Shown: positions 1-64,000 of the stretch, in pieces | How positions within the stretch are numbered: position 1 is the stretch's first letter | Layout: each line of letters opens with the position of its first letter | NCBI GenBank assembly: GCA_022564195.1 | Contig: JADFLW010000006.1 | Coordinates: 2,474 to 66,473 of the forward strand | Origin: Patescibacteria group bacterium | GTDB lineage: Bacteria > Patescibacteriota > Microgenomatia > UBA1400 > Chisholmbacteraceae | Direction of reading: 5' to 3' | DNA length: 64,000 bases | Translations under genes and position numbers: made by a program | Notes under the pieces: model-generated | Seen by the model: only the letters and a program-made list of their open reading frames with translations | What the model was told of the DNA's origin: nothing | The model's database searches: none

Positions 1-2537
1 TTAGCAATTAATGTATCTGCTAAAGGATGCCAGTCAGTTGTATCTCTGTCTTCAAGAGCATCTATACAACCCTCTCGTAAACTTTTTAGCTCTTCGTCTT
101 CCAAATAGTTATGGAAAACCTGTTGATTCTCTAAGAAAAACTTGATTTCAGCTTGGAACTGGCCGGAGCCTAGAACAGCACTTAGTTTTTTGATCAGCTT
201 TTGTTTGGCAACTTTCTTGTGGTCTAAAGTCGAGAGAGCTTTTAGAAACGGCATGCGATCATCACCGGCTGGCTTGCTAAACGCCACATCCACCAGCTTA
301 TCGTAAAGTGGTGTTAAGTGGTTAAGTATCTCTTTGTCTTCCTGATTTGATTTGGCTACTAAATTTTCTAAATGAGCTAGGGCTTGGCTTGCATCAGCCT
401 CGAACTCATTACTAACTAAGGTGGTTAATTGCGAAATAACATCTTTGTGCAATGTATGTCCAATCTGAGTGACAGCCGTCCATTTATCGGGTAAATAGAT
501 TGCGTCGTTCCAGGGAGGTGTGGTAAAGAAGCTAGCAACATTGACGTTCTCACTAAAGCTGAAATGAAAAATTGAGCTAGCAATTCTACTTCTGACTTTT
601 GCCTGCAAGCTATGAATGAAGTTCTCCTCTTGTAACTTAGTAACTAACCCATCAAAACCGCTAGACCATGAGTGCAGCTCGAGCATTATATCAGCCATGT
701 TTATGGAAATATTTTGCTTCTCATTCGCATCTGCGGGATTAGCCAAAGCTTTTTCTGCCAGTGATAGAAGCTGCTTTTGCTTTTTCTCAGATGCGCCTTG
801 CAGATCTTTTATCAATACCTTTGAATCTGTCGTAGTTTTCAACAGTTGTAAAAACTTGTCCTCGTCTGGGCCTTTCTGGGAAGGAAGCCCTGTAAAACCA
901 GATAAATAGAGGAAATTGTCGGCATTAAAAACCACTGCATCAGTCTCGTCATGAGTGAATTTAGGAGGCAACTTCAAAAGTTCTAAATACTGTCTCTGTT
1001 CCGCTCCACTTAGTAATTCGCTTACGGTCTTGCCTTCGATTGGAGAAGGCTTCCCAGTCTTCCTAGCATCTTTCTCATGAATTGGAACTATATCAGGATG
1101 TAAAATTAATTCCTCATAGAGTGGATAAAAAAGCTCTTGGATCATCAATACTTTTGCTAGCAAGACTGGGTTCTTAAGTACTTCTTTCAAGGTCTGTAGT
1201 TCAATTGTCCTCTGTTGTTTAACAACTTCAGTGGCATTTCTCTCATTCAGGTCTATATCCCCAATCATGTAATTGATGGTGTCCAGGTTGAAGCTCAATG
1301 CGGTCAGAAATCTAGCTACTGCACGAGGGTTGCGCTCAAGGAATTTGTCTAACAAGTTGACAAGTTGTTTCTTGCCCTCTCTTCCTAAATTAGAGATATG
1401 GGCTTTTTTAATCTCACTAGCGATAAATGCTCGGAATCGGACCGGTTCAGGTGAGGGAATTAGCCAATAAACATCGAAAAGTTTCTTGAGAAATCGCCGA
1501 CCCTCTAAGACTTCCTTGCGCCTTGTTAGCTTCTCATCTATTTTGTTTTCCTCAGTATATTCAGGGTCTACATATAGTTTGCTACCTATATACTTTTCAA
1601 TCACTGTGTGGTCGCCAGTTACCACAAACGAACAATGTCGGTGACCGAAAAAGGTTGTGAGTGCATCAAGAATTTCTTTGACAACCTCAGCAGCACAACG
1701 GTCGAGGTCGTCTATAAACACCACGACTTTTCTGTGTTTTTTAAGAATGTCGTTGAATTTTTCTTTAAACTGCTCTGACGTAGTGATCTGGGAGGTAGTT
1801 CGCTTGAAGGCAAAGACGTCCTTTATCAGAAAAAGAGCGACGGGAATCAGAAGTATTTGGAAAATATTACTGCTGAATAGCAAATCTAGCGTCTCTTTAA
1901 AGTGAATGAGGTAGACTATCGATAATTCGTAGAAGCCAGTAGGCCCGATTTGTTTAACTGGGAAAGTGATAAGGTTATAGATTCCCAATAGAAATGCTAA
2001 CAAGATAAATAGGCGTAAAACTCTTCCTACCGAAACTTTTATCTGCGTGGATTCTTGATAAAGATCTGATAAGTCAACATTGCTTTTTAGGTTTTCTGCT
2101 AGCGCCTTCAAAAAAGCTCGTTTCAATGAAATTGGCTCTTGAGAATAATGCCAAGGTTGAAACCAGATTACTTTAAATCCTTTTCCACGGAGAAGGGGTC
2201 GTAGTAGCTTTAAAACCCTAGTTTTACCACTGCCCCACTTACCTGAGATGGCAAAGATTACATTCTTTTGGCCGTGCCTGGAATCAATAACATCAGCAAT
2301 TTTACGAGTATAAACTTTCCTATTTAACTTATCCTCAACATCATTTCTCTCCTCTCTTAGACCAAGTTCCTTGAGTGACTTCACAATTAGTAGCCTAATT
2401 CGTCTATTAAAGTTATTCCATTCCTTCTTAAGCCTCTTCTGCTGACTTTTATACCAACTAAAAACTTGCCCTCTGTATTTTTTGTAGAGGGCAGTCAGCT
2501 TCTTCTTTAACTGATTTACTTCTTTATCAATATTCAT
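1..2537 (-). CDS. KAP family P-loop NTPase (partial; C-terminus lies beyond the window start)
   Basis: Minus-strand ORF from ATG at 2537 running off position 1; absent from the ORF track because it is partial. Walker A GKWGSGKT, KAP-typical Walker B/hhhDDLDRC motif (VVFIDDLDRC), and two hydrophobic helices inserted in the NTPase domain (LRLFILLAFLLGIYNLI, IFQILLIPVALFLI). Confidence 0.75.
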   Translation of the reverse strand, partial: MNIDKEVNQLKKKLTALYKKYRGQVFSWYKSQQKRLKKEWNNFNRRIRLLIVKSLKELGLREERNDVEDKLNRKVYTRKIADVIDSRHGQKNVIFAISGKWGSGKTRVLKLLRPLLRGKGFKVIWFQPWHYSQEPISLKRAFLKALAENLKSNVDLSDLYQESTQIKVSVGRVLRLFILLAFLLGIYNLITFPVKQIGPTGFYELSIVYLIHFKETLDLLFSSNIFQILLIPVALFLIKDVFAFKRTTSQITTSEQFKEKFNDILKKHRKVVVFIDDLDRCAAEVVKEILDALTTFFGHRHCSFVVTGDHTVIEKYIGSKLYVDPEYTEENKIDEKLTRRKEVLEGRRFLKKLFDVYWLIPSPEPVRFRAFIASEIKKAHISNLGREGKKQLVNLLDKFLERNPRAVARFLTALSFNLDTINYMIGDIDLNERNATEVVKQQRTIELQTLKEVLKNPVLLAKVLMIQELFYPLYEELILHPDIVPIHEKDARKTGKPSPIEGKTVSELLSGAEQRQYLELLKLPPKFTHDETDAVVFNADNFLYLSGFTGLPSQKGPDEDKFLQLLKTTTDSKVLIKDLQGASEKKQKQLLSLAEKALANPADANEKQNISINMADIMLELHSWSSGFDGLVTKLQEENFIHSLQAKVRSRIASSIFHFSFSENVNVASFFTTPPWNDAIYLPDKWTAVTQIGHTLHKDVISQLTTLVSNEFEADASQALAHLENLVAKSNQEDKEILNHLTPLYDKLVDVAFSKPAGDDRMPFLKALSTLDHKKVAKQKLIKKLSAVLGSGQFQAEIKFFLENQQVFHNYLEDEELKSLREGCIDALEDRDTTDWHPLADTLIA

Positions 2538-2776
2538 CTCTCATCTCTAGTCATATTATACTCGAACTCGAAGTAAATAGTAGAAATTTTGAGGATAACA
2601 ATCTAAAAATTAACGCCGGAGAAATTCCAGAAGTAATACTTTATACCTCTCCGCCCCTAGAACCGGTTTTAGCCCCAATAGACTAGGTTCTAACGCCAGA
2701 TTTTTTCCTCAATCGGAGGCAATTATCAATAAAAAGGAGTTTGTAATTAAAAAAGATGGGTCCCTGAAACTCTTGG

Positions 2777-3454
2777 TTAATCTTCTAATTCAGATAATTG
2801 GGAGGATAGATCTCTCTCCTCCTGCTCGAGTTCTTGAGCTTCGCTATTGCCCGAGATAAACTCCTCCCATAGTATTCCTCTCCTGCTACGTATCTCTTCC
2901 AAGCGCTTCGTGATCTCTTCTCTTTGCTTTCTTCTTTGTATATACCTCTCTCCCTCTTCCTGGAGAGCTTTCTCTCTAGTCTGGATGCCCAACTTAATCC
3001 TTGGGTGCTTTCTTATCCTGTCCAAAAACTCTTTTTGCTCTGGAGATTCTTCTACCTCTGTAAACCCTTTAAAAGGTGCTTCAGGGCTATCATCTGGGGG
3101 CTCCGCATATCCTTCCCATTCTCTAAATTCTTTCCTAAAAGTATGGGCACTATTTATCAAATCACTGACATGTTCGTTATAGCTATCCCCAAAAAAAGTC
3201 GCTATGTGACGGCCAAGTAGATGGTCAGTTACACTAAACCCGACTTCATGGTTTTCGTCTTCGGGCAAATAACGAATGCCCATGGCAAACTCGTTATATA
3301 CCACCATGGTCCTTCTCAAGTGTGGTAAATTTCCTTGATATATTTCCCAGTGGTCAGCAATGTGTTGTAGGAAGGAGTCAGCCATTGAGATTACCTCTCC
3401 CCTTGTTAGGGCCTGGCTTTCACCTATTGTTTCTGGAGCTGCCATATCATTCAA
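2777..3454 (-). CDS. hypothetical protein (globular N-terminal half, E/R/K-rich coiled-coil C-terminal half)
   Basis: 225-aa ORF directly upstream of, and co-oriented with, the KAP NTPase. No recognisable motif. The 240-bp gap to the KAP start suggests a separate promoter. Confidence 0.5.
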   Translation of the reverse strand: MNDMAAPETIGESQALTRGEVISMADSFLQHIADHWEIYQGNLPHLRRTMVVYNEFAMGIRYLPEDENHEVGFSVTDHLLGRHIATFFGDSYNEHVSDLINSAHTFRKEFREWEGYAEPPDDSPEAPFKGFTEVEESPEQKEFLDRIRKHPRIKLGIQTREKALQEEGERYIQRRKQREEITKRLEEIRSRRGILWEEFISGNSEAQELEQEERDLSSQLSELED

Positions 3455-3490
3455 TAATAATATGAATCTCTTACATTATTACGTAGTGCG

Positions 3491-3506
3491 TGGCTCCCCG
3501 GGCTGG
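3491..3506. repeat. 16-nt exact copy of the 3' end of tRNA-Asn (tggctccccgggctgg)
   Basis: Identical to 3850-3865. It lies on the far side of GIY-YIG ORF 3536-3808, an att-like direct-repeat arrangement. Confidence 0.6.
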
Positions 3507-3535
3507 TGTCTTTCGCTAAAGCTACAGAGCACTTA

Positions 3536-3808
3536 TCAGCCCGAAACATCCTTCTTCAAGACTTCAGAATTAACCAATCTTTTATATGTAAACGCTTTTC
3601 CAGATCCGGTTTTAATATAACGCTCAAAATCTTTAGCCAATTTTTTATTTTCAAAAGCACAATACCAAACAAGTTTCCAAGGAATGTAGGGCTTAGTTGC
3701 TTTTGATAGACCTTTATTGTGTTCTTTAGCTCGTTTTACTACGTCTAATGTGTATCCGTAGTAAAAATCTCTCGATTTTGAGCTGTATAGGATGTAAACG
3801 TAATACAT
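3536..3808 (-). CDS. GIY-YIG nuclease family protein (90 aa)
   Basis: YVYILYS...YYGYT...RAKEHN matches the GIY-YIG catalytic-core pattern. Confidence 0.8.
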   Translation of the reverse strand: MYYVYILYSSKSRDFYYGYTLDVVKRAKEHNKGLSKATKPYIPWKLVWYCAFENKKLAKDFERYIKTGSGKAFTYKRLVNSEVLKKDVSG

Positions 3809-3849
3809 TGGCTATGTTATTTTAGCCATTCTGAAGCCTTGGCGAAAGA

Positions 3850-3924
3850 TGGCTCCCCGGGCTGGACTCGAACCAGCAACCTTGAAGTTAACAGCTTCCT
3901 GCTCTACCATTGAGCTACCGGGGA
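3850..3924 (-). tRNA. tRNA-Asn (anticodon GTT)
   Basis: 75-nt cloverleaf folded by hand: acceptor tccccgg/ccgggga, D-arm gctc-aatggta-gagc, anticodon loop ctGTTaa, T-arm gctgg-ttcgagt-ccagc, CCA encoded. Confidence 0.8.
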
Positions 3925-4160
3925 TCGTTTATTCTATTTCTAAGGAATCTCCGACCAAATCCAGTTCTGAAATATTTTTCTCTCTTCCTCGCGGCTTCCA
4001 TGCTCAGGCAGGCTTCATAATAAACAAGTTTAATCGGCAATCTTTTCTTTGTAGATTTTACTTGACCCTTTTTATGTTTGTTTATCCACTTTATCAAGTC
4101 TGCTGTACTACCAATATAGAGCTTTTTGTCTGCACACAACAAAACATAAGTATATTTCAT
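3915..4160 (-). CDS. GIY-YIG nuclease family protein (81 aa)
   Basis: YVLLCADKKLYIGSTADL...KHKKG motif. Its last codons and TAG stop overlap tRNA-Asn positions 1-10. Confidence 0.75.
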   Translation of the reverse strand: MKYTYVLLCADKKLYIGSTADLIKWINKHKKGQVKSTKKRLPIKLVYYEACLSMEAARKREKYFRTGFGRRFLRNRINDPR

Positions 4161-4227
4161 CCGGGATTGAGCTACCCGTCCGCCATCGCTAGCCGCTCAA
4201 GCGTTGCGGGCGTGGCCGGGGATTATC
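4161..4227 (-). repeat. degenerate partial copy of the tRNA-Asn 5' end (acceptor/D-arm) split by a 39-nt GC-rich insert
   Basis: attgagctacc (4166-4176) equals 3909-3919; ccggggat (4216-4223) equals 3918-3925. It sits immediately 5' of the GIY-YIG start codon. Confidence 0.45.
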
Positions 4228-4299
4228 AAAGAACGCCCAAATTATACCACCTCTGGTTCTATCATGCATGCCAGCTGCCCATAAGGTACAATTACCATC

Positions 4300-4932
4300 A
4301 TGCTTAAAGCAGTCATATTTGACATCGACGGCGTGCTACTGGACTCACAGCAAGCGAATATCAAGTTTTTCCAGGACTTATTAGAAAAGGCTGAATATAA
4401 GCGTCCTTCAGAAAAAGAGGCTTTGCAAGTTCTTCATCTGACAATGTGGGATGCAATAAAGGCGTTGACGAAAGAGCGCTCAAAACCGAAGCTCAAAGTG
4501 GTCTGGGAGATGGGGCATCATGTGAAGTATCCCTTGGAACTTCTCAAAATGCCCAAAGACGCTAAAAGTGTGGTTAAAAAGCTAGGCAAAGATTACAAAT
4601 TAGCAATAGTGACCAGTCGGATCGAAAAAGGCGTGGAGGATTTCTTCCAAATCTCAAATCTGAGAAGGCAATTCAGGGTAGTAGTCTCTTTTGAAGACTA
4701 TACAAACCCCAAGCCTCACCCTGAGCCTTTGCTCGTTGCTCTGAAGAGATTAAAAATGAAACCAAAAGAAGTCGTATACATAGGCGATACTGAATCTGAT
4801 ATAAAATCAGCCAAAGCGGCTGGTATCAAAATTATCATGTATTCAAAGAGTGTTCACAAATCCGCCGACATCAATGTAGCCTCTTTTAAAGAAATCCCAG
4901 GGGCTATAGCAAAAATAAACAAGAAGAGATAG
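4300..4932 (+). CDS. HAD-superfamily hydrolase (phosphatase-like)
   Basis: N-terminal DxDGVLLD motif (VIFDIDGVLLDS) and C-terminal IGDTESDI motif. Confidence 0.8.
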   Translation: MLKAVIFDIDGVLLDSQQANIKFFQDLLEKAEYKRPSEKEALQVLHLTMWDAIKALTKERSKPKLKVVWEMGHHVKYPLELLKMPKDAKSVVKKLGKDYKLAIVTSRIEKGVEDFFQISNLRRQFRVVVSFEDYTNPKPHPEPLLVALKRLKMKPKEVVYIGDTESDIKSAKAAGIKIIMYSKSVHKSADINVASFKEIPGAIAKINKKR

Positions 4933-5043
4933 TTCTTTAACAGTTCAAGTAAGTGAGTGCCCGCGGAGCACAACTCCTCGGCTTCAATTGTTACTAGCCC
5001 GACAGAACGCCAGACCTCTTCTCTTTGTATAATCGCTCTTAAG

Positions 5044-5541
5044 ATGAAATACGATGTTGGAATCATCTTAAGCCACTTCCATACCTGGTTCGGGTTTACC
5101 AGCAGACAAAAGAAGCGGATGGACAAGGGCATCGAACTGCTAAGAAAGGGGAAGGTGCGGTTCTTGATGACAACCGGAGGAAAGGGTGTGTTTAATCCCA
5201 CCGCACGGCCAGTGGGAGAATGGGCAAAAGACTATCTTGTCAAAAATGGAGTCAGTAAACGCAAAATCCTCGTCGAAGACAAATCGACAAGCACTGAACA
5301 AAACGCCAAGTTTGCACTAGAGATAATGAGGAAAAACAGCCTTCACTCTGCAATAGTCATCACCTCCGCTGACCATATGAGCCGGGCGCAAAGAATTTTC
5401 AAGAACGTCTTTCCCAAGAACTATAATCTGGATTTCGTTGTCTCAGACTACTTCTCCGGATTCTGGAGTGTCTGGGATTTCTTTTGGCACGCTGGCGGGT
5501 GGGTAAAATATGCAGTTGATTCGCTCCAAAGGAAGCGGTAA
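5044..5541 (+). CDS. DUF218 / YdcF-ElyC-SanA family protein
   Basis: FLMTTGGKG...STSTEQNA...VITSADHMSRAQ pattern. The ATG at 5044 is preferred over the longer track ORF start. Confidence 0.6.
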   Translation: MKYDVGIILSHFHTWFGFTSRQKKRMDKGIELLRKGKVRFLMTTGGKGVFNPTARPVGEWAKDYLVKNGVSKRKILVEDKSTSTEQNAKFALEIMRKNSLHSAIVITSADHMSRAQRIFKNVFPKNYNLDFVVSDYFSGFWSVWDFFWHAGGWVKYAVDSLQRKR

Positions 5542-5642
5542 GATCCTCCGCTTTCAAAGACGCAAAAATCCGCGAAAACATGCGAAATCGGTGGAAACAA
5601 GCGCTTTACGAGTTGTCTGAATTGGTTTGATAGAATCAAGCT

Positions 5643-6095
5643 ATGAAGAAAAATAAAAAACTTTTGCCCCCAATGTATCTTTTGATATACCTCGTCGCTG
5701 CGGCAGCGCTGCACGTTACGTTCCCGATTACCCAAATCGTTCATCCTCCGTATACCTCCATTGGTATTCCCCTCCTTCTTGTGGGGGGTAGTATCAATCT
5801 CTGGGTAAAGAACATCTTTGACAGAAGACAAACAACCATCATTCCATTTAATAAGTCTTCAGCGCTCATCACGGAAGGTCCCTTCAGTTTCAGTAGAAAT
5901 CCTATGTACTTAGGTATTGTCCTTCTCCTGCTGGGAGTGGCCTTTCTCTTAGGAAGCCTGGCCGCTTTTCTAGCGCCAATTGCGATGTTTATCACCCTCC
6001 AGAGAAAATTCATTCCCTACGAAGAGGGGATGCTTGAAGAGACATTTGGAAAGAAGTACAGAGTTTATAAAAACCGCGTGCGCCGATGGTTGTGA
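5643..6095 (+). CDS. isoprenylcysteine carboxyl methyltransferase (ICMT)/phospholipid methyltransferase family membrane protein
   Basis: Multi-TM protein with the ITEGPFSFSRNPMYLG motif. Confidence 0.7.
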   Translation: MKKNKKLLPPMYLLIYLVAAAALHVTFPITQIVHPPYTSIGIPLLLVGGSINLWVKNIFDRRQTTIIPFNKSSALITEGPFSFSRNPMYLGIVLLLLGVAFLLGSLAAFLAPIAMFITLQRKFIPYEEGMLEETFGKKYRVYKNRVRRWL

Positions 6096-6108
6096 ACAGC
6101 GAGGGCAA

Positions 6109-6755
6109 GTGGAGATCATAAAAAACTACTACGACATTGCCATATTACCTCCGCCGCCGATTGAAGACTACTTATTGCATTGAGCGAAGAGATCAACAAG
6201 CGCTTCGGCTCCAGGTTCGTTTTAGGCGAAAACCAAAACCTCCCGCACATCACGCTTTTACACGCAGCCTTTCCTAAAAGAAATGTAAGGATACTCAAAA
6301 ACAGATTATCCGCTCTTTCCAAAAAGACCCCACCCTTCCAAGCACACGTCAAAGGCTTCCTCGCCTATCCGCAAGCAGGCTTTATGACTGTAGAGGTGGC
6401 TCCGAAAAGCAAATTCGTCACACTCCACAGAGAGGTTAGCACGCTAACAAAAGACTTGATCGACAGAAGCTTTGATTATCGAGCAGTTTGGGATTATCCG
6501 AAATTGCCCAAGAAAGCGAAAAAATACGTTGACAAGTATGCCACCCCTGTTGTCAAGGAATATTTCATCCCCCATATGACCTTGAGTTTGCTAAAGGACA
6601 AGGGAAAACTAGCAGAGGTGGAGGCGACGATGAGCGTAGAGCATCACCGATTCAGGGCAGAGACGCTCGCCCTCTGCACCCTTGCAGAACACCACACTTG
6701 CCAAGAGGTTGTCTTTAGCATCCCTCTAGGAAGGGTTGACAAAAAAGACCCATAA
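6109..6755 (+). pseudogene. 2'-5' RNA ligase-like 2H phosphoesterase (LigT family) with an apparent +1 frameshift near 6178-6183
   Basis: HxT motifs (PHITLLH and PHMTLSL). The conserved N-terminus (EIIKNYYDIAILPPPPIEDYLLH, from GTG 6109) is in another frame and ends at TGA 6181-6183. The main ORF (TTG 6180) is closed just upstream by TGA 6162-6164. Confidence 0.5.
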
Positions 6756-6820
6756 GCTTAGACTCCAACCACTGCCCTATAGAACAAGTTATACTTCCCT
6801 TGGAAAAACGGAACACTGAT

Positions 6821-7453
6821 ATGCAGGAAACGCCGCAACAACCTGCTTCAGGGGGGCAAACCTTTGATGCCCAACCCCCCACCATCAAGAAAAAATCCAA
6901 AAAGAAGTGGCTAGTGATACTCCCGATCCTCATTGTCGTCTTGGCCGCAGGGGCCTTTTTCTTCTCTCGATCCCCGCAAGAAGAGCCGGAAGAACAAGAG
7001 CTGACGCCTATCGAAAGTGAAGAGAGAGAATCACCAACCCCCACCCCAACCCCCGAACCAGTCGACAAAAGCGAAATATCAATACGAGTCCTCAATGGCA
7101 CTGGCATCGCCAGGGAAGCAGCGTTTCTCAGGGGGAAATTGGAAGAGTTGGGCTACAGCGATATCGAATCAGGAAACGCAAGCGACCAAACCCGTGAAAC
7201 GACAGAAGTCTCCTTCGGATCCACTATCCCTGAGGCGGTGAGGGAGGAAATCCGAAATAAGCTCGAGGAAATCTATACAGAGGTAGAGGTCATCACAGGC
7301 AGAGCCACCGACGCTGATATCCTCGTGACCACCGGTCTCCGACCCGGCCAATCGCTCCCCACACCGACGCCGACCGCAGAACCAACTCCAACGCCGACCG
7401 CAACCGAGTCTGCAACACCGACTCCCGCCCCCACCCCAACATCAACTCCGTAA
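6821..7453 (+). CDS. LytR_C (LytR cell-envelope-related transcriptional attenuator C-terminal) domain protein, membrane anchored, with TPTP linkers
   Basis: Single TM helix, then [25 protein letters not shown], typical of LytR_C. Pro/Thr-rich low-complexity tail. Confidence 0.6.
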
Positions 7454-8521
7454 TCATAAGGAAATTCCAATCTGTTCTGCCACAAACGCGTGAATGCCTC
7501 TCCACTTCCCTACCCCTTCTTTCGGGACGAGGATGGATTGGCCGTCCTTTGATGTTGTTAAGGTGAGAACGTTTTGTTCGGTGAGTTGGGTGGTTGAGTA
7601 GGTGTATGCTGATTCGTCGCCGACAGCTTTAAGGACTGCTTTGACTACATCCTCATCGATATCGGTTTTGATCGTGTGACTCAGTTGATTAAAAAATGGA
7701 ATGACATCATCAAGAGCACCAACCGACAGCAGAGCGTCTTTCATGCCTAAAAGTAAGGCGTGTTGCCGCTGACTTCGAGCAAAATCACCGCCGTGCTGGG
7801 CTGAGTGACGTGAGCGAACAAATTGAAGTACCGTCTCCCCATCCATCAACTGTTTCCCTGCATCAAAGTGAATATGCTCAAAGCGACACGGGAATTGCTT
7901 ATCGATCTCAAAGCCTGAAAGTGTGGTAAGGATCTCTTCAACTTCCTCGGGGCTCCTCCCACAGGCCTCATTCTCTTTTCCCACAACAGGAAAGTAGTAA
8001 TCATCAAAAGTGACCGGCACATCCACCTCGACCCCACCAAGAATATCAATCGCCTCCTTAAATCCATCGAAACCCACTGCAACAACATACTGGATAGGCA
8101 AACCGACAACCGTGCTGACGGCTTGCTTGGCAAGTTCCCCGCCACCCAATACGTAAGCGTTGTTAATCTTGCGATTGCCTTTAGCGTTATTGCCCAATGG
8201 CAGTGTTATCCAGATGTCGCGCGGAACAGAAATAAGCACCACCCGCTTCTGTTCCGGGTCAATACGAACAACGAGCATTGCATCTGTCAGCGCCCCTCCC
8301 GCATGGTCAGCGCCACCATATCCAAGAAGAAGAACATGGTATGCTGCCGGAGAAACAGGTATTGGTATGGGAGATAAATCGAAACGTTCAGCGCTTTGCT
8401 CCGGAATCGGTGACAGAGGCTCCGCAACTTTGACTCTTGAAAGGGTGAAATAGAGATAACTTGCTGTGCTAGATGCTAGATACAAACCAAGAAAGAGCAA
8501 AACAACAAGTATTTTCTTCAT
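7454..8521 (-). CDS. LCP family (LytR-CpsA-Psr) cell-wall glycopolymer transferase
   Basis: [26 protein letters not shown]...ISVPRD signature. Start chosen at MKKILVV (ATG 8521) after an AGGA-like SD. Confidence 0.85.
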
Positions 8522-8729
8522 AGGTAAACGTCCTATGTTCATTGCTAGAAAATAGTATACTGCTAGCCCGGTTTGAAAAAGTTCCTATTTTATTTTTGCT
8601 GATATTACTGCTATAATGCATTTCGTTACTAGTTTAAGGTCTTCTTTCGGTTCTCTTACGGCCACCTTGCCGGCAGGTAGATCTCCAAAGAAGTTTCCGC
8701 ATTGTATGTAGATGAGGGGGTGAAGAAAA

Positions 8730-9017
8730 ATGAGTACCAAATTGTACGTTGGTAATCTTGACTATAGCGTCACTGAAGAACAATTAGGAGAGCTTTTCGC
8801 GCAAGCAGGTAAAGTCACAAGTGCTGTCGTCATCACTGACAGATATTCTGGCCGATCCAAAGGATTTGGCTTTGTTGAAATGAGCAGCGAGGAAGAAGCA
8901 AAAAAAGCAATTGAAGCCTTCAACGGAAAAGACTTCCAAGAGAGAAGTATGGTCGTGAACGAAGCTCGGCCCAGAGAACCAAGAGACTTCCAGCCAGGAA
9001 GAGGCGGCGGTCGTTAA
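8730..9017 (+). CDS. RRM-type RNA-binding protein
   Basis: RNP-2 LYVGNL and RNP-1 KGFGFVEM, with a glycine/arginine-rich tail. Confidence 0.85.
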   Translation: MSTKLYVGNLDYSVTEEQLGELFAQAGKVTSAVVITDRYSGRSKGFGFVEMSSEEEAKKAIEAFNGKDFQERSMVVNEARPREPRDFQPGRGGGR

Positions 9018-9223
9018 TAACCCCCGACTTCGAATCTCTAGTCCCCTGATGGTACAATAATCCATATCTTAAGGATAAGGACTACTGCGGTAAATGGGTG
9101 CTGTTGTTGTTCACCCTAGACTGAGCAGAATATGCGATGCTTGCCGCTAAGCGGGATCTTCTTTGCTGCAGCAGTGGTCGCCCACTCCCACATAAATAAG
9201 GATCAAACAGCAGGAAGCGATCC

Positions 9224-10411
9224 ATGATCAAGCCACACATCATCATCCCAAACCTCATCGAGCAACCAACCTGGGGTGGAAGCTATATCGCCAAAACCAA
9301 AAAGATCAAAGACCCCGCGATCGCGAAAAAAAAGATCGGCCAATCCTATGAGCTGTACCAAAACACAAATCTCTCAAGAAAACGCTCGACAGAATCCCTT
9401 CCTTCCCTTGAATTAGGAAACCCCACTGATCCAACTCAAGCCAAGCTCATATCAAAAAACGACAAGCCCACAAGCATCAACCTGCTCATGAAAAAGGATG
9501 CAGAAGCAGTGCTGGGAGCCAAAGCCTTGAAAGTCCATGGAAGGAAAATGAATATCTTAATAAAGTTCACCCAAGCCAAAGGGAACTCATATCAAATTCA
9601 TGTTAAGAAAAACCAGAAAGATCCGAAATGGCAAGCAAAGCCAGAGTCTTGGTACTACTTTGAACAGGGGCAGGTAACACTAGGGGTAAAGCCTGGAATA
9701 GACTGGGAAAAATATGAACAAACCTGCAAGCGCATCAATCAAAAAGCAATGGAAATAAGCCACCGCATCAAGTCCGGAGAACTGAAAGTGAAGGATGGCA
9801 GGAACGAGCTACGCGAAGTAATAAAAGCCAACAATCCAGAACAATGTGTACACGTGATAAAGATTAAGAAAGACCAAGCAATCAACCTCTCTTCCGGAGG
9901 CGCCCATCACTCCTGGGAAGAAAACCCCTCTTATGCACCGAATGGAAACATCGTCTACGAGGTACAGCGCAATGTCTTCGACCCAGTGAGCACGATAAGA
10001 TCTTTTGACAAAGGGAATATCAAAGGTGATGGAAGCATCAGAAAAATCCACATCAACGATTACTTCAAATACATCGATCGATCGCCAAGAGCAAACGACC
10101 CAAACACGCACTTCCGTTCGGGACGAGCGCTCATGCGCTCGTCAGGAGCGCTGGTGAAACAAATCTTCAAAACCCCTGGCTACTCGCTTCAAGAACTGAC
10201 CATCACCCAGCCCTTCAATAACGAGTTCACTCGCACGGAAGGCTCATTTCACCATCTCTTTGTCAGAGCCGGAAATCTCCTCTTGCTTGCGGGCAATGAC
10301 TCCTGGATCATCACTCAGGGATACTCTGTCTTTATCCCCCAAGCGACAAAACAGTACACAGCAAAGCCCTACAAATGCAAGCAAGCGACAATCCTCAAAA
10401 CCTACTTGTAA
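9224..10411 (+). CDS. class I mannose-6-phosphate isomerase-like (cupin) protein
   Basis: QPTWGGS near the N-terminus, YQIHV / HHSWE metal-site-like motifs, and length typical of Bacillus-type ManA. Confidence 0.5.
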   Translation: MIKPHIIIPNLIEQPTWGGSYIAKTKKIKDPAIAKKKIGQSYELYQNTNLSRKRSTESLPSLELGNPTDPTQAKLISKNDKPTSINLLMKKDAEAVLGAKALKVHGRKMNILIKFTQAKGNSYQIHVKKNQKDPKWQAKPESWYYFEQGQVTLGVKPGIDWEKYEQTCKRINQKAMEISHRIKSGELKVKDGRNELREVIKANNPEQCVHVIKIKKDQAINLSSGGAHHSWEENPSYAPNGNIVYEVQRNVFDPVSTIRSFDKGNIKGDGSIRKIHINDYFKYIDRSPRANDPNTHFRSGRALMRSSGALVKQIFKTPGYSLQELTITQPFNNEFTRTEGSFHHLFVRAGNLLLLAGNDSWIITQGYSVFIPQATKQYTAKPYKCKQATILKTYL

Positions 10412-10442
10412 TCAAAGGCTAGATAAAGGTAGGCTAAAAGAT

Positions 10443-11507
10443 ATGCTCGATAACGTAGAAAAAATCACAAAAGCGGATAAAAAGGGCGTCTTGAAGGCCA
10501 CCGAAATGCTCTGGCAGCAGTGCCAGCAGGCGTGGGATGACACAAAAGATATCGCGCTGGCTCCCAACTATCAAGATGTCAACAAAGCTATTGTTGTAGG
10601 AATGGGTGCTTCTCATCTCGGAGCTCAAGTAATCAACGCCGTCTATCAACCCTCTCTGAAAATTCCGCTCATCATCCAAAATGAATACAATGCTCCGGGC
10701 TATATCGATGATAAATCGCTAGTTATCGCCACCAGCTACTCTGGCAACACAGAAGAAACCCTCTCCTTTGCAAGTCAAGCAATAATCAGAAAGGCCAAGA
10801 TGATATGCATAAGCTCCGGAGGAAAACTAGCCGAATTTTCCAAGGAAAACAACCTCCCCAGCTACATCTTTGAGTCAAAGTTCAATCCTTCAAAGATACC
10901 AAGATATGGATCCGGATACCTTTTTATCGCCCAAATGGCGTTTCTTGCAAAAGTCGGCGCGATAAGCCTTGAACAATCCGACGTCGATACGATCATCGAT
11001 ACGCTCAAGAGTCAGAATGAGAAATACGCTCTCTCCATGGACACCACGAACAATCCTGCAAAACAGTTGGCAAAATCGTGTCTAGGCAAAGTTGTTATCC
11101 TTGTTGCATCTGAACACTTAGCAGGCTCAGCCTACATCCTTAAAAACCAGATCAACGAATCAGCCAAAAACTTCTCTGCCCTATTCAAAATCCCAGAGCT
11201 CAACCATCACCTCCTTGAAGGTCTAGCGCACCCAAGGCAAAACAAAAGGATACTTCAATTTGTGTTCTTTGAATCAAATCTGTACCACGAGCGGAATCAG
11301 ATGCGATACACAATTACAAAACAGGTCGTGACAAAGCAAGGAATCGGAATAACAAGCTTCAAACCTCAATCCCCGACAAAAATCTCACAAGCCTTTGAAA
11401 CCATCGCTTTCGGTAGCTTCACATCGCTGTATCTAAGCATCCTCAACCAGGTCGATCCAGGCCCGAATCCCTGGGTCGATTTTCTTAAGGAAAAACTGGG
11501 AAAGTGA
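10443..11507 (+). CDS. bifunctional phosphoglucose/phosphomannose isomerase (SIS domain)
   Basis: SIS-like VVGMGASHLGAQV and a second SIS half. Start moved to ATG 10443 from the 5'-extended track ORF that overlaps the upstream gene. Confidence 0.6.
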   Translation: MLDNVEKITKADKKGVLKATEMLWQQCQQAWDDTKDIALAPNYQDVNKAIVVGMGASHLGAQVINAVYQPSLKIPLIIQNEYNAPGYIDDKSLVIATSYSGNTEETLSFASQAIIRKAKMICISSGGKLAEFSKENNLPSYIFESKFNPSKIPRYGSGYLFIAQMAFLAKVGAISLEQSDVDTIIDTLKSQNEKYALSMDTTNNPAKQLAKSCLGKVVILVASEHLAGSAYILKNQINESAKNFSALFKIPELNHHLLEGLAHPRQNKRILQFVFFESNLYHERNQMRYTITKQVVTKQGIGITSFKPQSPTKISQAFETIAFGSFTSLYLSILNQVDPGPNPWVDFLKEKLGK

Positions 11508-11541
11508 ATCTTCCCGATGAAACTCAGCGGCTGTAAAGCGG

Positions 11542-12753
11542 CTAATCCAAATAGTCCTGGAGTTTCTTGCGCCTACTCGGATGTTTAAGTTTCCGAAGCG
11601 CTTTTGCCTCAATCTGTCGAATCCGTTCACGGGTAACTCCAAATCGCGACCCGACTTCCTCAAGCGTCATTGCCCGTTCTCCTGAGAGTCCAAAGCGCAT
11701 CCTCAAGACTTGAGCTTCACGAGGGGAAAGTGCCGCCAACACCTCCTCGATATTGTCTTTCAAAAACCGCTTGCTCGTCGCATCATAGGGGCTGATCTGA
11801 GAGGTATCCTCAATGAAATCACCAAGATAACTATCTTCATCATCACCAATCGGAGTCTCCAGAGAAGTCGTCCGTTGAGAAATCTTCATGATCTCCCGAA
11901 TCTTCTCGGGCAGAAGCTCCATCTCCTCCCCGATTTCCTCAGGCGTCGGCTCACGTCCCAACTCCTGCATGAGCCTGCGTTGAATGCGAATGAGTTTATT
12001 GATGGTTTCCACCATATGCACGGGAATTCTGATGGTCCGTGCCTGATCGGCAATTGCTCGAGTGATGGCCTGGCGGATCCACCAGGTGGCATAGGTGGAA
12101 AACTTGTACCCTTTTCGCCAATCGTATTTTTCAACCGCACGGATCAAACCCTTGTTCCCCTCTTGGATCAAATCCAAGAAACTCATCCCACGACCAATGT
12201 ACCGTTTGGCTATCGAGACCACGAGCCTCAAGTTCGACTGCGTCAATTTCGCCTTTGCTTCCAAATCCGCAACATCCACTTTCTGAGCCAGCTCAATCTC
12301 CTGGTCACGCGTTAAAAGCGGAATCCGTCCGATCTCCTTAAGATACATGCGCACCGGATCGGTAATCGTTTTGTCTTCAAGGGTAGAAAGGACCTCAAGC
12401 TCCTTAGCAAGCTCAGTCGTCGCCTCCTCATCCTCACGCAGCTCCCCTTCGGTAACGCTCTCAAACACATCAATACCAAGCTGAAGCAGCCGGCCGTACA
12501 GATCATCCAATTCCTCAATCCGGAGCTCTGCGTCAGGGAAAATCTCCAAGATCTCCTCCTGGGTAACGAACCCTTGATCCTGACCTTTCTTGATTAAAGG
12601 CTCAATGACCTTCTTTCGCGCATCTGCCCTGCCTACAGGTTTACCCGCCTGCCCGCCTGCCCGCCTGCCGGCGTGGCCCTTTGGCGTGGCCGCACTGGAG
12701 GGCTTCCGAGTTTTCTGTTTTGCTGGTGTTTTTGCTTTCTTTTTCACTGCCAC
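11542..12753 (-). CDS. rpoD: RNA polymerase sigma factor RpoD (sigma-70)
   Basis: Regions 1.2-4 recognisable: [29 protein letters not shown], and C-terminal [28 protein letters not shown]. Confidence 0.95.
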
Positions 12754-12784
12754 AAAGTTAGCTTACAGTATACTACCTTTTCCT

Positions 12785-14575
12785 CTAGTGCGAAAGCTTG
12801 GAAGACAGCTCACTAAACTCCTGCCGTAGCGTATCAAACCGTTGCTGCTCTGCATCAGTGGGCTTCCGCTTCTCCTCAAGAACGCCAATCTTCGAAGAGA
12901 GCGAAGCAAGCTGCTCTCGCAACCGAAGCTGACGAAGCTCATGAACAACCTGCTCAACTTCCTGGATCAATCTATCGGGGGTGGAAGGGATATCAGAAAT
13001 ATCGTGTAAAAACGCTGTTTGAGCCAAGGAATGGAGCTCAGCGGGAAGCGATGCGATAAATGAGCCAGCCTCAAAAGAATCTCCTGCTTTCGCTAAAGCG
13101 CTCCGGACGATGCGCCGAACCGCGGGATGGACAAGATCAGAAGCTTCAAAGTCATCAAGGGACGAAATCGCCTGGGTTCCGCCTTGGAGCATGAGGCTTA
13201 AGAGATATTCCTCAAGCAGCAATCGCCGGTCCTTCTTCTCTTCTTCTCCTGAAACAGGAGGTTGGGGCAACACACCCCCTTCCCCCAAGGCGGCAGTGCG
13301 TTCAAAACGAGCCACCTCATCCATCACCGCCTCTTCGGAAACATCCAGTAAACGAGCCAGTTTTTGAATGTAATGCGCCCGTTCCACGGCGTTGGAAATC
13401 TTTGAAAGCAAAGGAACAAGCTCTTCAGAGATCTGTTTTTTACCCAGTCCACTCGCCACATCAAAGCGCTGACGAGCACTTTTAATGTAAAAATCATAGA
13501 CACTTGTCGCCCGATCAACCAGCTGATGCCATTTCTTCGGATTATCTTGGGCTACTGCATCCGGGTCTTTCCCTCCTGAAAGCAGAGCAACTTTAATGTT
13601 CAGTAAAGCGGAATCGGCAATAGCTATCCCTCTTTTCGTAGCCGCATCTCCAGCCGCATCCGCGTCCAGCGCCAAGATAACATTGCGGGTATAGCGACGA
13701 AGCAATTCAACCTGCTCGCTCGTAAGCGAAGTCCCCTTCACCGCAACCACGTGTTTCACCCCTGCCTGCCACGACGAAATCGCATCAAGCTCACCTTCAA
13801 CTACGACGACCTGATCCTTCTTTTTAATTGCGGATCGATTCTCATGCAGCCCATAAAGGTGCTTGCTCTTATGGTAAAGAACGGTCTCCGGAGAATTGAT
13901 GTATTTTGCTCTCTCCTCTTCTCTCCCAGGAAGGATGCGCCCCGCAAATCCCACCACGTTCCCCCGCACATCCCGAAGCGGGAAAATCACCCGATTGCGA
14001 AACCGGTCATAGTTCCTTTTCTTGCCTTTCACCACTAACCCTGCCTCTAAAAGCTCCTCGAGTTTATAGCGCTTCTTGCCCACGAGAAAGCGGATAAGCC
14101 CATCCCAACTATTAGGGGCAAAGCCAAGCTTGAACATTTGGGTGGCTGGCTTGCGAATCCCGCGCTCAGAAAGATAGCGCTTCGCCCGCTGACCAACCGT
14201 ATGGGTGACAAGAAGGTAGTGAAAATACTCTGAAGCCAAATGGTTGACCTCCCAAAGCCGCTCCTTTTTTTTATAATCGCGACCCTTACGAAGCGGCTCA
14301 AGCCGCACCCCAGCGCGTTTCGCCAAGTATGAAAGCGCCTCTGGAAACTCCATCCCATCGAATTCGTTAAGAAAGGTAAACGCATCGCCAGCCTTTTCGC
14401 AACCAAAACACTTGAAAATGCCAAGCTCCGGCGAAACCATAAAAGACGGTGTTCGCTCGCTGTGGAACGGACACAAAGCCCTGAAGTTTCTGCCGGCCCG
14501 CACCAGCTTCACCCGCTCCCCAATAAGCGTAACGATATCCGTTTTTTGTTTGACTTCCTCAACCTGATCAGCCAT
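12785..14575 (-). CDS. dnaG: DNA primase DnaG
   Basis: CHC2 zinc finger CPFHSERTPSFMVSPELGIFKCFGC and a TOPRIM region (VVVEGELDAI). Classic dnaG-rpoD operon order. Confidence 0.95.
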   Translation of the reverse strand: MADQVEEVKQKTDIVTLIGERVKLVRAGRNFRALCPFHSERTPSFMVSPELGIFKCFGCEKAGDAFTFLNEFDGMEFPEALSYLAKRAGVRLEPLRKGRDYKKKERLWEVNHLASEYFHYLLVTHTVGQRAKRYLSERGIRKPATQMFKLGFAPNSWDGLIRFLVGKKRYKLEELLEAGLVVKGKKRNYDRFRNRVIFPLRDVRGNVVGFAGRILPGREEERAKYINSPETVLYHKSKHLYGLHENRSAIKKKDQVVVVEGELDAISSWQAGVKHVVAVKGTSLTSEQVELLRRYTRNVILALDADAAGDAATKRGIAIADSALLNIKVALLSGGKDPDAVAQDNPKKWHQLVDRATSVYDFYIKSARQRFDVASGLGKKQISEELVPLLSKISNAVERAHYIQKLARLLDVSEEAVMDEVARFERTAALGEGGVLPQPPVSGEEEKKDRRLLLEEYLLSLMLQGGTQAISSLDDFEASDLVHPAVRRIVRSALAKAGDSFEAGSFIASLPAELHSLAQTAFLHDISDIPSTPDRLIQEVEQVVHELRQLRLREQLASLSSKIGVLEEKRKPTDAEQQRFDTLRQEFSELSSKLSH

Positions 14576-14601
14576 TTCGGGAGCATTCTAACACACGAAC
14601 C

Positions 14602-15315
14602 TTATTGTCTCGCCGCTGAAACCGATATCAAGCCATCTCGCTTCCAGTGACAGAGCGGCACAACCGGATACCGATTTAAATCAGTAATAATCGGGATATC
14701 TAACTTGCAATGCTCTGGGTTATAGTACGAAAGCATGAACTCCTCAACTTCTCTAAATCGCTCCTTCCAGTCTACTGGCTTTCCCATGAGAATATCACGT
14801 AAGGTCTCAGCACAAGCCATGTCCTCAGTAACCGGATTCTCCTTGGTACGCACATCGCCAGCTGGAAGGAGGAGAACATCATGCTCAGAAATCTCGCGCA
14901 ACCATGAAACAGATGCCTCCATATTTAAGAAGCTCGTAGTTATTACGTTCCTAGCTCCCTTTCTAAACGCCAAGTCTATGATGCGAGTCCCATTGTTTGA
15001 CATATAAATGATCTCTTTTCCAGAAACATCAATCCCTTCAGTCTTATGAGGTTGGTTGCCTGTATCAAAAAAATCATCTGGCAAACTGAAATCCTCACCT
15101 ATCACCAGCGCTCCCTTATGCTGATGCTTTACCCTATGTACACTTTCGTTATTAACAAGCAGCAGCTGTGCCACTTGACGAGCAAGAAAGAAGGCAATGT
15201 TGCTCGTTGCCGCATAGACATCAATAACCACCACTACCCCAGAAAGCCGCTCCGGAAGCTCCCACGGCCAGAGGATGGGAAGGTCACGAAACATTGCGTT
15301 CTTCTTCTGTACCAT
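14602..15315 (-). CDS. 2-phosphosulfolactate phosphatase (ComB) family protein
   Basis: VVIDVYAATSNI and SNNGTR motifs typical of the ComB family. Confidence 0.55.
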   Translation of the reverse strand: MVQKKNAMFRDLPILWPWELPERLSGVVVVIDVYAATSNIAFFLARQVAQLLLVNNESVHRVKHQHKGALVIGEDFSLPDDFFDTGNQPHKTEGIDVSGKEIIYMSNNGTRIIDLAFRKGARNVITTSFLNMEASVSWLREISEHDVLLLPAGDVRTKENPVTEDMACAETLRDILMGKPVDWKERFREVEEFMLSYYNPEHCKLDIPIITDLNRYPVVPLCHWKRDGLISVSAARQ

Positions 15316-15391
15316 TTTCTGCAGAAGGAAGTAAGGGCTGCGCGTGAAACGCGCTAGTTGTCAAGCTTGCCACCTTTGCCGTGGTTCAACG

Positions 15392-15481
15392 TGGCGGTGA
15401 GGGTGGGATTCGAACCCACGGTAACCTTGCGGCTACACGGACTTTCCAGATCCGCCGATTAAACCACTCTCGCACCTCACC
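15392..15481 (-). tRNA. tRNA-Ser (anticodon GGA)
   Basis: GGTGAGGTG... anticodon loop ctGGAaa, long variable arm, T-arm gtggg-ttcgaat-cccac, CCA encoded. Very similar to E. coli tRNA-Ser(GGA). Confidence 0.75.
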
Positions 15482-15487
15482 AATCTT

Positions 15488-15533
15488 GACGCTAGACGCT
15501 AGACGCTAGACGCTAGACGCTAGACGCTAGACG
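15488..15533. repeat. heptanucleotide microsatellite (GACGCTA) x 6.6
   Basis: Perfect tandem copies. It overlaps the last six codons (KRLASSV) and stop of the NUDIX gene. Confidence 0.9.
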
Positions 15534-16058
15534 TTTAGCTATTCTATCATGAGCCTGTCGAAGGGCCTCCCTCTCCCCTTCAAACGCCAGCCGCTCCATT
15601 GCCTCTTCATACGGCAACCAAACAGCCTCCTCCATCTCCCAATCATGATCCTTCACATCTCCACTCTCATATTCCATCAGAAAAAAAGACACAACCTTAA
15701 AAACCTTGATCTTGCCTCCCCCTGCTTCTTGATACTTCGCAACTCTTCTCCGCGGCTTCACCTCATCAGATTGTTCGTAATCGTATCCCTCATCCGGCTT
15801 TTTGAGATCCGCCCAATACACATACTGCACTCGGTGAATAGGACGCTCAGACAACAACCCAACTTTCACTCCCATCTCTTCCTCAACCTCCCGCACCGCC
15901 GTCTCAAACCCCCGCTCCCCTTTCTCAATGAGTCCCTTCGGCAACACCCATTTGTGATACCCGCTATGCTTTCCAATTAACCACACCACTTTCCCTCGCT
16001 GGTACTTGTAGACTAGCCCGCCTGCTGAAAATTCTCTTTTGAATGACGATTTGGCCAT
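15513..16058 (-). CDS. NUDIX hydrolase
   Basis: Nudix box GLIEKGERGFETAVREVEEEMGV. Confidence 0.85.
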   Translation of the reverse strand: MAKSSFKREFSAGGLVYKYQRGKVVWLIGKHSGYHKWVLPKGLIEKGERGFETAVREVEEEMGVKVGLLSERPIHRVQYVYWADLKKPDEGYDYEQSDEVKPRRRVAKYQEAGGGKIKVFKVVSFFLMEYESGDVKDHDWEMEEAVWLPYEEAMERLAFEGEREALRQAHDRIAKRLASSV

Positions 16059-16103
16059 AGAAACAGAAAAAGTGTTTACACTGAAAAATCTTTGAGTTTT
16101 TAG

Positions 16104-16175
16104 TGCCTCTGACCAGAATCGAACTGGTATCGCCGGTTCCGGAGACCGGTGCTCTATCCATTAAGCTACAGAGGC
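16104..16175 (-). tRNA. tRNA-Arg (anticodon CCG)
   Basis: Hand-folded 72-nt cloverleaf with anticodon arm ccggt-ctCCGga-accgg and T-loop ttcgatt. Confidence 0.7.
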
Positions 16176-16265
16176 ATAGCCCGTTTTCTCTCTCGGGCGG
16201 ACTGCGTCCCGCCGAAGCTGAGACGAATCTCGCTTGCGCTCGAACGAGCTTCGGCGAAGCGAAGG

Positions 16266-16347
16266 CGGAGGGTAGAGGATTCGAACCCCTGAGCCCTTAC
16301 GGGCCATCGCTTTCGAGGCGATTGCATTACCACTCTGCCAACCCTCC
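16266..16347 (-). tRNA. tRNA-Ser (anticodon CGA)
   Basis: Acceptor ggagggt/accctcc, anticodon arm atcgc-ctCGAaa-gcgat, long variable arm, T-loop ttcgaat. Confidence 0.7.
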
Positions 16348-16430
16348 CAGGTATGAACAATATACAGGCAACAATTACAAGCTACCGAGTTGATGTGAAT
16401 TGTAATCTGTAACCTGTTGTCACCGCGCGG

Positions 16431-16502
16431 TGCTCCCGGCAGGAATCGAACCTGCATCAGAGGATCCGCAATCCCCTATTCTGTCCGTTGAACTACGGGA
16501 GC
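16431..16502 (-). tRNA. tRNA-Arg (anticodon GCG, unusual) - anticodon assignment tentative
   Basis: 72-nt cloverleaf: acceptor gctcccg/cgggagc, anticodon arm gggga-ttGCGga-tcctc, T-arm gcagg-ttcgatt-cctgc. The 3' end reads CCG rather than CCA. Confidence 0.55.
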
Positions 16503-16592
16503 CAGAATTGTGTGTCTATATTTTACCAGCGGTAAGCCAGGCTTGCCAGCCGAGTCCGACTTGGAGGAAGGAAAATCTGAAAACCTTTAAAG

Positions 16593-17282
16593 TTAGGCTG
16601 AGGACTTGCCCGCCGTACTGGAAGGAGAGGCAGGCTCTTTCTCAAGTGGAACCTTCTCGCTCAACCAACGGGCGCTTTTATCCAAAAACGTGGGCTCTGG
16701 CTCTTCGTGAGGTAAACGCTCATTGAAAATCTTCTTGATTTTCCCTTCATCAGCGTTACCCAACATCAGCAGCAACTGTCCAGGAAACAGCATCACAGTC
16801 TGAACAACCACCATTCGTTGTCCATATTTCTCAGAATACCAGTATCGTCGTAGATCTATCCAGCGATACAGCTTGTCGGCACTACGAATACCACGGTTGG
16901 TGAGTTTGTGCTCTGTCTTTTCTGGTGGAATCGCAGCGAAGACATAGGAAACGAAGGCAAACGCGATAACCACCGCAATCAGTAAGAATTCCCTCAAGAA
17001 ACCAAGAATGATGATGACCAAAAACGCGATCGCGGCAATAGTCGTGTAGTAGTCACGATCTCGCTTCTTAAAGGGCCGGACCGGGGCTTTCCATGTCAAA
17101 AGAACCTCTTCCTCACCCACTTCTCGCTCTGGTACTGCCGGAGCGGTTCGCTCACTTGAATCAGCACGCTTGCCCTGCCTGTCCGCCATAGCTTTAGCGT
17201 CGGCGGAAGCTGCGTCGATGGGCTCCTCTACCTTCTTAGCCGCAGCACTAGCTTTTGTCTTTCGCCTCTCCTGAGCAGCCAT
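16593..17282 (-). CDS. hypothetical membrane protein (two TM helices, charged N-terminal tail)
   Basis: ORF with a K/A/E-rich N-terminus and a hydrophobic hairpin AAIAFLVIIILGFL...AVVIAFAFVSYVFAAI. Confidence 0.5.
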   Translation of the reverse strand: MAAQERRKTKASAAAKKVEEPIDAASADAKAMADRQGKRADSSERTAPAVPEREVGEEEVLLTWKAPVRPFKKRDRDYYTTIAAIAFLVIIILGFLREFLLIAVVIAFAFVSYVFAAIPPEKTEHKLTNRGIRSADKLYRWIDLRRYWYSEKYGQRMVVVQTVMLFPGQLLLMLGNADEGKIKKIFNERLPHEEPEPTFLDKSARWLSEKVPLEKEPASPSSTAGKSSA

Positions 17283-17345
17283 AAAACCCTTCCTTCAATA
17301 TAACACACGCGTTTACCGCGTGTGAATACAATAAGCGATACGCGG

Positions 17346-17432
17346 CGGAGGCGGTGGGATTCGAACCCACGTGGCCCCGAAGGGCCCGAGTTTAGCAAAC
17401 TCGTGCGATCGGCCAGACTACGCGACGCCTCC
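17346..17432 (-). tRNA. tRNA-Ser (anticodon GCT)
   Basis: Anticodon arm cgagt-ttGCTaa-actcg, long variable arm gggcccttcggggcc, T-arm gtggg-ttcgaat-cccac. Confidence 0.75.
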
Positions 17433-17466
17433 CAGTAACATCATTATATCATCCGCAAATTAAGCT

Positions 17467-17556
17467 TGGCGGCGGGAGAGGGATTCGAACCCCCGTGCCT
17501 CTTTCGAGGCGCATGGTTTTCAAGACCAGCCTGTTTGACCGCTCCAGCATCCCGCC
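17467..17556 (-). tRNA. tRNA-Ser (anticodon TGA)
   Basis: ggcggga... anticodon loop ctTGAaa, long variable arm cgcctcgaaagaggcac, T-loop ttcgaat, CCA encoded. Confidence 0.7.
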
Positions 17557-17607
17557 ATTTTTACGGGGTCAAAACCGGTGCATTGCCATTCTGCCAACCC
17601 TCCAAGA
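17557..17607 (-). pseudogene. tRNA 5'-half fragment (pseudo-tRNA) abutting tRNA-Ser(TGA)
   Basis: ggagggttggcagaatggcaatgca matches the first 25 nt of tRNA-Ser(CGA) (ggagggttggcagagtggtaatgca) with 2 mismatches, then diverges. No anticodon or T-arm. Confidence 0.5.
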
Positions 17608-17654
17608 GGAGTCTAGCTGAGAAAAGCAGCTAAAATTATATCAGAAATCGTCGC

Positions 17655-18434
17655 CTACCACCTGCTGCGAGCAAAGGTATATCCCCACACCTTACAAGCC
17701 CCATTTCGCTTCAAAACCTTCGCACACTCCACCATCGTCGCCCCGCTTGTCCACACATCATCCACCAGCAATAACTTTGAATTTTTAACTTTGAACTTTG
17801 AATTGATTGTGAATGCTCCCCGCATCTCCTGCCCGCGAACCCGCGTTTTCTTTTCAGCCAAAAGCTTTCGTCTCGCTATCCTCCGTTGCGTCAGCGACAG
17901 GTAACGCTGTCGAAGTTCCCGATCATCCGAAGCAGAGACTCTCACGTTAAGCTCAGATAACGATCTTGTGTTCTTTATCCGCGTAAGCGCCTGCACAAAT
18001 CGCAAGTCCAACTCCTGCGCGAAAAGTTCGCCCAAAAGCGCGGCTTGATTGAAGCCTCGCCAACGTTCTCTGGATTGATGCAGTGGCACCGGCACGACAA
18101 GAAAGCGTTCCCGCCGGAGAAAAGTCAAAAACGCAGGATCGACGCGCGCTGTCGCCATCTCAACGAAGGTAAGGCCCATCTCACGGACGAATCGGAACTT
18201 TAAGCGCTTTACGGCTTCCTGGATGCCATCTTGATAGAAAAATAGACCAACCAACCCGTCTAAGCCAAATGGCCTTCTGCAACGGGCATGGCTCATACCG
18301 CCGATCGATCCCTTGCTACATATGGGACAAATCGGTGTAGCAAGCGAAAACCGTAAAATACAAGACTCACAAAAGTAGACCCCCAGCTTTCTACACCCCA
18401 CACACGTCTTCGGGAACAAAAGATCCAGCAACAT
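17655..18434 (-). CDS. comF: ComF family protein (competence; phosphoribosyltransferase-like domain)
   Basis: N-terminal Cys4 zinc-finger-like CVGC...CESC...CPIC, and C-terminal PRTase motif LLLVDDVWTSGATM. Confidence 0.8.
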   Translation of the reverse strand: MLLDLLFPKTCVGCRKLGVYFCESCILRFSLATPICPICSKGSIGGMSHARCRRPFGLDGLVGLFFYQDGIQEAVKRLKFRFVREMGLTFVEMATARVDPAFLTFLRRERFLVVPVPLHQSRERWRGFNQAALLGELFAQELDLRFVQALTRIKNTRSLSELNVRVSASDDRELRQRYLSLTQRRIARRKLLAEKKTRVRGQEMRGAFTINSKFKVKNSKLLLVDDVWTSGATMVECAKVLKRNGACKVWGYTFARSRW

Positions 18435-18522
18435 ACAAGCTGTAGTCTACCAGCAAAAAACCACTCGTGAAAAGTAACGAATGGTTTAAGCCTGCCGCGT
18501 GCGAACGCAGTGAGCTATACGT

Positions 18523-18933
18523 GGTGGAGATGGCCGAGAGTGACTCGGCGTCCGCAACCGTACCCTGACATCATCTACAAGCGTAGGTGATTGAAAATAT
18601 CGTACTCAAACCAACCACCAAGTTCTTTGAGTAAGAGTTGAGACAATAAACTTCGTCTTGAACTGTCCCTTGCCACGTTTGACGTGATCGATTTCAAGAC
18701 TGCATCTCGGCTCTGTTCTCACCCATCCGACCCCACCGAGAGAGGTCACGGATGAATGCCCAGGTTTACGCTACTGCGTAAGCAGGAGCAACTGGGGCAA
18801 ATGCTTGGTGAACCCAAGTACTTGCTCTGGCAACAAGTCTGTTGACAACTTTAGTTTGGTCTGTTTAATCCCGATTGACCAACGGGAGCTTGCAGATGTC
18901 AAAGAACAAGTCACGTCGATTCGTTACATCCCC
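18523..18933 (-). ncRNA. ssrA: tmRNA (SsrA), about 411 nt
   Basis: 5' GGGGATGTAACGAATCGACG... and 3' ...CCATCTCCACCA form the tRNA-like acceptor with G3:U70. An internal ORF ends ...AFAPVAPAYAVA-TAA (candidate tag). Located immediately downstream of smpB. Confidence 0.85.
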
Positions 18934-18945
18934 ATGACATCCCGT

Positions 18946-18974
18946 ATTATACCTCAAGAGTGCCAGAATTGCAA
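18946..18974 (-). promoter_or_regulatory. sigma-70-type promoter of ssrA (TTGCAA-17 nt-TATAAT)
   Basis: On the minus strand: TTGCAA (18974-18969), 17-nt spacer, TATAAT (18951-18946). The tmRNA 5' G lies 12 nt downstream. Confidence 0.7.
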
Positions 18975-18986
18975 AACCCGACGGCG

Positions 18987-19427
18987 CTATCCTCGACTCT
19001 TAAGCGCCCGTGCCGCCTCCCGCTCAAGATCCAGGCGACGCTTCGCTTCTCGTTTTTCGTATTTCTTCTTCCCACGCCCCAGTCCCAGCTTGACCTTCAC
19101 GAAGCGTCCGCTCATGTAGCAAGCAAGTGGCACCAAGGCCAACCGCTTCCCCTCCATCTTATGGGAAAGCGCCAGGATCTCCTTCTTATGAAGAAGAAGT
19201 TTTTTGGATCTTGCTGGATCGTATCCCCTGGCATCGGCATGTCGATACGCAGGAACGACAAAATTATGAAGCCACGCCTCCCCATCTTTGATCCGAACAA
19301 ACGACCCAATGAGCGATCCCCTGCCTTCCCGTAAACTCTTCACTTCCGCCCCTGTAAGCGCAACGCCCGCCTCAATCTCATCAATGATCTGATAATCGTG
19401 CTTCGCTCTCCTGTTAACAATCCTCAT
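18987..19427 (-). CDS. smpB: SsrA-binding protein SmpB
   Basis: KHDYQIIDEIEAGVALTGAEVKSLREGR...LLLHKKEI...GKRLALVPL...GRFVKVKLGLGRGKKKYEKRE is classic SmpB. Confidence 0.95.
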   Translation of the reverse strand: MRIVNRRAKHDYQIIDEIEAGVALTGAEVKSLREGRGSLIGSFVRIKDGEAWLHNFVVPAYRHADARGYDPARSKKLLLHKKEILALSHKMEGKRLALVPLACYMSGRFVKVKLGLGRGKKKYEKREAKRRLDLEREAARALKSRG

Positions 19428-19546
19428 AGTAAAAATTCAAATTTCCAAATGTTTAAAACTATATTTTCTATTTTGTCGTTAGTTTTTTTGGTCATTCGTG
19501 CTTGTTTAGGATTTCGTGCTTCGTGCTTCGAATTTCCAGGGAGTAA

Positions 19547-21562
19547 TCACTCCCTGAACCCTATCTCATAGATATCCGATCCAGACAAAAGCAAAATTTT
19601 CCCTTCCGTCTCACTCACCACCATATCCGAAACCGAACGAATCCCATCCCAAAGATACTGTTTTCGATATTCTCCGCTTTTATCCAAAACCACAACCCGC
19701 CGATTTCCGCGATCAAGGACATAGAGTCGCTCACTGTCATCGTCAGTATAAAGTGCAACAGGTTCCACAAACGGCACATCCAATCCCGTAATGCTGAAAA
19801 CCTCTGGAACACCTCGCCTGAAATGGAGAATGTCGTCGTTTGTAAGCACCCAAATATCGCCATCAATGGCCATAGCGACAGCGCCTGATAAATCGGGAAC
19901 GATACCCTCCCCAAACCATCGGCGCCGAGGACCAAAACCGCCTTCAGTCCCCTGGTATTGAAAAATCTCACCGTTATCGCGATCAAGAAGGTAAAGGTTG
20001 CCTCCAAAAACTTCAAGATCGACAATCCCCCCCCACTCAGGATCAGGCTCAACCACCACAGCAGACGTCTTTCGGGACAGAGAAACCTCCACCACGCCGC
20101 TATCAGAAATTACAAACCCGCGGCCAGCATACACCGATGCCAGCTGAGCTTCGGACAGCAGCGGTCCGCCTCCCACAGAATCTGCCGACTTATTCGCCAC
20201 ACTCATACGAAGAAGCACGCCTGAAGCCCGATCAAGCACAACCAGCGTATCTTCATGAAGGCCCAACGCCTCAGCATAGGTATTTGATCGGACCAAAGAA
20301 AGATCCAAGAACACATCCGCCTCCTCAATCCGATGCTCCCCAGACACCTGCTCGAGCATCAAGGAAATCTCTTCAAGTCGATCAGAGAGCCGCTCACGGT
20401 GCGCCTTGGAAAATGCGGCTGCTGTGTCGGAAAGGCCCTCTTCAATCTGCTGCTTTGCCTGGGAAAGAAGCGCTCGAGACCGCAGCGGATTAAGCTCAAT
20501 CAGGGTCAGTGCTTCATTGTACTGATGGTCGGCAACTTCCCAAATCGCGCCAAAGGCCTGCTCTCGCCCCTCCTCTACTCTCCGCCTCCACCCAAAGAAA
20601 ATGCTCAAACCAAGCAGGACGAGGAGGGAAAAAGCCACAGAGAACATCAAGCGCCTGTGTCGACGTTCTTCTCCCCGAACAATAATCTCTCCCTCTTCAA
20701 GCGCGGGGGAACCTGTTGGCCGCCGACGCAAGTGAGCAACCCCTTTTCGTGCTCTTTCCCAAAAACCAGCCAACCTGGTCCAAAAAAAGCGAGTCTTGCC
20801 TCCATCAAGTTCCGGTGCCGTCGCCGACTCCGAAGCTTCTGCTCTCTCCCGCTCTTCAGGCCCAGAAACCAAAGTCGCTTCATCCCGCAGCGCTTTGCCA
20901 AAGGAAGCGATCACTGCCGCCACGCCACTGCTCTCTTGAGTTCCATGAACCTGTGGGGCAAGGACTGAGCTGATCTCATCCGGATCACGCAAAAGCAGGG
21001 ACTTCCGTAACAGCTCAGGAGAAACAAGGCGAAAAAACTCCCCACTTCCCAACAGCAGGACATCGCCGCTCTTGACAAAACCACTGGCAACAACCACCTT
21101 CCCCGATTTGCGAGACTCCTCCCGGCCATCAACCGCAAGCACCCGATAGAGCCGATCGTCCCGCAACACCACACAAGATCCCGAACCAACGCCGGCAAAA
21201 TAGCAAACCCCAAGCCTACCGGGAGTCTCCGTTGGCAGAAAAACCCCAGCAACAAGGTGCACAACAACTTGCTCAAACTCATGTGAGACCACTTTAACGG
21301 TATCTACAAGGTGGGTAAGCACAGACACATCGCGGGCCTCAACGCCATAGTACTGTTCATGGAAACGCTGGATCACTTCCTTCCCAAAAGAAGGCATATC
21401 AACATCATTGTCTTCAGGAGATTCTAGGGCCTGAAGCAGAACGACAAGAAGAAGCGTTCCATGAGAGGAGAGCTTCTCATGAGAAGGCTCAAAGGTATGA
21501 ACTTGAGACCAACGATCCGGGCTCGCAGCACCGACAATTTTTGAAAGAGAAACTCTAGTCAT
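19547..21562 (-). CDS. large membrane-anchored protein (N-terminal globular domain, one TM helix, C-terminal NHL/beta-propeller-like repeats)
   Basis: Start set at MTRVSLSK (ATG 21562). The 74 upstream codons of the track ORF are Cys-rich junk and overlap a better small ORF. TM helix LMFSVAFSLLVLLGLSIFFGW. C-terminal repeats YLLDRDNGEIFQYQG / YVLDRGNRRVVVLDKSG. Confidence 0.5.
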   Translation of the reverse strand: MTRVSLSKIVGAASPDRWSQVHTFEPSHEKLSSHGTLLLVVLLQALESPEDNDVDMPSFGKEVIQRFHEQYYGVEARDVSVLTHLVDTVKVVSHEFEQVVVHLVAGVFLPTETPGRLGVCYFAGVGSGSCVVLRDDRLYRVLAVDGREESRKSGKVVVASGFVKSGDVLLLGSGEFFRLVSPELLRKSLLLRDPDEISSVLAPQVHGTQESSGVAAVIASFGKALRDEATLVSGPEERERAEASESATAPELDGGKTRFFWTRLAGFWERARKGVAHLRRRPTGSPALEEGEIIVRGEERRHRRLMFSVAFSLLVLLGLSIFFGWRRRVEEGREQAFGAIWEVADHQYNEALTLIELNPLRSRALLSQAKQQIEEGLSDTAAAFSKAHRERLSDRLEEISLMLEQVSGEHRIEEADVFLDLSLVRSNTYAEALGLHEDTLVVLDRASGVLLRMSVANKSADSVGGGPLLSEAQLASVYAGRGFVISDSGVVEVSLSRKTSAVVVEPDPEWGGIVDLEVFGGNLYLLDRDNGEIFQYQGTEGGFGPRRRWFGEGIVPDLSGAVAMAIDGDIWVLTNDDILHFRRGVPEVFSITGLDVPFVEPVALYTDDDSERLYVLDRGNRRVVVLDKSGEYRKQYLWDGIRSVSDMVVSETEGKILLLSGSDIYEIGFRE

Positions 21563-21591
21563 GGCTATCCGAAAGCAAGGGGGTAGGCGGT

Positions 21592-21837
21592 TTAAAGGAA
21601 CAGCAAAGCTAAAAGAAAAATGCCAACCGCGAAAGCAAAATGGACCCAGGCTACCGCCCGTATCTTCCCATCCAGCTCCCCGGTGACCGTTCGGGCCATG
21701 AGCTGCACTTGTCGGATCACCACAACAGCAAAAGCCAAATAGAGAAGCAAACCCACAAGCACAAAAAGCTTCGCAATACCCCAAATGCTTTGCTCAAATT
21801 CCGCAGGAATCTGGACCAACGCTTGCCCAACCAACAT
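21592..21837 (-). CDS. small hydrophobic membrane protein (81 aa)
   Basis: Two predicted TM helices. Preferred over the alternative-frame N-terminal extension of the downstream gene. Confidence 0.35.
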   Translation of the reverse strand: MLVGQALVQIPAEFEQSIWGIAKLFVLVGLLLYLAFAVVVIRQVQLMARTVTGELDGKIRAVAWVHFAFAVGIFLLALLFL

Positions 21838-21872
21838 GCTGCTAAATCTCCCTAAACGCTCGACGCTTCCTC

Positions 21873-22532
21873 CTATCTCACCCTTCCCTCAATCTTCTCT
21901 TGCTCTTCTTCTATGATAAGCTCGTTCAACACCTTGGCAACCCGATCCGGACGGGGAACATCGTCAAAATCAAACTCCCGACGCTGCCCTGCGGTCTGGA
22001 TATACACGGTTCCGTAGTTTAAAAGCGACCGCAATGCTCCTCCCATCACGAAGGTCACGTCCTGGATGTTATCAATCTTCATATCAGACACCTCTTTATA
22101 AAGAAGCGAGTGAAAATCAACATCAACAATACGCTCATCCGTGATGATATGAACGTTGTAGTACCAGGAAAGGAAATGCTCAAAAATGTACGCGGTGACC
22201 AGAAGGTACCACATCACGATAATCACAATTTGAAAACGAGTCGGGAAAAAGCCAACCAGGGGGACAAAACTCCAAAACGCCGGGACGACAAAAAGGAAAA
22301 GCGCCGTCAATACCCACCCAATGTTCGTAATCACATGGCGACGCAGCAAAAGGATAATCTTCTCCTCACGATCCTGGGTTTCAAAATGCACCTTGGGTTT
22401 GACCATGTAGGACGAGAGGGGGTTGTGGGTTGGCCGCTCATGCAACATGCTCTCCGGCATGGGGAGGTGATGAGGCTCTCCCTTCGTTTGAGATGAAATT
22501 GACTTATTAGATGGACTGAGTTCCCCCACCAT
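21873..22532 (-). CDS. bacterial PH-domain (bPH_2/YdbT-like) membrane protein
   Basis: Two TM helices followed by a PH-like region: RIVDVDFHSLLYKEVSDMKIDNIQDV...GTVYIQTAGQRREFDFDDVPRPDRV. Confidence 0.5.
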   Translation of the reverse strand: MVGELSPSNKSISSQTKGEPHHLPMPESMLHERPTHNPLSSYMVKPKVHFETQDREEKIILLLRRHVITNIGWVLTALFLFVVPAFWSFVPLVGFFPTRFQIVIIVMWYLLVTAYIFEHFLSWYYNVHIITDERIVDVDFHSLLYKEVSDMKIDNIQDVTFVMGGALRSLLNYGTVYIQTAGQRREFDFDDVPRPDRVAKVLNELIIEEEQEKIEGRVR

Positions 22533-22566
22533 GCTCCTATCTTAACCCTTCTTCTAATGTATCCTA

Positions 22567-24318
22567 CTATGTTTTCTCGAGGTTATAAAGCGGACTATAG
22601 ATCGCGATATAACCTGGAGCCCGCAGGTTGAACGCTTTCTTGAACTCGCTCCCTGAAATCGTTAACGGCCCACGATTGGTATCAAACGTGACACTCGCCG
22701 TTTCCCCACTGTTTGAGTAGGTAACGGAAACTCCTTGAACACTGGTATAGGCTCCCCCGAAGCTATTTGCACGATCCTTGAGTTCAGCGATTGAGTAGGG
22801 GTTCCCACTCACCCCTCCGATCTGGCATTGGTTGATCGTCACGGGCATAATTCGCTCATCACTCTCACGCGAAAGTACCAACCATGCATTCAAGATATCT
22901 GCCATCTCCTCCTGCGAGAGCCAAGGGTGACTGCGACCACAAGTCGCTGAACCTGCCCTATACGTCTGGGTGTACCAGGAGCTGTAAAACCAAGGCGATC
23001 CTGCCTTGCTTTCCCAAGCTCGACTGGGAAAACCGGAGCCGCCTTGTCCGTCAGTGGTATCCCATATCCCCCGTGGGTAAGTCAGATACCCTCCCGCAGT
23101 TGAGGAATAGAAAGCCGTAATCCCATCCACCACCTGACCGCGAGTCTCTTCCACCGCCCTCCGCCACTCCAAAGGCGGACTATCAGCTTTGCTCTTGGAA
23201 AATACCTGACAGGACTCGGTCGTGCAGATCGCCCGACCCTCACTTTTATAACGGTAGGCAAAACTGCGGGCTGCAATCGCCTGAGCTTTCAGTGCCTCGT
23301 TGGGCCAGCTCGATGGCATCTCCGCAATTCCCATGAGGTAGTAGCCTTCAAAATCCAAGTCCCCATAGCCGACAACCGAAATTGACCCTCCGGTATCTTT
23401 TCCTTCTGGGCCTTTTCCATAATAGGCGTTAATTATGTCGCTGGTGCTCTGACCAGCTTCCGCTCGTCCCTTGGCTCCGTACTGGCTCATTCCCTTGCGA
23501 TGTGTCCAAGCTCCGAATGAAAATGCTCCAAAATACCCTCCTCCCGGACTGCAAAAAACCGGACTCCCCGGTGGTCCGGAGCAGGAAATCGAAGAAACCG
23601 GCACCTCACCTACGCTAGAAGTAAATGTACCAGATCTTCCCTGTAATATCGCCTGTTGCCTTGCCGTCAGCTCCGAAATCTTACTGGAAAGCTCTGCCTG
23701 GTACTCCTTCGCACCAGCAATCTCTCCCCGGAAAAACCCCGCTTCCCGATCGAGTTGTGCTTGCAGCCCAGCCAGCCGGCTCCGTTGGACTTCAACGCTT
23801 GCCTTATCCCCCTCAAGCGTAATGAGATCGGAGGTGACGGAAACAATGATCCGCTTATCTTCACTGGCGGCCGCCGACTGATAGGAGATGTTGCGAGCAA
23901 GATCAGACGCACTCGCGGAAGAGAAAAAAACCAAAAGCGGTGAGAAGCGCTTTGTCCGCTTATAAAAGCTTCTGATGCGCGCCGACAAAAGCGCATACTG
24001 AAAGGAAAGATCCTCTTCGCGTGCTTCAATGCTCGCTTCAAGCTCATCAGTCCGCCGCGCCGCCGCAGTGAGCTGCCGCTCGATCCCATCAATCTGTGTT
24101 TCTAAACGTTCAACCTCTGCCTCCAACGGAGTGGTCGCCGCAACTGAGAGCTCCCGCGCCCGCGTTAAATCCTCAAGCTGCTTGGCAATATCCAACAGCT
24201 CATCCGCCTTTACCCCGGAATTCAAAAAGCCTACAAATCCAAGAAGCAAAACCAAAAGCAGCACAATGCCAATTCTTCGAAAGAGATTTGAGATTTTCAC
24301 TTCTTCCATTATACCCAT
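22567..24318 (-). CDS. SpoIID/LytB domain protein (peptidoglycan remodelling) with N-terminal coiled coil
   Basis: TM anchor, long coiled coil, then a SpoIID-like core: THRKGMSQYGAKGRAEAG...YYLMGIAEMPSSWPNEALKAQAIAARSFA. Confidence 0.7.
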   Translation of the reverse strand: MGIMEEVKISNLFRRIGIVLLLVLLLGFVGFLNSGVKADELLDIAKQLEDLTRARELSVAATTPLEAEVERLETQIDGIERQLTAAARRTDELEASIEAREEDLSFQYALLSARIRSFYKRTKRFSPLLVFFSSASASDLARNISYQSAAASEDKRIIVSVTSDLITLEGDKASVEVQRSRLAGLQAQLDREAGFFRGEIAGAKEYQAELSSKISELTARQQAILQGRSGTFTSSVGEVPVSSISCSGPPGSPVFCSPGGGYFGAFSFGAWTHRKGMSQYGAKGRAEAGQSTSDIINAYYGKGPEGKDTGGSISVVGYGDLDFEGYYLMGIAEMPSSWPNEALKAQAIAARSFAYRYKSEGRAICTTESCQVFSKSKADSPPLEWRRAVEETRGQVVDGITAFYSSTAGGYLTYPRGIWDTTDGQGGSGFPSRAWESKAGSPWFYSSWYTQTYRAGSATCGRSHPWLSQEEMADILNAWLVLSRESDERIMPVTINQCQIGGVSGNPYSIAELKDRANSFGGAYTSVQGVSVTYSNSGETASVTFDTNRGPLTISGSEFKKAFNLRAPGYIAIYSPLYNLEKT

Positions 24319-24507
24319 CTCCTCTCAGAGAATCAGAATCTACAAAAAATCCAGCAATTCGCAGTGTAGCAATGTAACCATTGAGCAATGGGACAATGAT
24401 TCAATGACGCTATACCCTTATTCCCGAAACGCTCGTCCTGAGCTCTGTCGAAGGGCTAAACGCCTATATTGTCCTCTTCCCTACTTCTCTGCTACACTCA
24501 ATATAGG

Positions 24508-25269
24508 ATGAAGAAAGTAGTAATCTCTTTAATATCCTTGCTGCTTCTCGCAAGCTCCGTTCTGCTGTTCCCGAGAATAGCCCACGCCGCCCCCGACCGA
24601 TGTGAAGCTATCAACATATCCCCAAGCGGTCTTACAATCTGTGCAGGAGAATTTGGGAGTGAAAATGATTGTCTTGCTCACATCCTTGAAGTGAGAACCC
24701 CTGGCCCATCAGCGGAGTGTGAGCAAACGTTTCCCTTTGACACCTGCGCAGAAGATGCCAACGGCTGGTTTACCTGTGTCACTGCTTCAGGCCCTGCCTC
24801 CGGTTGCGAAGATAGAAATCTGGATTATCGGGCCAGAAGAGGATTTTTAGGCACAACCTGGTGCAAACTAACAATCAACCTAACCGGCGATGAAGGGGAA
24901 ACAATTGGCATCGGTGGCGGTGGTGCTGGCGATTACTTCAAGCCTACAGAATGCCCGTGTCCAAAAGGGTTCACTGGAGAGTTCTGCGCAGACAATCCTG
25001 CAATCGAAACAGCCTTAGGATGCATCCCGACCCACCCCCTCTATTTCGTCGGCAGTATTCGCGACCTCTTAATAGGTGTTGGCGGAGGGATCGCGCTTCT
25101 TTTGATGATCATCGGCGCATTCTTCGTCCTCACCTCGCAAGGTCAACCGGAGCGGGTGCAACGTGGGAAAGAGATATTTGTCGGGGCGCTCGTAGGACTC
25201 CTCATCATGATTTTCGCAGTCTTTTTGCTGCAGCTCATCGGCGTTGATATACTTGGCTTGTTTATTTAA
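24508..25269 (+). CDS. TrbC/VirB2-like pilin with a large Cys-rich N-terminal extracellular domain (paralog 1 of 9)
   Basis: Signal peptide MKKVVISLISLLLLASSVLLFPRIAHA. C-terminus has two hydrophobic helices around LTSQGQPERVQRGKEIFVGALVGLLIMIFAVFLL, the same architecture as the 30.0-32.8 kb pilin array. Confidence 0.55.
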   Translation: MKKVVISLISLLLLASSVLLFPRIAHAAPDRCEAINISPSGLTICAGEFGSENDCLAHILEVRTPGPSAECEQTFPFDTCAEDANGWFTCVTASGPASGCEDRNLDYRARRGFLGTTWCKLTINLTGDEGETIGIGGGGAGDYFKPTECPCPKGFTGEFCADNPAIETALGCIPTHPLYFVGSIRDLLIGVGGGIALLLMIIGAFFVLTSQGQPERVQRGKEIFVGALVGLLIMIFAVFLLQLIGVDILGLFI

Positions 25270-25280
25270 TAAAAGAACAT

Positions 25281-25667
25281 ATGCTTCTAGTGATGGGCCC
25301 CATCAATGTCGAAAGGGGGATATCTCTGCTCGCAGCCGCCTTCTGTGTTCCTTGGGGTGGAGGATGGTACTGCTCCTCAGCTCCGGAAGGTTTTGGCAGT
25401 GGAACGGGTGACGTCTCCAGCCTTGGCGCCATCCTCATAAGCCTCATGGACTACGTCTTCGTCATCGCCGGAATCATTCTTCTTTTCATGATCATCGCCT
25501 CCGGCTACACCCTGCTCACCTCAGCAGGAAACCCCGAAGCCATCGCCAAAGGCAAAAGCCGCTTGACCGCAGCCCTCATCGGATTCATCATCGTCTTCGC
25601 CGCGTTCTGGATCTTCCAAATTATCGAACTGCTCCTGGGGGGTGTAGGGACCGTCTTCACGCCGTAA
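25281..25667 (+). CDS. TrbC/VirB2-like pilin (paralog 2)
   Basis: LTSAGNPEAIAKGKSRLTAALIGFIIVFAAFWIFQII flanked by hydrophobic helices. Confidence 0.6.
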   Translation: MLLVMGPINVERGISLLAAAFCVPWGGGWYCSSAPEGFGSGTGDVSSLGAILISLMDYVFVIAGIILLFMIIASGYTLLTSAGNPEAIAKGKSRLTAALIGFIIVFAAFWIFQIIELLLGGVGTVFTP

Positions 25668-25674
25668 GCGGGGC

Positions 25675-26388
25675 TTATCGACCAAATCTCCGTTGTCTGC
25701 TTTGATATTCCGCAATAGCTTTATCAAACTCTTTCGGCGTAAAATCCGGCCAGTACGTGTCTGTAAAATACAATTCAGTGTACGCAATCTGCCACAACAT
25801 AAACCCTGAAAGCCGAAACTCCCCACCCGTCCGAATCAACAAATCCGGATCCGGCTGCCCCGCAGTATCCAAGAACTGAGCAAAGCTTTGCTCAGTTAAA
25901 TTTCGAATTTCGAATTTCGAATTTCGAATTTCTCCTGCGAGTGTCACAATAGCTCGCAGGAGCTCGTCCCTTCCTCCATAGCTCAAGGCAATATTCACCG
26001 TGATCGCGGAGTTATGTTTCGTCTTCTCAATCCACGCCTTGGTCTTTTCCTGAATGTCGTTGGGGAACATCGAAACATTACCAATAACGTTTATCTTCAC
26101 ATTCTTCCGATGAAAACTCTCAACCTTTTTCGATAAATTATCTCGAAAAATATTCAACAAAAACCCAACCTCCCGCTTCGTTCTCTTCCAATTCTCTGTG
26201 GAGAACGCCCAAAACGTAAGATAGCCAATCCCAAGCTCAATCGCCCGATCAACAATCGGCTCAATCCGCTCCTCACCCGCAAGATGCCCCTTCAAAGGGA
26301 AAAATCCTCGCTTTCTTGCCCATCTTCTGTTGCCATCCATGATGAGCGCCACATGCTGCGGAATGTTTGACGAATCTACGCGACCCAT
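25675..26388 (-). CDS. uppS: undecaprenyl diphosphate synthase (isoprenyl transferase) UppS
   Basis: HVALIMDGNRRWA...YLTFWAFSTENWKR...RTGGEFRLSGFMLWQIAYTELYFTD. Start at ATG 26388. Confidence 0.9.
   Translation of the reverse strand: MGRVDSSNIPQHVALIMDGNRRWARKRGFFPLKGHLAGEERIEPIVDRAIELGIGYLTFWAFSTENWKRTKREVGFLLNIFRDNLSKKVESFHRKNVKINVIGNVSMFPNDIQEKTKAWIEKTKHNSAITVNIALSYGGRDELLRAIVTLAGEIRNSKFEIRNLTEQSFAQFLDTAGQPDPDLLIRTGGEFRLSGFMLWQIAYTELYFTDTYWPDFTPKEFDKAIAEYQSRQRRFGR
25900..25932. repeat. heptanucleotide repeat (ATTTCGA) x 4.7 inside the uppS coding sequence, preceded by a perfect 20-bp palindrome (25876-25895)
   Basis: Encodes EIRNSKFEIRN in a variable loop of UppS. Palindrome ctgagcaaagctttgctcag. 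Confidence 0.9.
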
Positions 26389-26420
26389 TCCAACCTCCAA
26401 AGTCCGACTCTCGCCCCTAG

Positions 26421-27227
26421 TCACTTCTCCACCCTCGTTCCGAATACCCGCTTACCCCGCACCGCCTCCGACAAGCTTCCGTTGACAATCCCATCAATAA
26501 TAAGGCTCGGAACTCCACGTTTCGCCAGTGAAAGCGCCTCCTCAACCTTATGCGCCATTCCCCCCGTCACATCCACGCCACCCGATCCTCCCAACACTCC
26601 TTGGTACCGTTTGTAGTTTTTGCCGTTAATAAGCCGCACTGTCGTCCCATTCTCGTCATAAACGCCGTTGGTCAGTCCACAATGAATGATACGCTCAACA
26701 ACAAAACCCTTTTCCTGAAGGTGAAGCGCCAAGTAGCCCAACACTTTCTCCGTCGAGAAAACAGTACAGCCCAGCTTGACATCCATGATCTGATCCCCGT
26801 AGACAACCGGTAGAAGCCCAAGTCGTAAAAGCTCCTCTACGCTGTCCGTGCAGATGGACTTGATCCTGTGATTCTCAGCAACCATGATGCTCAACGGGCT
26901 TATCGAAACCGCATTCACGCGCTTTGCAAGAAGTGTCTTAATAACAATCCGATTAAGCTGGGCCGCCACGTCCGCAACCTCAGCAATTCCCCGATAACTC
27001 TCGCTATTGATAAGGCCTTTATGGGTCTGGTACTTTTTTGCCGGAAAATGTGCAAAAGAACCTGCTCCGTGCCCAACGATAAGATGCTTCCCCAGCTTTA
27101 ACGATTTCTTAATCTCTTGGCAGACCAGCAGTAAGGCTTTCTCTCTAATTGAGAATGGTTTGTTCTTATTGGTGATGAGGGAACCGCCAATTTTGACAAG
27201 GACGATCGGTGGTCTCGAATGTTTCAT
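26421..27227 (-). CDS. isopentenyl phosphate kinase (amino-acid-kinase fold)
   Basis: VLVKIGGSLITNK...VGHGAGSFAH glycine-rich kinase motifs, about 270 aa. ATG 27227 overlaps the upstream stop (ATGA). Confidence 0.6.
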   Translation of the reverse strand: MKHSRPPIVLVKIGGSLITNKNKPFSIREKALLLVCQEIKKSLKLGKHLIVGHGAGSFAHFPAKKYQTHKGLINSESYRGIAEVADVAAQLNRIVIKTLLAKRVNAVSISPLSIMVAENHRIKSICTDSVEELLRLGLLPVVYGDQIMDVKLGCTVFSTEKVLGYLALHLQEKGFVVERIIHCGLTNGVYDENGTTVRLINGKNYKRYQGVLGGSGGVDVTGGMAHKVEEALSLAKRGVPSLIIDGIVNGSLSEAVRGKRVFGTRVEK

Positions 27228-27535
27228 GCTGCCTCCGCGAACGAGTCGCGGCTCTTCTGCGCAAAGACCGGATCTTCCCAAAACCCCGCACCGCCGCTCA
27301 CGCCATTAAACCTCATATTTCTGGTGTTTGGAAAATAAACAGTTTCTCCCCCAATGTGTCCTTCAAGTTTATGTCCGTCAGGATCCCGGCGCAGGAAGAC
27401 TCTGCTCTCCTGGCCTAAAACAACCACCTGAATACCCCAGAATCGCGCTGCTTCCTGCTCAACCTCACTCCCCCGTTCCATGAATGAATCGTAAGTAAGA
27501 AGTGCTGAATTGGGGCGCTCAAAGTGAACGGCCAT
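27224..27535 (-). CDS. small glyoxalase/VOC-like protein (tentative)
   Basis: VFLRRDPDGHKLE resembles the VOC C-terminal beta-strand motif. Short; translationally coupled to IPK. Confidence 0.35.
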   Translation of the reverse strand: MAVHFERPNSALLTYDSFMERGSEVEQEAARFWGIQVVVLGQESRVFLRRDPDGHKLEGHIGGETVYFPNTRNMRFNGVSGGAGFWEDPVFAQKSRDSFAEAA

Positions 27536-28076
27536 TACCCTCCTCAAAAAGCTGTTTGACTTCCTCCCGCTCAACGATCATCCAAAACCATGGGGCATAC
27601 GACTCCGGATGCTGTACAATACCACGAACCAACTCTCGCCAACCGATCCAGCCCACTTCGGCCACTTCTTCTGGATTAGGACGGGCCGATCCGGAGTACT
27701 CCCCCACAATCACGGAGTCCAGCTCGTGCTCGCCCAATCCATCGCTGTATCGTACACGATACTCAAACCGATAAAGAGTTTTCAGTGCATCATGAGAGAT
27801 GGTAATCCCCAACTCTTCTTTGAGTCTCCGCACCCCACAGGACACATACCCCTCACCATCTCTCGGATGAGTACAACAGGTATTGGACCAGAAGAGAGGC
27901 CAGAGGAGTTTGTGTCTACTTCTTTTCTGAAGCAAAACTTCCTTGCCGCGTTGACCATCTCGATAAAGGAGCACTGAGATTGCCCGATGCAGCTGACCAC
28001 TATTCTGGTGGGCCTCAAGCTTCTCCATCAAGCCCAGCTCTTCATCTTTAGCATTGACCAAGATGACCTCATCCAT
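27519..28076 (-). CDS. idi: isopentenyl-diphosphate delta-isomerase type 1 (Nudix fold)
   Basis: HRAISVLLYRDG...LLQKRSRHKLLWPLFWSNTCCTHP...RRLKEELGI. Start at MDEVILV (ATG 28076). Confidence 0.8.
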   Translation of the reverse strand: MDEVILVNAKDEELGLMEKLEAHQNSGQLHRAISVLLYRDGQRGKEVLLQKRSRHKLLWPLFWSNTCCTHPRDGEGYVSCGVRRLKEELGITISHDALKTLYRFEYRVRYSDGLGEHELDSVIVGEYSGSARPNPEEVAEVGWIGWRELVRGIVQHPESYAPWFWMIVEREEVKQLFEEGNGRSL

Positions 28077-28172
28077 ATGTATTTCTTTCAACCAACTCAA
28101 AATTCTCGCACCACGGCCTGGCACTGAACGCGCAGCTTATCAACAGTCACAAAACGTCACGTAATCATCTAC

Positions 28173-28613
28173 TTACAGCTTTCTCTTCTTCATCTCATCT
28201 GGCAAGGCTCGGTAAACCGTCGTTTCTGACACACCAGCTAGTTGGGCTTGCTGTCTACGAGTGGCATTCGGGAATACTTCTATCACCTCCAGCACCCTGC
28301 CCCGATCTGCCTTAGGCGCTCCCGGTCCGTTCTTTAACTCCGCATCGAGCACTCCAGCATTCACCGCCGCTCTCACTACCCGTGCCACTGATTGGGGCGA
28401 ATAATACACACCTTCTTGCATGCTCGCCCGATCACAACTTCGGGTCTCCTTATAAGCTTCTAGAACGCGTCCAACGTGCTCCACTGCAGCTTCGGGAACA
28501 TTTGCCTGCTGGGCGAGCTCTTCGATCGAAGCATCAAGAAATGTGCTCATCACCTCCAAAACAGACTGGGTTTCACAAGAGATATTAGGCTCGAAACGCA
28601 GCGTCTCTACCAT
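28173..28613 (-). CDS. hypothetical protein with C-terminal helix-turn-helix
   Basis: PNATRRQQAQLAGVSETTVYRAL is HTH-like. No SD sequence; the start is preceded by an aaccctaac motif. Confidence 0.45.
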   Translation of the reverse strand: MVETLRFEPNISCETQSVLEVMSTFLDASIEELAQQANVPEAAVEHVGRVLEAYKETRSCDRASMQEGVYYSPQSVARVVRAAVNAGVLDAELKNGPGAPKADRGRVLEVIEVFPNATRRQQAQLAGVSETTVYRALPDEMKKRKL

Positions 28614-28710
28614 AAATCGAGGAGACAGTTAGGGTTACAGTATTAGAGTCGTAAAAACTGGGAAAAATCCTTCGACGGGTACCGGCCGGTACCTGACCAG
28701 CCCCACCCCC

Positions 28711-29061
28711 TCACCTCTTCAACCCAATCCAAAAGCGTACCGCTAAATAGACAAGAAGTCCCTGCCACAAACCGATACTCAGAAGCGCCGTGGCATAGAA
28801 AAGCCCAAGAACGTCGCGGAGGGAAAAAGGAACCTCAACCACCCAAGCGACAATCCGCCCAGTGACAAAAATCCACACCAAAAGCCCCGTTGGCAAAAAC
28901 ACCAAGGGAACAAACCAGCGTCCCCGCATGATCTCCCGCGTCGTTCGATACGGATGAACCACTAACCCTAACCCCAAACGCAACACGTGATAAACCACCC
29001 ACGCCAAAAAAGCGAGAATTTGGGAAAGCGACAAATCTTCAAATACGCGGGCCCTACCCAT
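28711..29061 (-). CDS. hypothetical membrane protein (3-4 TM helices)
   Basis: Strongly hydrophobic 116-aa ORF co-directional with the ECF sigma gene. Confidence 0.4.
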   Translation of the reverse strand: MGRARVFEDLSLSQILAFLAWVVYHVLRLGLGLVVHPYRTTREIMRGRWFVPLVFLPTGLLVWIFVTGRIVAWVVEVPFSLRDVLGLFYATALLSIGLWQGLLVYLAVRFWIGLKR

Positions 29062-29297
29062 TACTTTCCTCCTAATATTCGAAGCACCAATTCAGAAAAG
29101 TTCCGTCCCCATAGCAGCCGCAGAATGAGCACAACGAGAGCCGAAACCGGGATCAACACTTTCCAAGGATTAGCACCTAGGTGCGATGCAACAAACTTTC
29201 CAAACGGAGAATCAAAGACAACAAACGGAGATCCTTCTTTATAAAGCCTTTTGTTTTCCTCTAAACGCCACCGCAGCTCCTTATAAAAATCCTGCAT
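29061..29297 (-). CDS. small membrane protein (possible anti-sigma-like partner, speculative)
   Basis: 78-aa ORF with one TM helix, immediately downstream of the ECF sigma gene, with a 1-nt overlap to the next ORF. Confidence 0.35.
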   Translation of the reverse strand: MQDFYKELRWRLEENKRLYKEGSPFVVFDSPFGKFVASHLGANPWKVLIPVSALVVLILRLLWGRNFSELVLRILGGK

Positions 29298-29305
29298 GAT
29301 AGGAT

Positions 29306-29923
29306 TTATCCACCCGGAACTTCCTCATACGCCATCTCAAATGCTCGTCGAGCCCGCGTCAGTGCCGACTCACAACCCTTAAAACTCATACCGAGCTTCT
29401 GAGCAATCTCCCGCACCGACAATCCATCCATGTACTTCAGCTCCAAAATTTCCCGATAGTGAGGCAAAAGCGTCTGCAACGCCCGCCTCACCCGCCGCTC
29501 GTACTCAGCTCGCATCATCTTCGCGTCCGGCTCAAGCGCCCGACTCACAAACCCCTCGACAAACGGGAAACGCGAAAACACAACGGTCTTGAGTGTCCGT
29601 CGACGGTAATAGTCAGCAATCTCATGCCGGGCAATCCCACAGAGCCAAGTAAAAAGGCTCGACCTCCCGGAGTAAAGAGCTAAAGCGTCTAAGGAGGAAA
29701 GCAAGCTATCCTGAAGAATCTCCTCTGCATCTTCGCGAGAGCGTGTCTTGCTTTGAATAAATGCCCGAAGCCTCGGAGCGTATCCCTGATAAAATCTCCG
29801 AAGAGCCCGCTCGGATCCACCAAGCAATCCCGCAACCAACTCCCGCTCGTCTCCAACTTCGTAATGCATAGCTAGCTTCCTGTCATTGTACCCCAAAGGG
29901 GCAACTGCTTCACTACATTCCAT
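29306..29923 (-). CDS. ECF-type RNA polymerase sigma factor (sigma-70 regions 2 and 4)
   Basis: Region 2 DAEEILQDSLL...FTWLCGIARHEIADYYRRR; region 4 LPHYREILELKYMDGLSVREIAQKLGMSFKGCESALTRARRAF. Alternative start at MHYEV (ATG 29869). Confidence 0.85.
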   Translation of the reverse strand: MECSEAVAPLGYNDRKLAMHYEVGDERELVAGLLGGSERALRRFYQGYAPRLRAFIQSKTRSREDAEEILQDSLLSSLDALALYSGRSSLFTWLCGIARHEIADYYRRRTLKTVVFSRFPFVEGFVSRALEPDAKMMRAEYERRVRRALQTLLPHYREILELKYMDGLSVREIAQKLGMSFKGCESALTRARRAFEMAYEEVPGG

Positions 29924-29988
29924 TCTCCCTAAACCCTAGACCCTATACACTAAACCCTGTTTTTAAACTGTGCTACACTTTACAAAGA

Positions 29989-30402
29989 ATGCGCAGGCTT
30001 CCTCCTCAATCAGCACGAAGGATCATGTGCTATTGGCTTTTTTTTATTGCCTTTCTGTTTACCCCGTGGCGCAGCTTTACGGGGCTATTAGCCGCCCCGG
30101 TCCACGCGATAGATATAGGCGACGTCTTCTTTGGAGGTCAGCTCAAAACCCGAACCCTTGGAGATTTCATCACTCCCATAGTCAGAGCCTCAATCGTCAT
30201 CGCCGGCGTCATCGCCTTTCTCCTCTTCTTAGGAGGCGGGATAACCATGATCTCCTCTGCCGGAAATCCCCAGGCACAAGAGAAAGGAAAAGGCGCCGTT
30301 ACTGCCGGCGTCACCGGACTCGTGCTGGTCATCAGTGCCTACTGGATCGTCCAAATTATCGAGGTGCTCACCGGAATCAACCTCTTGAATCCGAGTCTCT
30401 AA
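29989..30402 (+). CDS. TrbC/VirB2-like pilin (paralog 3)
   Basis: Signal peptide; ISSAGNPQAQEKGKGAVTAGVTGLVLVISAYWIVQII. Confidence 0.6.
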   Translation: MRRLPPQSARRIMCYWLFFIAFLFTPWRSFTGLLAAPVHAIDIGDVFFGGQLKTRTLGDFITPIVRASIVIAGVIAFLLFLGGGITMISSAGNPQAQEKGKGAVTAGVTGLVLVISAYWIVQIIEVLTGINLLNPSL

Positions 30403-30450
30403 AATGCTCAAATGAATATACCAATACAATAAAGTGCGCCCTTCAAAACC

Positions 30451-30786
30451 ATGATGATATTCGACCTCATCGGAACCATCGGCGATCCACTCACGGGTCC
30501 ATTAGCGGGCGGAGCGGGTAAAGCAACACTGCTCCTCTCCGGATTCATTCGCCTGCTCACCATCGCCGCCGGGATCTATATGATGATCAACTTCATCCTC
30601 GGCGGCATCGGTTACATCAGCTCCGCCGGAAACCCGGAAGGCATCCAACACGCCTGGCAAAGGATCTATCGGTCCATGATCGGCCTCGCCATCGTCATCC
30701 TCTCGTTTGCCTTTGCCGGCCTCCTCGGCCTCCTTCTCTACGGAAATGCAACCGCAATATTGAGTCCGGAGATCACTGGTCCATGA
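30451..30786 (+). CDS. TrbC/VirB2-like pilin (paralog 4)
   Basis: ISSAGNPEGIQHAWQRIYRSMIGLAIVILSFAF between hydrophobic helices. Confidence 0.55.
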   Translation: MMIFDLIGTIGDPLTGPLAGGAGKATLLLSGFIRLLTIAAGIYMMINFILGGIGYISSAGNPEGIQHAWQRIYRSMIGLAIVILSFAFAGLLGLLLYGNATAILSPEITGP

Positions 30787-31139
30787 AGTTCAACATCGTA
30801 CAGAAGGCTTTTGCAATAAACTTTGAACCGATAACCGGCATCGGTGGGCTTCAAGTTGGTGACGATCCGGGAGGAACGCTGGAAAACTTCTTCACCATCC
30901 TCTTAGGCTTCTTCACCATCATCGGCGGCATCATGTTTCTCATCTATTTCGTCCTCGGAGCCCTATCCTGGATCTCCTCAACGGGCGATAGGGAGAAAGT
31001 TGCCAAAGCCCAACGCTACATGTCAAACGCCCTGATCGGACTGATCTTCGTCGTCCTTGCCTGGGCCTTCACCGGAATCATCGGTGCCACCCTGGGATTT
31101 TCAATACTCGATCTGGCAACCAACATTGGAAACCTATAA
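30783..31139 (+). CDS. TrbC/VirB2-like pilin (paralog 5)
   Basis: ISSTGDREKVAKAQRYMSNALIGLIFVVLAWAF. Start overlaps the upstream stop (ATGA). Confidence 0.55.
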   Translation: MKFNIVQKAFAINFEPITGIGGLQVGDDPGGTLENFFTILLGFFTIIGGIMFLIYFVLGALSWISSTGDREKVAKAQRYMSNALIGLIFVVLAWAFTGIIGATLGFSILDLATNIGNL

Positions 31140-31150
31140 AGGCGAGAATA

Positions 31151-31561
31151 ATGGAAACAATCCTTCATCATCCAGGCTTCAAAATAAAGGTATCCGTGCT
31201 ACTGGGTGTGATTTCTCTACTTATGGCTAGTCCCGCCAACGCCCAAATCACCAACCCCGTCCTTCCTACTCTCGGCTCCGGAGACCCTGGAGGCGCACTC
31301 GCCACAATCATTGCCAATCTCTGGAAGAGCGGTGTCATCATTGGCGGTATCCTCTTCATCCTCTACTTCGTCTGGGGAGCGATAAGCTGGCTGACCGCCG
31401 GAGGAGACAAAGCCAGGCTTGAAGAAGCAAGGCAAAAAATCTCCAATGCCCTCATCGGTCTTGTCATTCTTGCCGCATCGCTCGCCATTATTGAGCTTTT
31501 AGGAGGACTCTTAAATATTCCATTCTTGGAAACGTTATCATTCACATTCCCAACACCATGA
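31151..31561 (+). CDS. TrbC/VirB2-like pilin (paralog 6)
   Basis: Signal peptide ...SPANA; LTAGGDKARLEEARQKISNALIGLVILAASLAII. Confidence 0.6.
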   Translation: METILHHPGFKIKVSVLLGVISLLMASPANAQITNPVLPTLGSGDPGGALATIIANLWKSGVIIGGILFILYFVWGAISWLTAGGDKARLEEARQKISNALIGLVILAASLAIIELLGGLLNIPFLETLSFTFPTP

Positions 31562-31574
31562 CCGTGGACAAAAC

Positions 31575-31922
31575 ATGATATTCCCAACCTTTCTGCAGAC
31601 AACCGTCGATATCGGCTCCCAGCTCGGAACATTCTTCAGCATCACCGATGTCGGCTCACTCATAAGCGGCATCTTGGGCGCTGCTCTTCTCTTTGCTGCC
31701 ATCGCCTTCGTCCTCTACTTCGTCTGGGGTGCGCTGGGCTGGTTGACGGCAGGAGGCGACAAAACCCAACTCGAGCTTGCAAAGCAGCGCATCACCAACG
31801 CCTTCATCGGTCTTGTACTCGTCGCCGTTGCCTGGGCTATTTATCTTTTAGTCATCCACGTCCTTGGGCTCGGCGGGGTAATCAAGCTTACTAGCGTCCC
31901 TGCACCTCCTGCCCATAGTTGA
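31575..31922 (+). CDS. TrbC/VirB2-like pilin (paralog 7)
   Basis: LTAGGDKTQLELAKQRITNAFIGLVLVAVAWAIYLL. Confidence 0.6.
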   Translation: MIFPTFLQTTVDIGSQLGTFFSITDVGSLISGILGAALLFAAIAFVLYFVWGALGWLTAGGDKTQLELAKQRITNAFIGLVLVAVAWAIYLLVIHVLGLGGVIKLTSVPAPPAHS

Positions 31923-32030
31923 CAGCATTACAATACTCATCAATAATAGATGATAGATCGTCAAAATCATTCCAACAGTAGGAGGAGAAATTAACCGCAA
32001 CCAATCGGTAAGGTGAGAGGGGGTGAATAT

Positions 32031-32369
32031 ATGCTGACACTATTTGGTGTTGCCTACGCCCAAGGATCAATAACCGTAGCCCAACCTGTAGGATTCCAAA
32101 TCACAGACATCGGTACGCTCATCTCCGGAGCAATTGGCGCCGCCTTCATCATTGCGGGGCTATTGGTATTCGCCTATCTCGTTTGGGGAGGAATCCAGTG
32201 GATCACCGCTGGAGGAGACAAGGCTAACCTCGAGGCGGCAAGAGGACGCATATCCAATGCCCTCGTTGGTTTGGCGATCGTCGCTGCCGCATTCGCGGTG
32301 ATGCTCCTAGTCGAATTCGTCTTTGGATTCACGATCCTTGGAGGCGTCGAACTCCCAATATTCTATTAA
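32031..32369 (+). CDS. TrbC/VirB2-like pilin (paralog 8)
   Basis: ATG 32031 is preceded by a GGTGAGAGGGGG SD. ITAGGDKANLEAARGRISNALVGLAIVAAAFAVMLL. Confidence 0.6.
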   Translation: MLTLFGVAYAQGSITVAQPVGFQITDIGTLISGAIGAAFIIAGLLVFAYLVWGGIQWITAGGDKANLEAARGRISNALVGLAIVAAAFAVMLLVEFVFGFTILGGVELPIFY

Positions 32370-32418
32370 AGGGGAAGAGTGATGGTTCTAGTCGCGTACG
32401 CGACTAGAAAGTCTTCAA

Positions 32419-32835
32419 ATGGAAAACAGCAGTGGAAACTGGCAAGAGAGGCTTCGCCTCTGGATCAAAAAGCAGTTCTCACACTTGATTGCTGCTTTTG
32501 CTGTGATCATAGGATTCCTCGGCAATCCTATCAAAGCATACGCTGCGTTAGTCGGCGAAGAGCCAACGGAATTCTCCGCTTTAGAACCAATTGTCGAAAA
32601 TCTTATTAAAGCCGCCGTCCCAATCGCGGGTGTCGTGCTGTTTGGGATGCTGGTCTTCGGCGGCATCCAATACCTCACAAGCGGCGGTGATCCCGAAGGC
32701 ATGCAGAAAGCCAAAAGCACCCTCACCTACGCCATCATCGGCATCGTGCTTCTGGTTCTAACTTGGTTCGTGCTTCTATTTATCAAAACATTCACTGGTG
32801 TAGACGTCACCACCTTCACCATCCCCTCCCCATAA
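32419..32835 (+). CDS. TrbC/VirB2-like pilin (paralog 9)
   Basis: LTSGGDPEGMQKAKSTLTYAIIGIVLLVLTWFVLLF. Confidence 0.55.
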   Translation: MENSSGNWQERLRLWIKKQFSHLIAAFAVIIGFLGNPIKAYAALVGEEPTEFSALEPIVENLIKAAVPIAGVVLFGMLVFGGIQYLTSGGDPEGMQKAKSTLTYAIIGIVLLVLTWFVLLFIKTFTGVDVTTFTIPSP

Positions 32836-32895
32836 ACACAAAACGCTAAACCCTCTACCCTATTGCCTGATTCTTGTGCTACTATTATTTTTGAA

Positions 32896-34617
32896 ATGGG
32901 AAAACTTCGGTACTGGCTGCCCACGCTGCTCTTGGCAATTTTGGTGCTGATGCTGCCGCGTCCAGCCCGCGCCCTACCGATCACAAGCTGTGTCACCAAT
33001 CCCAACGAACCCCATCCCCTGCGCCCCTACCCCGGAGAGATCTGCGGACCTGAAGCCGCACGCACCATCGACCAAACCGATACCCCTTACTGCGCCATGC
33101 GGCCCTGGGCTGTTGGGAACATCGAATACCTCAGAAATCAGCAAGACTGCCCAGCAGGAGATCCCATTTTTCCCTGCATCATCAGAACCCTCTCCGGCAT
33201 CTACTCGATCGACCTTACCGAGTACGAACTTCCTCTCGTTTCGGTGAATCGACCGGGCTTTGAGTCCTTGACGTTCTTCAACCGTGCCCAAGAGCACCTG
33301 GCTGACTACCTCGAGGGCCGCACCTACTACGAAGGGGTTGCCGAGCCAGAGCCATCAAACAGCCCTATCGACTGGATTCCGGTCTGGAACCGGATCGGAG
33401 TGCTGCGCAAGCTCACCTCAACCCTGCCAAAACATGAGGGGAATATGATCCAGGATGCACTGAAGATCCAGATGATTGAGGGCGCCGGAGTAAGCCATCA
33501 CAACTACATCGTCGGCTACATCTCAGGCGGCGAACCAGCCGACTGGGGAACCGGGACCCCCATCCGATTAAGAGACTTCATCGGAAACTTTCCTCCGGAG
33601 TACATCTGCAACACAATCGCGGATCCGGTAGCAAGGAAGCTGTGCAACGAAGCCTGGCAAGCAGACTTTAATATATGGAAGGAAACCATCTACGGCAAGC
33701 TCTGGCCCTATGTTCCACTGGTCACCCGCGAGGATGCCAAAGGGTTTGTCCGCGTCTTTCCCGAACCGGGACAACCATTCACCACCCAAACCGCCCCGGT
33801 CAGCATCCCTCACCTGCCGCGCCTCCATGCCGTAAGCGGCATGCTCCAGCAGATGCTCGAATCGAACCTGATCGAAGAAGAGCCGGCGGAAGAAGCCGGA
33901 CCGTACGAAGGCGTCGCCTGCCCCGCCGGGCCCTGGTGGACATCGGGAACCTACGGCGCCTGCGGCAGCACCAGCTTCTGCCAGGTCGGTGCCTGTTCCG
34001 ATCCCGGATCCATGCCGTCGCTCTCCGGCGGTTCCGGCTCCTGCCGAGTCAACTGCTCAAGCCTTGCCGGTAACAGCGTTCCTCCGCTGATGCGGGACAT
34101 CATCGGAACCGCTGGCCAGGAGTATGGCGTCCCAGGCGCCCTCATCATCGCCATCATGTTCGCCGAAGGTGGGTTTGAGCGGCAATCCTGCTACGGCGGC
34201 GCTTGGAGCAACGCGCTCGTTGAAGAGTCAAGCGCTTGTGGAGGCCAAGTACCCAACTGCTGCAACTGCAACGTCAGCTCCTCCGGGGCTCGCGGCACCT
34301 TCCAATGGATTCCACGCTGGTTTGAAGCGTACAGAGATGCAGCCCAAGCCGTCGACCCTTCCCGAGCCGGAGATCCCTGCAACTTCCTGGATGCCGCCTT
34401 CGCCACTGCCAAGAAACTCTCCCTGGAACACGGCGGTGCCGCAAGCTATTCTCCGCCCTCCTGCGATGGCATCACCTACAACACCTTGGCACCCAGAAAA
34501 ACCAGCTGCGGCGACTGGAATAGCCAAGACATCGCGACCGCCACTCGCCAATACGTCGGCGCCTGCAATGTCGACTACCAGCAAAATGTGTTTTCCGCCT
34601 ACGACAAATGCAAGTAG
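32896..34617 (+). CDS. secreted Cys-rich protein with C-terminal VirB1/SLT-like lytic transglycosylase motifs
   Basis: Signal peptide. The C-terminal region AIMFAEGGFE ... SSGARGTFQWIP resembles the SLT catalytic-Glu and GxxQ motifs. Many paired cysteines. Confidence 0.45.
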   Translation: MGKLRYWLPTLLLAILVLMLPRPARALPITSCVTNPNEPHPLRPYPGEICGPEAARTIDQTDTPYCAMRPWAVGNIEYLRNQQDCPAGDPIFPCIIRTLSGIYSIDLTEYELPLVSVNRPGFESLTFFNRAQEHLADYLEGRTYYEGVAEPEPSNSPIDWIPVWNRIGVLRKLTSTLPKHEGNMIQDALKIQMIEGAGVSHHNYIVGYISGGEPADWGTGTPIRLRDFIGNFPPEYICNTIADPVARKLCNEAWQADFNIWKETIYGKLWPYVPLVTREDAKGFVRVFPEPGQPFTTQTAPVSIPHLPRLHAVSGMLQQMLESNLIEEEPAEEAGPYEGVACPAGPWWTSGTYGACGSTSFCQVGACSDPGSMPSLSGGSGSCRVNCSSLAGNSVPPLMRDIIGTAGQEYGVPGALIIAIMFAEGGFERQSCYGGAWSNALVEESSACGGQVPNCCNCNVSSSGARGTFQWIPRWFEAYRDAAQAVDPSRAGDPCNFLDAAFATAKKLSLEHGGAASYSPPSCDGITYNTLAPRKTSCGDWNSQDIATATRQYVGACNVDYQQNVFSAYDKCK

Positions 34618-34633
34618 TCGTGAATCATGAATA

Positions 34634-35644
34634 ATGAATAAAAAATTATCAAAACTACTACTGGTACCAGCTCTAGTCATTGCCTCAGTGCTGCTGTTCC
34701 ATGCCCCAGCAGCACAAGCCCAAGACTTCAGCGTCTTTTACAACGCCTGCACCGTCGGTCCCATCTGCGACCTCTGTGAGCAGTACTACTCCCCCGGCGA
34801 CTATGTGTTGGACGATGTCATCAGTTTCCCCGCAGAAGAGGAAAAGATCATCCCCCATCCCTATTATGAGGAATACAAAGACTTCACTTGTAAAGCCGAC
34901 GAGTGCTTAGTCGGCGTCTCCGACACCACGTATTGTGTCTCACCGACTGACGATGAGATACCAGCAATACGCCTTTGTACTGCGATCACACTCCCCAATT
35001 GCAATCTCAACGAGTGTCAAGACAGTCCGTCCAGCTCTCCCTATTGCGATATCGGCGCCGTAAGATTCTGCGACTCCAGCATATACGCACTCGGAGGTTG
35101 GCATTTCTGCACAACGTCGGGCTGGGACCCCACCGCCGTCGGTGGGACGAGTGGCGACTGCATTGCCGAGCCACCCCACCCAATCATGGGTTGCGATAAC
35201 GGAACCGTGGGCGTACCAGGTTCCGGCAATTGGATTGACCTTCCATCAAGGCCGAATGAACAGGGCCGCTGTGAAGAAATGCTCGAGGAGATACGGGTCG
35301 CCTTCACCCCAGGCTATGTCAAAACCTACACGCCATATCTTTTTGATATCTGGCAAAACACCGTCAAGCACACCGCGGCCATCTTCACACTCTTCCGCAC
35401 CCAAATCGGCGCCGAGATCTTCGACTGGCCTGGGGAATCAACCATCGCCTACGACTTCACCAACGATCTTGCCGAAGCCGGCTTTCCACCGACGATCCGG
35501 CCCGGATGGGATGCTAAAATCTACTTCCGCTATTTGGGTTACATCCACTGCGCCAAGGAAAATCTCCTACAAAAGCTCTCCTCCAGACTTGCAGACACGC
35601 CATACGTCTACTACGACGCCCGCTGCGATGCAGAACTTTGGTGA
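34634..35644 (+). CDS. secreted Cys-rich hypothetical protein
   Basis: Signal peptide ...APAAQA, about 24 cysteines, no recognisable catalytic motif. Confidence 0.5.
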   Translation: MNKKLSKLLLVPALVIASVLLFHAPAAQAQDFSVFYNACTVGPICDLCEQYYSPGDYVLDDVISFPAEEEKIIPHPYYEEYKDFTCKADECLVGVSDTTYCVSPTDDEIPAIRLCTAITLPNCNLNECQDSPSSSPYCDIGAVRFCDSSIYALGGWHFCTTSGWDPTAVGGTSGDCIAEPPHPIMGCDNGTVGVPGSGNWIDLPSRPNEQGRCEEMLEEIRVAFTPGYVKTYTPYLFDIWQNTVKHTAAIFTLFRTQIGAEIFDWPGESTIAYDFTNDLAEAGFPPTIRPGWDAKIYFRYLGYIHCAKENLLQKLSSRLADTPYVYYDARCDAELW

Positions 35645-35654
35645 TACATCTCAA

Positions 35655-35984
35655 ATGTCAAAACGCAAAAGTCAAAACCACAACTCAAATGTAAAAACCG
35701 ATCTCAAAATTAGATCCTACCAATTCTCTCTGAGAATCATCAGGCTAGTAAGTAGGCTTCCAAGCACAAGAATTTTCTGGGTAATAGGAGACCAATTACT
35801 TAGAAACAGCACCAGCATAGGCGCAAATATCGTAGAAACAAAATCCTCAAGCTCCAAAAAAGAATTCATTAAGTTTTACGAAATATCCCTGAAGAGCACG
35901 AACGAAACAAAGTATTGGCTCTGCCTCCTTCGGGACTCTAATCTTGAAGGCATAGATCAAAAAACAGTAAAGGAAGCTCTATAG
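35655..35984 (+). CDS. four-helix-bundle protein (23S rRNA intervening-sequence protein family)
   Basis: YQFSLRIIRLVSRLP...RNSTSIGANIVE...YEISLKSTNETKYWLCLLRDSNL matches the IVS-protein pattern (SIPSNIAEG-like, LLAKRLGY-like). Only the 3' 109 codons of track ORF 35142-35984 are taken as real. Confidence 0.55.
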   Translation: MSKRKSQNHNSNVKTDLKIRSYQFSLRIIRLVSRLPSTRIFWVIGDQLLRNSTSIGANIVETKSSSSKKEFIKFYEISLKSTNETKYWLCLLRDSNLEGIDQKTVKEAL

Positions 35985-36104
35985 GAAGCGGTTGAGATCA
36001 ACAACATGTTAGGTTCTAGTCTGTTAACGATGAAAGGAAAAAGATAGTTCTCTGGATTTTAGTTGTAGTTTTGAGACTTGAGATTTGAGTTTTGACTTTT
36101 AATT

Positions 36105-37601
36105 ATGTTCTATTCTAAAATGATCTCAATGAGTCCTTTCCCGGCCCGCAAAAAGCTCCTCCTAACCATCGGGTTGATCTTTACCCTCCTTGTATTTGTT
36201 GGGGCAGTCAAAAAAGCCCATGCCCAACCTGCCTGGTTCATCCCCGTACCAGAAGAACATGCCGCTGCCCTCCAAGAGTGCCAAGCAGGCGATGTCGGTC
36301 TTGAATGTACGGTCCAGGCCATCGTCACCAGCATCGCCAATTCGTTCAACTACGGCCTCGGCGGAGATCCAACCGGAGGACCGACGCTCGGGAGACGCCC
36401 TGGGGCTATTCATTTTGCAAGCAACTTGCTTGGTACCCTCGTCGCCAACCCCCCAATCTCATCAGGAGACTACGTCCAGTATGTTGCCCAGCGCCTAAAC
36501 ATCGCCGAACCTGCCTACGCTCAGGCGGGCACAGGATTCAGAGCCCTCCAGCCGCTCATCCCTCTCTGGGCTGCTTTCCGAAACATCGCCTACTTGGCTT
36601 TCGTCGTCATCTTTATCTTGATAGGTTTCATGATCATGTTCAGGGCCCGCCTCGATCCCCAAACCGTGGTCAACGTCCAAAACTCTCTCCCGAAACTGGT
36701 GATCACCCTGCTTTTGATCACCTTCTCGTATGCCATTGCCGGCTTCTTGGTTGACTTGATCTACCTCGGCATCTTCGTCATCGTCTCCGTCCTTGCCTCC
36801 CAAGGCCTAATCGACAGTGCGGCAGCAGCACGCACTACCCTTATCGGAGAAAATCTCTTCACCTTCATCTTCAAAGGGGGAATTTTCCGAGCCGGAGACA
36901 CAGCCGGAGAAGCCATACGACTAATCATTGAAAAGGCAATTGACAACGACGCGTTAGGAGCAGTCGCGGGCTTCCTCGGAGACCCGTTCGTGCAGGTCAT
37001 CATGACCATCGCGCTCTTGTTTTCCGTGTTCAGGCTCTTCTTCCAACTCCTAATCGCCTATGTCCAAATCGTCATCCTCACCATCTTCGCCCCCATCATG
37101 ATCCTCTTCAACGCCCTACCAGGCTCTCAAAGCTTCGGCAACTGGCTGAGAAACTTTTTATCCAATATCCTCCTGTTTCCGGCCGTTGCGGCGCTCATCC
37201 TCGTTGCCGCCATCCTCATGGGCCCCTGCGAGTCAACTGGGCCAGATGATCCCTGCTCCCTCGGCCGCGAGAAATGGGGAATCTCGGATTCGCTCATTGA
37301 GCGTTACCCAGATCAGGGCTGGCTGCCGCCATTCATCGGCTTCACGACGGACACGAAAGCCGTCATCGCCCTCATCGGCTACGGCTTCATCCTCTTCGCT
37401 CCCCAAATGGTCTCTGCCCTGCAAAAGGCGCTCAAGGCCCAGCCGATCCCAGCCGCCGGCGTCTTCGCCCCCCTCGCCGCCGGCGCCAGAGTAGCCACGG
37501 CACCGATTAGAGCACCACTCCAAGCGATAGGCGCCGGAGCAAGAGTATTCGTCGGCCAAAAGATAGAGTCTCTCGCAGGCGAAACAAGAAAAAGAGGGTA
37601 A
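36105..37601 (+). CDS. polytopic membrane protein, candidate VirB6/TrbL-like T4SS component
   Basis: Signal/anchor plus at least 6 TM helices with a large loop. Location inside the T4SS-like locus; no enzymatic motifs. Confidence 0.4.
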   Translation: MFYSKMISMSPFPARKKLLLTIGLIFTLLVFVGAVKKAHAQPAWFIPVPEEHAAALQECQAGDVGLECTVQAIVTSIANSFNYGLGGDPTGGPTLGRRPGAIHFASNLLGTLVANPPISSGDYVQYVAQRLNIAEPAYAQAGTGFRALQPLIPLWAAFRNIAYLAFVVIFILIGFMIMFRARLDPQTVVNVQNSLPKLVITLLLITFSYAIAGFLVDLIYLGIFVIVSVLASQGLIDSAAAARTTLIGENLFTFIFKGGIFRAGDTAGEAIRLIIEKAIDNDALGAVAGFLGDPFVQVIMTIALLFSVFRLFFQLLIAYVQIVILTIFAPIMILFNALPGSQSFGNWLRNFLSNILLFPAVAALILVAAILMGPCESTGPDDPCSLGREKWGISDSLIERYPDQGWLPPFIGFTTDTKAVIALIGYGFILFAPQMVSALQKALKAQPIPAAGVFAPLAAGARVATAPIRAPLQAIGAGARVFVGQKIESLAGETRKRG

Positions 37602-37611
37602 AACAGCTTCT

Positions 37612-40600
37612 CTACTCCTGCTGAAGATATGGACCCAACTCGTCAAGAAACGGTTTCATGATGAGCGTCCAAACCCCGATTGGTAAGGCAATGGGCCCGT
37701 ACTCTACAGCCAGCGAGGCAGCAACATGTCCTGCTCTTGCCCGATGCTTTCTCAGAAGCTTTCCCGCCTTCTCATTTCCAATAATCGGTCGCAGTTGATT
37801 AACGAACTGGAAAATCTCCAGCTTTGTCATACTCAACGCTTTGCCACCGAACTTGAGTTGCGCTTTTGAAGACATCGTCCAAGGTTTCCATATATTAATC
37901 GGCCCACCCCAATCCGCAATAAAACCACCGGGAAACCAATTCGCCCACCACTTAGCTTGATAAAGATTCTTCAATATCGTATCGGCTTTTGCGGCAATCA
38001 ATTTCTCCCTTTCAAATCCTGCCAGATGTTGGGCAGCTCCATAAAGCTCGGTAAACTGCTTGAACAGTTCTCCCTGGGAAGCCACAACCCGATCCTCAGG
38101 AGCAAATAATCCATTATCAATGTGTGTCATGACTCGGTCTGTGTTTTGTGCAAACTCAGCATCTCCGCCGATCCTTCTCGACACACCCCTCGGCCCTATC
38201 TTCCACCATTCAGCCTCCTCGTGTACCAAATCCTCCATGAAAGGCAAAAAGCTAAAATCAACTCCAGCCATTCTCTCCGCCCCTGTCTTAGCCCCGCCTT
38301 TACTCTTAGCTCCAAGGTGCGTCAGCCGCTCAACAACCTTTATCTCTTGATCAGAAAAACTCAATCCCAACTCATCCTCTCTCACTAGCTCAAGGACGCT
38401 CTTCTTGTAGTGCTTCTCACGATCTTCTGGTGATAAACCCTCTTTTTGATACCCATCGCTCTTGACATAATCCCGAAGTGCTTTTTCTTCATACACAGTC
38501 AGCTTCGAATGGAGCTCCTTCCATTGTTCAAAAACTTTTTCTTCCCAACCTTCTTTTTCCGTGTCAACAACGAATTGTTCAGCCAGCATCCAGGTGAAAC
38601 TCGCCTCCGCGCCCACCTGAAGCATGAGTTCCTTTTTCCTCTGCTCCATTCGTTTGTCGATTTCTCTATCCTTATCGCGCTTCTTGTCCTTAACGAACTT
38701 CGATTCTATGTCGGTTTTGACATCCTTCTCAATCACTTCCCAAATCTCTTCATCCTCAATCTTTTCCTTAACTTTCTTCTTGACGTAATCACACAAACCA
38801 TCCACATCTTGAACCACCGCGCCTCCCTCTCTGCCTTTTAACCTACTTCTAAGATCAAAGTAATCGTCTCTGCTTGCGTCTTTCCCTAGGGCTTCGAGTG
38901 AAAGCGTTGGAAAATATCTTGAGATGACTGTCGGCATCCGCTTCCCAACTTTCTCCCAAATATCTGCTTTTAGTGAATCTTCTATCGTGTCTTTATCCCA
39001 CTTCTTAATCCCTAACCTTTTCATGATTTTCATCTTCTCGCTCTTATCCTTACGACCCCTCCTCATCAACCTCTTCGCCTCATCTCCCATGTCATAGAGC
39101 TGCACACCCAATGCCACCCCCCGACTCCGTTGTTTCTCAGTTGCAACAACCGATCTCCAGTGAGACCCACTCAAAGGCCCCCCATACTTGACGTAATTCT
39201 CAACATTAATCCCCCACTCATCAAGTGGATCGCCTGGTATTTTTTCATGCACACCACTTTGAACAAACTGATTGAGTCTATCCAGCCAAGGCTTTCCCCC
39301 TTCTCTTCCTCGTCCCCAAGTCTCAAATCGCTCAGGACCTAAGCGCAAAAGTCGAAGCGGAACCTTATCAAATGGATAGCTCATATAGAGCTCGCCCATC
39401 TTCTGCGGGGCAAGTTGGGTCTGCGCTACATGTTCGGCGCTGCGCAGTAGAACATTGGACATCTTCATCGCCAATGCCGCCACCCGACGCGCCTCTTTTT
39501 CTCTTTCAGCTCCTTCACCTCCCAATTCCAACACTCCCTTGTCAGACATCGCCAGCAAGCCCTCAGCAACAATCTGCTCAATTTCCGGAGGCCTATAACC
39601 CCCATGAGAACTCGGTATAAGAAAGTCAATAGGGATCCGCCCTTTATATTGAGGATCCATACGAACCTGAGCCAAAATCCGCTCAACTATTCCGAGCGCC
39701 GGGGACAGTGTAGGCTCCATGATCGACATGGTATCCAAGTCCTCAGAAAGCAAAAGCTTTCCAGAAACTCCTTTGAGTTCTTCAGGATCTCCGCCCCTGA
39801 TGAGCTCAGAATTCAAAAAACTGAAAACCCGTCGCGTCCATAGCAGGTTTTCGTATCTCCGCTTCTCATCTACTCCCGTCGGGCCTGCATCACGAAGTTT
39901 TTTCATTAATGTCGAAAACAGAATATGTCCCCAACTCTCCATCCGAAAGCCTTCGCGCGGGTCGCTCTCGGCATCTCCGATAATTTCTTCAAACAGGGGT
40001 TTAATGAAATGCGTGCGTAATCTTTCTCGAAAATCCTCCATGCTCTCTTTATCGATCGGCTTGCTCTGTAATTGTTGAATTTCAGAGACCAGCTGATCCC
40101 TCATAGAGCTAGAGGCAAACTGAACCTCTTTCCCTTGGATATTGAAAACAACATTTTCTTCGTCCAGAGTGCTTTGATCCACCAATTGCTGTAACCCTTC
40201 TTCATCAAGAGTCAGCACCTGAAAAACACCCGCCTCTTCAACATCCAATATGTGGTAGTAAATCTCTTTCGTTTCCAATCCGTACATCCTTCCGAGATAA
40301 TCAGCAATCTCCCTCTCATTTTCCGTGATGTGAGAAAGTGAAAATTCTATCCCACGCAACTCTTTATTCCCCTGTTCCCACTCTTCCATAAGCTGCTTAA
40401 CCAGCTTCTCACTACCGGCGTCATCTGCCTCATCGAGGTTATTCGAAATCTGCTGCAGTTTATCTTCTGCCTTCTGCCGCAGGGCTTCAAACCTTTTTAC
40501 TTGTCTGTCCATGCTCTCACGCTCGTCTCCTATATCTCCCGCAGGAGAAGCCCCTGCTAGTCCTTCCAACATCGCTGTCTTTTTAGCCGCTATTTCCTCA

Positions 40601-41172
40601 GGGCTCTTGCCAGCCTCTTCAAGTTTTTTCACCCGCTCATCCACCTCCGCCTCATGCACAGCTCGTTCAAGTCGTGTTTCTTCTTCTTTAGTAAAATCAA
40701 GCCCTGTAAACATCCACTTGAGTATTGCCTCTGGAGTATCATGGCCGGCTTCCTTAGCCGCCTTGATCAACTCCGCAAACTCCCCTTCTTCGTCTTCGAA
40801 GATCTCTTTAATCTGCTTCCAGAGATACTTTAGAAGCGCGAGAAGCAACTCAAGGATAGAGGCTTTTTCCTCCTCATCAACTTTCTTTCCCTGCTCCTTC
40901 TTCTTGAGTAATTCAAGAAGCTTTTTGAGGTTTGTATCTGCTATTTTAAGCTCCCCGGGCTTCAATTGAGCCTGCTCCAGTGCCGCCTGAAACAGTTCCC
41001 CCCGACTTTTTGCTCCCTTATCAACATCCTTTGCATCCTTTTTCGCTTCATAAACCGTCTTTTTCTCCTTCGGTCGCTCTGCCTTTTTTTTCTCAGCCCG
41101 ACGCTCACTGGAAGGTTTTTTTGCCTTCTCTTCTTTCGGTTTTTTGGTTGGTTCTCCCTCGTGTTCATTCAT
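37612..41172 (-). CDS. 1186-aa hypothetical protein, K/E-rich N-terminus, extensive coiled coils, no recognisable catalytic motifs
   Basis: Long uninterrupted ORF on the opposite strand inside the T4SS-like locus. No Walker or relaxase motifs seen. Confidence 0.6.
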   Translation of the reverse strand: MNEHEGEPTKKPKEEKAKKPSSERRAEKKKAERPKEKKTVYEAKKDAKDVDKGAKSRGELFQAALEQAQLKPGELKIADTNLKKLLELLKKKEQGKKVDEEEKASILELLLALLKYLWKQIKEIFEDEEGEFAELIKAAKEAGHDTPEAILKWMFTGLDFTKEEETRLERAVHEAEVDERVKKLEEAGKSPEEIAAKKTAMLEGLAGASPAGDIGDERESMDRQVKRFEALRQKAEDKLQQISNNLDEADDAGSEKLVKQLMEEWEQGNKELRGIEFSLSHITENEREIADYLGRMYGLETKEIYYHILDVEEAGVFQVLTLDEEGLQQLVDQSTLDEENVVFNIQGKEVQFASSSMRDQLVSEIQQLQSKPIDKESMEDFRERLRTHFIKPLFEEIIGDAESDPREGFRMESWGHILFSTLMKKLRDAGPTGVDEKRRYENLLWTRRVFSFLNSELIRGGDPEELKGVSGKLLLSEDLDTMSIMEPTLSPALGIVERILAQVRMDPQYKGRIPIDFLIPSSHGGYRPPEIEQIVAEGLLAMSDKGVLELGGEGAEREKEARRVAALAMKMSNVLLRSAEHVAQTQLAPQKMGELYMSYPFDKVPLRLLRLGPERFETWGRGREGGKPWLDRLNQFVQSGVHEKIPGDPLDEWGINVENYVKYGGPLSGSHWRSVVATEKQRSRGVALGVQLYDMGDEAKRLMRRGRKDKSEKMKIMKRLGIKKWDKDTIEDSLKADIWEKVGKRMPTVISRYFPTLSLEALGKDASRDDYFDLRSRLKGREGGAVVQDVDGLCDYVKKKVKEKIEDEEIWEVIEKDVKTDIESKFVKDKKRDKDREIDKRMEQRKKELMLQVGAEASFTWMLAEQFVVDTEKEGWEEKVFEQWKELHSKLTVYEEKALRDYVKSDGYQKEGLSPEDREKHYKKSVLELVREDELGLSFSDQEIKVVERLTHLGAKSKGGAKTGAERMAGVDFSFLPFMEDLVHEEAEWWKIGPRGVSRRIGGDAEFAQNTDRVMTHIDNGLFAPEDRVVASQGELFKQFTELYGAAQHLAGFEREKLIAAKADTILKNLYQAKWWANWFPGGFIADWGGPINIWKPWTMSSKAQLKFGGKALSMTKLEIFQFVNQLRPIIGNEKAGKLLRKHRARAGHVAASLAVEYGPIALPIGVWTLIMKPFLDELGPYLQQE

Positions 41173-41387
41173 AGTTCTGCGCTATTCCCTAATTCTTAAT
41201 TCATAATTCTTGTTTCCTGCCTCAATCCTACAACAAAACCCTCAACCCCGCACCACAACCTTTGACTTCTACTCGGGCTCAAATTGTACCATAAAATCCT
41301 AAAAGGGTCAACCACTAATATGTACCCCTAAGTTTAAGGCCTAGCGTCTGAGGAAAAATGAAACTCAAACACTTTTCACGCAATGCG

Positions 41388-41690
41388 TCACGCCACAGCC
41401 GCCTTCCGCTTTCGAGGTCGTCCACCACGCTTTCCATACTCTCTGGGGCTTTTGAGGAAAGACTTATACTTCTCAACTGCTCTTCCCGTCGTTAACCACC
41501 GCCACGGATAACCACGACCATCTTTGCGCACCTTCCAACCCTTAACACGTCCGGTGTTCAACAGACGACGAATCCTGTGCGTAGAAAGCCCAACGCGCTT
41601 TGCAACTTCCGAAATTGGAAGAACCCCTCGCTCCTTCTCAGACTTCTTTGCAATCTCCGGTGGTCGTGGTGCATACTCCCCTTCTACCAT
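41388..41690 (-). CDS. excisionase/AlpA-family helix-turn-helix DNA-binding protein
   Basis: LPISEVAKRVGLSTHRIRRLLNTGRVKGWKV...W matches the Xis-type HTH pattern. Basic C-terminal tail. Confidence 0.5.
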   Translation of the reverse strand: MVEGEYAPRPPEIAKKSEKERGVLPISEVAKRVGLSTHRIRRLLNTGRVKGWKVRKDGRGYPWRWLTTGRAVEKYKSFLKSPREYGKRGGRPRKRKAAVA

Positions 41691-41837
41691 ACCCGAAGTA
41701 TACCAAACACTTTCTACCCCACCCTAAACCCTAGACCCCAGACCCTCATGAATGCTATTATGGCCTCAACAATCTGTCGTTGAATCTTGGAGCTTTAATT
41801 TTGAACTTTTCACTCTGAACTTTTAATCGGTGTTCCC

Positions 41838-44678
41838 ATGCCCGACGAGCCGCAAGCACCAGACGTTCCTGAAACACCTCAGCCAGAACAACCCACGCCC
41901 CCCGATGGTGGAGAAGAACTACCTCCCGAAAAGCCCATCGACACCTACGAAGGCCTCCGTGACGACCTCAAAACCCAACTGGAAGGCCAGTATCAGGAAA
42001 AGATGCAGGGGTTTCTCCATCCAGAACCCAACCCGCAGCTTGCTTCTAGCGCCGCCAACATCGTTTCCCAACACGCCATCAGATACCTCCCTGCAGAAGG
42101 GGAGGTCTCTCCAGAACACCTCTCCCAGGCAATCACTGCCGCCCAAACCGATCTTGCCGACAGAAGGCTCTGGTACCAAGCCATTCTCCCAAAAGAGCCC
42201 ATACGAATCGATATCGCCAAATCCATCGCTTCAAGATACACTCCTGAAAAGCTAGTCGGCCGCAGGCTCACAAAGACAAGCAATGCCTTAAGAACCGCGG
42301 CGGATGACTACAGAAACAGGGTTGAACAAACTCGCGTGCAACTTCCGAAGCGCGAGGATTTGCTTCCCGCAATCCAATCAGAGCTCCAGAAATCAGGAAT
42401 CACTGATAAAAAACTCTACACGAAGCAGGCGGTAAAAATAGCCAGTGATCTGGATAAATGGACCTTCAGCTACCAGGCCGCCCCGCCCCAAGAAGTCATT
42501 CAAACCGCCGTTCAAAGACGTGCCGGAAAACACGTTGAGGATACCCAGGGCCTTGCAACGCGGCTGTCGGAAAACACCACGGTCTCCAAGCACTACGAGG
42601 CGGGCGCCCAGCATCACCATCTCGTCGCTCACGGGCTCACCAAGACAATCAACAAAGCCGCCTCCAGTCGTCTCGTCCGAGGAGCAAGGAAGCTTACAAA
42701 GGCAGCCGACATCATCAGACGCCCCCTCACCTACGCCGGAAGGGCAGCCACCTTCCCGGTGCGGTTTGCCGTCCGAAAAGTCACCCGCCCAATCGGAAGA
42801 GTGGTCAAAAGAGGAGTCCGACGAGTAGCCATCGGAGCTGCCCGATTGGCAGCCAAGGTCCTGGTGAAAGTCGGCCTCGGCGGACTGGTCAAAAACATCG
42901 AGCGAGTCGCCCTTGCCAGCACCGGCGTGGGCATTCCCCTCCTCATCGCCCAAGAAGCCGCCTTGTTTGGAATAGGACAACTTTTTAAAGCCAAAAAATC
43001 GCTTCAGGAGAGCTGGCAAAAGGCATATCAGTCGCGCAATGTCGGCGAAGCGCTGATCAACAACATCGGTGCCTCGATCGACACAGTCGGTGCCGGCATA
43101 GGCGGGATCGTTGGTGGCGTTGCCGGAACAGGCGTGGGAGCCATAGGTGGTGCCATCATCGGCTCGCTACTGGGACCGGTCGGCACCATCATCGGAGGAG
43201 TGCTCGGTGGAGTAGCTGGTGGCCTCTTTGGCGCAGGTGTTGGTGCCAACGCCGGAGCAAGACTGCGCAAAAACCTCAAGCGCATGATTGCCATTCGGCT
43301 CTTCCTCAAACTCCTTTGGGCCAAGATAGCAGGGCTCATAAAGGCAGCTGCCTTCACACTTGGTGGTGCGCTTACTGGTGCAGTCATCGGCTTCGCAGTG
43401 GGAGGGCCCGTTGGTGCCCTTGTGGGAGGTATTATTGGTGGAACTGCCGGATATCTGCTGCCCAAAGCAGCCACCAGCGCCAGACAGCTCGTCTACATCG
43501 CCAGGCACTACGCTTTTATCGAAGGCCCAATCGCCCAAGTCTTCAAAGGAATCGGCAATCTCCTTGCAAAAATCCCTTCAGGCATCGCGAGAGCTTTCAA
43601 CGCCGCCACCGGCTGGATCGGAGGAACCACCACCTCTGCAACCGCAACGGCCGAAGCGGTTGCCACCGGAATCACCACCGCTGGCCCCGGAACCGCACTC
43701 GCCCTCACGCCAGTTGCTACCATCGCCACGGTGGGGCTATTTGCCTTCATCACCTACTCGGTTTTGATCACCGCCTTCTTCGTCCCCCCAACCGAAGTCA
43801 CCCCGTTCTTTGAAATTCCATCGCGCTTCATCAAAATCACCAAAACCGCCTGCGCCACCTCAGCGGGTGGGGAGACCTTCTGTGACGTCAATGGCCAGCT
43901 TGTCCTTGAAAATCCCACCGCCGAAGGCCCCTATGACATCGTCTATCAGATCATAGTTGAGGCCGTGGATCAGACCTTAACCAACGTTGCCATTGAAGAT
44001 ACCTATACGGCATTCGGCGAAAACGATCCGACCCCGCCAGCTCCACTATCATGGAACGGCACAATCACCATCGGCTCCGGAGACCCTTGGAGTGAGACCG
44101 TCAATCTCACCATCCCCAGATCCAGCAGCTGGGATGACTCTCTCCTCATCAACACCGTCACGGTCACAGCCTTCCTCACAGGCACGACAGAGCCCATCGT
44201 CAATTCCAATTCGGTAAACATCATCTTTGGAAACCCTCCCTTCTGCCCGCCCAGCGGCGATCCGTTAGCCACCCCCTACGGTTGGATTCGGGGCTTCACT
44301 CCTGGCTTCCACACCGGAGTTGACGTAAAAGGCTCGCCCGCAATCGGCGCCACCATCTCCTCCACCTTCCCCTGCCGAGCCATCGTCCGCCACGCCGGCC
44401 TCGACACCTACGACAGGGGGCAGTTTGGCTTCTACGTTGCGCTCCAATCCGGCCCCTGGTTCGCCTTCTATTCCCACATGAACGCTACGCCCTATGTCAA
44501 CGAAGGTGATATCGTCGGCGGTGGCACTGCGCTCGGCCCCCAAGGGTCGTCGGGAAACTCCTCAGGTCCACACCTACACTACGAAATCCGAGAAGGGACA
44601 AGCGTCAATCCAAAAGTAAACTGGCAGCCGACGTTGGCCAAAGACCCCTGTAATTTCGGCGTCACCGCCTGCCCATGA
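41838..44678 (+). CDS. 946-aa protein with C-terminal M23 (LytM) metallopeptidase domain and central glycine-zipper membrane region
   Basis: M23 motifs HTGVDV ... HAG ... AFYSHMNA ... GSSGNSSGPHLHYEI. Central run of GxxxG repeats (GAGIGGIVGGVAGTGVGAIGGAIIGSLLG...). Proline-rich N-terminus. Confidence 0.75.
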   Translation: MPDEPQAPDVPETPQPEQPTPPDGGEELPPEKPIDTYEGLRDDLKTQLEGQYQEKMQGFLHPEPNPQLASSAANIVSQHAIRYLPAEGEVSPEHLSQAITAAQTDLADRRLWYQAILPKEPIRIDIAKSIASRYTPEKLVGRRLTKTSNALRTAADDYRNRVEQTRVQLPKREDLLPAIQSELQKSGITDKKLYTKQAVKIASDLDKWTFSYQAAPPQEVIQTAVQRRAGKHVEDTQGLATRLSENTTVSKHYEAGAQHHHLVAHGLTKTINKAASSRLVRGARKLTKAADIIRRPLTYAGRAATFPVRFAVRKVTRPIGRVVKRGVRRVAIGAARLAAKVLVKVGLGGLVKNIERVALASTGVGIPLLIAQEAALFGIGQLFKAKKSLQESWQKAYQSRNVGEALINNIGASIDTVGAGIGGIVGGVAGTGVGAIGGAIIGSLLGPVGTIIGGVLGGVAGGLFGAGVGANAGARLRKNLKRMIAIRLFLKLLWAKIAGLIKAAAFTLGGALTGAVIGFAVGGPVGALVGGIIGGTAGYLLPKAATSARQLVYIARHYAFIEGPIAQVFKGIGNLLAKIPSGIARAFNAATGWIGGTTTSATATAEAVATGITTAGPGTALALTPVATIATVGLFAFITYSVLITAFFVPPTEVTPFFEIPSRFIKITKTACATSAGGETFCDVNGQLVLENPTAEGPYDIVYQIIVEAVDQTLTNVAIEDTYTAFGENDPTPPAPLSWNGTITIGSGDPWSETVNLTIPRSSSWDDSLLINTVTVTAFLTGTTEPIVNSNSVNIIFGNPPFCPPSGDPLATPYGWIRGFTPGFHTGVDVKGSPAIGATISSTFPCRAIVRHAGLDTYDRGQFGFYVALQSGPWFAFYSHMNATPYVNEGDIVGGGTALGPQGSSGNSSGPHLHYEIREGTSVNPKVNWQPTLAKDPCNFGVTACP

Positions 44679-44703
44679 TGGAAAAACGCAGTATACTACA
44701 CCA

Positions 44704-45783
44704 ATGATGGATGTGCCCGGCCGACTCACAATCAAAAGGTTTCTCACGGGAAAAACGCTCCTGTTTCTCTTGCTTGCAACCATCATCACCCTCGTTATCG
44801 GAGTACGTTTGGTTAAACGGCAACAGGAGCAACGCCCTGGAATCAAACCTACATTCGGAGAGCTGCTCGCCCCCCTGCCAGCCTATAAATCTCCTCACCC
44901 GAACCCGCAGACGTCCAAGATAGAGCTCCCCCCAGCGCTCAATCTCCCTGAAACGGCCGTGGTCTATCGTCAAGGGATCCGTTCGATAGAAGATCAGCGG
45001 GCGCGCCAAATTGGACAAGCGTTGAGGATGGGCGTCCAGCCCCAAATATTCGGAAACACCATGGTCTTCCAACAAGAAGCGAAGTTTTTAAGCCTCAACC
45101 TCAAAACCGGAGATGTCTCCTACTCCGAACCGCTTCCCGAGTACCTCAAGACCCTCAGTCAACCGGCGCTGGAAGATTATGCGCTTTTATTAATCAAACA
45201 ATTGTTCCCGGACTCGACATTTTGGGAAAATCCGGTGATGCAAACCCAGCACCTCGCCACACGGGAACCAGAGCCCAGCCCCCACGGAGACCTCCAACTT
45301 GTCCCTCCTGAAAGTGCCCAACTCGCCATCGTCGAGGCTTTCCCAACAATCAATGGCACAAGAATCGTCGGACCAAAAGATCCCTTCGGTCAACGCGGAA
45401 TAGTGACCGCAAAATTCCTCAAAAACGACGGCCTCATCTCGCTCAACGGCGCTGTTGTCGCCATAGATATCTCTAACACCGGTACCTACCCCTTGAAATC
45501 CCTCCCTCTCGCACAACAAGAGATCGGCGCCGGAAGAGCCCTGTTTACCACCGCCATTCCAGCAGGGACATCCTACGGACAAGTCGAGCCCGGAGCAGAC
45601 ATTACTCCAACCAGCGCAGAATACACCGAAGCAGAGGTGGTCTACTACTACAACCCTGATCCCAACACATTCCTGCAGCCCATGTACCTGTTTACCGGCA
45701 AAACAACCCTCACCGATGGCCGACCAGCAACCATCATCGCCATCCTTCCCGCCATTGACCCCCAATTCCTGAAACAACCATAA
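44704..45783 (+). CDS. N-terminally anchored hypothetical protein (possible VirB8/VirB10-like bitopic component, speculative)
   Basis: Single N-terminal TM helix and large extracytoplasmic domain. Placement between the M23 protein and the PrgI-like gene. Confidence 0.4.
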   Translation: MMDVPGRLTIKRFLTGKTLLFLLLATIITLVIGVRLVKRQQEQRPGIKPTFGELLAPLPAYKSPHPNPQTSKIELPPALNLPETAVVYRQGIRSIEDQRARQIGQALRMGVQPQIFGNTMVFQQEAKFLSLNLKTGDVSYSEPLPEYLKTLSQPALEDYALLLIKQLFPDSTFWENPVMQTQHLATREPEPSPHGDLQLVPPESAQLAIVEAFPTINGTRIVGPKDPFGQRGIVTAKFLKNDGLISLNGAVVAIDISNTGTYPLKSLPLAQQEIGAGRALFTTAIPAGTSYGQVEPGADITPTSAEYTEAEVVYYYNPDPNTFLQPMYLFTGKTTLTDGRPATIIAILPAIDPQFLKQP

Positions 45784-45927
45784 AAAGCAGTACCTAGCCC
45801 TAGCCCTGTCCTCTGCTCCCCTGTTATAATGACCGCGATAGCAATTTGTCCCTTTTGAAACTCGCGAAGCACGAGGAAACAAGAATTCTTACTAAACCCT
45901 ATACCCTAAACGCTAAACGCTAATTTA

Positions 45928-47019
45928 ATGGAACAACACCCCGTCCCCCAACAAATCTCAGCCTACCACTTCCGCTTGGTCGGCGACATGACCATTAAGC
46001 AGTTCATCGAGCTGTCAGCCGGCGTCGTCGTCGGCTGGATCATCTACTCACTCCCCATCCATCCCATCATCCGCTGGCCATTGGTCATCTCTTCGGTCTT
46101 TGCCGGAGTCACCTTCGCCTTCCTTCCCCTTGAAGAGCGCCCCCTAGACCGCTGGCTCCTAGCCTTCATTAAAGCTGTCTACTCACCCACGCAATACATC
46201 TGGAAGAAATCCGTCATCATTCCGGAATTCTTCGAAGAGATAAAACTGAGAAAAGTGGCAGCCAAGGAAGAACGGGTAGGGGTTGATCGCAAGAAGCTGG
46301 AAGAGTATCTCGAAACCCTGCCCGCCCCAGGGCCTGAAACCTCAATCGATAAAAAGGAGAACCAGTTTATCTCCGACATCATGAAGCTCTACATAGAGGT
46401 CCAACCAAAGGTTGTCACCCCAGTCAAGCCAAAAAAGGCCATCCTTGAGGAGGAACGGATTCCAAAAGTCGCGGTCAGGAAACTCAAGACCCCCCCGCTT
46501 GATCCACGCGCCATCATGCGAGGCGAAATTATTATGCCGAAACGCCCAAAGCCAAGAACCATCCAAGTCCCTGAAATTGAACCGACTCCAGTGGAAAAGC
46601 TGTCCCCGTCACCCGAAACCCCGCCTCCACAGGAGCAAGCGCCCACCGAAACTGTCGCGTCTTCCGGCATCGATCCAACAGGAGCAATAAAGATTCCTTC
46701 CATGAAACAGGTTGCCGAAGCAACCATGGCTCCTGGACTACCGATGCCAGCCCCGCCAACCGAACCAAACGTCGTCGCCGGGATGGTCGTGGACGACAAG
46801 GGCAATATCGTCGAAAACGCAATCGTGACAATTAAAGACCATGAAGGCAATGTCGCTCGCGCCCAAAAAACCAACAAAATCGGCCAATTCTTCATTGCCA
46901 CACCTTTAGAAAACGGGGACTACGAAATCGAAGTTGAGAAAGAAGCCTTAAGCTTTGATATAATTAAAATAAAGCTCGAAGGAAAGCTCGTTCTACCCAT
47001 CGAAATCCGAGCCAAATAA
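45928..47019 (+). CDS. PrgI/VirB3-like membrane protein fused to a C-terminal carboxypeptidase-regulatory-like beta-sandwich domain
   Basis: N-terminus MTIKQFIELSAGVVVGWIIYSL...WPLVISSVFAGVTFAFLPLEERPLDRWLLAFIK resembles PrgI family/VirB3. C-terminus GMVVDDKGNIVENAIVTIKDHEGN...GDYEIEVEKE. Confidence 0.4.
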   Translation: MEQHPVPQQISAYHFRLVGDMTIKQFIELSAGVVVGWIIYSLPIHPIIRWPLVISSVFAGVTFAFLPLEERPLDRWLLAFIKAVYSPTQYIWKKSVIIPEFFEEIKLRKVAAKEERVGVDRKKLEEYLETLPAPGPETSIDKKENQFISDIMKLYIEVQPKVVTPVKPKKAILEEERIPKVAVRKLKTPPLDPRAIMRGEIIMPKRPKPRTIQVPEIEPTPVEKLSPSPETPPPQEQAPTETVASSGIDPTGAIKIPSMKQVAEATMAPGLPMPAPPTEPNVVAGMVVDDKGNIVENAIVTIKDHEGNVARAQKTNKIGQFFIATPLENGDYEIEVEKEALSFDIIKIKLEGKLVLPIEIRAK

Positions 47020-47023
47020 CCAA

Positions 47024-48013
47024 ATGCCCACCCCAATCCAAGCCACCACCCAGGAACACCTGGACATCGAGGACATCGTCGAAAATATCATCCTCTTAAA
47101 AGATGGCTCTGCCGCAATGGTCCTCACCACGACAGCCGTCAATTTCGGACTACTTTCCGAGTCTGAGCAAGACGCCACTATCTACGCCTACGCTGCCCTC
47201 TTAAATTCGCTAACCTTTCCAATCCAAATCCTCATCCGCAGCCACCGCAAGGATATTTCAGGATACGAAAAGCTTCTTGCGGAACAAGAAGTGCGCGCAA
47301 TACAGCCCCAAAACAAAGAGCGAATCAGAAAATATAGAGAATTCATCCAAGAAACGGTCAGGGAAAGGAATGTGTTGGATAAAAAGTTTTACATCACCAT
47401 CCCATTCTCCGTCATGGAATTAGGGGTCACCAAATCGGCAACCGCCCTTGTGAAGGGCCGTCGCCGTGGCCTCCCCTTCCCCAAAGACTACATCATAAAG
47501 CGCGCCAAAATGGCTCTGGATCCAAAGTCCGATCATCTGGTGCACCAGCTCGCTCGCTTGGGCCTGAAGGCCAGACAGCTCACCACCAAAGAACTCATTC
47601 AACTCATGTTTGAGATCTACAACCCCGATAGTGCTCAAGGACAAATTCTCGCATCTCCAAAGGAATACGAAACCCCGCTGGTCAAAGCAGCAGTCGCCTT
47701 CCAGGAGAACCCACAAATCACAGGACCAGAGGAAGGGCCACCAACAACCCCACCTCCCCCAGTTGATCCGCCGCCAGCTGCGACTCCCTCCACTGCGCAA
47801 CCTCAACTGCAACCAAAACCAAACGAAACGCAAACGACCGAATCAACTGACCAAGAAGCCCAAGCGGCAATAAACGCCGCAGTGGGCGCCCAAGCACCAG
47901 AAGCTCAACCGAGCCCACCAGAAGCTCAACCGAGCCCACCAGAAGCTCAACCGAGCCCACCAGAAGCTCAACCGAGCCCACCAGAAGCTCAACCGAAATC
48001 GGAGAAAAGGTAA
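47024..48013 (+). CDS. T4SS protein resembling the N-terminal domain of Gram-positive-type VirB4 (PrgJ-like); ends in a PEAQPSP x4 repeat
   Basis: DIVENIILLKDGSAAMVLTTTAVNFGLLSESEQDATIYAYAALLNSLTFPIQILIRS (recalled similarity, not searched). Stop TAA overlaps the ATG of the VirB4 ATPase ORF (TAATG). Confidence 0.45.
   Translation: MPTPIQATTQEHLDIEDIVENIILLKDGSAAMVLTTTAVNFGLLSESEQDATIYAYAALLNSLTFPIQILIRSHRKDISGYEKLLAEQEVRAIQPQNKERIRKYREFIQETVRERNVLDKKFYITIPFSVMELGVTKSATALVKGRRRGLPFPKDYIIKRAKMALDPKSDHLVHQLARLGLKARQLTTKELIQLMFEIYNPDSAQGQILASPKEYETPLVKAAVAFQENPQITGPEEGPPTTPPPPVDPPPAATPSTAQPQLQPKPNETQTTESTDQEAQAAINAAVGAQAPEAQPSPPEAQPSPPEAQPSPPEAQPSPPEAQPKSEKR
47897..47996. repeat. 21-bp tandem repeat (ccagaagctcaaccgagccca) x 4.8, in frame (PEAQPSP)
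   Basis: Perfect copies at the 3' end of ORF 47024-48013. Confidence 0.9.
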
Positions 48014-49962
48014 TGCCGCCACTCATCGATACCATCAAAAGCAAGTTAGCCGGAGGAAAACCACAACCGACTTCATCCACCGCTCAGCCTGGTCCGGCGC
48101 AACAGCCCTCACCCGCAGCGGCCGAAGAAAAAGCGCCAACAAAGGCTGACGGGCCGGCCGAGAAACTTGGAGCCGGGATGGTCTCAATCCAAGACATCAT
48201 CGCCCCAGAATCAATTGATGTCGACTTCAATCATTTAAAAATTGGCAACGCCTACTTCCGCACCCTCTTTGTGGCAGGCTACCCACGATACGTCAGCGCC
48301 AACTGGCTCGCCCCCCTCATCAACTTCGAACACTCACTTGAAGTTTCAATGTTCATCTACCCGGTTGAGGGCCGAGAAGTGCTCGATGAGTTACGGCGCA
48401 AAATAGGGGAAATGGAAGCAGAAGTCGACTCCGACTTCAAGCGCGGCCACATTGCAAGCGTTGATACCGAAATTAAACTTGCAGACGCCAAATCCCTCCA
48501 GCAAGAGCTTGCAAAAGGCGCTGAGCGCTTCTTCCAGTTTGGCCTCTACATCACCATAACGGCCGACTCACTGGATGAGCTAAACTCAACAACCAAGAAA
48601 GTACAGTCCCTCTTAGGGTCGCTCCTCATCGTCTCCAAAGCCTCCACCCTCCAAATGGAGGACGGACTCAAAGCAACGCTCCCCCTAGGACAAGACCACC
48701 TCATGATCACCCGCAACATGGACACCACCTCATTGGCAACAACATTTCCCTTTGCCTCATCGGAGTTAAGTGCCAACGAAGGAATCATGTACGGCATCAA
48801 CGAACACAACGACTCATTAATCATCTTTGACCGCTTCACCCTTGAGAACGCCAACATGGTGATCTTCGGTAAATCAGGATCCGGAAAGAGCTTCTTCGAA
48901 AAACTAGAAATCATGCGCTCCTTGATGTTCGGAACCGAAGTGATCGTCATCGACCCAGAAAAAGAGTACCAACGCATGTGCGAGGCCCTGCAAGGAACCT
49001 ACATCGACTTTCACTTCAATGCCGAGGCAAAAATCAATCCCTTTGACCTCTCAATGATCTACGAAGAAGGGGAAAATGAGCTGGGCTTAAAGATTCTCTC
49101 GCTCCATGGCCTGTTAAAAATCATGCTCGGAGAAGTAAGTCCCAACGAGGAGGCAATTCTCGATCGAGCCCTCATCGCCACCTATAAAGCGAGGGGCATC
49201 ACCCCAAACCCAGACACGCAAAAAAACGAACCGCCCCTCATGGAGGATCTGTACAAAACGCTCATTGGGATGGAAGAAGAGGTGTCAAAGGGCTTGTCCA
49301 ACCGGCTAGAAAAGTACGTCAAGGGCTCCCTGAGAAGCTTTTTCGATCAGCAGTCAAACGTGGACATCAAAAATCCGTTCACGGTCTTCTCCCTCAAAGA
49401 AGTGGAAGATGAAACACGCCCAATTGTCATGTACATGGTGCTCGATTACATCTGGACAAAGGTGAAACGCGACATGAAAAAACGACTTGTCGTCGTCGAC
49501 GAGGCGTGGTACCTCATGAAAAACGAAGACTCTGCAACTTTCCTCTACTCCATCGCCAAGCGCGCCCGAAAATATTTCATGGGACTAACCACCATCACAC
49601 AAGACGTCGAAGACTTCTTAAATACCGACTACGGTCACGCCATCGTCACCAACTCCTCAATCCAAGTTCTTTTCAAACAATCATCAGCCGCAATCGAGCG
49701 TCTTGCGGAGGCGTTCTACCTCTCGGAAGGAGAAAAACACCTGCTGCTCGCAGCAGACGTTGGGGAAGGGCTATTCTTTGCCGGACAAAACCACGTCGCA
49801 ATGCGCGTCGTCGCCTCCTCAGAAGAGCACCGCCTCATCACCACAAAACCAGAAGAAATCCTTGATATTGAGAGAGAAAAGAAAAAGCGAGAACAACGAC
49901 GAGGGCCTAACGCTCCACAGCCCGACCAAGCGCAACAAACAAAATCTCACCCATCAGCCTAG
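48013..49962 (+). CDS. virB4: VirB4/TrbE-family type IV secretion ATPase
   Basis: IGNAYFRTLFVAGYPRYVSANWL N-domain. Walker A GKSGSGKS, Walker B RLVVVDEAWYL. C-terminal VirB4 motifs. Confidence 0.9.
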   Translation: MPPLIDTIKSKLAGGKPQPTSSTAQPGPAQQPSPAAAEEKAPTKADGPAEKLGAGMVSIQDIIAPESIDVDFNHLKIGNAYFRTLFVAGYPRYVSANWLAPLINFEHSLEVSMFIYPVEGREVLDELRRKIGEMEAEVDSDFKRGHIASVDTEIKLADAKSLQQELAKGAERFFQFGLYITITADSLDELNSTTKKVQSLLGSLLIVSKASTLQMEDGLKATLPLGQDHLMITRNMDTTSLATTFPFASSELSANEGIMYGINEHNDSLIIFDRFTLENANMVIFGKSGSGKSFFEKLEIMRSLMFGTEVIVIDPEKEYQRMCEALQGTYIDFHFNAEAKINPFDLSMIYEEGENELGLKILSLHGLLKIMLGEVSPNEEAILDRALIATYKARGITPNPDTQKNEPPLMEDLYKTLIGMEEEVSKGLSNRLEKYVKGSLRSFFDQQSNVDIKNPFTVFSLKEVEDETRPIVMYMVLDYIWTKVKRDMKKRLVVVDEAWYLMKNEDSATFLYSIAKRARKYFMGLTTITQDVEDFLNTDYGHAIVTNSSIQVLFKQSSAAIERLAEAFYLSEGEKHLLLAADVGEGLFFAGQNHVAMRVVASSEEHRLITTKPEEILDIEREKKKREQRRGPNAPQPDQAQQTKSHPSA

Positions 49963-49966
49963 CGCT

Positions 49967-51115
49967 CTATTTTTGAACGCGCACGGGCATGATGACGTGC
50001 AAAAACTCTTCACTCTTTCCGAGTAGCCGAAAAACGCCCGGATCCAAGCTTCCATTCAAAACAAATTGAAGCTTTTCTGAAGGAAAAATCGAAAAAAGCT
50101 CCAAAAGGTACCGGCTATTAAAGGCGGTCTCCCCTCCCGGGCCCTTGAGGCGAACCTCGACCGCACTCTCGCTTGCACCATAAGACGGGGCATTTGCAGA
50201 AATCGTCAGCCCCCGCTTAGCAAGCTTCCAGTGAACAATGTTAGCGCTGTCACGAGCAAAAATGCTGGCTGTGCGAACCGCCCGCACCAAAGGCTCCAGC
50301 TCAATCTCTGCCACAGATTCCTCCTTACGAGGTATAACTTGAGAAAAATTAGGAAACGCCCCATCAATAAGCCTTGTTGTCACCTCTCCATCCCCAATCG
50401 AAAAGACAACCAGATTCTGATCAGAGACAAGACCAATCCTCACCTGAGAAGCTCCCAGCTCATCAGCCAATCGATCAACATCAACGAGCGCCCGCGCTGG
50501 AACGATAAGTCCCTCCCCAATGACAGCCTCAACTGCCTTCCTCCACTTCCCCGCTCCCTTTCCAGAAACACCCGCCACCCTCACTAAACTCAAACGATAC
50601 CCATCCGTCGCAACCAACTGTAAATTCCCGTTCTGCTGTTTCCAGAGAACCCCAGAAAGAACGGGTCGCGTCTCGTCCGTTGAGGCAGCAATGGTGACCA
50701 TCTCAACCGCCCGATGCAACTGTTCATAAGAAAGGTCAAACTCCCGCTTACCTGACAGTTTACCGAGTGACGGATATTCAGAGGCAGCAATCCCCATAAG
50801 ACTCGCTGTGTTTCCAGCGCACGTTACAGTCAAAGATTCTCCATCAAGAGCCATCTCAACGGTCGAGGGAGGAAAAGAAGAAACAAGCTCTCCAAAAACC
50901 TTTGCTGGAACAGAAATCGCTCCCCCTTTCTCTATCTTGGCTCCAACCCAAAGCCGCATCCCCAAATTCAAATCAGTTGCCGTCAATTGCAATCTCCCCT
51001 CACGAGCTTCAAGCAACACATTGGAAAGAATAGGCAGTGATGGTTTAGACGGAACTACCCTAGAAACAGAGGCAAGTGATTTAGAAAGCTTTTCTTGCAA
51101 AACTGAGAGTTTCAT
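49967..51115 (-). CDS. dnaN: DNA polymerase III beta subunit (sliding clamp)
   Basis: Three-domain clamp pattern: LQLTATDLNLGMRL ... LQLVATDGYRLSLVRV ... VIMPVRV. Confidence 0.95.
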   Translation of the reverse strand: MKLSVLQEKLSKSLASVSRVVPSKPSLPILSNVLLEAREGRLQLTATDLNLGMRLWVGAKIEKGGAISVPAKVFGELVSSFPPSTVEMALDGESLTVTCAGNTASLMGIAASEYPSLGKLSGKREFDLSYEQLHRAVEMVTIAASTDETRPVLSGVLWKQQNGNLQLVATDGYRLSLVRVAGVSGKGAGKWRKAVEAVIGEGLIVPARALVDVDRLADELGASQVRIGLVSDQNLVVFSIGDGEVTTRLIDGAFPNFSQVIPRKEESVAEIELEPLVRAVRTASIFARDSANIVHWKLAKRGLTISANAPSYGASESAVEVRLKGPGGETAFNSRYLLELFSIFPSEKLQFVLNGSLDPGVFRLLGKSEEFLHVIMPVRVQK

Positions 51116-51361
51116 AGACCTCCACTACTTACTATTTACTATATATAATACTTTAGCAGTACTAGTAGTAGGAAGTGAGGAAAAGTTAAAAACCCTCCCC
51201 CTTCTTCCAAGAAACCGTAAGATACTGCCTGTGTAAAATCTCCAAGTTTCTGTGGATAACTCTGTGGATAAGTAGCATGAACTTGTGAATAAGTGAATAT
51301 GTTCTGATGGGTTGTTAAGAATTCAACAAAACTCTCCTAAATATACACAAATCGGAACAAC
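51116..51361. promoter_or_regulatory. oriC: chromosomal replication origin (oriC): AT-rich unwinding element plus DnaA boxes
   Basis: Two perfect TGTGGATAA boxes (51251-51259, 51263-51271) and TGTGAATAA (51284-51292). AT-rich tactatttactatatataatac (51131-51155). Lies between dnaA and dnaN. Confidence 0.75.
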
Positions 51362-52741
51362 TTATCCATAGATCTCCTTACGAATGTGTGCTAGCTCAAG
51401 ACGCAACTGCTCAGACGCCGAGAGGGATTTCGTGACCTTCTCAACGGCATGGATCACGGTCGTATGGTCCCTCCCCCCACAGAGAGAGCCGATCTCTTCA
51501 AGGGGAAGCTGATGATAGGTTCGAAGAATATACATCGCGAGATGCCGAGGCGTAACCAGCGATTTTGAGCGACGGGGGCCCTCGAGTGCTGCGAGCGTGA
51601 TGTTAAAGTGCGCCGCGACGATTTTGAGAACTTCTTTCGGCCGTGCGGCTGGGAGCGAACGCACTTCGCTTTCATTGACCCGACCAAGAAGTCCTCTGAC
51701 CAGCTCTTCGGAGATTTCTTGATTTCGCAAGTTCGCTTCAGTAGTTAACCGAGCCAAAAAGCCCTCAAGCCGTCGTGCGCTTTCGATGTTGGCGGCAATG
51801 AGCTTGGCGGTTTCCATAGAGAGAGAAACGCCCAGCGCTTTAGATTTAATGAGAAGAATGGCGGTGCGCAATTCGAAATTGGGTTGCTGAATGTCTATCG
51901 TCAGTCCTCCCTCAAATCGACTACGCAGGCGATCTTCGAGCCCGTCGATTTCGTGGGGCGGCTGGTCACTGACCAAGACGATCTGGCCCTCCTCCTGTAG
52001 AATCGCATTGAACGTGTGAAAGAACTCCTCTTGAACAGCAGTTTTGCCGGCGATGAATTGAACATCATCAATAAGGAGAAGCTTGGTGCTCCGAAACTTT
52101 TTCTTAAAGGGATGGGTTTCCTTGCGCCTGATCGCATCAATGATCCCGTTGGTAAACTCTTCCCCGGTACAGTAGATAAGGGAAGAGCTCGGGTCTCGCA
52201 GCAAAACGGCATGTCCAATTGCCTGAGTAAGGTGAGTTTTTCCGACACCCACCCCACCATAAAGAAAAAGAAGGGTATACGCTTTTCCTGGGGATTTTGC
52301 CACGGCCTGAGCCGCCGCATGCGCCATCTCATTGGAGGGAGACACCGCAAAGGTTGCAAAAGTGAAATCTTCTCTCAGGCGCACGCGCAAGAAGGCATCT
52401 CGGTACTGTTGGTCAAGCGAAGGGGGATCAGATTGAAACAAAGGCCCATTTTCTGGCCGCCCGGCGTCCCGCTCATCGGAAAAATCCCGAACAACAAACA
52501 CAAGCTCGTTTTTCCGATTAGTGATCCTATTGAGAGCATCTTTGATTTGTCCATGATAACGCTCCTCGATAAATTGGCGATGAAAAGCACTTTTGCATGC
52601 AATCTCAACGATTTGCCGGCGAGCGTCAACCCGTTGAATGCGAACCAGTCGCGTCGGGAATATCCAAGTCATGAAATTTCCGCGAGAGAGCGAAACTTCA
52701 AGATCACTCAGAACAGTTTTCCACAATTGATCAGCCTTCAT
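51362..52741 (-). CDS. dnaA: chromosomal replication initiator DnaA
   Basis: Walker A GGVGVGKTHL; LLIDDVQFIAGK; C-terminal DNA-binding DHTTVIHAVEKV. Confidence 0.95.
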   Translation of the reverse strand: MKADQLWKTVLSDLEVSLSRGNFMTWIFPTRLVRIQRVDARRQIVEIACKSAFHRQFIEERYHGQIKDALNRITNRKNELVFVVRDFSDERDAGRPENGPLFQSDPPSLDQQYRDAFLRVRLREDFTFATFAVSPSNEMAHAAAQAVAKSPGKAYTLLFLYGGVGVGKTHLTQAIGHAVLLRDPSSSLIYCTGEEFTNGIIDAIRRKETHPFKKKFRSTKLLLIDDVQFIAGKTAVQEEFFHTFNAILQEEGQIVLVSDQPPHEIDGLEDRLRSRFEGGLTIDIQQPNFELRTAILLIKSKALGVSLSMETAKLIAANIESARRLEGFLARLTTEANLRNQEISEELVRGLLGRVNESEVRSLPAARPKEVLKIVAAHFNITLAALEGPRRSKSLVTPRHLAMYILRTYHQLPLEEIGSLCGGRDHTTVIHAVEKVTKSLSASEQLRLELAHIRKEIYG

Positions 52742-52965
52742 GGTGTATACGGGCAGGAGACGATGCCTTTATCTGGGTTGAAGACGTCGATAGCGAACAG
52801 ATCTTTGCAAGTTTTCCACAACGAGTCAACCCACAAATTCCCCAAAACAAAGCCCCACGACGATGGCGCGATGGATGCTCACAGCGCAATAATGGAATGA
52901 ACTTTCTCAGACAGGTCAAATCATGCTAAAATAACAATTAAATCTTAAATCTCAAATCGTAATTC

Positions 52966-53115
52966 CATGCCGAAGCGAACCTGGCAACCAAAGAAAAAGA
53001 AGAGAGCTCGCAAGCACGGCTTCCGCAAACGGATGAAATCTTCATCCGGAAGAGAAGTCATCAAGCGCCGCCGCACGAAAGGAAGAAAACGCCTGGCAGT
53101 CAGCGTCCGCTTCTA
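52966..53115 (+). CDS. rpmH: 50S ribosomal protein L34
   Basis: [23 protein letters not shown]...GRKRLAVS. The 49-aa ORF is below the track cutoff and was read directly. Canonical rpmH-rnpA order. Confidence 0.9.
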
Positions 53116-53306
53116 GCAAGGGAATCGTAAAAAAGTGATTTTCATCGAATTATTAATGAAACAATGCTTGCCCACCGCAGCATTCGGCTCACAAAACGGC
53201 TGAATAAGCAGTCGAGTACCAGACGATACCCGACTAGCCAGGCATCGGATGGTACTTGGAAGTCTGTGTGAAGCCGAAATGCGAAGGTGGGGAACAATGA
53301 AGTGAC

Positions 53307-53654
53307 ATGCTTCCTCAGAAACACCGCCTCTCACTATCTAAAAGACCACAACGAAGAAAAAGGGAAGAAAGGCTCATTCAGGGAGAGTATTTTGGGCTAT
53401 TGGTAGGCAAGCAAGACACGGATGCCGACTCCCGCTTCGCAATCATCGTAAGCGCGAAGGTGGCCAAAAAGGCAACGCAAAGAAACAGGACCAAACGCCG
53501 ATTGACCGAAGCAATACGTTCCCTGGTAAAAGACACCAGAAAAGGATTTGACATTGTACTCTTAGTAAAAAAGAAAGCGACAACCGCAAGCGTGGATGAG
53601 CTCCAAAGCTCAATCCAACACACGCTTCGCAAAGCAGGAATAGTAAAGCAATGA
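53307..53654 (+). CDS. rnpA: ribonuclease P protein component
   Basis: Basic 115-aa protein, RLTEAIR...FDIVLLVKKKA pattern, position after rpmH. Confidence 0.8.
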   Translation: MLPQKHRLSLSKRPQRRKREERLIQGEYFGLLVGKQDTDADSRFAIIVSAKVAKKATQRNRTKRRLTEAIRSLVKDTRKGFDIVLLVKKKATTASVDELQSSIQHTLRKAGIVKQ

Positions 53655-53869
53655 AAAAGCTGGTCCTCAGCCTCATTCGCCTCTATCAACACGTAGTGCC
53701 ACTCCGCATCGCGAGAGGAGCCTGTCGGTTCCAACCGACCTGTTCTCAGTACGTATATGAGGCCATAAAGAGGTATGGTATAGTAAAGGGCGTTTTTCTT
53801 GGAACAAAAAGAATAGCAAGATGCCACCCATGGTCCAAAGGAGGCGTCGACCCCATCCCCAGCCTCTAA
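53651..53869 (+). CDS. yidD: membrane protein insertion efficiency factor YidD
   Basis: LIRLYQHVVPLRIARGACRFQPTCSQYVYEAIKRYG is the YidD signature. Start overlaps the rnpA stop. Confidence 0.85.
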   Translation: MKKLVLSLIRLYQHVVPLRIARGACRFQPTCSQYVYEAIKRYGIVKGVFLGTKRIARCHPWSKGGVDPIPSL

Positions 53870-53926
53870 ACCCTAAACGCTATACCTTGATACCCTAAAC
53901 CCTAAGAAGCTAAAAACCCTATTCCT

Positions 53927-54718
53927 ATGCCGATATTCAACACCCTCCTCTATCAACCGCTGCTGCAGACACTGACATTCCTAACCAACGTCTTAGGAGG
54001 AAGCTTTGGATTTGCAATCATAGCCCTGACGTTCTTGTTAAGAACGGCAATGATTCCCTTAACCCTTCCAACAATGCGCTCCGCTCAGAAGATGAAAGAC
54101 ATAAAACCTCACCTTGACGAGCTGAAAAGAAAACACGGGAAGGACAAGAAGCGCTTCCAGAAGGAACAACTCAATCTGTACAAAGAGCACGGCATCAACC
54201 CTGCGGCGGGGTGTCTTCCCACCATCGTTCAGTTTGCAATACTCATCGCCATGTATCGGGTATTTATTGATTTCATAGAGAACGGAAATGGAGGCGGCAT
54301 TGCAGCAGACATGCAATTTCTCTGGCTGGATCTTACAAAACCGGATCCGCTCTACATCCTTCCGCTCGTGGCAGGAGGAACACAGCTCATACTCTCACAA
54401 ATGCTTATGGCTGGAAAAGAGCATCATAAATCAGAAGACTTGAAAAAAAGCGCAAGAGAGAAGCAAGAGCGGGGAGCAAAAAAAGCAAAGGCAGACGAAG
54501 ACAAAACATTGGATATGGCAGGGGCGATGCAAAAACAGATGCTGTACGTGATGCCCCTCATGACGGGACTGATCGCCCTCAGCTTTCCCTCAGGACTGGC
54601 ACTGTACTGGGTAGCGACAACCATATTTTCTCTAGTTCAGCAATACGTGATCAGCGGTCCAGGAGGGCTTGCCACAGTAGTTGAAAAATTACGAGCCAGG
54701 AGGCGAGATGGAAAGTGA
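53927..54718 (+). CDS. yidC: membrane protein insertase YidC/Oxa1 (short form)
   Basis: IALTFLLRTAMIPLTLPTMRS...QLNLYKEHGINPAAGCLPTIVQFAILIAMY. Confidence 0.85.
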   Translation: MPIFNTLLYQPLLQTLTFLTNVLGGSFGFAIIALTFLLRTAMIPLTLPTMRSAQKMKDIKPHLDELKRKHGKDKKRFQKEQLNLYKEHGINPAAGCLPTIVQFAILIAMYRVFIDFIENGNGGGIAADMQFLWLDLTKPDPLYILPLVAGGTQLILSQMLMAGKEHHKSEDLKKSAREKQERGAKKAKADEDKTLDMAGAMQKQMLYVMPLMTGLIALSFPSGLALYWVATTIFSLVQQYVISGPGGLATVVEKLRARRRDGK

Positions 54719-55226
54719 CGTGAGCGCCATAGAACAAACGGTAAAAGAACTATTGGAGTCTCTGGGTTTTTCACAAGTAGAGATAAAAGCAGAATCGGGT
54801 GAGGAAGAAACGACCGAGGTGCAAATTGAAGTTTCTCCAGAAGATTCTGGAATGCTCATCGGCTTTCATGGAGAAACACTCTCCGCACTGCAGCTTGTTG
54901 TTGGACAGATGGTATTTAAGAAACTTGGGGAGTGGCGCCGAGTCGTCATAAACATCGGGGACTATCGTGAGAAGCGTGCAAAATCACTAGAAACCATGGC
55001 GCTGAACGCCTCCGAGCGAGTGAGGATGACAAAACAAGCCATCGTGTTACCCTATCTAACCAGCAGCGAGCGCCGCCTTATTCATGTATCACTCTCATCC
55101 GATCCTGACGTGCAAACTTATTCTGAGGGAGAGGGAAGAAGGAGAAGACTAGTCATAGGTCCAAAAGAGGAGAAGGGGGAAAAAGAGCAAGAGCAAAAGA
55201 TGGATGAAAAGACCAACCAAAGTTGA
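54708..55226 (+). CDS. jag: Jag/KhpB (KH + R3H domain RNA-binding protein)
   Basis: KH-like region and R3H motif; position after yidC. ATG 54708 with AGGAGG SD. Confidence 0.7.
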   Translation: MESDVSAIEQTVKELLESLGFSQVEIKAESGEEETTEVQIEVSPEDSGMLIGFHGETLSALQLVVGQMVFKKLGEWRRVVINIGDYREKRAKSLETMALNASERVRMTKQAIVLPYLTSSERRLIHVSLSSDPDVQTYSEGEGRRRRLVIGPKEEKGEKEQEQKMDEKTNQS

Positions 55227-56469
55227 ACAGATTCTTTTTTTGCTTCTCATCGTCCTCCTCCCCGCCCAAATCGGAAAGCATTTCTGGCCACCAACCGCCT
55301 TTGTAAGAGGCATTCGTATCGATTACCTCTCTCCGACGATCTTTGCCACCGACCTCATTCTTATTGCCTTGTTGATAAGTTGGGCAGCAAGAGCGAGAGG
55401 GAAAACGATTGTCAACATTCTGGAAAAACACAAACGATCAATCGGCGTCTTCATCGCGCTCCTCCTGCTGATGGCGCTGAATATCGCGATCTCAACAAAC
55501 CCACTCTCAACGCTCTATTATTGGCTACGCTTAGGAGAGCTTGCGCTGCTCTTTTTTTATCTGAAGTCAGTGCCGAAAAGCACAACCGGCGCGCTACGCA
55601 AGCTCTTACCGTTGCCAGTGATCTATTCTTCAACAATTGCCATCATCCAATTCGTGAAGCAAGGATCAGTCGGAGGGCTGCTCTACTGGCTCGGAGAACG
55701 CTCGTTTACGATCGCAACACCAGGGATCGCAAAAGCCGAAAGCCTTGGAAGACTCCTGTTGCGGCCCTATGCGACCTTTCCCCACCCGAACGCCCTCGCG
55801 GGATTTATCGTCGTATCCCTTGTGCTTCTGCTTCCATTGATGGAGAGAAAACAAGGAAGGGATACGTATACAAAGGTCGTATTGCCCTTAGCCTTTATCT
55901 TGGGAGCCATAACACTACTGTTGACATTTTCCCTTTCGGGCTGGATAGCAGCAGCGCTGCTGGCAATCTTAGCAAAAGCACTAAAGGACAAAAGAAAGAT
56001 GTTGCCCAGCGCAGCGCTGGTGGTGCTTGGGTTGACTGTGGCAGTCGTGGCGTTCCCACCGGAAAAAGAGTCGATCAGCAATCGTCTGACGGTAGCGAAA
56101 CATGCGCAGACAATGATTAGAGACAGCCCTCTTACGGGCGTTGGCTTGGGAAATTTCATTCCAAGCTTGAGCCAACAACCAAATCAAGGAAGTCTGCCGT
56201 TGCAATCTCCCTTCCTGTTCTATCAACCCGTGCATAATATCTACCTACTTCTAGCAGCGGAGGCGGGGTTGATCGCCCTCGGGCTGTTTGCGTGGTTCAT
56301 GGCAGGGGCACTAAGAAACGCAAAAAGAAAAGAAAGGACGAATATATTTCTTGCACTAGTTGGCATCCTCATGATCGGAGCAGTCGACCATTACTGGTTG
56401 ACCCTTCATCAAACCCGCTTGCTTTTCACCATCACGCTCGCGCTTGCATGGAGAAAAGAGAATTCATAG
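55204..56469 (+). CDS. O-antigen ligase/polymerase family (Wzy_C-like) membrane protein
   Basis: 10-12 TM helices plus the HNIYLLLAAEAGLIALGLF motif. Confidence 0.55.
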   Translation: MKRPTKVEQILFLLLIVLLPAQIGKHFWPPTAFVRGIRIDYLSPTIFATDLILIALLISWAARARGKTIVNILEKHKRSIGVFIALLLLMALNIAISTNPLSTLYYWLRLGELALLFFYLKSVPKSTTGALRKLLPLPVIYSSTIAIIQFVKQGSVGGLLYWLGERSFTIATPGIAKAESLGRLLLRPYATFPHPNALAGFIVVSLVLLLPLMERKQGRDTYTKVVLPLAFILGAITLLLTFSLSGWIAAALLAILAKALKDKRKMLPSAALVVLGLTVAVVAFPPEKESISNRLTVAKHAQTMIRDSPLTGVGLGNFIPSLSQQPNQGSLPLQSPFLFYQPVHNIYLLLAAEAGLIALGLFAWFMAGALRNAKRKERTNIFLALVGILMIGAVDHYWLTLHQTRLLFTITLALAWRKENS

Positions 56470-56515
56470 ATACAACCCAATACAGGAGGTTAAATGCTGT
56501 GCTAGGATATATTCA

Positions 56516-56818
56516 ATGAATGAACAACTTCGAGACACCCCCGAACAGCTTCCCTTTGAGGACCAACCTCCGATTAGTCGGACTATTTCAAGAAGAATGG
56601 TTGAAATAGGAGCTGAGTTGGAACAGCGTCATGGACCTGAATATTCAGCAGTTGATTTTATTATAAGATCTCCCGGTCTGGCTGCTGAGAATACGGCCTT
56701 GATATTAGGCCTTGTGTGCATTGCTGGTCCAGAGGCTGCTGTCCATTCTCTTATAAATGCTTTAGATCAGGCCGAAGAGCTTCTGTCTCATCTCCATGAA
56801 GAAGGAGGGAGGGAGTAA
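56516..56818 (+). CDS. hypothetical protein (100 aa)
   Basis: ORF from ATG 56516; no motif. Confidence 0.35.
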   Translation: MNEQLRDTPEQLPFEDQPPISRTISRRMVEIGAELEQRHGPEYSAVDFIIRSPGLAAENTALILGLVCIAGPEAAVHSLINALDQAEELLSHLHEEGGRE

Positions 56819-57179
56819 ACCTCTCTTCTTTTGGCCTTTTGGAAGCGGATAACCGCCTTCCCTTCTCTTGCTCCCGACAAGAAAAAACCTTACCACTAAG
56901 CTCCAGCGAAGAATCTTATGTACAATAACAATCACGAGTTTCGCACCATACCCTTATCTCAAATAATCATAAACTAACAGAGAGCGCGGAACAAATTTGT
57001 GCTGGCTGCTAGGCCAGGCTATTAGCCTGGCTAGCTTAACAATCAATTGTAAACTATCAATACCTAACCTTCTGCAGTCAAACAAATTTCTGTTACGCGA
57101 TCTCCTGTTCCTAAGCTTATAGAAACTGCGAAACTCGTAACAATGCAACAATGAAGCAGTGTAACAATGGATATTTCAT

Positions 57180-58442
57180 ATGTCAGCCAAACGCACAATT
57201 GCCACAAACACAATCGTCCAGCTCATCGGCAAAGCAGTAAACACCACAAGCTCGCTCCTAGTAACGCTCCTCATTGCCCGCAGCTTAGGCGCAGACTTTT
57301 ACGGGGAGTTCACTAAAGCATTCGTCACGGCAACCCTGTTCTTTATAGGAATCGACTTCGGATTGAATGCAATCGTTGTCCGCCGAATTGTAAAAGACCA
57401 AGCAAACGAGCAAGAGGAGTTCAGAAACACACTGGGGCTGCGGCTACTCTTTGCTGTGGCCTCCTTAGCACTCTTAGCTGTTTTCTTGTTGCTCGTTCCA
57501 ACCTCGGTTGATCAAGGATATTCCGCGAGAGTGAAGCTCGCAACCCTTATTTTTGGCCTCACCTTTTTCGAGCATGCGAGCTTCACCACGGCAAACAGCA
57601 TTTTCCAAAGAAGACTTCAATACGCGAAATCCGTTTTGGCTTCCGTAGTAGGGAGCCTGGTGGTTCTAGGCGCGGTCGCGGTCGCAGTCGCTGCCAAAGC
57701 CGACATCAGGATAGTTGCCCTGTCTCACGTCGCAGGATCGCTCACGATGATGGCAATCGCGTTGGTATTCGTCAAGGATATGATTGGAAAGGTGTCCCCG
57801 ACATTTGTGTGGAGGAAAATGATGGGGCTTTTTAAAGAAGCGCTCCCCCTAGGCTTCACGCTGTTGTTGAGTGTGTTGACAACTAGGATAGGCATAATTG
57901 TTTTGTCGCTTTTAAAGTCCAACGCAGAAGTCGGCTTCTACGGACTCGCGTACCGCGCCTTCGATGTTGCCCTCGTCTTCCCCACTTTCTTCATGAATGC
58001 GACATACCCGATCATGGTGGAACAGGCGAGCCAGGGAAGAGATAAGCTAAAAAAAATCGTTAAACAATCGGCGGCAGTGCTCCTGGTGGTTTCTCTTCTT
58101 AGCACAGCAGCGCTGTATAGTATAAGCCCTCTGCTTGCCTTCATTCGAGAAGAGTTCGGCCAAGCGCAAACACCGTTGAAAATACTGAGCCTTTCCTTAC
58201 CCTTATTCTTTTTAACATCGCTGCTCCAGTGGACAATCGTCACCCTAAAGAAGGAAAAGGTACTCATTCCAGTGTACGCCGCAGCAACAGGATTGAATCT
58301 TACTGCCAACCTCCTCTTGATTCCTCGCTATGGCATGCTTGCGGCAGCAGCAACCACCGTCATCACAGAAGCGGCAATCCTTTTTCTCTTGGCCTTCCCC
58401 GTGCTACAATCATTCCGCCGAATTGACAGAGAGACAAGTTGA
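57180..58442 (+). CDS. polysaccharide biosynthesis protein / Wzx-type flippase (MOP superfamily)
   Basis: About 12-14 TM helices, 420 aa, N-terminal IVQLIGKAVNTTSSLLVTLLIARSLG typical of Wzx. Confidence 0.7.
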   Translation: MSAKRTIATNTIVQLIGKAVNTTSSLLVTLLIARSLGADFYGEFTKAFVTATLFFIGIDFGLNAIVVRRIVKDQANEQEEFRNTLGLRLLFAVASLALLAVFLLLVPTSVDQGYSARVKLATLIFGLTFFEHASFTTANSIFQRRLQYAKSVLASVVGSLVVLGAVAVAVAAKADIRIVALSHVAGSLTMMAIALVFVKDMIGKVSPTFVWRKMMGLFKEALPLGFTLLLSVLTTRIGIIVLSLLKSNAEVGFYGLAYRAFDVALVFPTFFMNATYPIMVEQASQGRDKLKKIVKQSAAVLLVVSLLSTAALYSISPLLAFIREEFGQAQTPLKILSLSLPLFFLTSLLQWTIVTLKKEKVLIPVYAAATGLNLTANLLLIPRYGMLAAAATTVITEAAILFLLAFPVLQSFRRIDRETS

Positions 58443-58508
58443 CATAAGCCAAGCAGATAACGAGGACTGAAATGAAATATAGTTAACAGCATAAATAACT
58501 AAAACCCT

Positions 58509-59003
58509 ATGACCCTAAAACCCTATGACACTAAAACCCTACATATATACTGCGATGGGGGAGCAAGGGGCAACCCCGGTCCAGCCGCAATCGGATTTGT
58601 TGTCAAAAGCAGCGAAGGAAAAATACTTCACCAACATTCCCAACGGATAGGCGAGGCGACAAATAACGTTGCCGAATACAAAGCAGTCATTGCCGCACTA
58701 GGCTGGATAGGAAGGCAGAGACAGCGGACAGAGAATCAATATACGCCATACACAATTTTTTTAGATTCCCGTCTCGTGATTAACCAGCTAAGCGGAAAGT
58801 TCAAAGTGAAAGATGAGAAGCTCAAAGACTTGATAATCCAAGCAAGAAGGCTTGAAAAACGAGCCAACCTTACGCTCGAAAACAGGGCCCAGCTGTTTTC
58901 CTCAAACCCACCCGCTATCCGGTACGTATTAATCCCGCGCGAGCAAAACAGCGAAGCGGATGCCCTGGTGAATGAGGCGCTCGATACCTCTCCCACCCGC
59001 TAA
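58509..59003 (+). CDS. rnhA: ribonuclease HI
   Basis: IYCDGGARGNPGPAAIGFVV...TNNVAEYKAVIAAL...SDSRLVINQL...NSEADALVNEA, with catalytic D/E/D/D positions. Confidence 0.8.
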   Translation: MTLKPYDTKTLHIYCDGGARGNPGPAAIGFVVKSSEGKILHQHSQRIGEATNNVAEYKAVIAALGWIGRQRQRTENQYTPYTIFLDSRLVINQLSGKFKVKDEKLKDLIIQARRLEKRANLTLENRAQLFSSNPPAIRYVLIPREQNSEADALVNEALDTSPTR

Positions 59004-59365
59004 GACACTTCAACCGAGCGCAATTTATTTAGCCATCCAACAAAGAATATAGGCCGACAAGAAAAACCCCTGGGATCCGAATGGAAGAAGCACCGACCCC
59101 AAGGAGAACACATGAAAAATAAGTAAGAACGAAAAACACGGGGAAATGGGGCAAAATAGAGATAGTCACCAGGAGAAGATAGGGAGCAAAATGACGTAAG
59201 TAATAGTGAAATCGAACAAGAACATTTTCTCTAGGATATGACTACCCGAAACATCATTGCTCAAAAAAGCCTAATTGAGTAACATGAAAGGCGCGTCAAC
59301 GCACGCAAGAGGACTGTGGTTAAATAGAGAAAAAGCAAAGCTCAGCCACAAGCGAAAGCCAACCA

Positions 59366-62359
59366 ATGAAACGCAAAGGGAATCAGCCCAAACCAACACA
59401 TCAGATCGAAACGGTTAACGAGGTCCCTGCCGTCTTAATTGTTTCAAACGATGGGTTCATCGGATCCTACCTTGCTCAAAAACTCCTAGAGCTTCCATTA
59501 CACCTCGTATTTGTGAGCGATCAAGAGCTTGAAGAGATAAAGCACCTGAAGACCAACGAACGCTTCACACACAAGACGCTCGACAAGAGAGAAACGCTCA
59601 CCCAAGCAGCTCTTCCTAAACTCAACTATATTTTTCAGATAGTCGACGACCAAAGCCTTAACGTTGAGAGCGGTCAAAAGGGGAGAACAAGAGAACTTTT
59701 GCAAATAGCAAAGACCAACGCAGCAAAGTTTCAACTCGTGATCACCCTAGATTCAGAAAAACAGATGAGGAGCCTGGTTGACACCCACAGCAGGGAGACA
59801 GAGCTACAAGGATTCGCAAACGACGGACAGGCACAAAACGACACCCAAAATCCACTGGAAGCGATGGTGTTGGACTACGCCGAACAACACGAACTTGATG
59901 TTCGGATTGTATGGCTCATCATGGCATTTGGTCCCAAAATGCCATTAAACAACGATTGGGAAGTAGCAAAGATGCTAAGAACCCTCCACCAGGCCAGACA
60001 ATTGGTAGTGGAGGGCGAAGGCCTCACACCTCTATACCCGATATTCGTAACCGACGCGGTAAGCGCGTTGATAAAGGCAATGTTTACCGAAGGCTTGAAC
60101 GGAGAGACGCTCCTTGTTGCCGGTGGAAAAGAGATCACAGCAGTGAATCTAGCGTACAAATTGAGAGAACTGATGCTGAAGAAAACGGGAGAGTTCGTTG
60201 AAATTCGTTTTACGAAAACAGAGGAAGATGCGCCGTCACTACCAAGCCGAGCAGCGCTGAAAAACCTTCTCAGCCATTCACAGGAAAATCTGGGATGGAA
60301 GCCGTCGGTGGAGGTAGAAGAGGGGCTAGAAAGAACACTAGAGTGGGTGGAGCAGAAAGCAAAGATCATTTATCCTGAGCCTACCAGGGTAGTCGAATCC
60401 CTCGAATGGGCGCTCCCCACGACTCGCAAGGCGCCGGAACGGAAAAAGAAAGAGGAGAGAAAAACCGCAATCCCGAAACACGAAAAGAAGAAAAAGGCGC
60501 CAGCCAGAAAAAAGGCATGGACCAGGATAGGCGTGGCGCTGGTGAGCGCATTACTGATACCGCCGATCACATTTGCAATAACGGTAGGATCTGGAGCGTT
60601 TGCACTAAAAAAGGCAGCGGCAGAGCTCAAAAAAACGAACCTCGATGCGGCGAAGGTAACATCTCAAATAGCCAACGGCTCGTTTCGGGCTGCGAGACGG
60701 GAGCTGGCACTGATATCGAAAGCAATTCCCAAAAATCGCAAGAGCGTCGTAGAAGACCTAGACGGATATCTTGAAGTAGGACAGCTGATCGCGCAAGCCC
60801 TGCGTCTTAGCTCAAAGACAATAACCCACATGGCACTCATAAAAGACATCATGCTTTCTCAGTCAAACGAAGAGATGAACCAGTTGCTGATAACGCTAAA
60901 CGGGGAGCTAGATTCGCTGTACGCAAAACTATCGCACATTGAGGCGGCACTGAACCAGATGAATAAACAGCAGAAGGGCTTGCCATTCTCGCTCGTAGAT
61001 TCTCACATCAGTCAGGTATCAAAGGATGTTCATGAGGTTCGTGACTTGATCCTCGATGCCAGAAGGATGCTTGATCTCGCTCCACAACTTGTAGGAATAG
61101 AGGGGAGACGAACCTACCTCGTGCTTCTACAAAACAACGCCGAACTACGGCCAACGGGAGGGTTTATTGGATCGTATGGTCTCTTGACATTTGAGAAGGG
61201 GAGGCTATTGGACCTTGTCGTAGAAGATGTCTACGTGGCCGACGGGCAACTGAAAGGGCATGTTGAGCCACCCCAAGAATTAAAGAAGTATCTTGGAGAG
61301 GCGAGTTGGTATTTGCGCGATGCAAACTGGGATCCTGACTTTCCAACAGCGGCAAGAAGGATAGAGTGGTTCTTTGAGAAAGAAACAGGCAAGCGAGTTG
61401 ACGGAACGATCGCGCTAAATCTCTACGTGGTCCAAGAGTTTCTGCGAGCGCTGGGCCCGATCGAGATCCCCGATTATGAAGAGGAGATTTCTGCCGACAA
61501 CCTCTTCGAAACTGCAGAGTATTACAGCGAGATAAACTTTTTCCCCGGATCAACACAGAAGAAAGATTTCCTCGCGAGTTTAACGAACAACATCATGATC
61601 AGCGCAGGGCAGGCAGAGATCCATGAGCTTATAAAGATAGTCTCCGCGCTCAGTACTTCATTGCAAAGAGGACAGCTGCTCGTCGCGCTCCACGACCCTC
61701 TTGCCCAACAGACACTCAACGACTTCGGATGGGACGGAAGCTTAAGAGAAGTGGAATGCCCAACAAGACTCAAGGATCAATGTGCAAAAACCTTCATAGC
61801 AATTCGCGAAGCAAACCTTGGAGTGAATAAAGCCAACTACTTCATACAGCGGGCGATTGCAATCACGCAAAACATAAAGAAAGAATCAGTGGAGACAACA
61901 CTAACAGTAAACTACATAAACGAAAGTCTGGAAAACACTTGGCCGGGAGGCACATACAAAAACTACATGAGGATCTATATGGGAGAAGGAAACAAAGTGG
62001 TGAAAGTGAGTGTCGATGGGAATGAGCTAGACAGCTCGCAAGTGAACATCAAAGCAGAGCACGGCAAGACGGTTGCAGGATTCTTGATAACAGTTCCCAT
62101 CCAACAAGAAAGGCAAGTGCGTGTGGTCATGCAATCGAAAGGACCAAAGTTTGTAAGTGGCAAATCCCTAGCCAACTGGCTCGTGCAAAAGCAACCAGGG
62201 ACAGAAAACGATCCCTTGACCATAACCATAACCTTTCCCCAAGATACGAAAGTGACAAGCGCAAACCTGCCACTGCGGATAGACGGAAGACAGGCGACGC
62301 TCTTTGAGAATTTCTCCCGCGACCTTAACCTGCAAGTTGAATTCGAAAAGATCCAGTGA
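59366..62359 (+). CDS. fusion protein: NAD-dependent epimerase/dehydratase-like Rossmann domain + TM segment + DUF4012 domain
   Basis: N-terminus VLIVSNDGFIGSYLAQKLL (GxxGxxG-like). Central TM. LVLLQNNAELRPTGGFIGSYGLLTF typical of DUF4012. Confidence 0.6.
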   Translation: MKRKGNQPKPTHQIETVNEVPAVLIVSNDGFIGSYLAQKLLELPLHLVFVSDQELEEIKHLKTNERFTHKTLDKRETLTQAALPKLNYIFQIVDDQSLNVESGQKGRTRELLQIAKTNAAKFQLVITLDSEKQMRSLVDTHSRETELQGFANDGQAQNDTQNPLEAMVLDYAEQHELDVRIVWLIMAFGPKMPLNNDWEVAKMLRTLHQARQLVVEGEGLTPLYPIFVTDAVSALIKAMFTEGLNGETLLVAGGKEITAVNLAYKLRELMLKKTGEFVEIRFTKTEEDAPSLPSRAALKNLLSHSQENLGWKPSVEVEEGLERTLEWVEQKAKIIYPEPTRVVESLEWALPTTRKAPERKKKEERKTAIPKHEKKKKAPARKKAWTRIGVALVSALLIPPITFAITVGSGAFALKKAAAELKKTNLDAAKVTSQIANGSFRAARRELALISKAIPKNRKSVVEDLDGYLEVGQLIAQALRLSSKTITHMALIKDIMLSQSNEEMNQLLITLNGELDSLYAKLSHIEAALNQMNKQQKGLPFSLVDSHISQVSKDVHEVRDLILDARRMLDLAPQLVGIEGRRTYLVLLQNNAELRPTGGFIGSYGLLTFEKGRLLDLVVEDVYVADGQLKGHVEPPQELKKYLGEASWYLRDANWDPDFPTAARRIEWFFEKETGKRVDGTIALNLYVVQEFLRALGPIEIPDYEEEISADNLFETAEYYSEINFFPGSTQKKDFLASLTNNIMISAGQAEIHELIKIVSALSTSLQRGQLLVALHDPLAQQTLNDFGWDGSLREVECPTRLKDQCAKTFIAIREANLGVNKANYFIQRAIAITQNIKKESVETTLTVNYINESLENTWPGGTYKNYMRIYMGEGNKVVKVSVDGNELDSSQVNIKAEHGKTVAGFLITVPIQQERQVRVVMQSKGPKFVSGKSLANWLVQKQPGTENDPLTITITFPQDTKVTSANLPLRIDGRQATLFENFSRDLNLQVEFEKIQ

Positions 62360-62421
62360 TAGAATACCTTCCTTAGGAAGCGAGCCTTTCTCGTGTGCAG
62401 CAAGAAGCAAGAGAAAAATAA

Positions 62422-62442
62422 AACAGGGCTTGCCCTGTTTAC
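62422..62442 (+). terminator. weak intrinsic-terminator-like hairpin (aacaggg-cttg-ccctgtt then TTTA)
   Basis: 7-bp GC-rich stem 63 nt after the stop of the 997-aa gene, with only a short T run. Confidence 0.3.
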
Positions 62443-62481
62443 CCTTAGTACCACCGAAGGGAGCCTCGTCGAAGGGAAACA

Positions 62482-63210
62482 ATGATGCAACCACAATTGG
62501 TCCTTCAAGCAAAGAAAAGATCGCTCTTCGGCAGAGGTGTGAAACGCCTTCGTCACGAAGGGATCTTGCCTGCCAATATCTACGGCAAAAAAGTGAAATC
62601 TCTCGCCATTCAAGTATCTACCAAGGACTTCGAGAAGGTGTATAAAGAAACGGGCGAAACCGGTCTTATACAGCTGAAAGTTGAGAAGGAATCAAAAACA
62701 CGGCACGTCCTTGCAACCAACCTACAAATTGATCCCATAACCGACGCGCCTCTACACGCCGATTTTCATCAGGTTGACCTGAAACAAAAGGTCACCGTTG
62801 CAGTACCAATAGGGACAAGAGGAGAATCACCGGCAGTAAAAGAAAAGGGAGCCATCCTTATAAGACTCCTTAATGAAGTCGAAGTTGAAGCACTCCCACA
62901 GGATCTGCCAGATCAATTTGAAGTCGACATTTCAACACTCACGGAGTTTGACGACAACCTCCTGATTAAAAACCTAAAGGTGGATAAGAAGAAAGTCGTA
63001 ATTCTCACAGACGGGGACGAGGTAATAGTCATGGTCCAACAGCCGAAGAAAGAAGAAGAGGAAGCACCGGTGGAGGAGGAAGTCCCAGAAGAAGAGGAAG
63101 AGAAAGCTGAAGAAGAAGAGACGGCACCAACAGAGGAAGGAGCAGAACCAGAGAAGAAAGGAGAAGGGAAGCGAACAACTCAAGAGACAAAGGCAAAGCA
63201 GGAGAAATAA
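62482..63210 (+). CDS. rplY: 50S ribosomal protein L25 / general stress protein Ctc
   Basis: LQAKKRSLFGRGVKRLRHEGILPANIYGK...HADFHQVDL, with an acidic C-terminal extension. Confidence 0.85.
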   Translation: MMQPQLVLQAKKRSLFGRGVKRLRHEGILPANIYGKKVKSLAIQVSTKDFEKVYKETGETGLIQLKVEKESKTRHVLATNLQIDPITDAPLHADFHQVDLKQKVTVAVPIGTRGESPAVKEKGAILIRLLNEVEVEALPQDLPDQFEVDISTLTEFDDNLLIKNLKVDKKKVVILTDGDEVIVMVQQPKKEEEEAPVEEEVPEEEEEKAEEEETAPTEEGAEPEKKGEGKRTTQETKAKQEK

Positions 63211-63265
63211 CAATCGAATAGATCAACCCTGTATCCTGATATTCTAACCCTCAGAACTTTCCGGT

Positions 63266-63778
63266 TCATTGATCTACACCCAAGAACCTTCCCAAAGCGT
63301 GAATCTGCTCGTTATTTGGATCGATCTCCCAAGCTTTTTGCCAGTTTGCTTGAGTTTCTGAATCATCAGAAAACTGGTAATGAAGAATCGCCAGCATAAG
63401 ATATGCATCTCGATTCCCCGGCTGTCTCAAAAGAGCGTATTCCCATCGGGCAATCTCCTCTCGAAGATATCGTTCTGCAAAAACTTTTACACGAACATCA
63501 GCAAAACGTTTACCCAGTCCTGCAAGGTTTCCGATGACAGGCCGCTCTACAAGTGCAACAGCATGAGTGAATTCCCGCCGCGCAACCTCCCAGTCAGAAG
63601 CGTGAGCAGCAAGCTCGGCGAGTTCCAGATGAATGGAATAAGAGTTTGGATGCGAGAGGACAGAGATCCTGGCTTTTTGGAAACCAGAATCCGGGGAAAG
63701 AAAGCTGGGCACAACAATCACCACCAGAATCAAAACCGCAAGGCTCCATCTTAATGTGATGATGTGCTTTATTTCCAT
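63266..63778 (-). CDS. membrane-anchored TPR-like hypothetical protein
   Basis: N-terminal TM helix and helical-repeat character; no specific motif. Confidence 0.4.
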   Translation of the reverse strand: MEIKHIITLRWSLAVLILVVIVVPSFLSPDSGFQKARISVLSHPNSYSIHLELAELAAHASDWEVARREFTHAVALVERPVIGNLAGLGKRFADVRVKVFAERYLREEIARWEYALLRQPGNRDAYLMLAILHYQFSDDSETQANWQKAWEIDPNNEQIHALGRFLGVDQ

Positions 63779-63805
63779 GCAATCCTATGATACCGTTATC
63801 TTGAT

Positions 63806-64000
63806 ATGAATCAAGATAAATGGAAGAAAGAGCAGGCAAGAGACAAGTACAAAGTCGACAATGAGAGGATCAAGAAGTTGATGAAAGGGGGCTTCCTGTT
63901 TGGTTTTTCAGGGAGCGACCTATTTATTTTCCTTGCCGCGCTTGTAACGTTCATTTTTCTCCAACTCCAGCCGTACCTCATCCCGTATCTTGAGGGAAAA
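63806..64000 (+). CDS. hypothetical membrane protein (partial, runs off the window end)
   Basis: ATG 63806; MNQDKWKKEQARDKYK... then a hydrophobic segment; open to the window end. Confidence 0.3.
   Translation, partial: MNQDKWKKEQARDKYKVDNERIKKLMKGGFLFGFSGSDLFIFLAALVTFIFLQLQPYLIPYLEGK

What the first reader, a model, noticed from the sequence alone, without database searches (positions are those of the whole stretch)
29989..50000. Type IV secretion-like locus beside the replication origin: nine pilin paralogs, separate SLT and M23 hydrolases, a split VirB4, and no relaxase or coupling protein in the window
The locus carries a VirB4 ATPase (Walker A and B motifs present). Other T4SS-like parts are a PrgI/VirB3-like protein, a VirB6-like polytopic protein, a VirB1-like SLT protein, a giant M23 peptidase and seven tandem TrbC/VirB2-like pilin genes. 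Two more pilins lie 5 kb upstream. No VirD4, relaxase or VirB9/B10/B11 is recognisable in the window. The last gene sits 4 bp from dnaN and oriC, so the locus is chromosomal-core rather than on an obvious island. This composition fits a non-conjugative T4SS-derived surface/pilus or DNA/effector apparatus of the kind suspected in episymbiotic CPR bacteria. The content here is unusual in having a nine-member pilin family, split lytic enzymes and a large orphan gene. It is the best candidate for a poorly described system in the window.
Basis: partly seen in the sequence, partly recalled or inferred. Interest (0 to 1): 0.8.

Follow-up and report, generated by a model that had tools for sequence, protein, structure and literature searches.

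The report
Patescibacteria type IV secretion locus
This is the chromosomal, origin-proximal type IV secretion/pilus locus that is typical of ultra-small CPR (Patescibacteria, class Microgenomatia) bacteria; the kind was described in 2023-2025, so the locus is real and biologically important but not new, and what it transports is still unknown.

Summary
Window 29989-49962 encodes seven tandem VirB2-like pilins, and two more lie at 24508-25667. It also encodes a VirB6-like polytopic protein, a membrane-anchored M23 peptidase, a PrgI/VirB3-like protein, a TrsD-like protein and a CD1110-type VirB4 ATPase. VirB4 ends 4 bp from dnaN and about 1.3 kb from a DnaA-box cluster. No relaxase or coupling protein lies in the 64 kb.

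The organism is a Chisholmbacteria-like Microgenomatia bacterium. The same gene order recurs in about 80 loci from many Microgenomatia species. The system class has been published (Wang 2023, Cell; Quinonero-Coronel 2025, Microb Genom), including pilin arrays of 2-11 genes, TrsD plus VirB4, no relaxase, and dnaA/dnaN proximity.

The "split VirB4" is the TrsD/VirB4 pair that is standard for these systems. The "orphan" 1186-aa gene has a positional counterpart in 53 of 55 loci. SLT is only weakly supported. The VirB8 candidate has a YycI-like fold instead.

Details I did not find in the 2025 survey:
- The pilin types keep a conserved order in 39 of 42 arrays.
- A consensus promoter lies just before the most conserved pilin.
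- A divergent ECF sigma gene adjoins the array in 28 of 46 loci.
- A giant, fast-evolving reverse-strand gene with no family match is positionally conserved.

The parts
24508..25269 (+). u1: signal peptide, Cys-rich ectodomain and a C-terminal T4SS-pilin module. Candidate minor or adhesin pilin.
   Evidence: PF18895 scores 23.3 bits, below the cut-off. It has an N-terminal and two C-terminal hydrophobic segments. Its best cross-genome hit is the equivalent large pilin beside uppS in L003, 47% identity.
25281..25667 (+). u2: VirB2-like pilin, a p1-like paralogue.
   Evidence: PF18895 scores 36.8 bits. It is 40% identical to p1 and 53% identical to L004_u2. The pilin pair beside uppS recurs in at least 10 loci.
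29306..29923 (-). ECF-type sigma factor, divergent from pilin p1 across a 65-bp spacer. Inferred regulator of the pilin operon.
   Evidence: Sigma70_r2, Sigma70_r4_2 and Sigma70_ECF all match. A divergent sigma gene adjoins the first pilin in 28 of 46 complete arrays. Identity to L001-L005 is 39-73%.
28711..29297 (-). Two small membrane proteins (78 aa and 116 aa) downstream of the sigma gene. A role as anti-sigma or partner proteins is a guess.
   Evidence: Both have predicted TM segments. Neither hits Pfam. Both are conserved in L001; the 78-aa protein is also conserved in L002, and the 116-aa protein matches L005 only weakly at 30% identity.
29989..30402 (+). Pilin p1.
   Evidence: PF18895 scores 36.6 bits. 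Orthologues occupy array position 1.
30451..30786 (+). Pilin p2.
   Evidence: PF18895 scores 20.1 bits, below the cut-off. Clear position-2 orthologues are 39-64% identical.
30783..31139 (+). Pilin p3, overlapping p2 by 4 nt.
   Evidence: PF18895 scores 38.1 bits.
31151..31561 (+). Pilin p4, with a signal peptide.
   Evidence: PF18895 scores 35.9 bits.
31575..31922 (+). Pilin p5.
   Evidence: PF18895 scores 34.5 bits.
31919..31947 (+). Consensus sigma-70-type promoter-like site (TTGACA-17-AATAAT) in the spacer before p6.
   Evidence: It matches 11 of 12 positions. A TTGACA -35 box lies in the same spacer in L001-L005, with a -10-like hexamer in most. Such a motif was found in 22 of 42 arrays at this position, in 2 at the neighbouring spacer and in none elsewhere.
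32013..32369 (+). Pilin p6, the candidate major pilin. The likely true start is the ATG at 32031, which follows a GGAGG-like RBS.
   Evidence: PF18895 scores 31.8 bits. It is the most conserved pilin, 52-74% identical to its orthologues. The spacer sequence is shown.
32419..32835 (+). Pilin p7. The last pilin is p7-type in 42 of 42 arrays.
   Evidence: PF18895 scores 55.4 bits.
32863..34617 (+). Secreted two-module protein. The C-terminal module (about residues 377-584) is Cys-rich and lysozyme/SLT-like; peptidoglycan lytic activity is inferred.
   Evidence: There is a signal-anchor segment at residues 22-40. For the isolated domain, SLT_2 gives E 0.002 and SLT gives E 0.029, both below threshold. 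E-G-G is invariant and the G-x-F of a GxxGPF-like motif is invariant. No PDB sequence match was found. The modules shuffle between genomes.
34634..35644 (+). Secreted Cys-rich protein of unknown function. In L001 it is fused to the N-terminal module of the preceding protein.
   Evidence: Signal peptide predicted. No Pfam or NCBIfam hit. The fusion is seen.
36105..37601 (+). VirB6-like polytopic membrane protein.
   Evidence: It has at least 6 hydrophobic segments. NCBIfam MMCAP2_0566 conjugal-transfer family matches at E 2e-4. Four of 61 homologues hit PF04610 TrbL/VirB6. The AF2 model has pLDDT 79. The four best Foldseek PDB hits are all TrwI/VirB6 chains, E 6e-3 and probability 1.0 for the top hit.
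37612..41172 (-). Giant (1186 aa) K/E-rich protein with no TM segment, signal peptide or Walker motif. Conserved in position and fast-evolving; function unknown.
   Evidence: No Pfam, NCBIfam or PDB match, either alone or as a 22-member profile. Only 14 cluster representatives were found among 1.8 billion. A reverse ORF of at least 600 aa abuts the VirB6-like gene in 53 of 55 loci. An iterated profile links 22 of 54 positional counterparts with no off-target hits. It is 31% and 28% identical to relatives whose VirB6-like proteins are 64% and 56% identical.
41388..41690 (-). Small HTH protein, divergent from the M23 operon. Putative regulator.
   Evidence: Several weak HTH families match. It is conserved in L001 and L002 at 51-52% identity.
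41838..44678 (+). 946-aa protein: N-terminal region without a signal peptide, a glycine-zipper TM block and a C-terminal M23 peptidase. Inferred cell-wall hydrolase of the apparatus.
   Evidence: Peptidase_M23 scores 46.1 bits and Gly-zipper also matches. TM segments lie at residues 423-652. M23 proteins hold the same position in related loci.
44704..45783 (+). Bitopic membrane protein with a YycI/YycH-like ectodomain. It is not demonstrably VirB8.
45928..47019 (+). PrgI/VirB3-like membrane protein with a C-terminal CarboxypepD_reg-like beta-sandwich.
   Evidence: PrgI scores 31.1 bits against a cut-off of 27; CarboxypepD_reg scores 29.7 bits. Relatives have the same architecture.
47024..48013 (+). 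TrsD-like protein, a homologue of the VirB4 N-terminal region, with a Pro-rich repeat tail. Its stop overlaps the VirB4 start (TAATG).
   Evidence: It matches N-terminal positions of VirB4 models: CD1110 positions 2-121 and VirB4_plasma positions 107-281. NF041427 TrsD matches at E 1e-4. The L003 orthologue carries PF26593 TraC-like. The junction is shown and the repeat.
48013..49962 (+). VirB4 ATPase of the CD1110/MPF_FATA type.
   Evidence: Microgenomatia VirB4 proteins are 65-90% identical to it.
49967..52741 (-). Boundary and context: dnaN (49967-51115), the DnaA-box cluster (51251-51292) and dnaA (51362-52741).
   Evidence: Translations. DnaA boxes. GC skew.

Best explanation
This is the resident chromosomal type IV secretion system of a Patescibacteria (Microgenomatia, Chisholmbacteria-like) cell. 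It is the MPF_FATA-derived, pilus-bearing, relaxase-less T4SS found throughout the phylum.

Inferred working model:
- The VirB4 hexameric ATPase is tethered to the membrane by the PrgI/VirB3-like protein and accompanied by the TrsD-like N-domain paralogue. It powers extraction of two-helix VirB2-like pilins from the membrane.
- The pilins assemble on a VirB6-like platform into an extracellular pilus or tube.
- The membrane-anchored M23 peptidase and the SLT-like secreted protein open the cell's own wall. The YycI-like bitopic protein that follows M23 is an accessory or scaffold.
- The pilins are a fixed, ordered set of ancient paralogue types. p6, which has its own consensus promoter, is the likely major subunit. 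p1-p5, p7 and u2 would be minor or specialised subunits, and the Cys-rich u1 an adhesin.
- The divergent ECF sigma and the small HTH protein probably regulate the locus.

The apparatus most likely makes the physical conduit or contact with a host cell that the epibiotic lifestyle requires. The cargo and the direction of transport (effector export or import of host macromolecules) are not known.

Shown here: the gene identities, the order of pilin types, the synteny, the origin-proximal position and the lack of conjugation genes in 64 kb. Inferred: assembly of a pilus, the roles of individual pilins, regulation, and the role in the host relationship.
For: Taxonomy and class: the closest VirB4 and VirB6-like proteins come from Chisholmbacteria and other Microgenomates.

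Synteny: the locus is collinear in L001-L005 and across 80 species-level loci. Array size is 6 in 16 and 7 in 20 of 46 complete arrays. A divergent ECF sigma gene adjoins 28 of 46 arrays. A giant reverse ORF is present in 53 of 55 loci.

Old, ordered pilin types: 201 of 218 best cross-genome hits fall at the same array position. In 39 of 42 arrays the types follow the window's order, against a shuffle mean of 0.05 and a maximum of 2.

p6: it is the most conserved pilin. A TTGACA promoter-like motif lies specifically before it.

Core chromosomal setting: dnaN, dnaA and DnaA boxes are adjacent. rpoD, dnaG, uppS and isoprenoid genes flank the locus.

No relaxase or T4CP in the window.

Literature: the Saccharibacteria homologue, including its pilin array, is essential for epibiotic growth and lacks a recognisable T4CP and relaxase (PMC10633639). 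A phylum-wide survey describes the same architecture and origin proximity (PMC12102498). Tubular structures that may be T4SS pili were seen at a parasite-host interface in a 2026 preprint. VirB2-like PrgF pili have been reported in Gram-positive MPF_FATA systems.
Against: No experiment exists for any Microgenomatia T4SS, so pilus formation and transport are extrapolated.

A VirB8-like subunit was not found. The candidate has a YycI-like fold.

The VirB6 assignment rests on weak profile hits and low TM-scores; TMt is 0.42. The SLT assignment is below threshold.

The rest of the genome was not available, so a T4CP or relaxase could be encoded elsewhere. Nine related loci do carry a T4CP-like gene inside the locus.

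The promoter is a consensus match only.
Confidence: 0.85

Rival explanations
1. An ordinary conjugative element (ICE or integrated plasmid) whose T4SS transfers DNA, with the relaxase and coupling protein encoded outside the window.
For: The VirB4 belongs to the CD1110/MPF_FATA conjugation family. T4CP-like genes occur inside the locus in 9 related genomes. PMC12102498 found T4CP homologues in many Patescibacteria genomes, usually far from virB4.
Against: No relaxase, T4CP or integrase lies within 64 kb, and no tRNA-flanked island boundary is seen. The locus sits between core genes at the origin. It is collinear across a whole bacterial class, which mobile elements are not. Relaxases were found in only 103 Patescibacteria genomes in the survey.
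Confidence: 0.04
2. A T4SS that works in reverse as an uptake machine, like H. pylori ComB or the archaeal Ced system, importing host DNA, RNA or nucleotides for a cell that cannot make them. This is a variant of the best explanation that specifies the direction of transport.
For: There is no T4CP or relaxase nearby, as in ComB. VirB4 weakly matches CedB/CedD DNA-import ATPases: 58 bits for CedB, far below its cut-off. Uptake has been proposed for Saccharibacteria (PMC11665869). A 2026 preprint links host-RNA feeding, tubular structures and VirB4.
Against: There is no direct evidence. In S. epibionticum, deleting comEC abolished competence but not viability, so T4SS essentiality does not act through ComEC-dependent uptake. 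No nuclease or nucleic-acid-binding component was recognised in the locus.
Confidence: 0.25
3. A type IV pilus or Tad-type adhesion pilus rather than a T4SS.
For: There are many small hydrophobic pilin-like genes in tandem, and CPR bacteria are known to rely on type IV pili.
Against: None of the nine pilins has the G/F-T-L-I-E class III prepilin motif. They match T4SS_pilin, not type IV pilin families. The ATPase is VirB4, not PilB/TadA. No PilC, PilM-Q or prepilin peptidase is in the locus.
Confidence: 0.01
4. The pilin paralogues are a recently amplified, interchangeable repertoire used for antigenic or host-range variation, as suggested by analogy with Bartonella and Anaplasma in PMC12102498.
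For: Identity within the array is low, 22-55%, which matches the 25% mean reported.
Against: The paralogue types are old and keep a fixed order. 201 of 218 best cross-genome hits are position-matched. 39 of 42 arrays are collinear. Orthologues (35-74%) are usually more alike than paralogues (22-55%), although the two ranges overlap. The pilin genes in the S. epibionticum T4SS cluster are reported as essential.
Confidence: 0.1

Closest known systems
Patescibacteria-clade T4SS (Southlakia epibionticum ML1 SEML1_0006-0019, Wang et al. 2023, PMC10633639; phylum survey by Quinonero-Coronel et al. 2025, PMC12102498)
   Same: MPF_FATA-related VirB4, a TrsD-like gene next to it, PrgI/VirB3, VirB6, peptidase/lysozyme-type hydrolases, a tandem array of divergent VirB2-like pilins, no relaxase or T4CP in the cluster, and a chromosomal position next to dnaA/dnaN.
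   Different: This is the Microgenomatia layout. The pilin array and the VirB6-like gene lie 10-18 kb upstream of virB4. A giant reverse-strand gene and an HTH gene interrupt the cluster, and an ECF sigma gene lies upstream. The survey reports VirB6 as scarce in Microgenomatia and attributes that to extreme sequence divergence. It mentions neither a sigma factor nor, as far as I read it, the giant gene. No experimental data exist for this class.
Gram-positive MPF_FATA conjugation systems (pGO1 TrsD/TrsE, pIP501, pCF10 PrgF/PrgH/PrgI/PrgJ/PrgK, C. difficile CTn2 CD1110)
   Same: VirB4 of the CD1110 family. A separate TrsD-type N-domain protein. PrgI. Membrane-anchored cell-wall hydrolases. No VirB7, VirB9 or VirB10. 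A VirB2-like pilin, PrgF, has now been reported for pCF10.
   Different: There is no relaxase, T4CP, oriT or surface adhesin such as PrgB. There are nine pilin paralogues instead of one. The locus is a fixed core-chromosome locus rather than a mobile element. The hydrolase domains are on separate proteins. That PrgK combines LytM, SLT and CHAP is my recollection and was not checked here.
Helicobacter pylori ComB DNA-uptake T4SS
   Same: A T4SS without a coupling protein or relaxase that is chromosomal and not used for conjugation (cited in PMC11665869).
   Different: ComB is a diderm VirB-type system with ComB7-10 (my own knowledge). No component specific to DNA uptake was recognised here.
VirB2 paralogue arrays of the Bartonella Trw and Anaplasma T4SSs
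   Same: Tandem, divergent virB2 copies in a host-associated bacterium.
   Different: Those arrays are interpreted as lineage-specific amplifications for variation. Here the paralogue types and their order are conserved across a bacterial class.

Membership tests
Patescibacteria-clade T4SS (MPF_FATA-derived) | VirB4 ATPase of the MPF_FATA/CD1110 type with intact Walker A and B motifs, closest to Patescibacteria VirB4 proteins | tested here: met
   conju_CD1110 scores 410.6 bits against a cut-off of 325. 4ag5 matches at E 1.7e-46. The motifs are shown. All top homologues that carry a source name are from Microgenomates or Patescibacteria, at 65-90% identity. No formal phylogeny was built.
Patescibacteria-clade T4SS (MPF_FATA-derived) | TrsD-like protein (homologue of the VirB4 N-terminal region) encoded next to virB4 | tested here: met
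   47024-48013 matches N-terminal positions of VirB4 models and NF041427 TrsD, all below the family cut-offs. Its L003 orthologue carries PF26593 TraC-like. Its stop overlaps the virB4 start.
Patescibacteria-clade T4SS (MPF_FATA-derived) | VirB3/PrgI-like membrane protein | tested here: met
   PF12666 scores 31.1 bits against a cut-off of 27.
Patescibacteria-clade T4SS (MPF_FATA-derived) | VirB6-like polytopic channel subunit | tested here: inconclusive
   The query itself has no Pfam hit. Four of 61 homologues hit PF04610. NCBIfam conjugal-transfer family matches at E 2e-4. The top four Foldseek PDB hits are TrwI/VirB6, but with E 6e-3 and TM 0.27-0.42. The PDB profile search found nothing. 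The evidence leans towards yes.
Patescibacteria-clade T4SS (MPF_FATA-derived) | Tandem array of divergent VirB2-like pilins (PF18895/PF04956) | tested here: met
   Nine PF18895 hits, seven above the cut-off. All have a two-helix topology. Identity within the window is 22-55%.
Patescibacteria-clade T4SS (MPF_FATA-derived) | Cell-wall hydrolase(s) in the cluster | tested here: met
   The M23 domain scores 46.1 bits. The second, SLT-like domain is only sub-threshold.
Patescibacteria-clade T4SS (MPF_FATA-derived) | No relaxase and no coupling protein in the cluster | tested here: met
   Searches cover the window only. The rest of the genome is not testable with these tools.
Patescibacteria-clade T4SS (MPF_FATA-derived) | Chromosomal, origin-proximal position (dnaA/dnaN neighbourhood) | tested here: met
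   dnaN lies 4 bp away and DnaA boxes are at 51251-51292. The same adjacency is seen in L003, L031 and L052.
Patescibacteria-clade T4SS (MPF_FATA-derived) | Required for epibiotic growth on a host | not testable with these tools
   Shown only for S. epibionticum.
Canonical minimal Gram-positive T4SS (VirB1/3/4/6/8 plus VirD4) | VirB8-like bitopic protein with an NTF2-like domain | tested here: not met
Conjugative element (ICE or plasmid T4SS) | MOB relaxase, type IV coupling protein and integration/excision functions linked to the T4SS | tested here: not met
   None in the 64 kb. The flanks are core genes. oriT was not tested.
Type IV pilus / Tad pilus | Class III prepilin leader (G/F-T-L-I-E) and a PilB/TadA-type ATPase with a PilC platform | tested here: not met
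   None of the nine pilins has the motif. The ATPase is VirB4.

The most novel reading that the evidence does not exclude
The Microgenomatia T4SS builds a heteromeric pilus or conduit from a fixed, ordered set of seven non-redundant pilin types. p6 is the separately promoted major subunit and the Cys-rich u1 is a tip adhesin. The giant cytoplasmic protein, which is conserved in position, evolves fast and has no recognisable family, is the system's dedicated cargo, effector or cytoplasmic gate. Some lineages encode a T4CP-like gene on the same strand, two housekeeping genes further on. This would point to a host-manipulating or host-tapping machine with a previously unrecognised component family.
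Probability: 0.2. Interest if true: 0.7.

Novelty: new member of a known kind. Interest (0 to 1): 0.4.

Why it matters
Patescibacteria T4SSs are the first T4SSs shown to be essential for the bacterium that carries them, and their cargo is unknown. This locus adds no new kind of system.

Comparing it with about 80 Microgenomatia loci does sharpen what could be tested:
- The pilin paralogue types form a conserved, ordered set, which argues for distinct structural roles rather than variation.
- One pilin, p6, has its own conserved promoter and is a candidate major subunit for structural work.
- The class has a recognisable VirB6-like family, which the published survey reports as scarce in Microgenomatia.
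- An uncharacterised giant protein and an ECF sigma factor are constant companions of the machinery. They are candidates for cargo and regulator.

Tried and rejected

2. Firm SLT identity for the C-terminal domain of 32863-34617. phmmer and a 6-sequence profile against PDB found nothing relevant. Pfam gives only sub-threshold SLT and SLT_2 hits.

3. Sequence-level PDB matches for the TrsD-like protein and for the VirB6-like profile. None was found.

4. Any family for the giant protein. Pfam, NCBIfam, PDB with a 22-sequence profile, and an exhaustive search of 1.8 billion representatives all gave nothing outside close relatives. An iterative profile reached only 22 of 54 positional counterparts, so homology of the remainder is unproven.

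5. The 745-aa unknown ORF (19547-21784) as a hidden coupling protein. It has no Walker motif and no family hit.

6. A Foldseek search against afdb50. The library was unavailable.

7. The island hypothesis. I found no integrase or relaxase, no tRNA at the borders and no sharp compositional break.

Full report
**1. What is in the sequence**

ORF listing and translation give a compact plus-strand gene series from 29989 to 49962. It is interrupted by two minus-strand genes.

Pilins:
- Pfam places nine ORFs in PF18895 (T4SS_pilin). Seven are tandem (29989-32835) and two lie at 24508-25667.
- Seven score above the gathering cut-off and two below it.
- All nine have the two hydrophobic helices of VirB2-type pilins, separated by a short polar loop that is often S/T-x-G-G/N-D/N-P/K.
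- None has a type IV prepilin leader.

VirB4 and its neighbours:
- The last gene (48013-49962) is a VirB4 ATPase. NCBIfam conju_CD1110 scores 410.6 bits against a cut-off of 325. PDB 4ag5 matches at E 1.7e-46. Walker A is GKSGSGKS and Walker B is LVVVDE.
- The gene before it (47024-48013) overlaps the VirB4 start (TAATG). It matches only the N-terminal parts of full-length VirB4 models (CD1110 positions 2-121) and, weakly, the TrsD/TraD family. VirB4 itself covers positions 185-734.
- 45928-47019 is PrgI/VirB3-like, with a C-terminal CarboxypepD_reg-like domain.

Other proteins:
- 41838-44678 has a long N-terminal region, a glycine-zipper transmembrane block and a C-terminal M23 peptidase.
- 36105-37601 is polytopic. 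It has a weak NCBIfam hit to a mycoplasma conjugal-transfer membrane family. Four of 61 homologues hit TrbL/VirB6. In an AF2 model of pLDDT 79, the four best PDB matches are all TrwI/VirB6 chains of the R388 T4SS, though with modest scores. I regard VirB6-like as probable.
- The SLT assignment for 32863-34617 rests on sub-threshold Pfam hits to its Cys-rich C-terminal domain (E 0.002 and 0.029). That domain has an invariant E-G-G, and the G-x-F of a GxxGPF-like motif is also invariant. PDB sequence searches gave nothing.

**2. Position in the genome**

- VirB4 ends 4 bp from the convergent dnaN gene.
- Two perfect DnaA boxes and one with a single mismatch lie at 51251-51292, between dnaN and dnaA.
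- The cumulative GC skew is lowest from about 52 to 59 kb.
- The flanks are core genes: rpoD, dnaG, pgi, a tRNA cluster, tmRNA, uppS, isopentenyl-phosphate kinase, a Nudix/IDI-like gene, yidC and polysaccharide genes.
- No ORF of at least 360 aa in the 64 kb has a relaxase or coupling-protein domain.
- A T4CP-like protein taken from a related locus finds only VirB4 in the window, and only weakly.

**3. Whose genome, and how typical is the locus**

The nearest named VirB4 and VirB6-like proteins are from Candidatus Chisholmbacteria and other Microgenomates. VirB4 is 65-90% identical across many of them.

Contigs carrying VirB6-like homologues show the same order throughout:
- ECF sigma (minus strand)
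- seven pilins
- one or two large secreted proteins
- the VirB6-like gene
- a giant minus-strand gene of 1131-1575 aa
- a small minus-strand gene in some loci
- an M23 protein
- a protein of about 320-360 aa
- PrgI-CarboxypepD_reg
- TrsD
- dnaN

A profile scan of one genome per species found 536 relatives of the VirB6-like protein, and 80 loci were kept. They come from Chisholm-, Beckwith-, Collier-, Gottesman-, Curtiss-, Shapiro-, Woese- and Roizmanbacteria.

On these loci:
- Complete arrays hold 6 pilins in 16 cases, 7 in 20, and 8-9 in 5, out of 46.
- A divergent ECF sigma gene adjoins the first pilin in 28 of 46 arrays.
- A minus-strand ORF of at least 600 aa abuts the VirB6-like gene in 53 of 55 loci.
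- The upstream pilin pair next to uppS recurs in at least 10 loci.

**4. What the literature already says**

PMC12102498 (Microb Genom 2025) surveyed Patescibacteria T4SSs and reports:
- a distinct VirB4 clade related to MPF_FATA;
- TrsD as the most frequent companion of VirB4;
- PrgI/VirB3;
- VirB2-like pilins near virB4, including 441 arrays of 2-11 genes, especially in Microgenomatia and Saccharimonadia;
- very few relaxases;
- T4CP homologues usually far from virB4;
- proximity of virB4 to dnaA/dnaN in Microgenomatia and Paceibacteria.

Wang et al. 2023 (PMC10633639) showed by Tn-seq that the Saccharibacteria T4SS cluster SEML1_0006-0019, including its pilins, is essential for epibiotic growth. 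That cluster lacks a recognisable coupling protein and relaxase.

Reviews call its role "completely unknown". They consider effector delivery or uptake of host material. A 2026 preprint reports tubular structures, possibly T4SS pili, at a parasite-host interface. A 2025 preprint reports that pCF10 PrgF is a VirB2-like pilin essential for conjugation. Pilins may therefore be native to MPF_FATA systems.

**5. What this analysis adds**

(a) Ordered pilin types. The pilin paralogues are old and ordered.
- Among six genomes, 201 of 218 best cross-genome hits fall at the same array position.
- When the pilins of 42 arrays are assigned to the window's types, 39 arrays are collinear. The shuffle mean is 0.05 and the maximum is 2.
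- The first pilin is p1/u2-type in 40 arrays and the last is p7-type in 42.
- Orthologues are 35-74% identical and paralogues 22-55%.
- This argues against a recently amplified, interchangeable repertoire and for distinct roles.

(b) A promoter before p6. p6 is the most conserved pilin. The spacer before it carries TTGACA-17-AATAAT. A TTGACA -35 box lies in the same spacer in L001-L005, with a -10-like hexamer in most. Such a motif was found in 22 of 42 arrays at that position, in 2 at the neighbouring spacer and in none elsewhere. I infer that p6 is the major subunit.

(c) A fast-evolving giant gene.
- The giant minus-strand protein has no TM segment, signal peptide, Walker motif or family match.
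- Only 14 cluster representatives exist among 1.8 billion.
- It is 31% and 28% identical to the proteins of relatives whose VirB6-like proteins are 64% and 56% identical.
- An iterated profile links 22 of 54 positional counterparts without any off-target hit.
- The M23 N-terminal region and the YycI-like protein also evolve fast.

(d) A T4CP-like gene in related loci. Nine Gottesmanbacteria-type loci carry a T4CP-like gene of about 728 aa on the minus strand between the giant gene and PrgI. It hits TrwB_AAD_bind at or above the cut-off and TraG-D_C at the cut-off. In L044, two housekeeping genes separate it from the giant gene. The window has only the 100-aa HTH gene in that position.

**6. 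Mechanism**

The best-supported reading is the resident Patescibacteria T4SS.

Shown:
- the identities of the parts;
- the conserved order of pilin types;
- class-wide synteny;
- the origin-proximal core position;
- the absence of conjugative DNA-processing genes in 64 kb.

Inferred from established T4SS biology (my own knowledge of the R388 and pKM101 structural work):
- VirB4 with VirB3 and VirB6 extracts and polymerises VirB2-type pilins.
- The hydrolases breach the cell wall.
- The apparatus forms a pilus or conduit to a host cell.

The direction of transport and the cargo are open. I give about 0.25 to an uptake role, as a variant of the main model. The other rivals are:
- Conjugative element: about 0.04.
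- Type IV or Tad pilus: about 0.01.
- Variation repertoire for the pilins: about 0.1. This concerns only the pilins and could hold together with the main reading.

**7. Verdict**

The locus is real, correctly recognised, biologically important and typical. The kind is already described, so I classify it as a new member of a known kind. Interest is moderate (0.4). That score reflects the open question of what these essential T4SSs do and the testable details listed above, not any novelty in the locus itself.

Noticed in passing
window 35655-35984 (+): A gene of about 109 aa for a 23S-rRNA-intervening-sequence (four-helix-bundle) protein sits inside the T4SS operon, between the Cys-rich secreted protein and the VirB6-like gene. 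It hits PF05635 at 66 bits. L001 has two copies at other positions in the locus (9586-9951 and 15287-15661) and L002 has none. It behaves like a small mobile passenger gene.
   Followed up: partly
window 47895-47996: A perfect 21-bp tandem repeat of 4.9 copies encodes PEAQPSP repeats in the Pro-rich tail of the TrsD-like protein. Perfect copies suggest recent expansion, so the repeat length may vary.
   Followed up: no
L044 16264-18450 (-); also L030, L047, L048, L049, L053, L071, L078, L085: A T4CP-like protein of about 728 aa is encoded inside the T4SS locus of Gottesmanbacteria-type genomes, on the minus strand between the giant gene and PrgI. It hits TrwB_AAD_bind at 28.3 bits (cut-off 20.5) and TraG-D_C at the cut-off, and has Walker A GKTGTGKS. 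In L044, nadE/nadD-like genes separate it from the giant gene. The window has no counterpart.
   Followed up: partly
window 19547-21784 (-): A 745-aa ORF with one TM segment has no Pfam or NCBIfam hit. Its C-terminal half looks like a beta-propeller repeat by eye. It is not part of the T4SS locus.
   Followed up: no
window 25675-29297 and the equivalent regions of L003, L004, L016, L019, L028 and others: The upstream pilin pair is separated from the main array by isoprenoid genes (uppS, isopentenyl-phosphate kinase, Nudix/IDI-like) and by HTH and small membrane-protein genes. The link between the pilin pair and uppS is itself conserved across Microgenomatia.
   Followed up: partly
window 25899-25932: A 7-bp tandem repeat (AATTTCG, 4.9 copies, 100% match) lies inside the uppS coding region and encodes the duplicated SKFEIRN peptide.
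   Followed up: no
L009, L010, L013 and many others (record titles): Many species-representative contigs that carry this Microgenomatia-type locus are titled "uncultured Pseudomonadales" or "Gammaproteobacteria", and a few "Bathyarchaeia", "Clostridia" or "Nevskiaceae". These are probably mislabelled MAG records.
   Followed up: no
L003 19993-20934 and 20909-21503; also L031: In some Microgenomatia the TrsD-like gene directly abuts dnaN with no virB4 between them, so virB4 must lie elsewhere. This agrees with the published remark that, in Microgenomatia, VirB3 homologues are mostly not encoded near virB4.
   Followed up: no
window 18522-18933 (-) and 15392-17556 (-): A tmRNA gene and a cluster of six tRNA genes (four Ser, two Arg) lie upstream of the region. 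They are ordinary core features, not island borders.
   Followed up: no

Follow-up and report, generated by a model that had tools for sequence, protein, structure and literature searches.

Conjugation requires a relaxase and a coupling protein. The T4SS clusters of Patescibacteria usually carry neither, and the substrate that they move is unknown, according to three published accounts (PMC12102498, PMC10633639, PMC12857230); in the sole genetically tested Patescibacterium, T4SS genes are essential for epibiotic growth, as described in one of these (PMC10633639). The locus analyzed here, within a 64,000-nt stretch of a Patescibacteria group bacterium genome (the window), agrees with the published Patescibacterial MPF-FATA-like T4SS (Quinonero-Coronel et al. 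2025, PMC12102498; Wang et al. 2023, PMC10633639). According to those descriptions, the window and the published cluster have in common VirB4, TrsD, a PrgI/VirB3-like protein, a divergent VirB6-like gene, an array of VirB2-like pilins (PF18895) and an M23 hydrolase, as well as the absence of a relaxase and a coupling protein and a site beside dnaN and dnaA. Judging from its sequence, the locus is a chromosomal, origin-proximal Patescibacterial T4SS of the MPF-FATA-like kind. It also includes a large gene that converges with the VirB6-like one; we found no mention of such a gene in the available sections of PMC12102498, PMC10633639 and PMC12857230. The locus is organized as follows.

29306..29923 (-): ECF-type sigma factor, the locus boundary, identically positioned in all complete related loci
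29989..35644 (+): upstream operon of seven VirB2-like pilin genes (PF18895), followed by genes for two secreted proteins rich in Cys (24 Cys in 584 aa; 17 Cys in 336 aa), ending at the VirB6-like gene
36105..37601 (+): VirB6-like polytopic membrane protein with 7 predicted TM segments and a weak conjugal-transfer match
37612..41172 (-): the large gene, 1186 aa (NCBI MCH7951626.1, 'hypothetical protein IH980_02750')
41283..41311 (-): promoter-like site TTGACC-17-TACAAT with a TG extension (consensus match only), about 110 nt upstream of the ATG of the large gene
41388..41690 (-): small HTH gene, 100 aa, basic (29% K+R), upstream of the large gene on the same strand
41838..44678 (+): M23-domain membrane protein (946 aa) that also has a glycine zipper, a T4SS cell-wall hydrolase; heads the operon diverging from the HTH gene
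44704..49962 (+): remainder of the M23-led operon, encoding a 359-aa single-TM protein, a PrgI/VirB3-like protein (PF12666 above cut-off, plus a CarboxypepD_reg domain), a TrsD-like protein (weak NF041427 match, TraC-like) and the VirB4 ATPase (48013-49962; monoderm CD1110 type, NCBIfam NF045971, E 1.3e-122, above cut-off)
49967-51115: dnaN (domain scan)
51362-52741: dnaA (domain scan)

A split VirB4 at 47024-48013 was considered and dismissed, this being the TrsD-like protein known from such systems (PMC12102498). The window ORFs scanned contain no relaxase or integrase domain and no coupling protein, and every non-ATPase protein of the locus other than the large one is a membrane or Sec-type protein. 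Tape-measure-like PHROG matches in the locus come from the M23 protein.

The large gene is an ATG-to-stop ORF that, as recognized in an earlier note made from the sequence, is the longest in the window (1186 aa, followed by 997 and 946 aa) and converges with the 7-TM VirB6-like gene, the two ORFs ending 10 nt apart. The start codon is supported by an N-terminal MxEHE motif common to the homologues. Together with the length, the persistence of conserved blocks down to ~20% identity and the occurrence in many metagenomes, this motif makes a spurious ORF as unlikely as the earlier note had judged, and indicates that the gene is genuine. The protein is charged (17% K+R, 19% D+E; one Cys), with the K/E-rich N-terminus (30 K+R and 21 D+E within residues 1-100) and Trp/Gly-rich C-terminus (6 W and 10 G within residues 1001-1100, including WWANWFPGGFIADWGGPINIWKPW) that had been noticed before. 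The G+C content of the gene is low; the low GC2 derives from the K/E-rich composition, and GC3 is lower in 3 of the 4 minus-strand genes measured in the window, so recent horizontal transfer was discarded as the cause.

The gene belongs to its own minus-strand unit between two T4SS operons, consisting of the HTH gene, the promoter-like site and the large gene itself. The site suggests, from its match to the consensus, that the large gene could be transcribed on its own. Short sequence motifs are common to the upstream regions of the HTH gene and the large gene, and may be chance matches. The HTH protein yields weak HTH_17/MerR matches (E about 0.004-0.006) and a PHROG excisionase match (E 7e-5). 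The neighbor had been called an excisionase-like HTH, but an excisionase of a mobile element is not the likeliest reading, given the lack of an integrase in the ORFs scanned, the chromosomal, origin-adjacent site and the retention of the HTH gene in 5 of the 6 loci checked. Because the locus is chromosomal, lies beside dnaN/dnaA and shows no integrase or relaxase among the scanned window ORFs, a small transcription regulator is more likely.

The protein, previously thought to be an orphan, has a family. An exhaustive phmmer search of 1.84 billion representatives retrieved 13 relatives, among which four span the full length and are 31-40% identical; profile searches added two remote ones. A word-indexed protein search returned only the query itself for the whole protein and a single fragment for the C-terminal alignment; the word index seems to have been swamped by K/E-rich words. 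The protein is therefore conserved in related genomes, and no plasmid or phage homologues were found. Pfam, NCBIfam and PHROGs contain no profile for this rare, undescribed family of proteins of Microgenomates-type ultrasmall bacteria, which are predicted to be all-helical and cytoplasmic. The regions of the protein are the following.

41017..41172 (-): residues 1-52, K/E/P-rich tail, predicted disordered (pLDDT < 50); the MxEHE at its start recurs in homologues (alignment)
40063..41016 (-): residues 53-370, the N-terminal third, helical and variable; 215-252 and 255-297 form helical pairs (model)
39073..40062 (-): residues 371-700, conserved middle core with DAExDPR, SEDxDT, GRIP and SxWR blocks (alignment)
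38401..39072 (-): residues 701-924, K/E-rich helices, less conserved in sequence but modeled with high confidence, with an RxPT block (P747) and R845
37615..38400 (-): residues 925-1186, conserved C-terminal module with FSxxExxxVERLTxLG, PFxxD, GxxGxxRR..D, SSxAQRKFG and LRPxxGxE blocks
37870..37953 (-): residues 1074-1101, loop rich in Trp, Gly and Pro (WWANWFPGGFIADWGGPINIWKPW), modeled with low confidence
37657..37734 (-): residues 1147-1172, hydrophobic helix near the C-terminus, then an acidic amphipathic tail (hydropathy)

Residues 53-370 are mostly absent from the short remote family members, and hhalign and hmmsearch matches to remote members begin in the middle core. The core of residues 371-1186 is conserved to ~20% identity, its first part (371-700) as well as the C-terminus. 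W672 and R673 of the SxWR block are present in at least 90% of sequences, and D981, G993, R999, R1000, D1004, P1091 and G1109 are invariant in all 14. The search for conserved residues gave no catalytic signature, the conserved positions all being Asp, Arg, Gly, Pro, Trp, Ser or Gln, and no His, Tyr or Cys is conserved family-wide in the 15-sequence alignment. At the position of the Trp/Gly/Pro-rich loop, remote members have other hydrophobic, Gly-rich stretches, and the loop is possibly a membrane-interface element. The C-terminal hydrophobic helix keeps its position across the family; on simple hydropathy scales, it scores KD 1.46-1.49 in the large protein, below the usual 1.6, and among 10 family members scored it reaches TM level in only three (L011, L015 and P0014; KD 1.8-2.6), the others being weak (0.8-1.2). 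Both C-terminal hydrophobic elements thus mostly fall under TM-level hydrophobicity. The check for secretion signals that the earlier note had proposed detected no signal peptide, and hydropathy gives neither a firm transmembrane helix nor an N-terminal TM segment; because of these two results, the protein is predicted to be made in the cytoplasm.

The AlphaFold2 model (pLDDT 71.5, pTM 0.63) is all-helical and sheet-free, with a single tiny hairpin at residues 342-351, and its pTM suggests a packed multi-domain body. The long coiled-coil segments noted earlier are not confirmed by this model, in which the longest helices measure 38 and 43 residues. The absence of Walker, relaxase, peptidase and glycosidase domains, originally judged by eye, was borne out by searches of Pfam, PHROGs, NCBIfam and PDB sequences: no Pfam, NCBIfam or PDB-sequence match was obtained for any of 14 family members, nor any PHROG match for the large protein. 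Foldseek with the AlphaFold model returned nothing significant from the PDB (the lowest E was 0.014 with the whole chain and 2.8 with only the C-terminal half) or from viral structures. No well-known domain, then, accounts for the protein.

Several specific identities were rejected. VirD4/TcpA coupling proteins have N-terminal TM segments and a Walker A/B NTPase domain, and the large protein has neither a TM segment nor a P-loop domain match. VirB8-like proteins (PrgL/TraM) combine an N-terminal TM helix with an NTF2-like alpha+beta domain, whereas here the N-terminal TM segment is missing and the model has no sheet beyond the lone hairpin. SMC-like proteins combine an ATPase head of the ABC type with a hinged antiparallel coiled coil that spans hundreds of residues; neither SMC nor ABC profiles matched, there is no such head, helices extend to ~40 residues at most, and the pTM of the model also speaks against a long coiled coil. 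Phage tape-measure proteins are recognized by a tape-measure profile match and a tail-gene neighborhood, and the large protein has no PHROG match and lies outside any phage context; viral contigs, viral structures and phage genomes yielded no relatives.

The position of the gene is constant. Related loci were located with an alignment of five close C-terminal sequences. In all seven loci with a family member and enough context, the family gene converges with the VirB6-like one and is oriented away from the M23-PrgI-TrsD-VirB4 operon, and an HTH-sized gene precedes it in six, the exception being L008; the HTH proteins are 35-63% identical in five comparison loci (L001, L002, L006, L007, L009) and 100% in the strain variant L017. 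Even where insertions have rearranged the neighborhood (L006, L008), the family gene stays among T4SS genes. With the VirB6-like protein as the anchor for locating the slot in distant genomes, a large Pfam-less gene was found there in 6/6 more distant loci, two of these genes encoding remote homologues and four proteins without detectable similarity. Profile-profile tests showed no connection between the family and the proteins of L012/L016, L013 and L014, so a single superfamily comprising all slot proteins was rejected. At least four mutually unrecognizable sequence groups therefore fill the slot while the flanking machinery stays recognizable. The slot gene is single-copy and strictly positioned in 13/13 loci, and in L011-L016 it lies among T4SS genes though dnaN is not nearby. 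The co-occurrence with T4SS loci that the earlier note had suggested looking for is accordingly seen throughout, in all 7 family and all 6 distant loci.

The large protein is the fastest-evolving product of the locus in all five locus comparisons (23-37% identity, 0.10-0.53 bits per residue), in which VirB4 is 82-85%, TrsD 65-80%, the VirB6-like protein 47-64% and the pilins 45-84% identical. All five differences from the protein of strain variant L017 fall within residues 63-171; at this strain level, the gene differs by 3 synonymous and 5 nonsynonymous substitutions and the remainder of the locus by 21 substitutions, numbers too small for dN/dS to be interpreted.

Since these organisms are mostly uncultured, we infer the function of the large protein from context only. 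Our main reading, to which we assign a probability of about 0.85, is that it is a dedicated partner of the Microgenomates-type Patescibacterial T4SS. The earlier note had offered cargo, an effector or a novel structural component; the latter two are both viable, whereas cargo, in the sense of a passenger gene, is unsupported because the slot is constant in position and orientation in every related locus examined and is filled in distant loci as well, the low G+C is explained by composition, and plasmid or phage homologues were not found. How the partner acts is less certain. Tentatively, at somewhat below even odds, we favor an exported substrate: residues 371-1186, comprising the middle core and the C-terminal module with its Trp/Gly-rich loop and terminal helix, would dock at the membrane-embedded T4SS, and the protein would then be exported through it as a dedicated substrate, to act as an effector or translocator on the host cell of the epibiont, and the divergent promoters would probably be under the control of the small HTH protein. 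Without a signal peptide or TM segment, any extracellular action would need the T4SS. Consistent with export are the fastest evolution in all five comparisons, the unrecognizable occupants of the slot amid recognizable machinery, the membrane or Sec-type nature of the other non-ATPase proteins, the mostly sub-TM hydrophobicity of the C-terminal elements, and the separate transcription unit with its own promoter-like site.

Almost as likely as an exported substrate is a non-exported accessory, that is, a helical scaffold or adaptor held at the cytoplasmic membrane face by the C-terminal helix and the Trp-rich loop and working with VirB4, TrsD and VirB6, perhaps to receive or gate substrates in place of the missing coupling protein. 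A single copy at a strictly fixed position is what one would expect of a machine component more than of an effector repertoire, the protein is predicted to be cytoplasmic like VirB4 and TrsD, the core is conserved over great divergence, and the terminal helix, constant in position, is TM-like in three homologues, where it could act as a tail anchor in the producer's own membrane. Speaking against export, the scanned ORFs include no coupling protein, searches gave no homology or fold similarity to known effector or translocation domains (CagA, BID, XVIPCD, Dot/Icm substrates), and the acidic C-terminal tail of the large protein is unlike the basic VirB/D4 signals. As an objection to the accessory reading, the large protein changes in sequence much more quickly than the cytoplasmic machine parts that an accessory must bind (although all-helical scaffold proteins can also evolve fast), its counterparts in other lineages show no detectable similarity, the helix is too weak for a TM anchor in most members, and features of a coupling protein, such as an NTPase motif, are absent. 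A function unrelated to secretion, such as cell architecture or origin-near chromosome handling, with mere linkage to T4SS genes, is unlikely: the locus lies beside dnaN and dnaA and sequence by itself gives no functional readout, but the gene sits between T4SS genes rather than by dnaN in every locus, rearranged ones included, and the slot persists where dnaN is not nearby. Slightly less probable still is a regulatory or sensory module formed with the HTH protein for the two flanking operons, in which the large protein might integrate signals as a partner of that protein or of the ECF sigma factor. The location between the operons, adjoining the HTH gene and facing the divergent promoter region, would fit, as would the fixed presence of the sigma factor and the shared upstream motifs, if these are not chance; however, domains that bind DNA or nucleotides are absent from the protein, as are anti-sigma, kinase and receiver domains, at 1186 residues it would be an unusually large regulator for a ~1 Mb genome, and divergence this fast is rare among regulators. 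Least probable of all is a pilot or DNA-processing protein that has diverged strongly, either left over from a relaxase or replacing one, with the HTH protein as accessory and a basic disordered N-terminus binding nucleic acid. In conjugative plasmids, DNA-transfer modules with a small HTH accessory are oriented away from the mating-pair operon, an arrangement that the HTH gene and the large gene resemble, and the N-terminus is indeed Lys-rich and disordered. Relaxases, however, have a catalytic Tyr and a His-rich metal site, or another known relaxase fold; the lack of any conserved Tyr, His or Cys, an all-helical model unlike HUH, Rep_trans or restriction-endonuclease-like relaxases and the absence of relaxase profile matches argue against a MOB relaxase, and the locus is fixed at the chromosomal origin rather than carried on a mobile element, with no oriT-like inverted repeat that stands out. 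The possibility that very different relaxases are still to be found is left open by the authors of PMC12102498.

Either as T4SS cargo or as a lineage-specific machine part, a protein always encoded within the locus, with predicted cytoplasmic synthesis, evolution faster than that of surface pilins and no known fold, is a concrete candidate, and the rule of a large gene convergent on virB6 offers a simple way to gather such candidates across Microgenomates genomes. A speculative and rather improbable extension of the export reading is that the slot encodes the missing substrate of the Patescibacterial T4SS, a large helical protein that would pass through the pilus-bearing machine, insert its Trp-rich loop and hydrophobic helix into the host membrane and form or anchor a feeding conduit; if so, an arms race with the host would explain why the occupants of the slot have diverged beyond recognition between lineages.

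Among known systems, phage tape-measure and SMC-like proteins resemble the large protein in being long, helical and charge-rich. Tail-anchored proteins resemble it in having a large cytoplasmic body, no signal peptide and a lone hydrophobic helix within the ~35 C-terminal residues, but TM-level hydrophobicity is reached in 3/10 family members scored and is borderline in the protein itself, so a firm tail anchor is not supported. The Xanthomonas X-Tfe toxins with XVIPCD and the Bartonella Beps with BID domains likewise pair a variable N-terminal part with a better conserved C-terminal part; here, the middle core is also conserved, there is one copy per locus rather than a repertoire, and Pfam scans reveal no XVIPCD or BID homology in the family. 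CagA of Helicobacter pylori, a largely helical, fast-evolving protein of ~1200 residues with a lineage-specific fold and no signal peptide, is a dedicated T4SS substrate whose gene lies in the cag island. Searches with the large protein gave no similarity to CagA in sequence or fold, its system is monoderm rather than diderm, and neither a basic C-terminal signal nor a cagF-like chaperone gene was identified. The two are alike in general terms, in size, helicity, absence of a signal peptide, fast evolution and position in a T4SS locus.

The 1186-residue protein encoded at 37612-41172 on the minus strand is the product of a real gene, belongs to a rare, undescribed all-helical family and is predicted to be cytoplasmic. 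Its gene holds a fixed slot in the Patescibacterial T4SS locus of Microgenomates type, between two T4SS operons and convergent on the VirB6-like gene, and is the fastest-evolving gene there. The gene is an intact ORF from ATG to stop, and it is the longest of the window, as the earlier note had it (the runners-up encode 997 and 946 aa). The described K/E-rich N-terminus and Trp/Gly-rich C-terminus are likewise evident in the residue counts, with 30 K+R and 21 D+E in residues 1-100, and 6 Trp and 10 Gly in residues 1001-1100, WWANWFPGGFIADWGGPINIWKPW among them. There is one Cys over the entire length; the suggested search for secretion signals found no N-terminal signal peptide, and no 19-residue Kyte-Doolittle window reaches the usual membrane-helix threshold (maximum 1.49, residues 1154-1172). 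About 110 nt before the ATG is a promoter-like TTGACC, 17 nt, TG-TACAAT (a consensus match only), and the gene appears to be transcribed apart from the machine operons. Its reduced G+C (0.47 versus 0.50-0.59 in the other locus genes) is due to a low GC2 (0.35), from the K/E-rich composition, and to a GC3 level (0.47-0.49) that it shares with the HTH gene and dnaN; the fourth minus-strand gene measured, for the ECF sigma factor, is at 0.55. Neither GC2 nor GC3 points to recent transfer as the source.

The surrounding locus matches the Patescibacterial T4SS type that passages of PMC12102498 describe, and every defining feature of that type that was tested was found in it. In window order, the locus comprises:

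Minus strand: ECF sigma factor gene
Next in order: seven VirB2-like pilin genes
32863-34617 (+): secreted Cys-rich protein, 584 aa, 24 Cys, Pfam-less, with a signal-peptide-like N-terminus
34634-35644 (+): secreted Cys-rich protein, 336 aa, 17 Cys, Pfam-less, with a signal-peptide-like N-terminus
36105-37601 (+): VirB6-like protein, 7-TM
37612-41172 (-): the 1186-aa protein
41388-41690 (-): basic HTH protein, 100 aa
Plus strand: 946-aa membrane protein with an M23 peptidase domain, 359-aa single-TM protein and PrgI/VirB3-like protein
47024-48013 (+): TrsD-like protein
48013-49962 (+): VirB4, which with the TrsD-like gene ends the plus-strand operon

No integrase, relaxase or coupling protein was found among the window ORFs scanned. 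The large protein is predicted to be cytoplasmic, which among the other proteins of the locus holds only for the HTH protein, the sigma factor and the two of ATPase type. The ORF at 47024-48013 looks like the N-terminal portion of VirB4 and runs right up to where VirB4 begins, giving the appearance of a split gene; this reading was rejected, as its match is to the TrsD/TraD family. Its identity in related loci is 65-80%. In the passages of PMC12102498, TrsD is the commonest T4SS component of Patescibacteria. Upstream of both the large gene and the HTH gene lie a 10-nt exact repeat, AAAGTGTTTG (minus strand, 41366-41375 and 41704-41713), and a G-rich 19-mer (41236-41254 and 41726-41744, 79% identical), which could be operators to which the HTH protein binds, or may be coincidental. 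The ORF at 24469-25269 (+), some 5 kb away from the main pilin array, encodes 266 aa and has a weak match to the T4SS-pilin domain at its C-terminus (PF18895, E 8e-5).

The locus is followed by dnaN and dnaA (51362-52741), which lie just before the minimum of the cumulative GC skew; over window positions 1-64000 the skew falls steadily to near 58-60 kb and then rises. Because this minimum adjoins dnaA/dnaN, the data are consistent with a replication origin close to the T4SS locus. Elsewhere in the window, Rfam detects a full-length tmRNA at 18522-18933 (-) (67.6 bits, E 3.5e-24), not reported by ARAGORN, and six tRNA genes cluster at 15392-17556 (-), four of them for Ser, with different anticodons, and two for Arg. 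The 997-aa protein at 59366-62359 (+) combines an NAD-dependent epimerase/dehydratase domain with DUF4012 and is surrounded by polysaccharide-synthesis genes (Wzy_C, Polysacc_synt).

The earlier note was largely right in its observation, but its description of the protein as an orphan with long coiled coils needs correction. A word-indexed protein search returned the self-match alone (NCBI MCH7951626.1, 'hypothetical protein', Patescibacteria group bacterium), whereas exhaustive phmmer over 1.84 billion cluster representatives recovered 13 relatives. Four of them are full length (1151-1283 aa, 31-40% identity), several are fragments, and two are distant, with 1723 and 889 aa. A lack of conservation in related genomes was looked for, and the family proved to be conserved there; a search of viral contigs, plasmids and phage genomes found no relatives. 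Members share the start MxEHE, a variable N-terminal third and the blocks DAExDPR, SEDxDT, GRIP, SxWR, RxPT, FSxxExxxVERLTxLG, PFxxD, GxxGxxRR..D, SSxAQRKFG and LRPxxGxE. Among closer members, conservation is highest in residues 371-700 and 925-1186 (30-49% identity) and lower in residues 53-370 and 701-924 (20-38%). In an alignment of 15 sequences, the residues retained in at least 90% are Trp, Arg, Pro, Asp, Gly, Ser and Gln, and His, Cys, Tyr and Lys are absent from this set, so no catalytic signature is evident.

No known domain or fold explains the protein. It has no match in Pfam, PHROGs or NCBIfam, none of 14 family members has a meaningful Pfam match, and neither the single sequence nor the family profile matches a PDB chain (E up to 10). 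The AlphaFold2 model built on the family alignment (mean pLDDT 71.5, pTM 0.63) is helical throughout except for one small hairpin, with low confidence in residues 1-52, 204-222, 589-628, 649-669 and 1074-1101; its longest helices span 38 and 43 residues, and it looks like a packed multi-domain helical body, not a long coiled coil. Foldseek with this model gave no significant match, either to the PDB, where generic solenoids came up with a best E of 0.014 and a TM of about 0.1, or to viral structures (best E 0.13), and a second model of residues 660-1186 (pLDDT 72.6) left the structure search empty (best E 2.8). Compared with effector families, relaxases, coupling proteins, VirB8-like, SMC-like and tape-measure proteins, it belongs to none.

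The family gene occupies the same T4SS position in all informative loci (7/7), and the suggestion that it is cargo is rejected. Two Candidatus Chisholmbacteria genomes carry homologues in loci entirely collinear with the window, and a near-identical strain has the same organization. On contigs with more distant members, whose identities are 31%, 34% and about 25% and which include the proteins of 1723 aa and 889 aa, the large gene is again convergent on the VirB6-like gene and divergent from the M23-PrgI-TrsD-VirB4 operon, preceded by a small HTH-sized gene on all but one family locus (L008). The arrangement is kept despite local toxin-antitoxin gene insertions in L008 and one of the related loci (L006). 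Small mobile-type genes, namely ParE/Phd and HepT/MNT toxin-antitoxin pairs and '23S_rRNA_IVP' family genes, border the HTH and large-gene unit at 4169-4689 and 9351-9728 in L006 and at 7102-7960 and 9556-9846 in L008, leaving the slot undisturbed.

The slot is found more widely than the family. Among more than 850 homologues of the VirB6-like protein, an identity gap separates the clade accompanying this family (at least 47%) from the remainder (at most 41%), from which we took six loci. In each of the six, the VirB6-like gene is immediately followed, on the opposite strand, by a large gene of 782-1214 aa that lacks any Pfam match. The occupants in L011 (hhalign E 3.4e-10, 599 aligned columns) and L015 (hmmsearch E 1.9e-26) are remote homologues of the family; those in L012 and L016 are related to each other (E 2e-43) and have no detectable relation to it, and those in L013 and L014 match nothing compared. 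All slot proteins lack a signal peptide, are 25-38% charged and have few Cys. Since the slot is kept in 6/6 distant loci, it is conserved; its occupant has either lost all recognizable similarity or been exchanged for another at least three times. Upstream of the slot gene and on the same strand, L013 encodes an acidic 302-aa protein (15433-16341, -) and L016 a 130-aa protein (7086-7478, -), both with no obvious HTH; what is conserved of the two-gene unit may be its form, not its sequence. In distant loci, one protein of 818-1362 aa replaces the Cys-rich pair, in L015 with a cellulase domain (PF00150).

When every window gene was compared with five related loci by tblastn, the large gene was the most diverged in each comparison, at 23-37% identity and 0.10-0.53 bits per residue; the corresponding identities were 82-85% for VirB4, 65-80% for TrsD, 47-64% for the VirB6-like protein, 45-84% for the pilins and 32-55% for the M23 protein. 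Between two near-identical strains, the large gene has 3 synonymous and 5 nonsynonymous changes and the remaining locus 14 and 7, counts too small to interpret; all five amino-acid changes fall within residues 63-171.

Family members retain a hydrophobic helix that lies about 15-35 residues before the C-terminus and is followed by an acidic amphipathic tail. Its 17-residue hydropathy is 2.58, 1.97 and 1.79 in three remote members, where a tail anchor is credible, 1.46 in the window protein and 0.8-1.2 in most others. On these hydropathy values, a true membrane anchor does not appear to be a family-wide property. In the Trp/Gly-rich loop upstream of this helix, remote members have other Gly-rich hydrophobic stretches instead. 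Model confidence is low for both loop and helix, which we read as putative membrane-interface elements.

The earlier alternative of effector or structural component stands: we infer that an exported substrate and a non-exported accessory fit almost equally well. We rank first, at a probability of about 0.4, that the protein is an exported T4SS substrate, because of its very large rate contrast with VirB4 and TrsD, because the slot occupant is unrecognizable between lineages in which the machinery is recognizable, because a cytoplasmic protein lacking a signal peptide would reach the host only via the T4SS, and because its hydrophobic elements mostly fall short of the hydrophobicity at which it would be trapped in the producer's own membrane. 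That it is a T4SS accessory that stays in the cell is almost as likely; in favor are its strict conservation in position as a single copy, a terminal helix that is TM-like in some members, and a locus lacking a coupling protein among the ORFs scanned. There is little support for a regulator, a DNA-processing protein or a function unrelated to secretion.

Passages of PMC12102498, PMC12857230 and PMC10633639 contain no description of the large protein, and we rate it as a new, conserved component of a known Patescibacterial T4SS type. It bears on the cargo and mode of action of the Patescibacterial T4SS, a secretion system that is essential in the one Patescibacterium tested genetically; the organisms are mostly uncultured. 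The nearest analogy would be CagA, a dedicated substrate encoded in the locus of its own secretion system.

Follow-up and report, generated by a model that had tools for sequence, protein, structure and literature searches.

Type IV secretion systems in which a stand-alone TrsD homologue accompanies VirB4 have already been described in Patescibacteria, in a survey that takes in class Microgenomatia (Quinonero-Coronel et al. 2025, PMC12102498): 2,272 TrsD homologues were counted, 1,664 of them adjoining virB4, TrsD was described as remotely homologous to the VirB4 N-terminus, and proximity to dnaA/dnaN was reported. Southlakia epibionticum ML1 has a TrsD homologue that is listed as essential, and related systems are essential for epibiotic growth of this organism, both according to Wang et al. 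2023 as cited in PMC12102498. Guglielmini et al. 2014 (PMC4027160) make no mention of TrsD in their main text. Plasmids pSK41 and pGO1 of Staphylococcus aureus (conjugative, MPF-FATA, pGO1 subclass) have the same gene order as the locus described below: in pSK41, a hypothetical ORF (135 aa) occupies the place of trsC, TrsD (227 aa) comes next, and the place of trsE is taken by a VirB4 homologue (672 aa) that carries no annotation beyond 'DUF87 protein' in the record used. In R388, whose machine has been solved, VirB4 touches VirB3 and VirB8 through its N-terminal domain, which anchors the ATPase at the membrane (PMC12857230).

Here we analysed a 64,000-nucleotide stretch of a Patescibacteria group bacterium assembly (GCA_022564195.1; the whole stretch is termed the window), in which a reading made from sequence only had noticed a VirB4 gene apparently split into two ORFs at a TAATG junction. 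Both ORFs and the junction were confirmed (ORF-A and ORF-B; Table 1), and we conclude that they very probably specify, as two polypeptides, a single type IV secretion ATPase of the VirB4 type. The locus is an instance of the published system of TrsD homologue and VirB4 (PMC12102498) and is in that respect already known. It forms an operon-like run on the plus strand, encoding an M23 hydrolase, an unassigned ORF, a PrgI/VirB3-like protein, ORF-A and ORF-B, and adjoins dnaN and dnaA, the latter marking the chromosomal location as origin-proximal. The M23 peptidase gene is syntenic in two related loci (L001 and L002), and its product may act in the cluster as a cell-wall hydrolase or a channel component. 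The unassigned ORF had no matches in Pfam or NCBIfam and had tblastn matches in three further related loci (L006, L013 and L027). The PrgI-like protein matched Pfam PrgI (3.5e-07, 31.1 bits; cutoff 27) and CarboxypepD_reg (8.6e-07), and its stop codon lies 4 nt before the ORF-A start. A Pfam scan of 25 large window ORFs detected neither a relaxase nor a coupling protein; four large ORFs nearby had no family match. The nearest genome locus is that of Candidatus Chisholmbacteria RIFCSPLOWO2_01_FULL_49_14 (85% identity), and the chromosome is Chisholmbacteria-like (Microgenomates, Patescibacteria); the NCBI record of a protein identical to ORF-A carries the name Patescibacteria group bacterium.

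Table 1. Features of the split virB4 locus and its neighbours, in window coordinates.
Feature	Coordinates	Strand	Basis or remarks
ORF of 946 aa: Pro-rich N-terminus, Gly-zipper region, M23 peptidase at C-terminus	41838..44678	+	Pfam Peptidase_M23 5.8e-12; Gly-zipper_Omp
Conserved 359-aa ORF within cluster	44704..45783	+	Equivalent place in L001 and L002
PrgI (VirB3-like) with C-terminal CarboxypepD_reg domain	45928..47019	+	Pfam
ORF-A, 329 aa: TrsD-like ('TraC-like') subunit, predicted counterpart of VirB4 N-terminal module	47024..48013	+	
ORF-A conserved core, residues 1-225	47024..47698	+	Two family alignments, dN/dS, AF2
ORF-A tail, residues 226-329: Pro/Ala/Gln-rich, predicted disordered, fast-evolving	47699..48010	+	
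Conserved short helix motif QEAQAAINAAVG in ORF-A tail	47852..47887	+	Pattern Q-x-x-[IL]-[DN]-x-x-[LVIA]
Perfect tandem repeat, 21 bp x 4.9, PEAQPSP	47895..47996	+	Tandem Repeats Finder
GGAG, Shine-Dalgarno-like, 8 nt 5' of ORF-B ATG, within last ORF-A codons	48001..48004	+	Direct reading of sequence
TAATG stop/start overlap	48011..48015	+	TAA 48011-48013 and ATG 48013-48015, one base in common
ORF-B, 649 aa: VirB4 without first N-terminal module	48013..49962	+	NCBIfam conju_CD1110; Pfam P-loop_TraG
ORF-B leader, residues 1-56: MPPLIDTIK motif, then Pro/Ala-rich linker	48013..48180	+	
Rest of VirB4 N-terminal domain, ORF-B residues 63-275, from IAPESIDVDF	48199..48837	+	Aligns from residue 186 of 754-aa single-chain VirB4
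Walker A, GKSGSGKS, ORF-B residues 286-293	48868..48891	+	Sequence
Walker B, VVVDEAW, ORF-B residues 493-499	49489..49509	+	Sequence
dnaN	49967..51115	-	Convergent with ORF-B, 4 nt apart; Pfam DNA_pol3_beta on identical L001 gene
dnaA	51362..52741	-	Pfam Bac_DnaA and DnaA_N on identical L001 gene

The two ORFs matched complementary parts of two NCBIfam VirB4 models (positions 2–121 for ORF-A and 185–734 for ORF-B of the 752-position CD1110 model; 107–281 and 293–892 of the 894-position VirB4_plasma model), and they aligned in the same order to the 754-aa single-chain VirB4 of Carboxydocella pCCELLA01 (BLASTP; ORF-A residues 10–203 to 12–179, 8e-17; ORF-B residues 61–619 to 186–750, 3e-79) and to a natural Patescibacteria fusion of 787 aa, P0288 (ORF-A to residues 6–199, 57% identity; ORF-B to 213–776, 67% identity). 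ORF-B scored well above the cutoff of conju_CD1110 (NF045971; 1.3e-122, 410.6 bits, cutoff 325), matched Pfam P-loop_TraG (5.4e-29) and, weakly, CagE_TrbE_VirB (residues 159–224), and lacks a complete VirB4 N-terminal domain, the first part of the CD1110 model being matched by ORF-A instead. For the AF2 model of ORF-A, the 14 best PDB matches were all TrwK/VirB4 chains (probability up to 1.00), with TM scores that are low (0.24–0.31), partly because the model includes the disordered 100-residue tail; the predicted model of a fused relative aligned with TrwK over its whole length (TM 0.71 under both normalisations, E 2e-26). Every motif quoted in the sequence-only reading was located: ILLKDGS (residues 23–29), NFGLLSESEQ (40–49) and FPIQI (65–69) in ORF-A, and IGNAYFRTLFVAGYPRY (residues 77–93) and Walker A and B in ORF-B. 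Its proposal that ORF-A is the N-terminal module of Gram-positive VirB4s and ORF-B the rest likewise holds, in that the colinear alignments and predicted folds identify ORF-A as the missing N-terminal module and ORF-B as the remainder.

By profile similarity and its place directly upstream of the VirB4 gene, ORF-A belongs to the TrsD/TraD family in a broad sense. In hhalign, the ORF-A family matched pSK41 TrsD with 96.2% probability (E 2.7e-9, 181 columns, TrsD residues 32–219 of 227). Against the NCBIfam TrsD/TraD model NF041427, ORF-A reached 22.3 bits, under the cutoff of 200 (profile positions 14–69 of 201 matched), and a local Pfam-A scan returned nothing above threshold (a sub-threshold TraC_F_IV match only), so that the family assignment rests on profile–profile and fold evidence. 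Pfam PF26593 (TraC-like), absent from the local scan, is among the precomputed matches of 119 of the 120 listed ORF-A homologues, including P0001, which differs from ORF-A solely in repeat number; the match is flagged 'faint' for P0001 and is unmarked for the 80%-identical P0013. A sequence search of the PDB with the ORF-A profile gave nothing relevant (best match Hsp83, E 0.19), VirB4 being recovered there by fold comparison only. Annotation pipelines call ORF-A a 'hypothetical protein'; its proper label would be VirB4 N-terminal subunit (TrsD-like). Within ORF-A, core and tail differ: AF2 pLDDT was about 62–95 per 10-residue block over residues 11–200 and about 45–64 in the tail, and identity to L006 was 84% in the core and 38% in the tail, which contains 29 Pro, 15 Ala and 14 Gln among its 104 residues and varies in length from 7 to 195 residues among relatives. 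A helix was predicted at residues 276–287, covering the QEAQAAINAAVG motif, the pattern of which was found in 82 of the 150 tails that are 50 aa or longer, whereas shuffling the tails gave an expectation of 5.1.

The sequence-only reading had asked whether orthologous loci encode one fused ORF; as a rule they do not, with 74 of 76 species-representative loci split and 2 fused, and none fused among the approximately 66 loci of a second clade that have both genes. In total, 2,015 ORF-A homologues were found (the 120 listed were all 225–380 aa), and ORF-B homologues were 596–722 aa in length; a profile search with ORF-A recovered 3,041 cluster representatives, and the 12 longest listed comprised one fusion (P0288) and 11 proteins with long low-complexity tails. 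Stop and start codons overlap or lie close together in most split loci, and junctions among the 76 related loci were diverse (ATGA in 27, TAATG or TGATG in 4). Spacers in related loci measured 1–560 nt, none of these loci having the two ORFs in one continuous frame, and the close relatives L006 and L002 were split with gaps of 19 nt and 14 nt, respectively, and no repeat. Relative to L006, dN/dS was 0.041 in the core of ORF-A and 0.033 in that of ORF-B. A PrgI-like gene was present in 70 of the 76 related loci, and DnaN in the locus of most relatives. In several related genomes (L010, L017 and L047), the ORF-A homologue lies apart from virB4, so separate expression is possible and coupling is not obligatory. 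The break point is shared with pSK41 TrsD/TrsE, ORF-B residue 61 aligning with residue 36 of the pSK41 VirB4 homologue. The split is ancient, and reflects neither damage nor phase variation.

Fused forms do occur, for example in Amesbacteria-like Patescibacteria (P0288 and P0389–P0411, 783–897 aa) and as one intein-containing PrgI–TrsD–VirB4 triple fusion. Twenty-two fused sequences passed the motif filter, and in a neighbour-joining tree of 190 ORF-B-type cores, which is too crude for counting fusion events, the fused forms fell in five groups, corresponding to at least five state changes. ORF-B homologues start with an M-x-LPF[LF]KK-type motif followed by a variable linker of 25–70 aa, a leader that is wholly absent from the shortest natural fusions. 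We also considered drift of the split site, by which the LPPIAEI C-terminus of ORF-A homologues in another clade would equal the MPPLIDTIK start of ORF-B, the stop codon having crossed it; this was rejected because both motifs coexist in 80 loci of that clade, where the ORF-B that comes after an LPPIAEI-type ORF-A end still begins with an M-x-LPF[LF]KK motif.

The perfect 21-bp tandem repeat encoding PEAQPSP, put at 4.8 copies from sequence, was recovered by Tandem Repeats Finder as 4.9 copies (period 21, 100% matches, score 204; the strongest repeat of the whole window), translating as four PEAQPSP units plus PEAQP and ending 14 nt ahead of the ORF-A stop codon. Variation in repeat number among strain variants, which the earlier reading had proposed to look for, was found: three public assemblies carry 1.9, 2.9 and 4.9 copies (308, 315 and 329 aa), although these differences come from short-read assemblies and repeat collapse could be part of their cause. 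The alleles are identical except for whole PEAQPSP units, the 21- and 42-bp differences are every one in frame, and frame, stop codon, GGAG and ATG are unaltered in all of them. Over 13 kb, a second assembly obtained independently (L001, ENA ERZ24945681) shows 99.58% identity; its TAATG junction is unchanged, and the sole indel, of 42 bp, amounts to exactly two repeat units. Relatives' sequences lack any such repeat, and the PEAQPSP array was added recently, in this lineage only, to a disordered tail that already existed. The sequence-only reading had placed the split at the repeat, and had offered a repeat-mediated origin for it, where instead an old break in the pSK41 position is preceded, inside the ORF-A tail and upstream of an unchanged junction, by a young array.

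Several explanations compete with a two-polypeptide VirB4. An assembly or sequencing artefact might be suspected in a metagenome assembly with a tandem repeat adjoining the junction, but has next to no probability, given the identical junction in L001, the deposition of the exact 329-aa ORF-A protein at NCBI (MCH7951631.1) and a split that is the norm in hundreds of genomes. Alternatively, a single-chain virB4 could have been broken recently by a frameshift or stop in its repeat-containing linker and now be a degenerating pseudogene, as the existence of fused relatives and the frame of ORF-B would allow: this frame, −1 relative to ORF-A, has no stop codon in the 162 nt that precede the ATG (from 47851, repeat included), and one 1-nt indel there would join the two. 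Against recent decay, which we judge extremely improbable, stand the recurrence of the split in both clades with many different junction sequences, the repeat-free split relatives, the strong purifying selection on both halves, the conserved N-terminal motif and GGAG site that ORF-B has of its own, and the break point identical to that of pSK41. The same open −1 frame would permit a full-length fused VirB4 to be made in addition, by programmed ribosomal frameshifting or read-through. However, ORF-A contains no slippery X_XXY_YYZ heptamer anywhere, positions 47851–48012 contain no homopolymer tracts of five or more bases, the A-run at GAG-AAA-AGG could slip only +1, into the wrong frame, and the variable spacers of related loci, never with a continuous frame, imply that there is no conserved frameshift signal; additional fused product is therefore very unlikely.

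Copy-number variation among near-identical strains is what would be expected if the repeat were a phase-variation switch, turning the ATPase or the coupling of the ORFs on and off, as the earlier reading had entertained alongside degeneration. Contingency loci have frame-shifting or promoter-spacing repeats, whereas here the unit lies inside coding sequence and is a multiple of three, which keeps the reading frame; with the junction constant, slippery and homopolymer sequences missing, the array ending short of the stop codon and relatives repeat-free, the only effect of the repeat is a change of tail length in 7-aa steps, and a switch is highly improbable. That ORF-A is instead an unrelated accessory protein, encoded upstream of a naturally short VirB4, draws on its scores under the curated Pfam-A and NCBIfam cutoffs and the empty PDB sequence search. 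The family is indeed conserved and almost always separately encoded, as the sequence-only reading had allowed for an unrelated family, but it is not unrelated to VirB4: it aligns to the single-chain N-terminus, complements ORF-B on both NCBIfam models and has a predicted fold matching TrwK/VirB4 only, and the natural fusions are predicted to form a complete VirB4 fold, leaving very little probability for an accessory role of this kind. What the earlier reading had given as its other option, a genuine two-polypeptide VirB4, is the one borne out.

In this two-polypeptide VirB4, the ORF-A core (residues ~1–225) matches the initial ~185 residues of VirB4s that monoderms make as a single chain, and ORF-B contributes what remains of the N-terminal domain together with the RecA-like ATPase domain. 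The TAATG overlap and the GGAG upstream most likely couple ORF-B translation to that of ORF-A, giving matched amounts, and the two products would then associate non-covalently to restore a VirB4-like protomer, which would dock on the PrgI-like protein. The ORF-A tail and ORF-B leader are probably disordered, rapidly evolving appendages, with the 21-bp repeat an in-frame length polymorphism of the tail that has no on/off effect. More speculatively, and rather unlikely on present indications, the TrsD-like tail could be a length-tunable tether with conserved short binding motifs that recruits a partner to the split VirB4. Such motifs may be the Q-x-x-I-[DN]-x-x-L helix here and, in other Patescibacteria, C-termini of the LPPIAEI or PFVVEEL type, and partners could include, for example, the ATPase domain, a coupling protein or a substrate. 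If so, the PEAQPSP polymorphism would alter tether reach between strains, and the splitting of VirB4 would have freed a new C-terminus for such an appendage.

Together, these results indicate that an apparently broken or phase-variable VirB4 pair is, throughout Patescibacteria, the normal, selected architecture of this type IV secretion ATPase. Although real, the finding is ordinary, a two-subunit VirB4 having already been described in Patescibacteria and staphylococcal plasmids; conserved tail motifs, the Amesbacteria fused subclade and the intein-bearing PrgI–TrsD–VirB4 fusion are minor new details. Tail motifs, repeat-length alleles, the triple fusion and the natural fusions, which show which segments are dispensable, could aid structural work on a machine essential in epibiotic Patescibacteria.

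Compared with the chromosomal systems of PMC12102498, the locus shares a stand-alone TrsD-like gene directly upstream of virB4, a PrgI/VirB3-like gene beside it and adjoining dnaN/dnaA, and nothing essential is different; that survey does not mention disordered tails, short tail motifs, repeat-length polymorphism or a fused subclade, and it found few VirB3 homologues beside virB4 in Microgenomatia, in contrast to the prevalent PrgI-like gene here. The conjugative plasmid pSK41 carries a relaxase and a VirD4-like coupling protein; its TrsD, unlike ORF-A, has no low-complexity tail, and 14 nt lie between its two genes, which do not overlap. Single-chain monoderm VirB4s (NCBIfam CD1110; Carboxydocella pCCELLA01) and the diderm TrwK of R388 (structures compared: PDB 7O41, 7O43, 8RTB and 8RTD) have the same domains in the same order, whereas here the chain is interrupted ~200 residues from its start, with disordered extensions on both new ends. 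The Amesbacteria-like fused TrsD–VirB4 proteins (57% identical to ORF-A and 67% to ORF-B) lie in the same gene neighbourhood but are one chain, with a linker of 13–98 residues and without the long tail or the greater part of the leader. PrgI, a TrsD-like protein and a truncated VirB4 also occur in order, but plasmid- or megaplasmid-borne, in Miltoncostaea oceani (PrgI, a 337-aa protein and a DUF87 protein) and on Clostridium botulinum pCLJ (PrgI, a 257-aa 'TraC family protein' and a 620-aa ATPase; hhalign probability 98.6%), where the TrsD-like and truncated VirB4 ORFs overlap by 11 nt and the tail is short or absent. The two-gene VirB4 architecture is thus common to Patescibacteria and to staphylococcal and clostridial plasmids.

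Both ORFs that the sequence-only reading took for a divided VirB4 were present as claimed, namely ORF-A, a TrsD-like ('TraC-like') gene, and ORF-B, encoding VirB4, and the stop-start overlap between them (one base in common), the 21-bp tandem repeat and all of the quoted motifs were likewise located in the sequence (Table). A PrgI-like gene precedes the pair, which is followed by convergent dnaN and dnaA. A near-identical strain, assembled independently (ENA ERZ24945681), matched the window at 99.58% identity across 13 kb, with the junction unchanged and a sole indel of exactly two repeat units; the exact ORF-A protein is already deposited at NCBI, where it is named hypothetical protein. Just upstream of the T4SS genes lie four large ORFs, none of which had a match in a Pfam scan and which may encode lineage-specific surface or T4SS-associated proteins.

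Table. Positions of features in the window, of motifs within ORF-B and of fused ORFs at relatives' loci.
Feature	Position	Strand	Details
ORF-A	47024-48013	+	329 aa
ORF-B	48013-49962	+	649 aa
ORF-A stop codon	48011-48013	+	TAA
ORF-B start codon	48013-48015	+	ATG
21-bp tandem repeat	47895-47996		4.9 copies, 100% identical, PEAQPSP (Tandem Repeats Finder)
ORF-A tail motif	47852-47887		Q-x-x-[IL]-[DN]-x-x-[LVIA]
ORF-B frame open	from 47851		
ORF-B N-terminus	48013-48039		MPPLIDTIK
Walker A	ORF-B residues 286-293		GKSGSGKS
Walker B	ORF-B residues 493-499		VVVDEAW
Four large ORFs	32863-41172	+ and -	584, 336 and 498 aa (+); 1,186 aa (-)
7-bp tandem repeat	15488-15533		GACGCTA x 6.6, perfect
7-bp tandem repeat	25899-25932		AATTTCG x 4.9, perfect
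PrgI-TrsD-VirB4 fusion	L062:5248-10002		one uninterrupted ORF, 1,584 aa
TrsD-VirB4 fusion	L057:5986-8349		single-chain

Against curated libraries ORF-A gave sub-threshold matches only, covering positions 2-121 of the 752-position CD1110 VirB4 model (ORF-B, 185-734) and 107-281 of a mycoplasma VirB4 model (ORF-B, 293-892), and also touching a TrsD/TraD model. In tblastn searches of plasmids, ORF-A-like sequence made up the N-terminal part of a single-chain VirB4 (754 aa) in Carboxydocella, stood on its own as a 'TraC family protein' encoded between PrgI and an ATPase on C. botulinum pCLJ, and was an independent gene in the actinobacterium Miltoncostaea. In pairwise BLASTP, the Carboxydocella protein aligned with ORF-A across its residues 12-179 (8e-17) and with ORF-B across 186-750 (3e-79), and the two ORFs are thus adjacent, non-overlapping parts of one VirB4. 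A PDB sequence search with the ORF-A profile returned nothing relevant; the 14 best structural matches of the ORF-A AlphaFold model were all TrwK, the VirB4 of R388. A natural fusion from Patescibacteria (P0288) shared 57% identity with ORF-A and 67% with ORF-B, and the model of its relative P0391 superposed on full-length TrwK with a TM of 0.71. 'TraC-like' (PF26593) is an existing Pfam family, and 'TraC family protein' an existing PGAP product name.

Two explanations had been offered for this arrangement, a genuine two-polypeptide VirB4 or a repeat-mediated gene that is phase-variable or degenerating. The former held: the ORFs are two VirB4 parts whose separation is kept under selection, and the split is real and selected. 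When orthologous loci were checked for a fused ORF, 74 of the 76 species-representative loci with both genes were split and two were fused, and a second, more distant clade had no fusion among ~66 loci holding both genes. Homologues of the ORF-A core (residues 1-225) numbered 2,015, with lengths of 225-380 aa for all 120 among the matches listed, and the ORF-B homologues listed were 596-722 aa long with a common start point. An exhaustive profile search gave 3,041 cluster representatives; the 12 longest of those listed comprised one fusion and 11 proteins with long low-complexity tails. In comparison with a Chisholmbacteria relative (L006), the cores of ORF-A and ORF-B had dN/dS values of 0.041 and 0.033, respectively, and the ORF-A tail (residues 226-329) had diverged to 38% identity and the ORF-B leader (residues 1-56) to 54%. 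This relative and another, L002, are split (spacers of 19 nt and 14 nt, respectively) and lack the repeat, so that the split is older than the repeat and independent of it.

The repeat array, the highest-scoring in the window, does vary among strain variants: three public assemblies carry 1.9, 2.9 and 4.9 heptapeptide units, in proteins of 308, 315 and 329 aa that are otherwise identical. Phase variation nevertheless fails as an explanation, because each unit spans 21 bp and all alleles keep the stop codon, GGAG and ATG intact, so that the polymorphism alters tail length only. The ORF-B frame is already open within ORF-A, and a 1-nt indel could therefore fuse the two; nothing suggests that such a fusion is used, and a search for slippery heptamers and homopolymer tracts found none. 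Two 7-bp tandem repeats elsewhere in the window could, unlike the 21-bp array, shift the frame if coding, as their unit is no multiple of three.

Within ORF-A, the array follows both the conserved core and a short conserved helix motif and lies in a Pro/Ala/Gln-rich, predicted disordered tail whose length is hypervariable (7-195 residues in the first clade, to ~360 in the second). The tail motif recurs in otherwise unalignable disordered tails of ORF-A homologues (82 of the 150 tails that are 50 aa or longer, versus 5.1 expected from shuffling), usually ~28 residues from the C-terminus; in other clades, tails end in LPPIAEI-type (33/267) or PFVVEEL-type (20/267) sequences. It seems rather unlikely that the tail serves as a functional tether of tunable length.

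Returning to the two-polypeptide VirB4, its ORFs are usually joined via overlapping or closely spaced stop and start codons (among the 76 loci, 27 ATGA overlaps, 4 TAATG/TGATG overlaps and 21 gaps of 1-50 nt). Here, the overlap and a GGAG 8 nt upstream would couple translation and supply matched amounts of both products, which may reassemble non-covalently. The ORF-A module would sit in the position that contacts VirB3 in TrwK, in keeping with the PrgI/VirB3-like gene directly upstream. Mapped onto the fused model, the break falls in a loop that links the first module's last helix (residues 193-204) to the first strand of the next module (224-226); natural fusions keep a linker of only 13-98 residues, so the fold can do without the long tail and most of the leader. 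Split-type VirB4s have a conserved M-x-LPF[LF]KK-like start (MPPLIDTIK in ORF-B), a variable 25-70 residue linker and then a conserved GMVS[IV]QD[IV]IAP segment; this leader is absent from the shortest natural fusions. At three loci (L010, L017 and L047), no virB4 directly follows the TrsD-like gene; at L017, dnaN does, and 5.5 kb separate the TrsD-like gene from the next virB4-like sequence.

The single-chain TrsD-VirB4 proteins (783-897 aa) belong to a sizeable subclade of Amesbacteria-like Patescibacteria (L057, P0288, P0389-P0411 and others); ~45 of the 120 listed matches to P0288 have this length, and fused and split forms interleave in a crude tree. In Candidatus Amesbacteria GW2011_GWA1_47_20 (L062; LCOA01000014.1), PrgI (VirB3-like) with CarboxypepD_reg, a TrsD-like module and VirB4 are fused, with a LAGLIDADG intein directly after Walker A GSGKS; the Patescibacteria dataset of Quinonero-Coronel et al. 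2025 (PMC12102498) is stated there to have yielded no VirB3-VirB4 fusions. Intein and LAGLIDADG domains (PF14890, PF14528) also occur in patescibacterial VirB4s of 1,158-1,215 aa (P0426, P0427, P0430, P0436, P0437, P0478, P0480, P0489 and P0505). By tblastn, 70 of the 76 Microgenomates-type loci with both genes (L006-L085) have a PrgI-like gene; the published HMM survey reports an association with virB4 for only 22.6% of the VirB3 homologues in Microgenomatia (PMC12102498), which suggests that VirB3 was under-detected there. Many GTDB-representative loci that are clearly patescibacterial (for example, L007, L011 and L013) have titles such as 'uncultured Gammaproteobacteria bacterium', 'Pseudomonadales' or 'Bathyarchaeia archaeon', apparently placeholders or taxonomic mislabelling in TPA assemblies.

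The phenomenon is already published, and our additions are descriptive only: the short tail motifs, the repeat-length alleles, the fused subclade and the PrgI-TrsD-VirB4 fusion with its intein. TrsD is reported to be commoner in Patescibacteria than any other T4SS component, with 2,272 homologues, of which 1,664 adjoin virB4; it has remote homology to the N-terminal portion of VirB4, and its Southlakia epibionticum homologue is among the genes listed as essential (PMC12102498). According to a 2025 review, epibiotic growth requires these systems, whose substrates are unknown, and VirB4 N-terminal domains contact VirB3 and VirB8 and anchor the ATPase (PMC12857230). On S. aureus pSK41, a 135-aa ORF (trsC position), TrsD (227 aa) and a 672-aa VirB4 homologue (trsE position) occur in that order; TrsD aligns over its whole length with the ORF-A family profile (hhalign probability 96.2%, E 2.7e-9), and in the alignment of ORF-B with the pSK41 VirB4 homologue, residue 61 of the former falls on residue 36 of the latter, which places the break at the same point. 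The pCLJ 'TraC family protein' likewise matches the ORF-A family (hhalign probability 98.6%). In Microgenomatia and Paceibacteria, T4SS genes lie close to dnaA and dnaN (PMC12102498), and the window locus, from its PrgI-like gene through ORF-A and ORF-B to the convergent dnaN and dnaA, fits this published patescibacterial T4SS.
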